Source of the DNA: an uncultured archaeon
Lineage (GTDB): Archaea > Thermoplasmatota > Penumbrarchaeia > CAZSUE01
Length of the DNA stretch: 28,912 nucleotides
Direction of reading: 5' to 3'
NCBI GenBank assembly: GCA_964609045.1
Contig: CAZSUE010000001.1
Span: 7,450-36,361 of the forward strand
The notes beneath the pieces were generated by a model, which saw nothing but the letters and a program-made list of their open reading frames with translations, was not told the origin of the DNA and did not search any database. Made by a program: the position numbers and the translations under genes. Positions 1 through 28,912 of this stretch are shown piece after piece. Each line of letters begins with the position of its first letter. Within the stretch, counting starts at the first letter, position 1.

Positions 1-335
1 CCATCCCCTCTACGCTCCGTCGTTCTTCTTTCACTGTGACGACACGAGTGTGCATGTCGAACGGTCATCGACACGCCCGGCACGATAATGAACCGGACCC
101 AACGAGCGCGCATCGATAGGCTCCATTCCAGCGGGCCGGACCCGACCACCGGAGAACGGATACATGGTCACGCACCACGCACATATACGACCGGTCCTCG
201 GACGATAGACCCATCGACGCACGGTCGACGAATGGGACAGCGTGTACCGCAAACCAGAGCCGGAACTGCTTCTCGCACGGCCACAAATCGTGTTCATCGT
301 TACTTCGATCGTTATAGGAACTATTCAAATGAGAC

Positions 336-357
336 ATATATTAAATCTGGCTTAAAA
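336..357 (-). promoter_or_regulatory. Candidate archaeal TATA-box promoter for a leftward transcript, divergent from lhr
   Basis: Minus strand reads TTTTAAG (357-351) and TTTAATATAT (345-336), an AT island in otherwise GC-rich DNA. The downstream gene could not be identified within the window. Confidence 0.4.
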
Positions 358-401
358 GTCATTCTCTCCCGAACAGATGATCGACCGAGGAGCCGATCCC
401 A

Positions 402-437
402 AACATACCGAACATACCGATCATACCGAACATACTG
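402..437. repeat. Four tandem 9-bp repeats, consensus AACATACCG
   Basis: AACATACCG AACATACCG ATCATACCG AACATACTG at 402, 411, 420 and 429. Confidence 0.9.
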
Positions 438-515
438 TCTGGTGGGCCCATTGCGAGACCTCCTTTTACTTTGAACGCAACGACCACGATCCACCACCGA
501 CCACGCTTCAGAGCT

Positions 516-529
516 TCAGAATTATATAT
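516..529 (+). promoter_or_regulatory. Candidate BRE/TATA promoter of lhr
   Basis: CAGAA followed by TTATATAT (522-529), about 47 nt upstream of ATG 576. Confidence 0.55.
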
Positions 530-563
530 TTTGAGATCTATATGGAGTGAATTCATATCTGCT

Positions 564-568
564 GGTGA
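564..568 (+). promoter_or_regulatory. Shine-Dalgarno site (GGTGA) of lhr
   Basis: GGTGA lies 7 nt before ATG 576 and matches the archaeal anti-SD. It supports 576 rather than the TTG at 471 as the start. Confidence 0.6.
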
Positions 569-575
569 CCACATC

Positions 576-3500
576 ATGGGCAATAATGTAATCAACGATA
601 CTGCCACACAAACGATCCTCGATCGATTCCATCCCCTCATCAAACAGTGGTTCCTAAGCCGCTATGCGCGGCTGAGCGATGCGCAACGCCAGGCGCTGCC
701 TCCGCTCCAGACCGGTGCAAATGTGCTCGTATCCGCACCCACCGGCGCAGGCAAGACCCTCACGGCGTTCCTTTCCGTGATCGACACACTCCTCGTAAAA
801 GGGTTCGACGACGAACTCGAAGACATGATCCATTGTGTCTACATCTCTCCGCTCAAGGCGTTAGCGAACGATATCCAGCGCAACCTCCACGAACCACTCG
901 CCGAGCTGAAGGATCTTGCCGAAGCCGAAGGGATGCCCTTCCCAAAGATCCGTGTGGGGGTGCGATCCGGCGATACGAGTCAGTACGAAAAACAGAAAAT
1001 GGTGCGAAAACCGCCTCATATCCTCATTACCACCCCGGAAACACTCTCCATCAGTATCGCGACCACGAAGTTCTCCCAGCGGTTCACCGATGTGCGGGTC
1101 GTCATCGTCGACGAGATCCACGAACTGTGCGCATCGAAGCGCGGCGTACAACTCAACCTCGCCGTCGAGATCCTCGCGCATCTCGTCGGTGGGACGGGAC
1201 CGCTGCAGAGGATCGGGTTGAGCGCGACCCAAGCGCCCATCGAGACGCTGGCGCGGTTCCTCGCTGGCCGGGATCGATCCGGCGACTGGCGGCCGATGGA
1301 GATCGTCGAGATCACCGACGAAGGGCGGCTCGAGCTCGAGCTCATCACGCCCGCCGCACTGGACGAGGTCGCCTACGAGGCCTCGCTGAACCAACTCTTC
1401 CCGCTCCTCCATTCGCTCGTGCGCGACCATTCCACCACGCTCATATTCACCAATACGCGAAGCACTACGGAGAAGGTCCTCCGCAGGCTGCAGAGCGAAG
1501 GGATCAAGAGCATCGCGGCACATCACGGCAGTTTGAGCAAGCACCACCGCGAGGATGTCGAAGCTTCGCTGAAGGATGGCGAGATACGCGCAGTCGTCAC
1601 CTCGACCTCACTGGAGCTGGGCATCGACATCGGCTACATCGATCTCGTATGCCAGATCGGCAACCCGAAAACCGTGGCGCGGATGATCCAGCGCATCGGC
1701 CGCGCCGGTCATTCTCTCCACGAAGAGTCGAAAGGACGCATGATCGTGGTCGATATCGGCGACCTCGTCGAAGGGACCGTCACCGTCGCATCCGCACGAG
1801 CCGGTCTCATCGATCGGATCGCCATCCCCGACCAGCCGCTCGATGTCCTCGCGCAGATGGTCATCGCCATGAGCCTCATCCAGTTCTGGACCGTCGATGA
1901 GGCGCTTGAGCTGATCAGAAGCGCGTACTGCTACCGCGACCTCTCGCGAAGCGACCTCGTCGCGGTGCTCGAGCTCCTCGCCGGCGACGCAAAGCTCGAA
2001 GCCATCAATATCTACCCCAAGATCTGGTATGACGAGGAGAGCGAACGGTTCGGGATACGACGCGGTACACGAATGATCTATTTCCAGAATACGGGCACCA
2101 TCCCCCAGAGCGCGTCGTACCGTGTCTACCTCTCCGAACGCAATATCGAGCTGGGAACACTCTCCGGCCCCTTCGTCGAGCGGCTCACCAAGCGCGATGT
2201 CTTCATCCTCGGCGGTAGTACCTACCGTCTCCAACGTATCCAGGGGCTCAATCTCTATGTCGAGCCCGCTCATGGCCGGAAGCCGACCATTCCATCTTGG
2301 ACCGGCGAGCAGCTCCATCGCAGCTACGATCTCTCCCGTACGATCGGGTCGTTCCTCCGCGCAGCCACGGCGCAACTCGCTCCAGACGCCCACAGCAGTG
2401 ATACGACGAACCGGGAGGCGCTTCAGCGCTGGCTCGAACTAGAGTACGGGCTCGATGTCGAGGTCGCAAGCACGATACAGCACCATCTCGTCGGGCAATA
2501 TTACGCTCTTGGCGATATCCTCCCCAGCGATCGTGTGATCGCCATTGAGGGCTATAAGGATCGACGCGGACGGTATCACCTCATTTTCCACGCACTCTTC
2601 GGTCGCTCGGTCAACGAGGTCCTCGCACGAGTGGTGGCGGACGCGATCGCCAAAAAGATGAGATGGCCGATCAGGTTCCATACCACCGACGACGGGTTCG
2701 CACTGGTGCTCGACCGATCCTACCCACTCGACGATAGCGAAACCATCCGCGCTCTTTTTGAGCCCACCAGATTGCACGAGCGTGTCCGGGCAGACCTCGA
2801 AGGGTCCGAACTCTACCGCCAGCGCTTCCGCCATGTGGCCACACGCGCGCTCCTCATCTTACGGCGCTACCGTGGGCACGACATCTCGCTGAAAAAACAA
2901 CAATACCGCGCCGAGCGCCTCCTCGAGCTCATTCGCAACCAGAGCCGCGACCAGTCACCCATCCGACGCGAGACCTATCGCGAGATCCTCGAGGACACTT
3001 TCGATCTCCCGCATGCACGCGAGATCCTCGAAGGTGTGGTCGCAGGCGAGATCGCGGTCCATTCCGCAGGATATCGGAAACAACCGTCGCCGTTCGCGCG
3101 CCAGCTCCTCACCCTCGACCCCGCGGACATACTGGCCATCCGCGATCGCGCAGTGCTCGCATCGGAGTTCGACAGCGAGACATTGGCGCGGATCCTCTCC
3201 GCGGGCTCCATATCGGCGGTCAGTTTCGAGCCGGCGTTGATCGAGTCGTACTTTTGTGAAAAACGACCGGCGGCGACGACGAGCCGAGCATTCTATCGTG
3301 CGGTACGCGACCTCATGCTCGTTCGCTGGGACGGATTCGAACGGGTGGACGCCCGAGACCGGAACGATACGGCGGCCCCTCACACTCCCACCGACTGCGA
3401 AGCGAGGGGCGATCATGAGCGCTGGCCACTGTCGGTCACTTCCATCACTGCCAATGAGGTGCCGCCTCAGAAACGGAACCAATGGTGTATTGATGGGCTT

Positions 3501-6164
3501 GAGAGAGGATCGCTCACCACTGTTCACATCGACCGCCCCTATCTCGTCGCGCCCGCAGCCCGTATCACGCTCCTCGCCGTATATGGAGAACAAGATGAGC
3601 TGGACGAACCCGAACGCGCTGCAATCAACGCACTACGCGGCGAGGAGAACCGGGAGAGCGACGGGAGCGCATTGACGCGCGCGGTTGTTGCAGCATTGGA
3701 AGCAAAGAACCGCATCCGACGTCGACATCATGCACCCACATTTGACGAGCCGTCGCATTGGATCGTCGAATCCGGCACCCGTACGCGAACGGGCGGGCGG
3801 GACGCAGAAGGAGCAGCGACCATACCGTACGACGAGGCGGTGGAGACGCTTCTCTCCGCCATGCTCAGCTATCGCGGCCCCACCACCCAAACGGCCGCGG
3901 AAACGGCGTTGATGCTGGAGCCAAGTCTCGTCGAGGCGGCGCTTCGCGACCTCGCCGATGCGAACCGCGTCGTTTCCGGCCATTTCACCTCCACCGAGAC
4001 CATCGAATACCTCCTCACGCGCGACCTCCTCAAGCTCGAACTGGCGCGTGCCGGCGAGACCAATGTCTACGATCGCGAATATGTCGCCCGATACCTCCTC
4101 GCTAAGGAGTTCACCGGCTATTCGACGGTGGAGGATTATTTCGAGCAGTTCGGTGCGGTGACCATGCTCCGGTCCGTGCTTGCGCGCGTGGACCAGTTCG
4201 ATATCCATCGCTGGGTCCAAAGGCTCCAGAGCGGCGCGATACTGAAGGGGCGGTTCATCAACGGCAGGGTCGGGTATATCCAGGCGGAGCGCGCGCCGAT
4301 GTATATCGCGCTCTATCGCCGCGCCGAGTTGCGCCCCATCGATCGCGATGTGAGGGAGTATATCGCCACACGGCCCGGTGCCACCTTGGTAGAGGTCCGC
4401 GCGCAGTTCAGCGAAAGTTATGCAAAGGACGACATCAACGATAGCCTGAAACTGCTTGATCGTAACCTCTATATCTGCCGCCATCCGGATATCGACACGG
4501 AACACGGCACCACCCGCCGGAACCGGTACCGCGTCCTCGAGGTGGAGCCGATGCCGATCAAAGAAGCGACCCGTGCCATCATTCGGCAATACCTCCGCGC
4601 CCACGGCCCCTGTCCCATCAGAGAGGTCCGCAACGCCGTCGGATTGACCCATGAGACCGTGGATAGCATGCTCAAACAGTTGGTGGACGAGGACGAAGCC
4701 GCGCGGATCGTCACCGTGGGCCAACAGCCCATCGAGATGTATCTCCTCGAGGACGAATTGGATCAACTCAGCGACTTCACCATCGAGAGAACCGTCCTCC
4801 GGATACTTCCTTACTACGATCCGTATTGCGACACGATCCGGAACCGTCTCCTCGCGCGGTTCGGCGATGGCTGGTATTCGCCGGTGATCTACGGCGATGC
4901 GGTGGTGGGCGCGATCTTCCACCGGCGCGCGGGGAGTTATCTCGATGTGGAGGATCTGCAAATCGAGGCGGCACAGATCGACCCGTTCCTCGCCGAGATC
5001 GACCGCTTCATGCGCTATTATCGGATGCTGAACATCGATATTATCCGGATCGCGCGCCTGAACGGGCAACCGGTTGCCAAAACGCGACTGGAGATCCTCG
5101 CACCGTTTCTCGAAGCGGGGTTCGTGATCGTCGACGGACAGCTCGTTCAGGGTGAGATCTACCCAACATCCTACGCACCCTCGGAACTGCTCAACCTCGT
5201 GCTCTATGCACAACATATCATCCCCGAGCGGCGGTTCGACGACCCCATTACCGCGTTCAAACGTCATGGCGGGTTCCGCAACGCGCAAGAGATCAGCTTG
5301 CGGGTCAATACCAAGATGTACGCGTTGAAGGATTTTGCACGGAACCACGATCTGCGGAAAGCGAAGCTTATCCCGAGCTATCTCACCTTCTGTCGCGCGG
5401 CGGAGCTGCCCATCTATAAAGCTGCGAAGAATAAACCGATCACCGACGAGATGCGTGCGGTGCTCGCGCTCGTTAGGTTCGGGGAGCAATACACCTCGAA
5501 GCAGCTCAAGGAACGCGCACCGCTCGCAAAGTCGAAGTTTCGCAGTGTGCTCAACCAGTGCTTCGACGGACTCTATCTCACCCGCAATTCGATGAACCGG
5601 ATTTTGCGCGTGCCGGACCTCGAAGGGCTCAGCCAGTACGATGCGCGGGTACTGGTGCTCAAACGTCTTCTTCGCACCTTTGGCGTCGTGAGCCTCACAC
5701 AGCTGTCCAAGATCACGAAATACGAATACAAGCGCCGCGAACTGCGACGATTATTGAGCGAGTTCGAGGACCAGGGTTTGATCTCGCGCGGCTTTTTCAG
5801 GCGCGGCGAAGACCAGCTCTATTTCATCGTCAACGAGTTCATCCCTGTGATCGGCGAATATGAGATGAACGAACGCTGGGTGCTCTGCCCGCAAGATCAA
5901 CTATTTAGATATCTCGAGGACGAGGTCCGCGAGCGGTTCGACCTCACCGGCTGTTATGTGATCTTCGCCGAGACGAGGATGGTGGGCGCGTTCCACGGTA
6001 AGACCAAGCGCGAGCAGTTCATCCTCGATACGATGATCGGCGGTGAGCGCGAGAAGAGGACGATGCGACGGTATATCGCCAAACAGAACTGGACACTGAT
6101 CGAGACCGATGTGGAGTACGGCCCCGCCCCCAATATGACTGGTGGGACGATGATCGGGAGCTAA
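576..6164 (+). CDS. lhr: Large Lhr-family SF2 ATP-dependent helicase (about 1862 aa) with an extended C-terminal winged-helix/AlkZ(HTH_42)-like region
   Basis: Walker A APTGAGKT (735-758), DEIH (1110-1121), GLSAT, HHGSLS, TSTSLELGIDIG, QRIGRAGH, Lhr-typical IPSWTGEQL and DEAD/H-associated region. The C-terminal half has YLRAHGP, LPYYDPY, LLRTFG and LCPQDQL motifs. The ORF track begins at 471; the start was moved to ATG 576 because of the SD and TATA. Confidence 0.92.
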   Translation: MGNNVINDTATQTILDRFHPLIKQWFLSRYARLSDAQRQALPPLQTGANVLVSAPTGAGKTLTAFLSVIDTLLVKGFDDELEDMIHCVYISPLKALANDIQRNLHEPLAELKDLAEAEGMPFPKIRVGVRSGDTSQYEKQKMVRKPPHILITTPETLSISIATTKFSQRFTDVRVVIVDEIHELCASKRGVQLNLAVEILAHLVGGTGPLQRIGLSATQAPIETLARFLAGRDRSGDWRPMEIVEITDEGRLELELITPAALDEVAYEASLNQLFPLLHSLVRDHSTTLIFTNTRSTTEKVLRRLQSEGIKSIAAHHGSLSKHHREDVEASLKDGEIRAVVTSTSLELGIDIGYIDLVCQIGNPKTVARMIQRIGRAGHSLHEESKGRMIVVDIGDLVEGTVTVASARAGLIDRIAIPDQPLDVLAQMVIAMSLIQFWTVDEALELIRSAYCYRDLSRSDLVAVLELLAGDAKLEAINIYPKIWYDEESERFGIRRGTRMIYFQNTGTIPQSASYRVYLSERNIELGTLSGPFVERLTKRDVFILGGSTYRLQRIQGLNLYVEPAHGRKPTIPSWTGEQLHRSYDLSRTIGSFLRAATAQLAPDAHSSDTTNREALQRWLELEYGLDVEVASTIQHHLVGQYYALGDILPSDRVIAIEGYKDRRGRYHLIFHALFGRSVNEVLARVVADAIAKKMRWPIRFHTTDDGFALVLDRSYPLDDSETIRALFEPTRLHERVRADLEGSELYRQRFRHVATRALLILRRYRGHDISLKKQQYRAERLLELIRNQSRDQSPIRRETYREILEDTFDLPHAREILEGVVAGEIAVHSAGYRKQPSPFARQLLTLDPADILAIRDRAVLASEFDSETLARILSAGSISAVSFEPALIESYFCEKRPAATTSRAFYRAVRDLMLVRWDGFERVDARDRNDTAAPHTPTDCEARGDHERWPLSVTSITANEVPPQKRNQWCIDGLERGSLTTVHIDRPYLVAPAARITLLAVYGEQDELDEPERAAINALRGEENRESDGSALTRAVVAALEAKNRIRRRHHAPTFDEPSHWIVESGTRTRTGGRDAEGAATIPYDEAVETLLSAMLSYRGPTTQTAAETALMLEPSLVEAALRDLADANRVVSGHFTSTETIEYLLTRDLLKLELARAGETNVYDREYVARYLLAKEFTGYSTVEDYFEQFGAVTMLRSVLARVDQFDIHRWVQRLQSGAILKGRFINGRVGYIQAERAPMYIALYRRAELRPIDRDVREYIATRPGATLVEVRAQFSESYAKDDINDSLKLLDRNLYICRHPDIDTEHGTTRRNRYRVLEVEPMPIKEATRAIIRQYLRAHGPCPIREVRNAVGLTHETVDSMLKQLVDEDEAARIVTVGQQPIEMYLLEDELDQLSDFTIERTVLRILPYYDPYCDTIRNRLLARFGDGWYSPVIYGDAVVGAIFHRRAGSYLDVEDLQIEAAQIDPFLAEIDRFMRYYRMLNIDIIRIARLNGQPVAKTRLEILAPFLEAGFVIVDGQLVQGEIYPTSYAPSELLNLVLYAQHIIPERRFDDPITAFKRHGGFRNAQEISLRVNTKMYALKDFARNHDLRKAKLIPSYLTFCRAAELPIYKAAKNKPITDEMRAVLALVRFGEQYTSKQLKERAPLAKSKFRSVLNQCFDGLYLTRNSMNRILRVPDLEGLSQYDARVLVLKRLLRTFGVVSLTQLSKITKYEYKRRELRRLLSEFEDQGLISRGFFRRGEDQLYFIVNEFIPVIGEYEMNERWVLCPQDQLFRYLEDEVRERFDLTGCYVIFAETRMVGAFHGKTKREQFILDTMIGGEREKRTMRRYIAKQNWTLIETDVEYGPAPNMTGGTMIGS

Positions 6165-6242
6165 AACAAGATTCGCCGCTCGAACCTCATATTCCATTCC
6201 ACCACCGGTAATGCGTCCCGTCGCTCTCAACGATCACCGTCA

Positions 6243-6302
6243 ATGGATGGATGAATGGATGAATGTATGAATGTATGAATGAATGGATCGATCGATCGAT
6301 CG
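6243..6302. repeat. Tetranucleotide tandem array: 11 x ATGN followed by 4 x ATCG
   Basis: ATGG ATGG ATGA ATGG ATGA ATGT ATGA ATGT ATGA ATGA ATGG ATCG ATCG ATCG ATCG read directly. Confidence 0.9.
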
Positions 6303-6346
6303 AGCGCACCCCGTCACACTCTATCGATCTGGACAGCCCCATGCGC

Positions 6347-6360
6347 CGAATATTTTTATG
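6347..6360 (+). promoter_or_regulatory. Candidate BRE/TATA promoter giving a leaderless hjc transcript
   Basis: CGAA-TA-TTTTTATG ends 21 nt upstream of ATG 6382, the spacing expected when the start codon is at or near the TSS. No SD is present. Confidence 0.5.
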
Positions 6361-6381
6361 CCCGGAACGAAATATGGGTCC

Positions 6382-6900
6382 ATGGGTACTGAATACGAGC
6401 ACGAACTTCGCCGCGTCCTCGCCGGCGACATGGATATGATCGACCAAGTCACGCGCTCCTGCGATCTCCTCACCACGGACAAGTACCGGAAAGTGGCTTC
6501 CAAACCGTTCCTCGTCGTCCGTGCGGCGGGGTCGGGGCCGTTCGACCTCGTCGCCCTACGAGAGGACATATCGTTCCCCATCGAGGTGAAAAGCTCGAAG
6601 AACGACCGGCTCTATCTCAGTACGGGGAGACTCGCCGACCAGCTCGAATCGCTCACCTCCACCTGCACCCGCTCCGGATTGGTCCTCCTCTATGCTTACC
6701 GGCTCAAGCGTGTGCACGGCGATTCCTGGCGCGTCTTCACCCCGCCGACAGAAGACCTCTCCGGCCGGCTCGCCATCCTCCATCGGCGGATACCAAAACT
6801 GCGCCAGACCCCAAAGGGGAACCATGTGATGGACTGGGGACACGGCATGCCGCTGCATGCATTCATCGACTACCTCTGTACCGATGTGGAAGACATATGA
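6382..6900 (+). CDS. hjc: Hjc-like archaeal Holliday junction resolvase, PD-(D/E)XK nuclease (172 aa)
   Basis: N-terminal MGTEYEHELRRVL (Hjc G..ERE helix), RAAGSGPFDLVA and IEVKSS catalytic motifs. The ORF-track extension to 6283 runs through the GATC repeat and is unlikely to be translated. Confidence 0.75.
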   Translation: MGTEYEHELRRVLAGDMDMIDQVTRSCDLLTTDKYRKVASKPFLVVRAAGSGPFDLVALREDISFPIEVKSSKNDRLYLSTGRLADQLESLTSTCTRSGLVLLYAYRLKRVHGDSWRVFTPPTEDLSGRLAILHRRIPKLRQTPKGNHVMDWGHGMPLHAFIDYLCTDVEDI

Positions 6901-8867
6901 CGGTCGTGAACAGCCAACCTACCTCCGGCTCGATGAATGGGGCGGAAAGCCTATGTCGACGCCACTGGCATCTCGTCATTGTGTTGCTGGTCGTCACCGG
7001 CGCCATGGTCGGTACCATTTTCGCCGAAAGCGGCGCTGCTGTTACCGGCGCGGCCAGTGGCACGGAGACCGACCCCACCTTCGACGCTTCGAGGAACAAC
7101 GGCACGAAGTACACTCCCACCGGCACGAGCGGGCAAAACCAAACAGACCAAGCAACGATCCACGGTGCATTCTTCTACGACCCGCAGTGTCCATCCTGCC
7201 AAGCGGCCTATGCTGTGCTGGAAACGCTCGAGAACGATCATCCCCAATTTCACGCATGGTGGTTCAATGTCAGCTCCGAGGCGAACCGTACCAAGGCGCA
7301 GACATTTCTCGACGAATACAATGTCCATTCCCTCTATCACGGCGATTATCCGTTCCTCTTCATCGGTGATCACGCCTTTTCCAGTCGTGCCCTCACCTAT
7401 GCCAATGTCTCGACCGTCCTCGAACGGTATGCGAACACCACCGTCCCGCTCTACCCGGCGTGGAACCTCGACTGGCGACTCTGTATGACTCTTTTTTATC
7501 GCGAAAGCACCGAACGCGGCGCTGCGGTAACAGAACTGCTGGCCGACCTCGACGAGCCGCATGTCACCGTGGCGATGGTCGCCCTCGACGACGAACCATA
7601 CCATCTCGATCTCTTTTCGGCCTATCTCGACCAATTGAACCGCAGTACGATCGGGACCGATGTGGACGCCTGCCTCGTCTTCGGCGAGCGCGTTCTTGTC
7701 GACGATGCGATCACCAACGAGACGCTGAGCGCACTGATCGACGAGGCGCGCGGGACCACCGTCGAGTGTCGGGAGGTCGAGGTCGAATACGAGACCGGGA
7801 CGGGGAAGGTCTGTGTCCTCATCTTCTACTCGCCGACCTGTTCCGAATGCACCATGGCGTTGAACTATCTCCGATCGGTCCGCTCCGCCCGCGACGATAT
7901 CGAGCTCGATCAGCGATCGCTGGCCGAGCCGGGGAACGCCCATGCGATGATCACCATGCTCAAGCGCTACAATCGCAGCGAGGCGGCGGGCGGGTCGCTC
8001 GCGGTGTTCATCGGCGATCATCTCTTCACCACCTACGATGGGTTGAACGACGGGTTCGAAGCCGCCCTCGCGCAATACGAGGAGAATGGGGTCGAATGCC
8101 CCGAGGTGAGCGCAGAACCGGAGGATACCCGGGAGTACCTGCAGCACTTTGAGATCGCGTTCGTTCTCGGCGCCGGTCTCCTCGACGGAGTGAACCCCTG
8201 CGCCTTCGCCATCCTCGTCTTCTTCATCACCTATCTCCTCCTCACCGGTCACGATCGACGCCGGATACTCGTCATTGGCGTTTCGTTCTCCATCGGCGTT
8301 TTCCTCGCCTATCTTCTCCTCGGGCTCGGGCTCTATTACCTTCTTGGATCGCTCACCTATCTCACCCAGATCAAGATCGCGATCTATATGGGCACCGGCG
8401 TTGTCGCCATCGTATTGGGCGCCTATAGCTTCTTTGACGCCAAAAAGGCGAAGTATGGGTCTTCGAAGGAGATGGTGCTCAAGATCCCGCGGCGGTTCCG
8501 CAAACTGAGCGACCGCGTTATCGCCGAACATGTGCGCATGCGGTATTTTGCGCTGATCGCGGTGAGCACGGGTATGGCCATATCGATGTTCGAGTTCATG
8601 TGCACCGGACAGGTCTATATCCCCGTGATCGTAGCCATGACGAGCATGGGGGGCGGCTACACGCTGGCCTATCTCTACCTCATCCTCTATAATCTCATGT
8701 TCATCGTGCCGTTGATCGCGATCTTCCTCACCGTCTATTTCGGTTCCAGCTCCGACCAGCTTCGGACATGGCTACGAAAGCGACTGGCGCTGATCAAAAG
8801 CCTCACCGGCATGTTCCTCGTCGGACTGGGAGCGGTCATGTTCTACCTCGGCACACGACTCCTCTGA
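6897..8867 (+). CDS. Membrane redox protein: N-terminal signal/TM, three thioredoxin-like domains and a C-terminal CcdA/DsbD-type TM domain (656 aa)
   Basis: Hydrophobic WHLVIVLLVVTGAMVG. FFYDPQCPSC (7188-7199) and IFYSPTCSEC (7839-7850) CxxC motifs. TM domain with GLLDGVNPCAF (Cys 8199) and FMCTGQVY (Cys 8601) and about six TM helices. ATGA overlap with the hjc stop. The true start may be a later Met. Confidence 0.8.
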   Translation: MTVVNSQPTSGSMNGAESLCRRHWHLVIVLLVVTGAMVGTIFAESGAAVTGAASGTETDPTFDASRNNGTKYTPTGTSGQNQTDQATIHGAFFYDPQCPSCQAAYAVLETLENDHPQFHAWWFNVSSEANRTKAQTFLDEYNVHSLYHGDYPFLFIGDHAFSSRALTYANVSTVLERYANTTVPLYPAWNLDWRLCMTLFYRESTERGAAVTELLADLDEPHVTVAMVALDDEPYHLDLFSAYLDQLNRSTIGTDVDACLVFGERVLVDDAITNETLSALIDEARGTTVECREVEVEYETGTGKVCVLIFYSPTCSECTMALNYLRSVRSARDDIELDQRSLAEPGNAHAMITMLKRYNRSEAAGGSLAVFIGDHLFTTYDGLNDGFEAALAQYEENGVECPEVSAEPEDTREYLQHFEIAFVLGAGLLDGVNPCAFAILVFFITYLLLTGHDRRRILVIGVSFSIGVFLAYLLLGLGLYYLLGSLTYLTQIKIAIYMGTGVVAIVLGAYSFFDAKKAKYGSSKEMVLKIPRRFRKLSDRVIAEHVRMRYFALIAVSTGMAISMFEFMCTGQVYIPVIVAMTSMGGGYTLAYLYLILYNLMFIVPLIAIFLTVYFGSSSDQLRTWLRKRLALIKSLTGMFLVGLGAVMFYLGTRLL

Positions 8868-9144
8868 TCTCATTATGCAGAATGGGTCACTCCGCGTCTG
8901 CCATGGTTCGCGTCGCAAAACGCCAATTTCTCAAAACAGCTGCGGTGAGTTCCGGGCTGCGATCCGGAAACCTAAAAGGTGTGTCAGGGGTCTGTCAGCG
9001 GGTTGCACTGTGGCGTACCTCAATCAACCAGAATAGTCCAGCACTCGCTCTGCGATCAATGAACGAAGGGGGAAAATGCGCGCTCGCTCCATCGCACCGG
9101 TGCGGCACGCTGGACACATTCGAGTCCGGCAAGAGGACGATATA

Positions 9145-9180
9145 TCGCACCTGGGCCGAGCTGGAACGACCCAGGTGCGA
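9145..9180 (-). terminator. Strong hairpin downstream of the giant surface-protein gene; candidate terminator or 3' stabilising stem
   Basis: Perfect 11-bp inverted repeat TCGCACCTGGG/CCCAGGTGCGA. On the minus-strand RNA it extends to 14 bp via one G-U pair with an 8-nt loop, about 85 nt after the stop at 9266. There is no clear poly-U tail. Confidence 0.4.
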
Positions 9181-9265
9181 CCCTCCGATCGATCGGACGA
9201 CCGAAGGTCCCATCATCTTGTACTTGTCATCTCATTTTGGCATTGGTTGAGCCGAACGATCCCAA

Positions 9266-12200
9266 TTATTCGAACTCGGCACCGCATTGCGGGCATGTGG
9301 TCGCAGAGAGCGGTATGAGCGCGCCGCACTCGAAACACTCGACCAACTCTTCCTCGTCCGCATAGATCTCCGGCTCTTTTTCGTCCGCGTAGACCTCCGG
9401 CTCTTCCTCGCCGTACGGTTCGGGCTCGGCGTATTCCGTATCCACATCGACATCCTCGAAATCGCCCTCGTCGAAATCATCTTCGTAGCCTTCGTATTCG
9501 CCCATGTCTTCATCGATGAACTCTTCTTCGAGCACCGCACCGCAACTGGGACACACCGACGCCGTCAGCGGGATCAACTCACCGCATTCGAAACACTCGA
9601 CCATCTCTTCTTCCATCGGTGTGTATTCTTCCGCTTCTCCGAACTCTTCGGCCGGATATTCTTCGGCCTCGGGCGGGGCTTCGAATGTCTCGACATCCTC
9701 GAGGTCTTCGAACTCCTCACCACCGTATTCAGCGAACTCCTCCTCTTCGGCCACCTGTTCGAACTCGATCCCGCAGTTGGGACAGACCCGATCGTCCGCA
9801 CTCAACGGCTCACCGCATTCTGGACATTCGAACTCCGCTTCTTCGGGGAAGGGTTCTTCTTCGTAGCCCAGTGGCTCCTCCTCTTCGCCCAGTTCTTCTT
9901 CCTCGACCGGTTCTTCTTCTTCCAGCGACGGCGCCCTGATCGGTTCCAGCTCCTCGGCGCCCTCCAGTTCGCTCTCCATCGTCGGCAGTTCCTCGGTGAT
10001 ACCGACCTCGAGCACGCTGAGCGGACCGAACTTCGCCCCACATTCCGGACAGACCTCGGCACTGATGGGAATGACCGCGTGACATTCGCCACACTCGACC
10101 TCCTCACCGAACTCTGCACCACATTTGGGACATTTGGTCGCCGCGATATCGATGGCGGTACCACATTCGCTACATTCAGCACCCTTCGCTTCGCGGCTGC
10201 GATAGATGAAGAATATCGCCGCGCCGACGATGCCGATAACGATGAAGATGATAATGATCGCCCAGGGGAACGCTGCCCCTTCGGTCTTTTCCTCGCCCCT
10301 GATCGAGACCTTGATCTTATCCTCCGGCTGCCAATCGAGGTTGTACTCCTCGTTTTCCACCTCAAAGATCAGGTAGCGGTCCACCGGATTCGTATAGGTC
10401 GCCTCATCCACACCGGGGATGAACTGAATTTGGAAATTACCGTTCTGGACCGATACCGTCTGTTGGCGCGTGTTGCCGAGGAAGCCGACGGTAACGGTCA
10501 GTGTCTGGACCGGGTCGCCGTTATCGAACCGCACCTCACCGCTGACGATGTACGGCTCACCGTTCGTCGCTTCGCTCGGTGCATTGAACGAATCGAAGAT
10601 GAGCGCTTTCGGCTTGATCTTGACCGTGATATTGAGGACGAACTCGTTGTTCGTCTCGTTCGCCTCGCGCAGTTCGTTCCGCGGGTCCAGTGTGACGGAG
10701 ATATTGTGCCGCCCGCCGATCGAGGGGACGATCCAGTAGAAACTTAGGTTAAGCCGCTGTCCGACCCCGATCGATACGAACTGGGAGACGATGGTACGGT
10801 TGTCGTCCCAAATGGTCAGGTTCACCGCAGGCAAAGGCCTAAGCCAGTCATTCCGGAGGGTGAGGTTGATCGTCATGTTCGTCTCCTCCTCCACCGTGGC
10901 GTTCATCTCCACTGGCTCACCGGTAACGGAATAATTGAACGATTGATCGACCAGCACGAGGTCCGGTAGCGGGAGTACCTCGATAGTATCGGCCAGATCG
11001 TTGTTGCTCTCGTTGAGCTCGCCGAAACGATCGGCCGAGTCCACGACTGCCGCGATCATATGCGTGCCGATCGTCGTCGGTGTCCATGGGACCGGGAATG
11101 TCACCTTATTGTTCACCGCGAGCGGCAACTGATCGGTGATGCGGCCGTTCTCGGCGCTGCTGAAGTTCGCGATCGTCGTCCCATCATCGGTCACGGACAA
11201 TCGGAACGCGCCGATCGCATCGATACCGACATTCTGTACCGTGATCATGATCGTGACCTCGTTGTGCACGGCGGTGTAGTTCGTATCGGTCCGCTTGGCG
11301 GTGTCGAAGCTGATATCGCTCATCTTAACATCCATGCGCGTAAAGACCTCGACCTCTACCGTGTCGTTATTGTTCTGATAGTTCGACTCGTTCGTCAGCC
11401 CGTACTTATTGACCTGTACCCGGAAGGTATAGGTGCCGATCTGTGGCGCAGTCCAGTCGATAGAGACGACCGTGGAGTCGATGAGCCCGTGTTCGAGGTC
11501 CGCGCCCTCGAGCTCGTCGATGGTGGAGACATTGAGCTGCACATCGGTCTCACCCGCGAGGAAGAACACGACATCGATGAGTTCCGCGTCGGTCTCACCC
11601 TCGTTGAAGACCTCGGCGACGATCGTGATCGAGGTGCCTTCGCGCACCGTCTTCGGCGCGGACGCGTCCACACGCAGATCGGCGCGGGTCTTGACATTGA
11701 CCGGTCGCTGCGCGGTGTTGTCCTCTTCATTCCCTTCTGCGATCACATCGTTCTCGTCGAGCACGACGCGTATAAAATGGCGCCCTTCGACTGCGGGTTC
11801 CCAGTTGACCGCAAGTTCGCGGTCGCCCATTGCGGCCAGCGTGATGTTCCAGCTGGCGATCTGCGTCTGCTCCTCACCCACGACATCGTAGAGCGTCACA
11901 TTGAACCGGCGTGCATCGTCTTCGCCCTCGTTCTGGATAAAGAGCTCGATATAGACCGTCTCACCACGGACCACGCTGTCGGACGAGAGGGAGATATCCA
12001 TGGGGTTGATGAGGAGGTTCGCTTTCGTCCGTGCGGCCAGAGTCGCCGTATGTTCGTTGTTCTGTTCGTTGCGTTCGAGGATGTCGCCGTTCTCGTGGTT
12101 GATGTACGGCGGGTCGACGACCACACGGAAGGGGTGCTCGCCGGAATAGTCGAGGCTCCAGTTCTCCGCCGTGATCGTCACCGTCTCGCCGTAGTCGAGA

Positions 12201-15200
12201 TCCACCCGTTCCTCGTGGACGAGGGTCGTACTATCGTAGATGACGATATTGACATTGCTGACATTGATCATCCCGTCGTTCATGATCTGGGCCGAGATAT
12301 CGATCACATCGCCGATAACGGGGTCGTTATCCGAGAATGTCAGTGAGATGGGGTTCAGATCGACGCGCGGAAATACATACTGGACATACTCGAGGCTATT
12401 GTTGTTCTCGTTGTTCTCGAGGATCGCATTGGTATCGTCGACCACCACGCGAATGGTATGGTTGCCGGCGTTTTGTGGCGTCCAGATGACCGAGGCGGTG
12501 CTGGATGCGCCCGCACGCAGCGTTTCGATCGTCGTCTGGTCGAACGGCTCGTCGTCATCGTAGAACTGGACCATAATATCGGTGGCGTCGCTGCCGCCCA
12601 CATTGCGTACCGTCACTTCGATGCGGTTCTCGTAGCCCACCACGATCTCGGGTGCGTCGATCGGATCGAACTGGAGACTGCCCGGGACCGGGATGAAATC
12701 CGGAAGCAGGGTGGTGAATTGGAGCGTCGTATCCACATTCTCGTTGGCGATACAGTAGCCCACCTCGGAACTATACATCGCGCCCTGGAAATCATAGTTT
12801 GCCACCAGCCGATAGTTCCCGACGAACCAGTTCCGGTCACGGGTCACGATGGAGCCCGCCACCCGGAACAGCGCTTCGCCCTCGTCGTCGGTGAGCCCGT
12901 TCGTATAGAGGCGCCAGGAGCTCGTGCGCATCGAATAGTTGTACACACTTACATTCGCCCCTGCGATCAGTATCTCGTTGGGGTCCTCCGTGTGCACGGT
13001 GAGCCACCAATAGGTGGTAAAGGATGAACGCGTGTCGGTGATGGTCAGTGCCGGCGTCTCACCGGTGGGGCGCAGCGTATCGGTGCCGCACGCCGTGGTA
13101 TTCCCATCGAGCTCCAGCGGTTGGTTCAAGGTACTGTTCGTCATCTCCAGCACGGTGTTGTTGAATTTGAGCACCGCGCCATCGCTCGCCGAGAGCGTGG
13201 CCTCATCGAATTCGATCGTGTCGCGATCATCTGTCTGGTCGAGGACGATGCTCCCCGCCATCACCGTGGAGCGCTGAATGAGGATACTCGACGCGTCGAG
13301 GAGGATCGGATCATCCGTCTGGACTGTCGAATCGACGATCTGTACCTGCGGCGTCGCATCCCGCGTGGCGGGGGCTGCGGATGCGTTGGCAAAAGAGATC
13401 GCGCCGTTGAGGTCGGTATTGGAACGGAGCGCGAGCATTGCGTTGTCGGCCATGACGATGCGCTGGACATCGAGCTGCGAATCGCTCACCTCCAGCGAGG
13501 CGTTGTCGTAGAGATAGATTGTGAGCTCGGCGTTGCTCGTCAACACCTCGTTGGCGATCTCGAGGACACCGTCGCCGTCGACGAGGATGTAATAGCGATG
13601 ATCGGATTGCTGTTGCATCTGAAATGTGCCATCTTTCAATATCAGATGACCGTGGACGATCAGATTGCCCGTGTGGATCCGGTTCGATTCGATGGTCATG
13701 GTCGGCGCGTTGTGCCGTACCACGATATCGAGCCCACTGGTGGAGAAAACGGTGACCAAGACCGAGCGTGCGTTGTTCAGCTCATCCCCCTCGGCGAAGT
13801 CGTCATTCGGGTCGAGAACGAGCTCGAGCCGATGCATGCCAGCGTTCATCGCCGTCCAGACATACTGGACCGTTTCGGTGCTATTGGCGGCGAGGGTGGC
13901 GATCGTGAGCGTCGTCACGGTGATGGCACTGCCCTCGTGATGATCGACCAGCTCCACCGCGATATCGCTGAGATCGGAGCCGCCGGTATTGACCACCTCG
14001 GCGGTGACCGTCACCGGTTCGTTCTCCAGTGGATGGTCGGTGGAGACCGCGATGGACCCGATGCTCAAGTCCGGCCGAGCCACCACTTCCACCGTTCGCT
14101 GCCGGGTATTGTCCTCTTCGTCGAGCTCGACGATATCATCTGCTGGATCGAGCCGCACCATGAGAAGATGATCGCCGGTGGAAGACGGCGTCCATGTGAA
14201 CGCAACCTCGGTGGACACTCCCACTGAGAGTGACGCAACGACAGTGTCGTCCACTTCGACATCATCGACCAAGAGCACGACGGATATATCCTCCGCGACG
14301 ATATTGCCCTCATTGACCACCGTGGCGGTGACCTCCACCGTATTATCGACCATGGGACGATCGTTCGAGAGGACGATCTGTGAAGGTTGGATCGCGAGAT
14401 CGGGCACGAGATCGCGCAATACAATGACCTGCGCTTGGTTCTCGTCATCCATGACCGCCACCGATTCGTTGACGAGACCGGACGATTCCGCTTCGATACG
14501 ATAGTTGCCCACAAACCATTCACGCACCGACTCTTGCACGCTTGAGGGGAGCTCGAAAAGGATGTCGCCCGATACGGTGGTGGTCTTCGTACGATAGAGC
14601 GTTTCGTCCGTGGGATCAGCCTCGTCAAAGGAATAGACGCGCACCGTCGCCCCCGCAACGGCCATACCGTTGCCGTCTTGAACGGTCACCGTGAGCCACC
14701 AGTAGGTGCGATAGACCGCGGTGTCGTACACGGTCACATCGAGCTGCTCTCCGCCCATGTCGAGGCAATTGGTGCAATCTGCGGTGGTCGCGCCACGCAA
14801 CACGAGCGCCGGCGCAAAGCTCGTGTTCTTCGCAATGAGGCTCGTATTATCGAACACAAGCGTCCCTCCGGGTGTATCGAGTATAAGATCGTTCAATGAC
14901 ACCGTCTCGGTGTCGGCGTCGGTATCGAACGTGATCGCGGAACCGGTGAGGGTCGCGCCGTCCACCTCGACGCTGGGTGCGACGAGATGAAGCGCGTTCG
15001 TCGACGAGATCTCGGACTGGCCGGCGATCGTAACGCTCGCACCCGTTCCCGCCTGCCAATCCACCTGGCCATTGATCGTGGCACTTTCCACCGTCACGCT
15101 CGCGCTATCGCGCCCGACCAACGCCGTAAGCTCGAGTGTGGACCGCACCACCTGAACAAAACTCGTGTCGTACGCGTAGCAATAGAGCGGTTCGGCGCTT

Positions 15201-18200
15201 TCGAGCGTACTATCCTCGAAACGGATCTCGCCGGCGCCACTGACTTGGATGAAATAGCGATGGCTCTGATCTTGATCCATGGTGATCGAGGCATCGCGGA
15301 CGACCAATGTTCCCTCCACGAGGATATTGCCCGACACGATCCGATCGGTGCGGATCGTTTTCGTATCCCCCGCTGGCACCACGATATCGAGCCCGTCGGT
15401 GGAGAAGGCGTTGAACACGGTACGATGCTCGTTATTGCTCTCGTTCGACTCCGTCACCGTTCCATTCGGGTCCACCGTCAAAACGATGGAGTGCCGACCG
15501 GCGCGGGCGACCGTCCATTGGAACGAGAACGGCTGGGTCGTACCTGCATCGAGGTCGTATTCCGCCCGTCCGGCCTCCACCTCACCGTCATTCACCACGA
15601 TAGCCACCGTGGTGAGGTTGATCTGGCCGTCGTTCACCAGCTCGCCCGCAACAGTGACCGTATCACCCACGAAGACATGCGCGGGCGGCATACTGAGGCT
15701 GAGGGATTCGACCCGCAAGTCCGGGTTCATGACCACGGAATAAACCACGGTGGCGTTATTGTTCGTATAATCGATCTCGGTGACGGTCCGCTCCGCATTG
15801 ATGGCCACAAGAATTGTGTGCTGACCCAGCGTACCGGATCGCAACTGGACGAAGAATTCGTCGCTCTGGGTGCCGGCGTCAAGATCGACCATCCAGCTCT
15901 CGATCAACTCATCGTCGTCATAGAGCTCGATCATCGCGTTCTCCGCGGCAGCGGCGCCGCGGTTCCGGATCATGAAACTGACATTGATAGATTGTGAAAG
16001 GCTGGGCTGTACCGTCGACAGCTGGATATCGTCCGCGAGGACCTCGAGATCGGGTGCCATTCCGCTGAAGTTGAGCGTGGTCGCACGATTCCCCTCCTCG
16101 ACGGTGACAAATTGGACCGAGGACGATTCGCCGTAATAGCGAGCGGTCACCCGATAGTTGCCGACAAAAGCCGTGCCGTCGCTATCGACCACCGCACTCA
16201 ACACCCTGAACAACGCCGCGCCGTCGGAGTCGGTGACACCGTAGCTGTCGTTCGAAAAGACGCTCGGGCGCGCGGTGGAATAGTTCCAGACCGTCACGCT
16301 GGCGCCTTCGACCGAAAGCGCGTTGGCGTCCACGGTCGCCACGGTCAGCCACCAATATTCTCTCGCATGTGAGCCGCTGTCCGCGATGGAGAGCGCCACG
16401 ACGGTGTTGGTGATATTCGCGCTGCTCCCACCATCGAGCATGAGCGCTTGTCCGATCGAACAATTGGTCAGGTTCAGCTCCGCACCCTCGAAGACCAATG
16501 TTGCGGTCTCCTCGCTTTCGATGATGGTTTCCTCGAGATGGATCTCATCGGCGTCCGCGCTGGCGTCCAGCGCGTATTCGACGCTGTCAAACTCCGAGTA
16601 TCGGATCGTAATGGTCGTGGCGTCGAGCCGCATGGTGTCGATGGTCGCCACCGTTCCATGGATCTCGACGGTGGTGCCGGTATCGGCGACGAAAAGCGAG
16701 AGCGCTGCAATGGAATCTTCGAGACGGATCCGACCGCCGTTTTCGAGATAGAGGCTCAGATCAAGATTACTATCCAGTGCGGCATTGTCGGTGACCAGCT
16801 CACCGCCGTCGATCCAGATGAGATACCGCTGCGATGCGCTCTGGCGAATATCGAGGGCCGAGTCGTTGATATAGAGCGTGCCGCGGACGATCACATTACC
16901 GGAAAGGACCACATCGGTGGTGATCGATTCCACCTCGCCGTCGGGCACCACGAGATCGCTGGTGGAATGGGAATAAGCGCCGATGGTCTCCGACCGCGTA
17001 TTGTTCTCCTCGTTCGCTTCCACATACCGGTCGGTGGTGTCAATGCGCACCTCGAGGATGTGATCGCCCGCGCTCGTAAAGACCAGTGCCGGGATCCAGC
17101 TCACGGTCTCACCTGCAGCGAACGACTGCTGCGTCGTCGCCTCCAGTGCGCCGTCGAGGTAGAGCTCCACATCGATGTCCAATACCGGGCACAGACCGTC
17201 GTTGGTCAACTCTACGGTGACATCGAGCGTGTCGTCGACGAAGGTGTGCATGGAACTCGGCTGCAAGGCACTAATCAATAGGTCGGGGCTGGGGACAACC
17301 GTCACCGCCGCCGAGGCATCGTTGTTCGCATAGGACGATTCGATGATCTCCTCGCCGGGATTCACCATGACCCATACCGTCTGCGCCATGGCCTCGTCCG
17401 GTGTCCAGCTCATATTCACAACTGCATTGCCCATGGCCGAGATATTGACCCTCTTCGATCCGATCAGTACGGTATCGTGGTAGAACTCGACGAGCACCTC
17501 TCGTGCCGCGGTGGACCCGAGGTTATCGACCTGTACTTCGATCGAGACCGGGTTGGCCACAGAGGGTTGATCGGGAGAGAGCGTGATGTTTTCGCTCATG
17601 ACCGCGAGATCGGGTATCAGCGCGTCCAGGGTGAGTTGGACCTCTTTATCCGTGTACCGCATGGAGATGTCGCGCGTATCCGACACGAGCGTATCGATCG
17701 TTGCGTTCACCTTGTAGTTCCCGATGAAGAACGAGCCGGTGTGATTGATCACCGTGCCGATGGTGGCAAACCGCACCCACCCCTCTGCACCGGTGGTGGC
17801 GTTCGCATAGAGAGCGTCGACGAGGCCGCGTTCGATCTTCGTCACGGTGACATTCGCTCCCGCCACCGCCGCGGCGTTCGCGTCGATTACGGTGACGGTG
17901 AGCCACCAATAACGTCGAGCCACGGAGTTCTCGTCGGCGATCGCGATGGCGATCTGCTGCCCCGACGAGCGGCTCGAACTGGTGATATTGAGCGTCGAAG
18001 AGCTGTCGAGCGCGATATCGAGTTCGAGCGTGGCGTTGACCAATGTGATTTCAGCATTCGTGAATGTAAGTCCAGTGGTGGAAGCGGGTGCGCAGGTGAG
18101 ATTCTCGATGGTGATCGTATCGGCGTCGTCGGATCGATCCAGTGTGATCGTTTCCGCATCGATGACCGCGTCGGTGACCGAGAGCGTTCTTGCGTCGACA

Positions 18201-21200
18201 TCGATCGTATCCGCGATAATGTGGCTATCGTTTCGGATCGTGAGCGAAGTGGTTGATTGCGCGCTCATCGAGGTGACCGTGAAACTGGTGCCGTCGATCA
18301 AAAGCTCACCACCGTCATGGACAAAGACCGCGAGCGCCTCGTCGCTGGAGAGCGAGGAATCGCTGAGCGTCATGATCCCGCCGTCGACCCAGATACAATA
18401 ATCCGCCACGCCCTCTTGCAGTATCTCGAGTGCGCTATCGTCGACTTCCAGCGTGCCGCGCACGATGATATTCCCGGATTGGATGAAATCCGCGCCGATC
18501 TGCGCGGTGTGGCCGTCGGCGACGACGATGTCCTCGCTGGAGACACTAAATATCTGGACATCGAGCTGTTGCATATTATTGTCGAACGCGGTCTCGTTGA
18601 TCGTCGCCTCGGGATTGATGTGAACCGTAATTTCATGGGCGCCGTAGCTCCCCGCCGTCCACTCGTACGAGAAGGCGCGGGTCTCCATGCCGTCGAGATC
18701 GACGAGCCAGCTCTGCTCGGTTTCGCCGTCGGCCATGAGCACGATCACACATCCGTTGACGGCCGCAGCCTTCGTATTCTCCACCTCGAACGCGATGGTG
18801 ACGGTATCGCCGACGAAGAGCGGTTCTGTGATACCGGTGGCAGCCGCAGTGGCGTTCAGTGCCACTACTTCCAGATCGGGCGTCTCGTATACGGTGATCG
18901 TCTGCGCCATCGAATTGTTCACGAGCGTGACCTCGTCCATGGTCGAACTGACCACCACGCTGATCATACGGATCCCCGTGGCGTTGGGTACCCATGTCCA
19001 CTGGAGCGTTACATTGTCTGCGCTATCCAGTTGCGACACCGTGGTCTGATCGTACTGCTCACCGTCGATGAGGAGCGCGACCGTGAAGTCCCACGCGCTG
19101 GTCCAGCCCGCGTTCTCGACGACTACGGTGATAACCGCCTCGTTCGAGACCGTCACATTCACGGGAGAGAGCGCGATGGATTGCACACCGAGGTCGGGGA
19201 GGAGGTTCGTGAACTGGAGCGTCGCGTCGAGGTTCGAATCGGTGACGACCACCGGGCTCGTTGCGGTAGCGTTCCCGTCGAGCGTCGCGTTGATGCGATA
19301 GTTGCCCACCGCGAGGCGCTTGGCCGCGGTGATCCGATGGCTCTGGACACAGAACCGGACCATCCCGTCAATATCGGTAGCTGCGTCATCCACCATCTCC
19401 CAGCTCGCCGTCGCATTCTTGTACTGGTAGAGTGCGACGGTGGCGCCCGGGACCGGTGCATCGTTCGCATCGACGGTGGTCACCGTGAGCCACCATTTGA
19501 TCGCCACAACGGCGCTGTCGTTCACCGTCACCGCACCGGTGGCGGAATCCACGATGGTCGCATTGGTCGCGCCCTCGAACTGCAGCGGTTGGTTCAGTGT
19601 GGAGTTGCGTATCTGCATGGTGGTGAGGTCGAGGGTGAGCGCGTTGGCGTTCGCCGCGTCGATCGTCGACTCGTCGATGAGCAGCTGATCGAGCGTGGCC
19701 GCGTCCAAGATGCCGATATGGTCACCCGCCAGCGTGCTGTTGGCGATCGTGATCGAGGGTGCGCCGAGATCGATCGTCGACGCGCTCAGCGTCGAGTCCG
19801 TGATGGTGATGGTATCGTTCCCGATGGCCAGCGCCCCCTCGACATCGAGTTGCGACCCGTCGATAGTGATCGCATCGGCCTGCGCACCGTGGACGAGATT
19901 GAGCGTCGCATGGGTATCGATCAGCGTCAGCTCCGCGCCCTTTTCGAGATAGAGGTCCAGCGGGAGACCGCCTTCACTGACGAGGACGGCGCTATCGAAG
20001 ACGAGGTGCCCGGAACCGTTCACTTGGATCTTATACCGGTTGTTCGGCGTCTGGTCCACCGTGAAGGAGCCGTTACTGATAGTGAATGTATCGTTCACGA
20101 AGAGGTTGCCGCTGAGATAGAAATCGTCGTCGATATCTGCAGTGGTCGCAGTGGTGATGAGATCGTCGCCAGTGGTGGAATAGACGATTGCGGCGGCTAT
20201 GATCGTGTTGTTCGTCTCCACCGTTTCCGTAAACGCATTGTCGGGGTCGACGACGACACTGAGCGTATGCTCGCCCGGATCGTCCGCCGTCCATGTAAAA
20301 GAAAGCGTAGAGTCTCCGTTTGCGACGATATCCTGGCTCATATTGGCCACCTCCACTCCGTTGTCGTAGAGCGCGACGGTGACATTGGTCAGGTCCACCG
20401 CGCCGTGGTTCTCCACCCGGACTTCCACAGCGACCTCCTCGCCGCCCAGTGGATGATCGCTACTCAGCGATAGATCGCTCACCGCCAGATCGGGGTAGTG
20501 CTGGATCGTGTACTCGACCCATGCCGTATTGTTCGTCTCGTTGCTTTCATCGATATGATCGTCCCAATCGACCTCGACGGTGAGGTTGTAGGTACCGGTG
20601 GCGGCGGGTGTCCAGTTGAAGGCGACTGTTGTTGAATCGTTGGCACCGAGGATAGTGATCGTGGTGCTCTCTATCTCGGTCCCGTCCACGGTAAGCCGTG
20701 CAGCGATCGTATCGGCCGCAACTTCGCCGGTATTGAGCACGGTCGCCTCGACGGTGAAGGTCGGTCCGACGATGGGCAGTTCATCGCTCACAACGATAGT
20801 GCTCACCTCGAGGTCCGGCTTGAGGGCGGCGAAGGTGAGATTCCGGACGAGGTTCGCATCCACCACCACGGCGGAGACGAGATCGCTCTGTTCGGTGAGA
20901 TAGGTCGCGTTGACGCGGTAGTTGCCGACAAAGTAGGTGTTCTCGGCGGTGATGCGATAGCTTTGGACCGAAAAGAGCGCCGTGCCCGTGGCGTCGGTCT
21001 CCTCGTCGTCGACCAAGACCCATGTCTGTGTGGCGTTCCGATATCGATAGAGCGAAACGGTGGCGCCCTCGATCGGTAACGCATTGGCGTCGCGTGCGGT
21101 CACGGCCAGCCACCACTCGAGATGCACCTCCGCGTCGTCGTTGACGGTAATGGCGCCGGTGCTCGAGTCGAGGACGGTCACATCGGTGGCGCCGCCCACG

Positions 21201-24200
21201 GTGATCGGCTGGCTCAGCGTGGCGTTCTGGATCAATACTGTGTCCTGGTCGAAGAGAAGGGCGGAGGTATCCACCGATTGGATCACCGTCTCAGCGATGA
21301 CCATCGTGTCGTAGGATGCGTCCTCGAGCACTGCGACGGTGTCGGCGTCGATGACGCTGGAGAGGATGGTGACATCCGTTGCGCCGAAATGGAGTTCGTC
21401 GGCGTCGAGGGTGGAGTTCGCAATGGCGAGCGTGCCGTTGCCGAGCACCAACGCCGTTGCGGATTCCACCGCGGAATCGTTCATGAGGATGGTGTCGGCC
21501 CGAGCCGCGTGGAAGATATTCAGCGTGAGATCGGCGCTTTCGAAGGTGATGTTCCCACCCGATTCGACATAAAGATCCAGCGGTCGTCCCGTATCACTGA
21601 CGATCGCCGCGTTCTCGACGACGAGATGACCGCTGGCGTTCACCTGGATCTTGTATCGGTTCGCCGGCGACTGGTCGATGGTCAGAGTGCCGTTGCGAAC
21701 GATGAAGGTATCGTTGACATAGAGGTTGCCGCTGAGATAGAAATCGCTCTCGATGGGCGCGGTGGTGTCGTCCGTAATGAGATCGTCGCCGTTGGCGGAA
21801 TAGACGATCAGCTCCGATGTGATGCTATTGTTCGCTTCATTCGTTTCTGTGATCATATCCATGGGATCGATGCTGACATTGAGGGTATGCTCGCCCGGGT
21901 TTTCGGCAATCCAGTCGAACGAGAGCGTCGTCTCGGTGCCGCCGTCGAGGTCGAACGACTGCGTGGCCGCCTCCACGCCGTTATCGAAAAGAGTGGCGTA
22001 GACGCCGGTCAGATCGACCATGCCCGCATTGCGCACCACCGCGTCGACGGTCACGGTCCGTCCACCCTCGGGATGGTCGTGAGAGAGCGTGATCGTCGTC
22101 GGGAAAAGGTCCGGGTATGCGTTGACCGTATAGATGATCCATTCGGTATTGTTCGTCTCATCCATTTCCACGATGGTATCGTTCACGTCGACCGTTACGG
22201 TGAGGTTGTAATCGCCGATCGCATCGGGTGTCCAAAGGAATGAGACCACCGTGGTTGCACCGGCATCGAGCTCGGCGATAGTGGTGGTGTTCGTTCTTGC
22301 ACCGTCGACGAGGAATCGTACTGCGACATCGTACGCCGCAACGGCGCCGTCGTTCTCGATGGTGGCGTTGACGGTGACCGGCGCGCCCGTCACGGGGAGG
22401 TCGACTTCGACCTCGACCCCGTCGGGGAGGGAGAGGTCCGGTTGCAATCCACCGAACTGGAGTGTGCGAGCGACATTGCCGGTGGTGACCACTGGATAGA
22501 GGACATTGCTCCGTGCTGCGCCGTCGGAGGCGTTGATGCGATAGTTGCCCATGAAATAGCTGGTTGAGACGGTCTCGTAGTAGCTCTGGGCGCTAAAGAC
22601 GGTAACACCGTCGGCATCGGTGGGTTGCGTGGTGACCCTCTGCCATTGCTCGTTAGCCGCGTTGTAACGGTAGAGGTCGACCATCGCTCCTCCGACGGGG
22701 TGTGCGTTGGCGTCCACGGCGGTGACGCTGAGCCACCAGGAGGTATTCATCACTGCGTTCCCGGCGAGGGTGTAGACCATGGTCGTATTCAATCGCGCAA
22801 CCTCGCTCTCACCCTTGAAGGTGAACGGTAGGTCAGGGGTGGAGTTCACAAAAGAGCCGGATAGGACCTCGATCTCGTTGGTCACCGGTGAGGCGATGGA
22901 GAACTCCGACTCCACCACCGTCAATGTATCGATCGTTGTAGCGGGGTCGAAGAGGAACGAATCGCCGATCAATTGGACATTATCGGTCTCGAACTGCGCC
23001 GCGGCGAATTCATAATTGTCGGCATCCAATGAGGAATTGACGATTTGCACGCTGCTCGCTGCGAGGACCATATCGTTGGCAAGCGTGAGCGTCGAGTTGC
23101 GGATGACGACAGCGGTGGCGCCCGAGGCGTGGATCAGATTGAGATCGAGCGTGGAGCGTTCCACGATGAGCGTGCCACCGGCCTCGATATAGAGGTCGAG
23201 CGGGCGACCGGTCTGGCTTTGGAGCACCATATCGGAGAGCGTGAGATCGCCGGTGCTGTTGATCTGGATCTTGTATCGGTGTGCGGGGGACTGGTCGATG
23301 GTCAGCGTCCCGTTCGCTATCGCAAAGGAGCCGTTGACGAAGAGGTTGCCGCTGATCTGGAAATCGGATCCGATGTCCGGCGTGTCGTCCTCGGCGATAT
23401 AATCGTCGCCGGTGGCGGTATAGACGATCATCGCGCCTTCGAGGGTGTTGTTGAGCTCGTTGGATTCTGCGATGATATCCAGTGCGTCGACGGTGACCGT
23501 TAATTGGTGCTCGCCGGGTGCGGCGGCGGTCCATGAGAAGGGGACCAGCGTACCGCCCGATGCGGGGACGGTCACGCTCTGGTTACCGATCTCGGTGCTC
23601 CCGTCGAGGAGCGTAACGGTGACGCCTTCGAGTTCTTCAACGCCGCTATTGTTCACCGCGACATCGATGGTGACCTCCTCACCGGCCAGTGGATGGTCGC
23701 TTTCGATCGTCATCATCGATGCGTAGATATCGGGTCGGGCCGCGATGGTGATGAACTGTTCAGCGGTATTGTTCGTCTCATCATCTTCCGCGATAGCGTC
23801 CAGCGGGTCGACGATCACGGTCACATTGTAGGACCCGTTCGCCGTTGGCGTCCATGCGAGCAAGACGGTGGTGGAATCGTGCGCCTCGATATGCGCGATC
23901 GTGGTGTTTGCGACCTCGGTGCCATCGACGAGGAGCCCAACGAGGATATCGTCGACGCCGTAGCTGCCGTTGTTGTAGACGGTTGCGTTGACCGTTAATG
24001 ACTGATCGGGGATGAGCATGCCCGAGACATTCGTGATGGCGGCGGTCAGATCGGGGACGAGGTCGGCATACTGCAATTGGAGCTGGTTGTTCTCGTCCGA
24101 GACGATCACCGACCGTCCGCTGTGGTTGTAATAGACGCCCTCGAAGAGATAACTGGCGTTGACGAAATAGTTGCCGACGAAGAGTTCGTTCTCGGCGGTG

Positions 24201-26794
24201 AGGATCGTATCCTCCGCGACGAAGAGGGCGTTCCCCTCCGCATCGGTGGTTGCCGTTGCATACGGATAGACCTCTTGCGGAGTGCCTTGAGTATAGTTAA
24301 AGACCGATACGGTGGCGTTCTCGATTACAAATCCGTTGGCGTCCACCACATGCACCGCGAGCCACCAGGCCCGGGTGAGGTTCGCGCTATCGCTGAGCGT
24401 CGCCGTTACCATGTCACCTTGGAGCGTGGTCGTATTGATGAAGAGTGCGTCGGTGGCCCCTTCCAGTTGGAACGACGGGTCGACGCTGGTATTGATCATG
24501 CGGAACGGATCGGTGCCCGCGACCCGTATGGCGTTGCTGGATGCGATATCGAGGCGCGTATCGTTGATATAGATCGCCTCGGAGCCGCTGTCGCGGTCCA
24601 GTGTGAGTTTCCCGAGGGTGAGATCGCTGTTGTCGATGGCGACGAGATCGACATCCAGCATCGCCCGCGGACTCGTGACCGTCGCGTTCGCGATGCGTAT
24701 CGCGCTGCCGGTACTGTCGATGAGGTTCACCGCGCCGGTGAGGTTCGTGTTCTCGAGCGCGATCGTCGCACCGTTCCTCCCGGCGAGCGTCCCGAGGTTC
24801 AATTCTGAGCCCTGGGTGATGAACCGTCCGCCGTCGAGGACATAGAGATTGAGCGGGTAGTTGCTCGAGAGGGTGCACCCGTCGAGGGTAAGCTGGCCGT
24901 CATTTCGGACGAGGATATAGAAATGCTGCGTCGCGCTCTGTTGGACGAAGAACGAATCGGCGCTGATGGTGAGGTCGCCTTCGACGATCAAATTGCCCGA
25001 AAGGATCTGGCTCTCCGTATAGGTCTTACTTTGCGTAGGGCCGATGTAGATATCGGTACCGCTGGTGTAGTATGGCGGCCCCGGCGGCGCGAGGTAGGTC
25101 CCCAGCGTGACATTCTTGGTCTCCACGCCGGTTTGGAAATTGGGGTATGGATCGAATGAGATACTGGGCAGCGGCTTCGTATAGTAAGTGTCGGCGCCCA
25201 CTTCCAGGCTCGCGTTCAATTGGTAGTTCACCGTGGTATAACTATTGGGATAGCTCGAGGCGTCGATGCGGTCGGTCTTCATGGGGAGCCGTACGCGACC
25301 GTTCTTATCGGTGACATTGAAATCGGTCTCATCGCGGCCGAGATGATCGAGCACCCAGGCGGGCGGGATGTCGCTTATTGCGGTGGTGTTCGAATAATAA
25401 TAGCGATCGACGGTGGCGTTCCCGATGGGGACCGAGGCCGCATCTGAGACAAAGACATCGAGCCAGCGATAGATATTGACCGCGGAATCGTTCTCATTAT
25501 CCCCAAACGAGAACGGCGGTTCTTTCAAAAACGGGTTCGACGGGGTCTGGTCAGTGTCGATGGTGATATTGTAGAGGTTCGCCACGGAGCCGTTGATAAG
25601 ACGGATCGTATTCTTGAGCGCGCTCTCCTCCAGCGGCTTGAAATCGATCATGATCGCGCTGTCGATGGCCGTGAAGGTCGAGTTGTCGAGGTTGATGTCG
25701 CGGCTCGTGGTGAGTACGCCGATCCAGACATAATCGAACGAGACATTGTTCCCCGCAGGATCGTTATTGGTGAAGGTCACATTGAGCGTCGCGATATCGG
25801 CGGCGGTGGTGATCCCTTCGTCGTAGAGATTGCAGCTGAGCTGGGCCTCGCCCGTCGTGGCGGTGGGAACACCGAGCGTGCCGTTGATGTCCCCATCTTC
25901 CGTGGAGAAATTGACCGCGCCGGTGCCGACATACCCCGACTCGGTACGATATTGCGCGAGGAGGACGATATCGAAGAACGGCTCTTGCACGCCGGCGAGA
26001 TCGAACCCGTCGAGCCACATCGTCTGGTTGGACTCCACGGTATAAGATATCTCGTCGTCGTAATAGAGCATCGGCTCTGAACCGGTGGCGTTGTCTTCGG
26101 CGTCGTTGATCTCGTCGACCAAGAGCTTGGCGTCCCATTCTTCCGCGGCGGCGTTCTCGTAGAGGTCGAGGAACTCGGACTCGATGGAGGTTATATTACT
26201 GTTCTTAAAGATCATGACCGGCGCATCGTCGTTATCGTCCGGCGTGGGATAGCCGTCGGGCGGTGTGAGCCCCTTGAAGGTCGAGTTGCGGAGGGTCAGC
26301 GTCGCGTTGGTGGTGGTGAAAGTGCCGGGGAACTGGAATGTCGAGTCCTCGATCTCGCTGTGGTTGGCCTCCGAATCGGCGATCTCGAAAAAGAGCTTCA
26401 GATACGGTTTGGAGAGGTCTGTCGCCGTGGTGACCGTCGCATTATCGAACTCGATCTTCCCGCCGTCGATGACACGGAACGCATATTCGTGGTTGTCGTC
26501 GTGGGTGTATGGATCGCCGTCCGGGCCGGAATCCTGCAAAAAGATGATCGAGGCATTGCGTACGATAAGTACGCCGCCGTTAGTCACCGTGATATTGCCT
26601 CGTTGCCGAAATGTCGTGTCCTCGATCACCATTGTTTCGCCGTCGACGAGCACGGGGCCCGTGTTCGAACGCACCCCCGAAGCCTCCACTTCGGGTTTGA
26701 GAAATGCGAACTGTCCAAAGAGTGAAGACATCAATACGCCAATAATGAAGATCGAAACCGCTTTCGTGCGCCAATCAAACCGATCGAGTTGCAT
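9266..26794 (-). CDS. Giant (about 5842 aa) single-pass cell-surface glycoprotein/adhesin: beta-helix, carboxypeptidase-regulatory-like Ig and CARDB repeats, TM helix, cytoplasmic zinc-ribbon/acidic tail
   Basis: One uninterrupted 17.5-kb ORF. Start at ATG 26794 with SD GGAGAGGT 6 nt upstream. Signal peptide MQLDRFDWRTKAVSIFIIGVLMSSLFGQFAFLKPEVEA. Twenty PDL...D...I.E..E.NN CARDB-like repeats and nine (W/R)WL.V...D.N...GNY units. TM AFPWAIIIIFIVIGIVGAAIFFIY (about 10203-10272). Five CxxC-x10-CxxC ribbons. Confidence 0.93.
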   Translation of the reverse strand: MQLDRFDWRTKAVSIFIIGVLMSSLFGQFAFLKPEVEASGVRSNTGPVLVDGETMVIEDTTFRQRGNITVTNGGVLIVRNASIIFLQDSGPDGDPYTHDDNHEYAFRVIDGGKIEFDNATVTTATDLSKPYLKLFFEIADSEANHSEIEDSTFQFPGTFTTTNATLTLRNSTFKGLTPPDGYPTPDDNDDAPVMIFKNSNITSIESEFLDLYENAAAEEWDAKLLVDEINDAEDNATGSEPMLYYDDEISYTVESNQTMWLDGFDLAGVQEPFFDIVLLAQYRTESGYVGTGAVNFSTEDGDINGTLGVPTATTGEAQLSCNLYDEGITTAADIATLNVTFTNNDPAGNNVSFDYVWIGVLTTSRDINLDNSTFTAIDSAIMIDFKPLEESALKNTIRLINGSVANLYNITIDTDQTPSNPFLKEPPFSFGDNENDSAVNIYRWLDVFVSDAASVPIGNATVDRYYYSNTTAISDIPPAWVLDHLGRDETDFNVTDKNGRVRLPMKTDRIDASSYPNSYTTVNYQLNASLEVGADTYYTKPLPSISFDPYPNFQTGVETKNVTLGTYLAPPGPPYYTSGTDIYIGPTQSKTYTESQILSGNLIVEGDLTISADSFFVQQSATQHFYILVRNDGQLTLDGCTLSSNYPLNLYVLDGGRFITQGSELNLGTLAGRNGATIALENTNLTGAVNLIDSTGSAIRIANATVTSPRAMLDVDLVAIDNSDLTLGKLTLDRDSGSEAIYINDTRLDIASSNAIRVAGTDPFRMINTSVDPSFQLEGATDALFINTTTLQGDMVTATLSDSANLTRAWWLAVHVVDANGFVIENATVSVFNYTQGTPQEVYPYATATTDAEGNALFVAEDTILTAENELFVGNYFVNASYLFEGVYYNHSGRSVIVSDENNQLQLQYADLVPDLTAAITNVSGMLIPDQSLTVNATVYNNGSYGVDDILVGLLVDGTEVANTTIAHIEAHDSTTVLLAWTPTANGSYNVTVIVDPLDAIAEDDETNNTAEQFITIAARPDIYASMMTIESDHPLAGEEVTIDVAVNNSGVEELEGVTVTLLDGSTEIGNQSVTVPASGGTLVPFSWTAAAPGEHQLTVTVDALDIIAESNELNNTLEGAMIVYTATGDDYIAEDDTPDIGSDFQISGNLFVNGSFAIANGTLTIDQSPAHRYKIQINSTGDLTLSDMVLQSQTGRPLDLYIEAGGTLIVERSTLDLNLIHASGATAVVIRNSTLTLANDMVLAASSVQIVNSSLDADNYEFAAAQFETDNVQLIGDSFLFDPATTIDTLTVVESEFSIASPVTNEIEVLSGSFVNSTPDLPFTFKGESEVARLNTTMVYTLAGNAVMNTSWWLSVTAVDANAHPVGGAMVDLYRYNAANEQWQRVTTQPTDADGVTVFSAQSYYETVSTSYFMGNYRINASDGAARSNVLYPVVTTGNVARTLQFGGLQPDLSLPDGVEVEVDLPVTGAPVTVNATIENDGAVAAYDVAVRFLVDGARTNTTTIAELDAGATTVVSFLWTPDAIGDYNLTVTVDVNDTIVEMDETNNTEWIIYTVNAYPDLFPTTITLSHDHPEGGRTVTVDAVVRNAGMVDLTGVYATLFDNGVEAATQSFDLDGGTETTLSFDWIAENPGEHTLNVSIDPMDMITETNEANNSITSELIVYSANGDDLITDDTTAPIESDFYLSGNLYVNDTFIVRNGTLTIDQSPANRYKIQVNASGHLVVENAAIVSDTGRPLDLYVESGGNITFESADLTLNIFHAARADTILMNDSAVESATALVLGNGTLAIANSTLDADELHFGATDVTILSSVIDADTVAVLEDASYDTMVIAETVIQSVDTSALLFDQDTVLIQNATLSQPITVGGATDVTVLDSSTGAITVNDDAEVHLEWWLAVTARDANALPIEGATVSLYRYRNATQTWVLVDDEETDATGTALFSVQSYRITAENTYFVGNYRVNATYLTEQSDLVSAVVVDANLVRNLTFAALKPDLEVSTIVVSDELPIVGPTFTVEATVLNTGEVAADTIAARLTVDGTEIESTTITILGANDSTTVAFNWTPAATGTYNLTVEVDWDDHIDESNETNNTAWVEYTIQHYPDLAVSDLSLSSDHPLGGEEVAVEVRVENHGAVDLTNVTVALYDNGVEVANMSQDIVANGDSTLSFTWTADDPGEHTLSVVVDPDNAFTETVETNNTIIAAAIVYSTTGDDLITTATTADIDDDFYLSGNLFVNDTFTISNGSFTVDQTPNNRYKIQVNGSGHLVFDSAVLVSEGGLPLDLYLEKGAELTLIDTHATLNLVHGAQADAITIDGSQLDVEGALAIGNDTITITDSTLSASTIDLGAPSITIANSTLAGDHIGILDAATLDQLLIDESTIDAANANALTLDLTTMQIRNSTLNQPLQFEGATNATIVDSATGAVTVNDSAVVAIKWWLTVTTVDANDAPVPGATVALYQYKNATASWEMVDDAATDIDGMVRFCVQSHRITAAKRLAVGNYRINATLDGNATATSPVVVTDSNLDATLQFTNLLPDLGVQSIALSPVNVTVSNEAVITVVVENAGWTSAWDFTVALLIDGEQYDQTTVSQLDSADNVTLQWTWVPNATGIRMISVVVSSTMDEVTLVNNSMAQTITVYETPDLEVVALNATAAATGITEPLFVGDTVTIAFEVENTKAAAVNGCVIVLMADGETEQSWLVDLDGMETRAFSYEWTAGSYGAHEITVHINPEATINETAFDNNMQQLDVQIFSVSSEDIVVADGHTAQIGADFIQSGNIIVRGTLEVDDSALEILQEGVADYCIWVDGGIMTLSDSSLSSDEALAVFVHDGGELLIDGTSFTVTSMSAQSTTSLTIRNDSHIIADTIDVDARTLSVTDAVIDAETITLDRSDDADTITIENLTCAPASTTGLTFTNAEITLVNATLELDIALDSSSTLNITSSSRSSGQQIAIAIADENSVARRYWWLTVTVIDANAAAVAGANVTVTKIERGLVDALYANATTGAEGWVRFATIGTVINHTGSFFIGNYKVNATIDTLVSDTRDISMRYTDKEVQLTLDALIPDLAVMSENITLSPDQPSVANPVSIEVQVDNLGSTAAREVLVEFYHDTVLIGSKRVNISAMGNAVVNMSWTPDEAMAQTVWVMVNPGEEIIESSYANNDASAAVTVVPSPDLLISALQPSSMHTFVDDTLDVTVELTNDGLCPVLDIDVELYLDGALEATTQQSFAAGETVSWIPALVFTSAGDHILEVRIDTTDRYVEANEENNTRSETIGAYSHSTSDLVVPDGEVESITTDVVLSGNVIVRGTLYINDSALDIRQSASQRYLIWIDGGELVTDNAALDSNLDLSLYLENGGRIRLEDSIAALSLFVADTGTTVEIHGTVATIDTMRLDATTITIRYSEFDSVEYALDASADADEIHLEETIIESEETATLVFEGAELNLTNCSIGQALMLDGGSSANITNTVVALSIADSGSHAREYWWLTVATVDANALSVEGASVTVWNYSTARPSVFSNDSYGVTDSDGAALFRVLSAVVDSDGTAFVGNYRVTARYYGESSSVQFVTVEEGNRATTLNFSGMAPDLEVLADDIQLSTVQPSLSQSINVSFMIRNRGAAAAENAMIELYDDDELIESWMVDLDAGTQSDEFFVQLRSGTLGQHTILVAINAERTVTEIDYTNNNATVVYSVVMNPDLRVESLSLSMPPAHVFVGDTVTVAGELVNDGQINLTTVAIVVNDGEVEAGRAEYDLDAGTTQPFSFQWTVARAGRHSIVLTVDPNGTVTESNESNNEHRTVFNAFSTDGLDIVVPAGDTKTIRTDRIVSGNILVEGTLVVRDASITMDQDQSHRYFIQVSGAGEIRFEDSTLESAEPLYCYAYDTSFVQVVRSTLELTALVGRDSASVTVESATINGQVDWQAGTGASVTIAGQSEISSTNALHLVAPSVEVDGATLTGSAITFDTDADTETVSLNDLILDTPGGTLVFDNTSLIAKNTSFAPALVLRGATTADCTNCLDMGGEQLDVTVYDTAVYRTYWWLTVTVQDGNGMAVAGATVRVYSFDEADPTDETLYRTKTTTVSGDILFELPSSVQESVREWFVGNYRIEAESSGLVNESVAVMDDENQAQVIVLRDLVPDLAIQPSQIVLSNDRPMVDNTVEVTATVVNEGNIVAEDISVVLLVDDVEVDDTVVASLSVGVSTEVAFTWTPSSTGDHLLMVRLDPADDIVELDEEDNTRQRTVEVVARPDLSIGSIAVSTDHPLENEPVTVTAEVVNTGGSDLSDIAVELVDHHEGSAITVTTLTIATLAANSTETVQYVWTAMNAGMHRLELVLDPNDDFAEGDELNNARSVLVTVFSTSGLDIVVRHNAPTMTIESNRIHTGNLIVHGHLILKDGTFQMQQQSDHRYYILVDGDGVLEIANEVLTSNAELTIYLYDNASLEVSDSQLDVQRIVMADNAMLALRSNTDLNGAISFANASAAPATRDATPQVQIVDSTVQTDDPILLDASSILIQRSTVMAGSIVLDQTDDRDTIEFDEATLSASDGAVLKFNNTVLEMTNSTLNQPLELDGNTTACGTDTLRPTGETPALTITDTRSSFTTYWWLTVHTEDPNEILIAGANVSVYNYSMRTSSWRLYTNGLTDDEGEALFRVAGSIVTRDRNWFVGNYRLVANYDFQGAMYSSEVGYCIANENVDTTLQFTTLLPDFIPVPGSLQFDPIDAPEIVVGYENRIEVTVRNVGGSDATDIMVQFYDDDEPFDQTTIETLRAGASSTASVIWTPQNAGNHTIRVVVDDTNAILENNENNNSLEYVQYVFPRVDLNPISLTFSDNDPVIGDVIDISAQIMNDGMINVSNVNIVIYDSTTLVHEERVDLDYGETVTITAENWSLDYSGEHPFRVVVDPPYINHENGDILERNEQNNEHTATLAARTKANLLINPMDISLSSDSVVRGETVYIELFIQNEGEDDARRFNVTLYDVVGEEQTQIASWNITLAAMGDRELAVNWEPAVEGRHFIRVVLDENDVIAEGNEEDNTAQRPVNVKTRADLRVDASAPKTVREGTSITIVAEVFNEGETDAELIDVVFFLAGETDVQLNVSTIDELEGADLEHGLIDSTVVSIDWTAPQIGTYTFRVQVNKYGLTNESNYQNNNDTVEVEVFTRMDVKMSDISFDTAKRTDTNYTAVHNEVTIMITVQNVGIDAIGAFRLSVTDDGTTIANFSSAENGRITDQLPLAVNNKVTFPVPWTPTTIGTHMIAAVVDSADRFGELNESNNDLADTIEVLPLPDLVLVDQSFNYSVTGEPVEMNATVEEETNMTINLTLRNDWLRPLPAVNLTIWDDNRTIVSQFVSIGVGQRLNLSFYWIVPSIGGRHNISVTLDPRNELREANETNNEFVLNITVKIKPKALIFDSFNAPSEATNGEPYIVSGEVRFDNGDPVQTLTVTVGFLGNTRQQTVSVQNGNFQIQFIPGVDEATYTNPVDRYLIFEVENEEYNLDWQPEDKIKVSIRGEEKTEGAAFPWAIIIIFIVIGIVGAAIFFIYRSREAKGAECSECGTAIDIAATKCPKCGAEFGEEVECGECHAVIPISAEVCPECGAKFGPLSVLEVGITEELPTMESELEGAEELEPIRAPSLEEEEPVEEEELGEEEEPLGYEEEPFPEEAEFECPECGEPLSADDRVCPNCGIEFEQVAEEEEFAEYGGEEFEDLEDVETFEAPPEAEEYPAEEFGEAEEYTPMEEEMVECFECGELIPLTASVCPSCGAVLEEEFIDEDMGEYEGYEDDFDEGDFEDVDVDTEYAEPEPYGEEEPEVYADEKEPEIYADEEELVECFECGALIPLSATTCPQCGAEFE
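9354..9407 (-). repeat. In-frame 27-bp tandem duplication in the acidic tail (EPEVYADEK/EPEIYADEE)
   Basis: TCGTCCGCATAGATCTCCGGCTCTTTT (9354-9380) followed by TCGTCCGCGTAGACCTCCGGCTCTTCC (9381-9407). Confidence 0.85.
13004..24367 (-). repeat. Intragenic supra-module repeat with a period of about 1.55-1.69 kb
   Basis: WW codons of the WWL.V motif at about 24362, 22733, 21110, 19490, 17903, 16349, 14696 and 13004. A 26-bp identical block AGAGGTTGCCGCTGAGATAGAAATCG occurs at 20101 and 21721, with a near copy at 23341. Confidence 0.9.
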
Positions 26795-26800
26795 GGTATT

Positions 26801-26808
26801 ACCTCTCC
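26801..26808 (-). promoter_or_regulatory. Shine-Dalgarno site of the giant surface-protein gene
   Basis: Minus strand GGAGAGGT followed by 6 nt and ATG 26794. Confidence 0.6.
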
Positions 26809-26835
26809 GTGCAGACCAAGAATGTTTATTGTATG

Positions 26836-26848
26836 ATATATATTTCCA
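26836..26848 (-). promoter_or_regulatory. Candidate TATA promoter of the giant surface-protein gene
   Basis: Minus strand GGAAATATATAT in an AT-rich island about 42-50 nt upstream of the start. Confidence 0.5.
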
Positions 26849-27053
26849 CAGTAGTACCTCTGAGATTCCCAATGCTTCGACACGCTCTCGACTCGCCATG
26901 ACATGCGCTATCGATCGCGGCTCTCTCACGATCGAAATGCACGCTTCCATGCGCTCGTCTCAAGGGGCAAATGAAGGGGGCAGATCACGCGTGGAAAAGA
27001 TAGAAGCAAAGCCCTAAATTAGCTTCCTCAAGAGTTCTTGGTTGTTATATTGG

Positions 27054-27068
27054 CGAGAATATTTAAAT
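27054..27068 (+). promoter_or_regulatory. Candidate BRE/TATA promoter of the rightward unit
   Basis: CGAGAAT-ATTTAAAT within an AT-rich stretch at about 27040-27095. It implies a leader of about 110 nt before ATG 27206. Confidence 0.45.
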
Positions 27069-27205
27069 CTAACCATGTAATAACATTGAAAAATGCGCAC
27101 CATCGAGGCTGTGCATGATAATTGTCCAACCAGTGGGCGGAAGGCGGGAGCGTGCATCCACCAGAGACTTCTAGTCACCGCCACCTTTCCTTAGTAGGTG
27201 TTACT

Positions 27206-27631
27206 ATGCCTATGGATCTGAACCTCATCGTCGAACACCTCACGCAAGAGAAGAATGTACTGCTCGTCGAAGCTGAAAAAATGGAGCATAGCTCGAAGAT
27301 GTTGCGCCGCGAGGCGAAACTGATGCAAGACGAAGCACGACGGTTGCGTAGCGAGGCGCAAGATATCAATGCCGAAGCTGACTCGATGCGCACCCGTGCG
27401 GTGAAGATCGACGAGGAGATCGAAAAGTTGCGCGATTACTGTGAATGGATGTCACCGGACGATACCGTGTGCGAAGAGACCTTCGGGCCACGAAAGGACA
27501 GCGACGCGACCGATGCGACCGATGCGAAGGTCGACCGAAGTGCACCGAAGCGTGCGAAACGCAAATCGGTCAAACGGAAACGGAAACCGGTAGGGAAACG
27601 ATCGGCGAGGAAAAAGCGGGAGCAAGATTGA
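27206..27631 (+). CDS. Hypothetical coiled-coil protein with a Lys/Arg-rich C-terminal tail (141 aa)
   Basis: SD-like AGGTG 5 nt before ATG 27206 (ATG 27212 is an alternative). Heptads EAEKMEH/SSKMLRR/EAKLMQD/EARRLRS/EAQDINA/EADSMRT. Tail PKRAKRKSVKRKRKPVGKRSARKKR. No family recognised. Confidence 0.7.
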   Translation: MPMDLNLIVEHLTQEKNVLLVEAEKMEHSSKMLRREAKLMQDEARRLRSEAQDINAEADSMRTRAVKIDEEIEKLRDYCEWMSPDDTVCEETFGPRKDSDATDATDAKVDRSAPKRAKRKSVKRKRKPVGKRSARKKREQD

Positions 27632-27656
27632 GGGGTGGGTTGCGTATTGAACAATG

Positions 27657-27676
27657 GGATCGGATCGGATCGGATC
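27657..27676. repeat. (GGATC)4 pentanucleotide tandem repeat
   Basis: GGATC GGATC GGATC GGATC begins 25 nt after the stop of the coiled-coil gene. Confidence 0.9.
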
Positions 27677-27792
27677 GTTGTCGGACGGACGAACATAGGA
27701 AGGAGACGCAATAAGGAAAACCCATGCCAAAGATCGGGAATAGAGCATGCATGAAGCAAAGAAGAAAGTAATGAACTGACAAATGAAGGAGA

Positions 27793-28227
27793 ATGACAAA
27801 TATGGTTATGAAAGGGGCACGGAACAAACCAGCGGGTATCCTCGCGATCATCGGCGGGGCGTTGATCTTTTTAGGGGGCGGTATTGGCATCGTGAACCTC
27901 CTCAGCACCGCACAGAACTATGTCGAGCAATGGTTCCCCGGCAACGATCAACTGCAGCTCATGTTCAAGATCCTCATTACCATCGCCTCGCTGGGTGGGA
28001 TCGCCGTCATCATCGGCGGTATCTTCATCTTCAAGAACCACGCCTTTATCGGGAAGATCCTCATCTTTCTCGGCGCGGGCATGGGCCTCTTCGGACTATT
28101 GATCGGGATGGGCGTGGCATGGAGCAACGGCGCGCCGCCGACCGAATATTTCGCCGAGTTCACCTCGAACCTTCTCGGTATCGGCATCGTGCTCGCGATC
28201 ATCGGCAACCTGCTGGCAAAACGTTGA
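27793..28227 (+). CDS. Small Gly-rich integral membrane protein (about 140 aa, about 4 TM helices), function unknown
   Basis: Hydrophobic segments AGILAIIGGALIFLGGGIG, ILITIASLGGIAVIIGGIFIF, ILIFLGAGMGLFGLLIGMGVAW and LLGIGIVLAIIGNLL. AAGGAG at 27786 fits ATG 27802 or 27808 better than 27793. Confidence 0.75.
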   Translation: MTNMVMKGARNKPAGILAIIGGALIFLGGGIGIVNLLSTAQNYVEQWFPGNDQLQLMFKILITIASLGGIAVIIGGIFIFKNHAFIGKILIFLGAGMGLFGLLIGMGVAWSNGAPPTEYFAEFTSNLLGIGIVLAIIGNLLAKR

Positions 28228-28275
28228 CGCCGAATGCGGTAACGGTCTATTCCGACACAGAGGAGGCGTGGCCCC

Positions 28276-28569
28276 ATCGCCAGGCTCAAGATCACGGTGG
28301 AGAGGATCGAGGGAAAGTGCGCAGTGTACGATGGCGGTGAGCAGCTCGTGATCGACGGCGCAAAGATCGATCTCGAGCGCACCGACAGGATCTGTGTGCA
28401 CGCACTTGCGCCACTGCTCCATTATGTCGTCGCACTCCGCGACGGCGTTTCACCAACCGCACTGGGTCTTGCATGCGAGGGCGACACCGCCTATGTCGCA
28501 TGCGTCGATCCAGGACCTCCGTATACCAACGGCGGCCGCGTTATCTTCAAGATGGAGCGCATCGAATAG
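28276..28569 (+). CDS. TIGR04076-like small Cys protein (about 97 aa), apparent ATC start
   Basis: ARLKITVERIEGKC...ICVHAL...YVACVDPG...VIFKMERIE resembles the TIGR04076 pattern. The in-frame stop at 28240 leaves no upstream ATG. AGGAGG at 28261-28266 is spaced for ATC 28276. The ORF track starts at the internal GTG 28297. Confidence 0.65.
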   Translation: MARLKITVERIEGKCAVYDGGEQLVIDGAKIDLERTDRICVHALAPLLHYVVALRDGVSPTALGLACEGDTAYVACVDPGPPYTNGGRVIFKMERIE

Positions 28570-28628
28570 ACCGGCATGGAGATGCAGGCCGCTGCCGTAT
28601 CGAAGAACACAGTAGGGATCGTGAGCCG

Positions 28629-28912
28629 ATCAAACGAAAGAAGCTCGAGATGTTCATCGAGCGTGTACCCGATTATCCCGACCCCTCAGCGGATCTGGAA
28701 CAATACCCGACCCCCGCTCCCATCGCGGCGGAGATCCTCTATTATTGCACCGCACATGGTGATATCGCGAACCGGCGCATCCTCGATCTCGGTTGCGGCA
28801 CCGGTGTCTTTACGGTAGGTGCGGCCCTTCTCGGGGCGCGGTCGGTGTGCGGGTTCGATCGCAGTCCCGCGGCAGTGGTGGCTGCGAAGCGATTTGCATC
28901 CGCGTACGATCT
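28629..28912 (+). CDS. METTL5/COG2263-family SAM-dependent methyltransferase, 3' truncated by the window end
   Basis: The frame reads IKRKKLEMFIERVPDYPDPSADLEQYPTPAPIAAEILYYCTAHGDIANRRILDLGCGTGVFTVGAALLGARSVCGFD, with the family-typical LEQY.T motif and motif I DLGCGTG. It is missing from the ORF track. The start is uncertain (ATC 28629 or ATG 28650). Confidence 0.85.
   Translation, partial: MKRKKLEMFIERVPDYPDPSADLEQYPTPAPIAAEILYYCTAHGDIANRRILDLGCGTGVFTVGAALLGARSVCGFDRSPAAVVAAKRFASAYD

Follow-up and report, generated by a model that had tools for sequence, protein, structure and literature searches.

A giant surface glycoprotein of an uncultured archaeon carries, beyond its only transmembrane (TM) helix, a tail of five zinc ribbons that we interpret, with a probability of roughly one half, as a cytoplasmic docking end. 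The gene lies in a 28,912-nt stretch of DNA (hereafter the window; contig CAZSUE010000001.1, positions 7,450-36,361, assembly GCA_964609045.1, Penumbrarchaeia, Thermoplasmatota). A double zinc ribbon lies about 8 residues beneath the membrane, and three more ribbons, the last of them forming the exact C-terminus, are carried on very acidic leashes of ~60-70 residues that are predicted disordered and studded with Phe and Tyr. In the proposed reading, the ribbons, and most of all the one at the C-terminus, would be knobs that bind a conserved partner protein inside the cell; carried on a flexible polyanionic leash, they could explore a space of tens of nanometres beneath the membrane, and copying of the terminal knob (R4) would raise the valency. 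Nothing in the related protein family is better conserved than these knobs, so they probably dock onto an internal partner.

The limits of the gene and of its parts are given in Table 1. The true start is probably M53 (window position 26794), which yields a protein of 5842 aa; a public collection contains a protein of exactly this length (P0003) that is the giant protein read from M53. The ectodomain consists of a beta-helix, CarboxypepD_reg-like domains and roughly 23 CARDB domains, with CARDB matches in every third of the protein (Pfam, E 1e-107 to 1e-123). As the original prediction had it, the translation contains one TM helix followed by a 310-residue tail with five C-x2-C-x10-C-x2-C ribbons (R1-R5), all five at the predicted coordinates. 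The tail can be assigned to the cytoplasm, again as predicted, because the protein starts with a signal peptide or signal anchor, N-x-S/T sequons are enriched outside (151 in the ectodomain vs 67 +/- 7 in shuffles) and absent from the tail (0), Cys residues are concentrated in the tail (20 of the 33 in the protein), and homologues have strongly basic juxtamembrane stretches, e.g. KKREK and RKRAK. In the giant protein, the basic stretch RSREAK directly follows the helix.

Table 1. Features of the giant gene and its encoded tail (window coordinates; residues numbered in the 5894-aa reading frame)
Feature	Window	Residues	Strand	Basis
Whole gene, type-I membrane glycoprotein, 5894 aa	9266..26950		-	ORF list and translation
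N-terminal signal peptide or signal anchor (MQLDRFDWRTK, hydrophobic stretch, EVEASG)	26675..26794		-	read from translation
Single TM helix near C-terminus, FPWAIIIIFIVIGIVGAAIFFIYR	10199..10270	5561-5584	-	hydropathy scan
Membrane-proximal double zinc ribbon, R1+R2	10040..10174		-	Pfam DZR 72.5 bits; profile A3 80.8 bits
R1 (CSECG..CPKCG)	10121-10174	5593-5610	-	C4 regex and Pfam
R2 (CGECH..CPECG)	10040-10093	5620-5637	-	C4 regex and Pfam
Linker 1, 71 aa, 39% Asp+Glu, 11% Pro	9827..10039		-	composition; predicted disordered, pLDDT 43-53
R3, CPECGEPLSADDRVCPNCG	9773..9826	5709-5726	-	regex and Pfam
Linker 2, 59 aa, 46% Asp+Glu, 14% Phe/Tyr, no Lys or Arg	9596..9772		-	composition; pLDDT 47-53
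R4, CFECGELIPLTASVCPSCG, internal copy of terminal ribbon	9542..9595	5786-5803	-	profile A4 44.5 bits
Linker 3, 68 aa, 50% Asp+Glu, 13% Phe/Tyr	9338..9541		-	composition
R5, terminal ribbon, VECFECGALIPLSATTCPQCGAEFE	9269..9337 (C4 core 9284-9337)	5872-5889 (C4 core)	-	profile A4 56.7 bits

All five ribbons match, above the curated cut-offs, generic models of families without an assigned function: Zn_ribbon_3 (PF13248; 90.1 bits, cut-off 27, five stretches), Zn_Ribbon_1 (PF13240; 77.2 bits, cut-off 25, five stretches), DZR (PF12773; 72.5 bits, cut-off 27.3) and, as the only NCBIfam match to the tail, a generic archaeal rubrerythrin-like ribbon domain (NF033497). These models miss three traits of the tail, namely the TM-proximal position, the leash and the family-specific terminal ribbon. 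The gap between the helix and R1+R2 is 8-10 residues (~10-16 in the definition used for the family). R3 is generic: the aromatic and Ile-Pro residues typical of the family are missing, and it scores only 14 bits against the terminal-ribbon profile A4; R5 runs to the last residue of the protein, immediately before the stop codon. The linkers are indeed extremely acidic, with 39-50% Asp+Glu across the three; for the whole tail, this fraction is 35% and the net charge is -101.

An AlphaFold2 model of the tail, built with a 43-row alignment, supports folded ribbons separated by disordered linkers: the TM helix and the five ribbons have pLDDT values of 82-95 and the linkers of about 43-55 (pTM 0.28). 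The helix spans tail-model residues 6-34 (pLDDT > 90), and the ribbons (R1+R2 84-91, R3 about 82, R4 92-94, R5 83-92) are modelled as short, putatively zinc-binding two-strand ribbons. As modelled, the tail is thus a string of beads. Searches of solved structures by sequence, by profile and, for the double-ribbon model, with Foldseek returned generic ribbons only (bL32, eL40, PolD DP2, designed C2H2 arrays), with no fold match at E <= 0.001.

The giant gene is the best match in its own genome to a class-wide but unnamed family of ~1,900-aa CARDB surface proteins represented in Thermoplasmatota metagenome-assembled genomes (for example P0020, P0013 and P0016; loci L002-L035). The two are collinear over the last ~1,000 residues, through CARDB domains, TM helix, double ribbon and terminal ribbon (BLASTP to P0020, E 6e-41), and share the tail grammar and the C-terminal ending CPxCGAEFE. 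In the family, the module consists of the TM helix, ~10 residues, a double ribbon, a variable linker and a ribbon at the exact C-terminus. The terminal-ribbon profile matches the end of an ORF of 1.7-2.0k aa in 32 of the 36 class relatives (E <= 1.5e-12), each of nine loci retrieved from relatives terminates in CPxCG[AT][VE]FE and a stop, and R5 fits the family pattern AEC[YF]xCGAx[IV]P[LI]SAxxCPxCGA[EV]FE at the end of the protein. Judged by these alignments, the tail is an enlarged, higher-valency copy of an already known class-wide module rather than a unique structure. It differs from the family in having five ribbons instead of three, a number seen in only one of 139 tails examined, and an ectodomain that is three times longer owing to repeated beta-helix/Ig/CARDB units; a tail search among proteins 0.55-1.75 times as long as the giant protein recovered no homologue, only the giant protein itself. 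The genomic context differs as well: purP lies immediately downstream of the family gene in 23 of 25 loci (order purP, 169-aa ORF, topA, folP), whereas this synteny is absent around the giant gene and purP was not found in its assembly, which is 83% complete. In the window, the giant gene is accompanied by a Lhr-type helicase, a Hjc-like protein and further ORFs that have no strong Pfam match and show only weak, sub-threshold thioredoxin-like similarity.

In this lineage, membrane proteins commonly carry ribbon tails, as had been suggested: such tails occur in 24 ORFs of at least 300 aa in the genome and in 721 public clusters at 50% identity. Among the 150 top public cluster representatives, 139 have ribbons at a median of 12 aa past a TM helix, and in 112 of these 139 tails a double ribbon and a third ribbon occur together. 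Acidic strings with generic ribbons recur throughout the genome, and other surface proteins encoded in it likewise end in acidic tails. The idea that the ribbons of the giant protein are a sorting tag shared genome-wide did not survive this census, since high scores of the family-specific profiles are confined to the giant gene: its double ribbon is the top single domain of the genome for profile A3 and the only match that strong, and no other gene reaches its terminal-ribbon score with profile A4 (Table 1). In the ESM Atlas, a feature-based search turned up a single lead, a Thermoplasmatota DZR cluster whose score of 0.83 falls short of the 0.9 mark. We found no description of zinc-ribbon tails in the literature on archaeal surface proteins; the DZR proteins mentioned in the literature, CdrL and TackOD1, are unrelated in function.

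Conservation varies strongly along the family protein. Across 12 full-length orthologue representatives, the mean pairwise identity is 73% in the terminal ribbon (68% without Cys) and 57% in the double ribbon, compared with 28% in the ectodomain, 26% in the TM helix and 20% in the linker, and the six best-conserved 30-column windows all fall inside ribbons. In the terminal ribbon, eight residues are invariant among 26 representatives (C15, C18, P23, C29, P30, C32, G33, F36). Because the ribbons are so much more conserved than the ectodomain and the linker, this pattern favours a conserved ligand in the cytoplasm over a passive anchor; folding accounts for some of the conservation, given that small zinc ribbons are structurally constrained. 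The earlier argument against a passive anchor gains strength accordingly from the cytoplasmic ribbons being the best-conserved part of the family protein. Such an anchor, in which the membrane-side ribbon and the charged tail act as a plug or stop-transfer element that holds the helix against forces on an ectodomain of 5,500 residues, with no specific ligand, would fit the short, regular distance between helix and double ribbon in the 139 tails, the net charge and the acidic tails of other surface proteins of the genome. We nevertheless consider it unlikely, because a plug could do without 68% non-Cys identity between proteins whose overall identity is 28%, and without a ribbon at the exact C-terminus, and because linker charge varies widely across the family (12% to 71% Asp+Glu in the relatives). 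Since this acidity is not conserved, the polyanion itself may be unimportant. Phe and Tyr make up 9% of the linkers of the giant protein vs a family median of 0.5%.

The strong conservation of both the double and the terminal ribbon, and the co-occurrence of a double ribbon and a third ribbon in 112 of the 139 tails, would also be expected if the terminal ribbon docked on the membrane-proximal double ribbon, either that of its own molecule or that of a neighbour, chaining the surface proteins into a lattice under the membrane; we regard such homotypic clustering as distinctly improbable. The one complex prediction, which combined double ribbon, terminal ribbon and 3 Zn, scored 0.00, a value obtained without controls that speaks neither for nor against binding.

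The closest working precedent for the tail, by analogy of architecture, is CdpC of Haloferax volcanii (HVO_0399, DUF7093), a 346-aa peripheral protein that serves as the membrane anchor of FtsZ1 and attaches by an amphipathic helix, which a C3H site stabilises (bioRxiv 10.64898/2026.07.16.738847). The C4 ribbon at its C-terminus has a KD of about 1e-7 M for FtsZ1, and the interaction is lost when the zinc ligands are mutated; structure prediction for this pair needed a ribbon:FtsZ stoichiometry of 1:2 (same preprint). CdpC and the giant tail share a layout of three parts: next to the membrane a zinc ribbon, then a long linker that is disordered and evolves fast, and at the C-terminus a small, conserved C4 ribbon. 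In the giant tail, the linkers are predicted disordered (pLDDT < 55) and the terminal ribbon folded (83-92). Ligand binding by the conserved C-terminal ribbon is a property of CdpC, to which the giant tail is likened by architecture. The anchors differ, with an integral TM helix of a giant ectoprotein and all-C4 sites here vs the peripheral helix and C3H site of CdpC. Even with E values of up to 10 allowed, DUF7093 was absent from the Pfam matches of both the tail and the terminal ribbon, although HMMER filters may lose very weak matches; lacking this match and an amphipathic/C3H anchor, the tail was rejected as a member of the CdpC family, the comparison being made with the Pfam model and the published description.

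The leading guess for the partner, prompted by this analogy, is a cytoskeletal filament, and the genome encodes at least four FtsZ/tubulin-family proteins as candidates. The conserved neighbourhoods contain no candidate ligand gene, the neighbours of the orthologues (purP, topA, folP) being housekeeping genes. Animal single-pass adhesion receptors have short cytoplasmic docking tails, such as that of integrin beta, which binds talin and kindlin. The giant protein resembles these receptors in its huge glycosylated ectodomain, single helix and non-enzymatic, presumably docking tail; this is an analogy, as the putative docking elements of the giant protein are zinc ribbons instead of NPxY motifs, and there is no relation in sequence or fold. 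An integrin-like link between outside and inside, in which the terminal knob would bind a filament of the FtsZ/tubulin or actin family as that of CdpC binds FtsZ1, scaled up here by knob copying and tripling of the ectodomain, is a speculative extension of the docking proposal that we think quite unlikely as a whole; if it is correct, the cytoskeleton physically positions the cell surface, or the surface positions the cytoskeleton.

A KaiC-like ATPase and a DUF835 protein flank the homologous gene in two more distant lineages (L034, L035), as might be expected of a signal relay in which binding or force at the ectodomain alters the tail, or regulated intramembrane proteolysis frees it, to act on a hub such as this ATPase. 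The giant gene and most orthologues lack these neighbours, and neither Pfam nor NCBIfam detects an enzymatic or known signalling domain in the tail, which makes a relay highly improbable. Hardly any credence attaches to metal handling, i.e. buffering or sensing of divalent cations, zinc among them, at the membrane by the five Cys4 sites and the poly-Glu/Asp stretches: with its five C4 sites the tail does offer 20 Cys, alongside about 110 carboxylates in 310 residues, but the conservation of non-ligand residues would be left unexplained, and structural C4 ribbons hold zinc tightly and exchange it poorly.

Archaea of the phylum Thermoplasmatota are abundant, uncultured and often without a rigid wall. 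In this family, the strongest purifying selection acts on tiny cytoplasmic zinc ribbons and not on the ectodomain of 1,800-5,500 residues, and the common tail is now defined in testable form as a terminal knob of 25 residues plus a membrane-proximal double ribbon of 50 residues, whose invariant residues are known. Taken with the recent CdpC result, this suggests that archaea may generally tether cytoplasmic machinery to the membrane by a ribbon, a disordered leash and a second ribbon. Should the partner be cytoskeletal, the family would provide a prokaryotic counterpart to adhesion-receptor coupling; should there be no partner, it would still be a clear example of an anchor module under conservation.

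The last two ribbons of the tail had been described as a recent duplication with near-identical DNA. The duplication itself stands, but the DNA of R4 and R5 is 72% identical over 90 nt (86% over the best 36 nt), which is not near-identity, and the duplication is not demonstrably recent. Linker 3 contains, in addition, a 27-nt tandem duplication at 9347-9400 (EPEVYADEK / EPEIYADEE; repeat family D10) with 85% identity between the copies.

The zinc-ribbon tail is encoded by the 3' end of a giant surface-protein ORF, the product of which is present in the public protein collection as a 5842-aa protein starting at M53, a start that precedes a signal-peptide-like segment (MQLDRFDWRTK and a hydrophobic run). 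The ectodomain consists of beta-helix, carboxypeptidase-regulatory-like and approximately 23 CARDB domains (Pfam); after the single hydrophobic helix come 310 residues with exactly five C-x2-C-x10-C-x2-C motifs (R1 to R5, from the membrane to the C-terminus). Above the curated Pfam cut-offs, Zn_ribbon_3 (90.1 bits) and Zn_Ribbon_1 (77.2 bits) each match the tail in five stretches, and DZR matches it at 72.5 bits. In an AlphaFold2 model built with a 43-row alignment of related tails, the helix and all five ribbons are confident (block means 82-95), and the linkers have pLDDT values of 43-55 (pTM 0.28). The original prediction is confirmed, with the motifs at the places that it named, and the modelled arrangement is that of beads on a string, a membrane-proximal double ribbon followed by three ribbons on disordered acidic leashes.

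Features in the window and their coordinates
Feature	Window positions	Strand	Length	Remarks
Lhr-type helicase fused to AlkZ-like DNA glycosylase domain	471-6164	+	1897 aa	DEAD, Helicase_C, WH_Lhr, DEAD_assoc
Hjc-like resolvase ORF	6283-6900		205 aa	follows the Lhr-AlkZ ORF
Giant surface-protein ORF	9266-26950	minus	17.7 kb, 5894 aa	length in aa from translation
R5	9284-9337	minus		C-x2-C-x10-C-x2-C
Tandem duplication in linker 3	9347-9400	minus	27 nt	85% identity; EPEVYADEK/EPEIYADEE
R4	9542-9595	minus		C-x2-C-x10-C-x2-C
R3	9773-9826	minus		C-x2-C-x10-C-x2-C
R2	10040-10093	minus		C-x2-C-x10-C-x2-C
R1	10121-10174	minus		C-x2-C-x10-C-x2-C
Single hydrophobic helix	10199-10270	minus		residues 5561-5584

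The tail is predicted to be cytoplasmic, as originally proposed, because N-x-S/T sequons number 151 in the ectodomain (67 +/- 7 in composition-preserving shuffles) and zero in the tail, cysteines number 13 in 5,470 ectodomain residues versus 20 in the 310 tail residues, in homologues the segment from the helix to the first ribbon contains strongly basic runs (KKREK, RKRAK, RRR), and the N-terminus resembles a signal. These sequence features point to a type-I glycoprotein.

The linkers are as acidic as had been claimed: Asp and Glu make up 39%, 46% and 50% of the three long ones, and the whole tail contains 30% Glu and 5% Asp, with a net charge of -101. Linkers 2 and 3 also contain 13-14% Phe/Tyr and almost no Lys/Arg. 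The duplication of the last two ribbons is real, but it is neither near-identical at the DNA level nor datable as recent, as had been supposed: R4 and R5 share 72% identity across 90 nt, rising to 86% in the best-matching 36 nt. The 27-nt tandem in linker 3 is a later event and shows that slippage makes the leash longer.

Searching 1.84 billion cluster representatives by HMMER, with the helix and tail as the query, yielded 721 clusters at E <= 0.001. Among the best 150 of these, 139 have a transmembrane helix and then, after a median gap of 12 residues, C-terminal ribbons; 112 of the 139 tails contain exactly three ribbons, and the giant protein is the only one with five. Two tail sub-types are seen among the public representatives. 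The sub-type of the giant protein combines a double ribbon, MAECSECG…CPKCGAEFSDE[IV]ECGECG…CPxCGA (alignment A3), a linker that varies from 57 to 228 residues and a protein-ending ribbon, AEC[YF]xCGAx[IV]P[LI]SAxxCPxCGAEFE (alignment A4). In the second sub-type (public proteins P0025-P0046 and others), the double ribbon GKxVECGxCGAxIP…CPKCGVEFE..TAKCSxCGAWIP…CPECG is followed by a spacer of 73-82 aa, a third ribbon and 56-124 more residues; the near-constant length suggests a folded spacer, not a leash.

The 40 nearest genomes compared all belong to the same class or phylum; their best matches are ORFs of approximately 1,700-2,000 aa with CARDB repeats, the helix and the same tail. All 9 relative loci that were fetched end in …CPxCG[AT][VE]FE-stop, and the terminal-ribbon profile matches such ORFs at their end, with E <= 1.5e-12, in 32 of the 36 class relatives; in the four genomes from a single family, as elsewhere in the phylum, the matches are weaker and of the generic ribbon kind only. 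The 1,898-aa representative P0020 is collinear with the last ~1,000 residues of the giant protein, through the helix and ribbons (BLASTP), and within its own genome the giant gene matches the CARDB surface-protein family best, so it is the form that a class-wide surface protein takes in this lineage. Unit repeats have made the ectodomain of this copy three times longer, and the tail has gained the generic ribbon R3 and the terminal-ribbon copy R4 (44.5 bits with the terminal-ribbon profile; R5, 56.7 bits). One related locus, L002, independently added one extra terminal-type ribbon.

To compare regions, 12 full-length representatives (1,770-1,954 aa), one per 50%-identity cluster, were aligned. 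Mean pairwise identity is 28% in the ectodomain, 26% in the helix and 20% in the linker, 57% in the double ribbon (48% without Cys) and 73% in the terminal ribbon (68% without Cys); of all 30-column windows in the protein, the six with the highest conservation lie in the cytoplasmic ribbons. Across the family, linkers vary in length and in Asp and Glu content (12% to 71%), and only in the giant protein do they contain more than very few aromatic residues. The main new result is that in this huge surface protein constraint is strongest on the smallest and innermost parts. The tail is a class-wide module with the strongest constraint on the ribbons, expanded here by terminal-ribbon copying. A conserved cytoplasmic ligand would account for this pattern, which a tail serving only as a passive anchor would hardly explain, and we consider such a plug unlikely. 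Since structural constraint surely accounts for part of the conservation, ligand binding is something that we infer.

The ribbons would act as knobs that dock onto a conserved intracellular protein, held on highly charged, extended leashes that would let them search below the membrane; the linkers total approximately 200 residues, which at 0.36 nm each gives a contour length of ~70 nm. Two family-specific knobs (R4 and R5) plus R3 would raise the valency, on an ectodomain three times the usual length. We put the probability of docking to a specific partner at about 0.5. Homotypic clustering through the tail seems improbable, more so than the passive anchor, and signal relay or metal handling less probable still.

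The closest working precedent for this order of ribbon, disordered linker and C-terminal C4 ribbon is CdpC, the Haloferax volcanii FtsZ1 membrane anchor, in which a zinc ribbon holds an amphipathic membrane-binding helix, a disordered, fast-evolving linker spans 243 residues, and the C-terminal C4 ribbon binds FtsZ1 (KD ~1e-7 M), binding being abolished by zinc-ligand mutations; distant multi-ribbon relatives are reported in all Thermoplasmatota classes (bioRxiv 10.64898/2026.07.16.738847). The giant protein, however, is anchored by an integral helix, and a Pfam search of its tail up to E 10 gave no DUF7093 match; for these reasons, we take CdpC as a precedent and do not assign the protein to its family. 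The genome encodes at least four FtsZ/tubulin-family genes, whose products are candidates for binding; a cytoskeletal partner perhaps takes a minor share of the probability given to specific docking.

The ribbons themselves belong to known generic families, and the transmembrane-plus-ribbon architecture is already known as widespread and uncharacterised. Comparison of the tail with solved structures, by sequence and by fold, gave generic ribbons only, NCBIfam gave a generic archaeal ribbon domain only, and full-text literature searches retrieved no paper describing such tails. New here are a definition of the class-wide module, measurements showing that no other part of the protein is as well conserved, and the five-ribbon aromatic-acidic variant in the giant gene. 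With its attractive precedent, the tail makes a well-defined target for experiments, its function being inferred.

Orthologues lie in the order surface protein, purP (DUF1246/DUF1297; 357 aa in most genomes), a 169-aa ORF without a match in Pfam, topoisomerase I and dihydropteroate synthase, a very stable block present in 23 of 25 loci (L011-L033, e.g. L016:835-11192). It is housekeeping synteny and offers no functional clue. In two loci from distant Thermoplasmata lineages, L034 (3-932, 6979-7650) and L035, the homologous gene is flanked instead by genes for a KaiC-like ATPase and a DUF835 protein. Apart from the ORFs in the table, the neighbours of the giant gene are ORFs whose Pfam matches, thioredoxin-like, are weak and below threshold.

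The source assembly comprises 977 contigs and 5.5 Mb (83% complete, 2.8% contamination), exceeding the size of all 40 nearest genomes (1.3-5.0 Mb). A census identified 24 ORFs of at least 300 aa with a C4 ribbon after the last helix, including proteins of 4,913, 3,648, 3,049, 1,910, 1,819 and 1,771 aa; together with the public clusters, this bears out, for this lineage, the view that ribbon tails are common on membrane proteins. The family-specific double and terminal ribbons score highly in the giant gene alone, which rules out the suggested genome-wide sorting or anchoring tag for these ribbons. Generic ribbon-on-acidic-string tails, such as those on contigs C138 (four ribbons) and C333 (five), are a lineage habit. 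Contig C489 (+ strand, ORF from offset 1835) encodes an 871-aa multi-pass protein in which about five helices precede twelve C4 ribbons, grouped into six double ribbons spaced by acidic linkers, and a 1,583-aa protein on C3 has three nearly identical tandem ribbons in its tail. Acidic-aromatic C-termini (…AFDF, …FDEDDFEL, …DEEFDLD) are common on other tails of this genome; large single-pass proteins on C31, C94, C281, C574, C3, C411 and C391 have acidic tails with such ends, and further examples are …EDAFDF, …KEAFDF, …DDIFDF and …DEDDFEL. This C-terminus may represent a second, separate tail-end motif.

Follow-up and report, generated by a model that had tools for sequence, protein, structure and literature searches.

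The gene described here encodes a membrane-anchored surface protein of 5,842 residues from an uncultured Thermoplasmatota archaeon of a microbial mat, which on sequence comparison is larger than any other member found in an uncharacterised family that spans the Thermoplasmatota. The family plan comprises a tip, one to eight cassettes built around a beta-helix, a stalk of CARDB domains, a transmembrane (TM) helix and a conserved double zinc ribbon. The reading which we favour, at a probability of about 0.5, is that the extracellular rod acts as a long-reach, multivalent, N-glycosylated adhesin or spacer, with a cytoplasmic partner at its tail. All coordinates are those of the window, i.e. the whole stretch of 28,912 nucleotides that was analysed.

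Gene and membrane topology

The gene lies within a single open frame of the reverse strand (9266-26950), in which the ATG at 26794 is the likely start codon; the public gene call (P0002) has the same length of 5,842 aa. The topology proposed in the initial annotation, namely a signal peptide, a TM helix and a zinc-ribbon tail, is borne out by the hydrophobic N-terminal core, by the position of the single TM helix and by ten CxxC pairs (Table 1), and its assignment of the DNA to an archaeon of the Thermoplasmatota was correct, a segment of RpoB being 80-82% identical to that of Thermoplasmata MAGs. Other family members likewise begin with a signal peptide. In this regard, N-glycosylation sequons are enriched in the ectodomain (151, against 66 +/- 7 in shuffled sequences) and absent from the tail, a distribution which fits the outside/inside topology. 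A sequence scan of the protein found no PGF-CTERM or PEF-CTERM archaeosortase signal, nor is there a C-terminal LPXTG sortase signal, the lone LPVTG being internal, within a CARDB domain, and the TM helix being followed by a tail of 310 aa. The GG.G.D pattern of RTX repeats (GGxGxD) occurs nowhere in the protein.

Table 1. Coordinates of the gene, its candidate upstream signals and the parts of its product (positions in the window; aa, residues of the protein).
Feature	aa	Position	Strand	Basis
Candidate TATA-like A/T-rich box		26836-26845	-	Read from DNA, inferred
Candidate expression signal GGAGAGGT		26801-26808	-	6 nt upstream of ATG; read from DNA, inferred
Complete CDS, 631 kDa	1-5842	9266..26794 (incl. 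stop codon)	-	Intact ORF
Signal peptide region	1-39	26678..26794	-	Hydrophobic core aa 12-33, VEA-S site
Tip unit: beta-helix, inserted sandwich, second sandwich	40-589	25028..26677	-	AF2, VIA, family conservation
Variable tip insert: acidic disordered loop and sandwich	214-365	25700..26155	-	AF2 tip model, relatives compared
Cassette U1: beta-helix, small sandwich, two CARDB	590-1138	23381..25027	-	Own-repeat HMMs
Cassette U2	1139-1678	21761..23380	-	Own-repeat HMMs
Cassette U3	1679-2218	20141..21760	-	AF2-modelled cassette
Cassette U4	2219-2763	18506..20140	-	Own-repeat HMMs
Cassette U5	2764-3288	16931..18505	-	Own-repeat HMMs
Cassette U6	3289-3811	15362..16930	-	Own-repeat HMMs
Cassette U7	3812-4361	13712..15361	-	Own-repeat HMMs
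Eighth module (ninth beta-helix including the tip) with small sandwich	4362-4697	12704..13711	-	Own-repeat HMMs
Membrane-proximal stalk, six CARDB	4698-5390	10625..12703	-	Pfam and own-repeat HMMs
Last small sandwich-like domain, weakly supported	5391-5503	10286..10624	-	CarboxypepD_reg E 7e-4, below cut-off
Single TM helix, then YRSREAK	about 5510-5532	10199..10267	-	Topology read from protein
Juxtamembrane double zinc ribbon, family hallmark	5541-5585	10040..10174	-	Pfam DZR 74.7 bits; conserved motif; 45% identity to relatives
Acidic disordered tail, three more C4 ribbons		9269..10039; ribbons 9773-9826, 9542-9595, 9284-9337	-	Pfam, CxxC pairs

Domain architecture of the ectodomain

Profile HMMs made from the repeats of the protein itself recovered eight beta-helices, eight small sandwiches and 20 CARDB domains, and these follow one another as had been read from the sequence in the initial annotation. 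Linkers of about 12-25 aa lie between consecutive cassettes. Segment-wise Pfam searches agree with this reading, giving 20 CARDB stretches (PF07705; 4, 8 and 8 in three segments with scores of 234-352 bits, the cut-off being 22.7) together with DZR and Zn_ribbon matches in the tail. The acidic motif that most CARDB units had been said to keep is indeed widely retained: the first Glu is present in all 20 domains, the second in 15 and the NN pair in 18. Other parts lie outside the reach of Pfam, in that the tip unit (aa 40-589) has no match and the best score to CarboxypepD_reg (PF13620), 28.2 bits, falls under the gathering cut-off of 32.3.

AlphaFold modelling of one cassette, U3, gave a confident structure (AF2; pLDDT 90.9) made of a right-handed beta-helix, a small sandwich and two CARDB domains, in agreement with the fold originally proposed. 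The small sandwich of the module has a fold like that of 3e8v (Z 13.9), while residues 313-424 and 421-527 of the model superpose on the solved CARDB structures 2l0d and 3idu with Z scores of 15.5 and 15.7 and rmsd values of 2.5 and 1.5 A. The closest solved CARDB domains, from PF1109 of Pyrococcus furiosus (3idu, 2kl6) and MA_4588 of Methanosarcina acetivorans (2l0d), are also found by sequence (E 1e-9 to 2e-8) and share the C-terminal VD...E.NE.NN motif with those of the giant protein; they are isolated domains, unlike its tandem stalk. Since both 2l0d and 3idu carry the motif, it is a hallmark of CARDB domains in general. The title of the 3idu entry mentions bound di-metal ions.

The tip was modelled with lower confidence (pLDDT 78) as a beta-helix which a disordered loop and an inserted sandwich interrupt, with a second sandwich after it; this is the layout that had been suggested for it; it matches beta-helix proteins at a VIA Z of up to 17.8. 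Matches at Z 13-18 to more than 40 beta-helix structures were obtained with the tip model and residues 1 to ~215 of the U3 model. For the U3 helix the best of these is Vag8 (Z 18.1), and HxuA (17.8), pertactin (17.3) and EtpA (16.4) are among the others. These matches surfaced only in the exhaustive VIA search, a Foldseek search of the PDB with the four-domain model having returned generic multi-Ig matches only. In the Atlas, the tip insert matched only viral hypothetical clusters, and these weakly; recognition stayed below the threshold, and the result is to be taken as a lead only.

The zinc-ribbon tail and the gene neighbourhood

The ten CxxC pairs of the tail make up five C4 ribbons (aa 5541-5837) on acidic linkers; the part beyond the double ribbon (9269..10039) is 35% Asp and Glu. 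With PF12773, PF13248 and PF13240 tested, the DZR score is 74.7 bits against a cut-off of 27.3, Zn_ribbon_3 scores 93.2 bits, and five stretches are matched. The TM helix is directly followed by a conserved double ribbon (..ECxECG..IP....CPxCG.EF....C.ECG..) which is 38-53% identical to that of 13 relatives. Tail segments as a whole are 45-66% identical to these 13 relatives and ectodomain segments 25-33%. By this measure conservation is highest in the tail, and the exterior evolves fast.

The genes around it offer no conserved setting. None of the eight neighbouring ORFs of the window has a homologue in the loci of ten relatives, and the gene contexts of five further family members all differ. 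One candidate for a tail partner, the divergent gene at 27122-27631 whose product is coiled-coil and polybasic, was rejected, there being no conserved linkage in the relatives' loci. PilB homologues of the same genome are found on contigs C6, C254, C86, C561 and C93 and not on C1, the contig of the gene, which extends only about 2 kb upstream of it. A PilB/TadC-type pilus module is likewise not adjacent, and among the ~15 relatives of the class that were compared, only one (G001) has PilB close by.

Family and evolution

An exhaustive profile search gave 627 matches among 1.84 billion cluster representatives. A word-indexed search with residues 1-5000 returned the protein itself only, which is due to the length window and the word index and is not evidence of uniqueness; a related-locus search with the C-terminal 1,481 aa gave no relatives. 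The profile of the beta-helix and sandwich module is present in 39 of the 41 genomes searched, the organism's own included, and a homologous tip in 69 of the 301 genomes of the phylum, with phmmer E values to family members down to 1e-56. Examples of the family are RLF72796.1, UCH88033.1 and MCD6111160.1, and cultured organisms contribute members from Aciduliprofundum boonei (ADD07822.1/WP_012997017.1) and A. sp. MAR08-339 (AGB03914.1). Relatives are annotated as 'hypothetical', 'CARDB domain-containing' or 'zinc ribbon domain-containing'.

The giant shares with these proteins the signal peptide, tip, module, CARDB stalk, single TM helix and juxtamembrane ribbon motif, and differs from them in scale. 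Typical members have one or two cassettes, three ribbons and 1,200-2,000 aa, against eight modules, 20 CARDB domains, five ribbons and a length of 5,842 aa; the second largest protein found, of 4,499 aa, has the same plan. Within the family the same order of parts occurs with one to eight cassettes. The statement of the initial annotation that it knew of no characterised protein with this arrangement stands: none, and no experimental description of the family, was found in the literature searched. The arrangement is not singular, however, being the expanded form of a widespread family. The distal insert is present in zero, one or two copies among relatives, absent in many and doubled in others, as would be expected of a ligand-facing end.

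By their divergence (24-44% aa identity) the cassettes are old duplicates. In the module tree the eight modules are compatible with one clade, the clade of U2-U4 having a support of 100, and in several other multi-cassette proteins the modules mostly group with others of the same protein (the majority of forks being unstarred), which points to separate expansions.

Alternative explanations

The main rival to an adhesin or spacer is that the family consists of S-layer-like or glycocalyx coat proteins, structural and TM-anchored, of which the giant would be an unusually tall version. We regard this as possible, although doubtful. Short forms occur almost throughout the class, which would suit a housekeeping envelope protein no less than an adhesin, and the cultured A. 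boonei carries a member. Large, C-terminally anchored archaeal proteins have in addition been labelled 'S-layer like' (Makarova et al. 2016, PMC4858521). The layout also parallels that of TM-anchored archaeal S-layer proteins such as PySLP of Pyrobaculum arsenaticum, a protein of 292 kDa with 19 Ig-like domains and a length of 37 nm, which has a signal peptide, an Ig-like pillar, a C-terminal TM anchor and probable N-glycans (bioRxiv 10.64898/2026.08.21.746120). The enriched sequons of the giant's ectodomain also speak for a coat. The likeness to PySLP is one of general layout only: PySLP belongs to the Thermoproteota, has a demonstrated lattice, is less than half the mass of the giant (292 against 631 kDa) and has no beta-helix cassettes. 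Against a coat stand the range of cassette number (1 to 8) and length (~1,200 to 5,842 aa) within one family, the variable distal insert, and the conserved zinc-ribbon tail of 140-380 aa in place of the short basic tail of the PySLP homologues. A coat ~150 nm deep would also be without precedent.

Much less probable is that the nine beta-helices are active enzymes (lyases, hydrolases or epimerases) held on a stalk and processing the exopolymers of the mat. Their fold does match AlgG, AlgE4, PL6 alginate lyases, polygalacturonases and phage depolymerase tailspikes at Z 14-16, AlgG and tailspikes being among the matches of the U3 helix itself. The fold matches, then, span adhesin passengers and enzymes, and the fold alone cannot tell binding from catalysis. 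The best of them, however, are non-enzymatic adhesin passengers, and when the eight modules are aligned, the invariant columns of their beta-helix part hold only G, N, V, Q, I, G, S, L and N. In other words, no Asp, Glu, Lys, Arg or His is invariant there, which argues against an enzyme and for a role in binding or structure. Nor did Pfam searches at E <= 0.01 find any polysaccharide lyase or hydrolase family, or Beta_helix, NosD, Pectate_lyase or Glyco_hydro_28, the exception being a marginal match of U1 to G8 (24.3 bits against a cut-off of 22.9).

That the length and regularity are an assembly artefact, by repeat-driven expansion or as a chimera of paralogues, is scarcely credible, even though CARDB genes abound in the MAG, which is fragmented into 977 contigs (N50 7 kb), and the three runs reach a low depth of 1-4x with no single contig of theirs spanning the gene: the repeats are old (longest exact DNA repeat 26 nt; inter-cassette DNA identity at most 72% for HSPs of at least 90 nt, with one 57-nt HSP at 82%) and, in three samples, the contigs of the individual runs agree with the gene at 99% or more, with even depth and no joints, so that misassembly is unlikely. 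Among the contig pieces listed, four cassette borders are bridged (23380, 18505, 16930 and 15361), an in-frame 3-nt variant leaves the frame open, and the domain order is coherent, with the 4,499-aa relative built to the same plan.

A proposed long-reach surface rod

The favoured reading, then, is of a type-I membrane glycoprotein, presumably exported by Sec and heavily N-glycosylated, which would form a segmented extracellular rod. Counted from the outer end, its domains run from the distal tip through eight beta-helix and sandwich modules, spaced by CARDB pairs, to the six-CARDB stalk with its sandwich, the TM helix and the tail. From domain counts, its length may be about 140-175 nm if fully extended (the initial annotation had put it at 100-200 nm), with a period of perhaps 16 nm, and it could thereby reach the polysaccharide matrix or neighbouring mat cells. 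The beta-helices would bind rather than catalyse, polysaccharide being a possible ligand, and the CARDB motif may bind Ca. The zinc ribbons would hold the rod to a cytoplasmic partner. The protein contains no signalling domain, and the label 'receptor-like' would refer to its topology and conserved tail.

Known adhesins provide partial parallels. The bacterial beta-helix adhesins (pertactin and Vag8; HxuA, HMW1 and EtpA) have a right-handed parallel beta-helix like that of the modules (Z 15-18), but at ~11-16% identity and as one long helix instead of nine short ones. They are also exported through outer-membrane barrels, unlike the giant; archaea, to our knowledge, have no such barrels. Giant repeat adhesins, that is the RTX proteins (SiiE, MpIBP) and the variable-length 'periscope' stalk proteins of Gram-positive bacteria, are very large, hold functional domains away on a stalk of tandem sandwiches and vary in length between relatives. 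As in these variable-length stalk adhesins, reach would be set by the number of cassettes. The archaeal protein differs from them in having neither RTX repeats nor a functional LPXTG anchor, with a TM helix and cytoplasmic tail instead, and, its repeats being old and divergent, its length cannot vary by rapid recombination.

A more far-reaching version of the adhesin reading, which we consider unlikely, is that the protein provides an integrin-like link in wall-less or thin-walled archaea, where the rod would bind the matrix or a partner and the tail would couple to the cytoskeleton, the division apparatus or a pilus-type motor. If so, contact outside the cell would be passed inside, or the cell would pull on an object that it holds, and the form with eight cassettes and five ribbons would be the extreme long-reach version. 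In either case, the combination of a modular rod, its length apparently reset repeatedly by cassette duplication, with a variable distal end and a conserved zinc tail would make outside-inside coupling in archaea testable. The giant, with eight cassettes against the one or two of its relatives, may be the clearest natural 'ruler' experiment of this kind, for which Aciduliprofundum boonei is a cultured carrier of a short member.

Gene, product and domain architecture

A single open frame on the minus strand (window 9266-26950) encodes the surface protein considered here, hereafter the giant. Initiation at ATG 26794 yields 5,842 aa, equal in length to the public gene call (P0002), and this codon is preceded by GGAGAGGT six bases upstream and by a TATA-like A/T-rich stretch 42-51 bases upstream. 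Were translation to begin at the ATG further upstream (26950), the signal sequence would be preceded by 52 non-hydrophobic residues; proteins of other family members likewise open directly with a signal peptide. The product has a mass of 631 kDa and is strongly acidic overall, D+E amounting to 14.9% and K+R to 4.0% of the ectodomain, and D+E to 35% of the cytoplasmic tail. The ectodomain carries 151 N-glycosylation sequons, a 2.3-fold enrichment over 1,000 shuffles (66 +/- 7, the highest shuffled count being 87), and the same count finds none in the tail.

The domain list of the initial annotation, which ran from a signal peptide and beta-helical tip through repeated units to a TM helix and a zinc-ribbon tail, proves correct by Pfam, by HMMs built from the protein's own repeats and by structural models. 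In Pfam, 20 stretches match CARDB, and these and the DZR/zinc-ribbon matches score well over cut-off; CarboxypepD_reg and G8 matches are only marginal, and no enzyme family is hit. WWL(T/A)V and SGN(L/I)xV motifs recur every ~540 aa. The repeat HMMs give eight beta-helix, eight small-sandwich and 20 CARDB domains in the order tip, 7 x [helix-sandwich-CARDB-CARDB], helix-sandwich, 6 x CARDB; the seven repeated cassettes are termed U1-U7, and a membrane-proximal sandwich (aa 5391-5503) is weakly supported. The AF2 model of U3, for which the alignment of the seven cassettes was the input, is all-beta (mean pLDDT 90.9, pTM 0.68), the closest structures to its helix being Vag8 (Z 18.1), HxuA (17.8) and pertactin (17.3), with further matches to EtpA, AlgG/AlgE4, tailspikes and polygalacturonase. 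The tip was modelled from a 22-sequence alignment (pLDDT 78). Linkers are of 0-5 aa inside a cassette and of about 12-25 aa, modelled with less confidence, between cassettes.

Positions of features in the giant and in the models of cassette U3 and of the tip
Feature	Numbering	Positions	Structural support
N-terminal hydrophobic segment	giant, aa	12-33	
Single TM helix, then YRSREAK	giant, aa	about 5510-5532	
Ten CxxC pairs	giant, aa	C-terminal of the TM helix	
Right-handed parallel beta-helix	U3 model	1 to about 215	exhaustive structural comparison
Small sandwich	U3 model	216-312	3e8v, Z 13.9
Two CARDB domains	U3 model	313-527	2l0d, Z 15.5; 3idu, Z 15.7
Helix rungs	tip model	8-171	
Disordered acidic loop	tip model	181-215	
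Inserted sandwich, further rungs after	tip model	218-329	
Sandwich	tip model	405-505	

An acidic motif had also been described in most CARDB units as plausibly Ca-binding and rigidifying. When the giant's 20 CARDB domains are aligned, all of them have the first Glu of E.(N/D)E.NN, 15 the second Glu and 18 the NN. The motif is likewise found in the solved CARDB domains 2l0d and 3idu and is therefore a hallmark of the CARDB family, not a peculiarity of the giant. The title of structure entry 3idu states bound di-metal ions, and stiffening of the giant's CARDB domains may depend on Ca.

Integrity of the assembly

The gene appears to be intact rather than the repeat-driven misassembly for which the initial annotation had allowed. 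Protein identity between cassettes is 24-44%, their DNA identity is at most 72% for HSPs of at least 90 nt (82% in one 57-nt HSP) and exact DNA repeats within the CDS reach 26 nt at most, such that collapse or expansion of repeats by the assembler is implausible. Three runs from a single study of microbial-mat metagenomes contain the sequence (word shares 0.71, 0.44 and 0.20), the per-run contigs of 200-1,100 bp being mostly at least 99% identical to the window and the remainder 95-99%. Depth is even but low (about 3-4x, 2x and 1x), the contigs are without joints and, among the pieces listed, at least four cassette borders are bridged, no single per-run contig covering the whole gene. An in-frame GTC insertion at window 17095, in one of the three runs, is strain variation that keeps the frame.

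A widespread family

The giant is the extreme member of a widespread, undescribed family. When 1.84 billion cluster representatives were searched with a profile built on the helix + sandwich module, 627 proteins matched at E <= 1e-3, 47 of them at <= 1e-30. Among the best 150 of the 627, scanned with module HMMs, the plan that recurs is a signal peptide, tip, n x [helix, sandwich, CARDB...], CARDB stalk, TM helix and then CxxC pairs, usually six (three ribbons); n is mostly 1-2 and 2-4 in a few proteins of 2,400-4,500 aa, and reaches 8 in the giant only. The module profile matches 39/41 genomes (40 sampled relatives and the giant's own), mostly in frames of 1,850-2,000 aa; ten of these frames, examined over their whole length, have tip, helix, sandwich, 7-8 CARDB, TM helix and 3-4 ribbons and so equal the giant minus seven inserted cassettes. 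The tip profile is present in 69/301 Thermoplasmatota genomes (E <= 1e-10), among them most of those in the window's class and several from other lineages. Cultured Aciduliprofundum boonei T469 carries a 1,503-aa member (ADD07822.1) and A. sp. MAR08-339 one of 1,720 aa (AGB03914.1). Source annotations are 'hypothetical', 'CARDB domain-containing' or 'zinc ribbon domain-containing protein'. The only same-module paralogue in the giant's genome is a 1,355-aa protein on contig C85, with a TM helix and without ribbons.

Conservation across 13 relatives is uneven, identity to the giant being 25-33% in ectodomain segments, 45% in the TM + double-ribbon segment and 54-66% in the distal ribbons; the motif immediately C-terminal of the TM helix is recognisably shared family-wide. 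The tip insert (aa about 214-365) is absent from many relatives and present in two copies in others. The ESM-Atlas clusters nearest to the insert (window 25700-26155) are small hypothetical tailed-phage proteins, a weak lead given that recognition lies under the trust threshold (language-model score 0.92).

In a maximum-likelihood tree of 50 modules, the giant's eight are compatible with one clade, since a single branch of the best tree, albeit with support 0, already sets them apart from the rest, and group with those of the nearest relative, genome G004, and of C85 (SH-aLRT 90); the U2-U3-U4 clade has a support of 100. Modules of several other multi-cassette proteins, such as P0006, P0011 and P0023, cluster largely by protein, most of these forks being unstarred. 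First CARDBs of cassettes share 31.7% identity and second ones 32.1%, vs 27.8% first-to-second, a slight difference that fits duplication of whole cassettes. From the tree and these identities, therefore, length expanded independently in several lineages, and in the giant by old, now divergent duplications.

Genome and gene context

The window is C1:7450-36361 of its MAG (G000; 5.52 Mb, 977 contigs, 83% complete, 2.8% contaminated). Over an unsplit segment, its RpoB shares 80-82% identity with MAGs that are named Thermoplasmata or Thermoplasmatota archaeon. The giant's neighbours are archaeal housekeeping genes, which encode an Lhr-type helicase, Hjc and a methyltransferase. In the helicase (window 471-6164 (+), 1,897 aa; DEAD, Helicase_C, WH_Lhr, DEAD_assoc) the C-terminal region is long and AlkZ-like; the Hjc resolvase gene (6283-6900) follows it. 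A 656-aa ORF (6897-8867 (+)) has weak thioredoxin-like and glutaredoxin matches under Pfam cut-offs. The product of a small gene divergent from the giant (27122-27631 (+)) is a coiled-coil protein whose tail is rich in Lys/Arg; in ten relatives' loci, no homologue of it stands beside family members.

No pilus-type motor is seen beside the giant on C1, which reaches only about 2 kb upstream of the gene. The PilB homologues of its genome lie on five other contigs, and among about 15 relatives of the class in which the two positions could be compared, a family gene and PilB are close together in one (G001) only; the 4,499-aa relative P0003 is a further case. Other contexts differ from one another, with ribosomal and UvrC genes, small Ras-like GTPases or Pilin_N/CARDB giants, and gene order therefore does not reveal the tail's partner here. 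On a closed Thermoplasmata MAG chromosome (GCA_020356005.1, CP070629.1: 1988746-2014298), a 1,850-aa member is followed by two ~2,000-aa proteins with weak archaeal Pilin_N and CARDB matches, a second member lying about 20 kb off; in JGI 3300028920, a 2,935-aa member precedes a DUF835 gene and two small Arf/Ras/Roc-type GTPase genes.

The organism's investment in giant proteins is unusually heavy. Its genome holds about 100 open frames of at least 1,500 aa in 5.5 Mb, and 123 CARDB matches spread across many contigs. On C29, P_proprotein, LTD, MAM, PKD, fn3 and CarboxypepD_reg domains are combined in a frame of at least 5,158 aa. Another frame, of at least 5,249 aa, extends past the contig end (C13:3307-19053 (+)); its product, which has N-terminal KKGA repeats, no Pfam match at 1e-5 and a high content of Ala (17%), Glu (15%), Arg and Leu, resembles a cytoplasmic protein of giant size and helical or coiled-coil structure. 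C31:348-15074 (+) encodes a complete surface-type protein of 4,908 aa with a signal anchor and a Gly/Ser/Thr/Asp-rich composition. Nothing in Pfam matches the first 4,000 aa of this protein, at whose end stand two zinc-finger-like modules rich in Cys; it is a second giant with a zinc-binding C-terminus. Over a dozen other contigs (C404, C411, C741, C391, C116, C489, C138, C6 and others) hold DZR-like ribbons resembling those of the giant's tail, directly after a TM helix in two further frames (C404, C411) and, as one ribbon, immediately after a PilB homologue (C6:14790-14942).

Function and reach

The beta-helices point to binding rather than catalysis, since the helix part of the eight aligned modules contains no invariant charged residue, no enzyme family is matched and the best folds are adhesin passengers. 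At ~4 nm for a helix of ~8 rungs and 3.3-4 nm for a sandwich, a rod of nine helices and thirty sandwiches would reach roughly 140-175 nm if extended; for scale, PySLP, the TM-anchored S-layer protein of Pyrobaculum arsenaticum, measures 37 nm, its 8-Ig pillar included (bioRxiv 10.64898/2026.08.21.746120). The short linkers inside cassettes, set against the longer ones between them, suggest a rod of stiff segments, each of about 16 nm, with short hinges between.

The main rival reading is that the family may be the S-layer-like coat of these archaea, which its near-universal occurrence and the layout of its proteins would suit; variation in cassette number and in the tip, together with a zinc-ribbon tail that is long and conserved, sits less easily with this reading. 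Proteins of the giant's kind, i.e. giant modular surface adhesin or stalk proteins, are already known, and it is a function of this sort that we infer. The initial annotation's observation is confirmed, and its interpretation is partly supported. The evidence overall points to the giant as a membrane-anchored, glycosylated rod, the distal parts of which would face a ligand and the tail of which would have a conserved cytoplasmic job.
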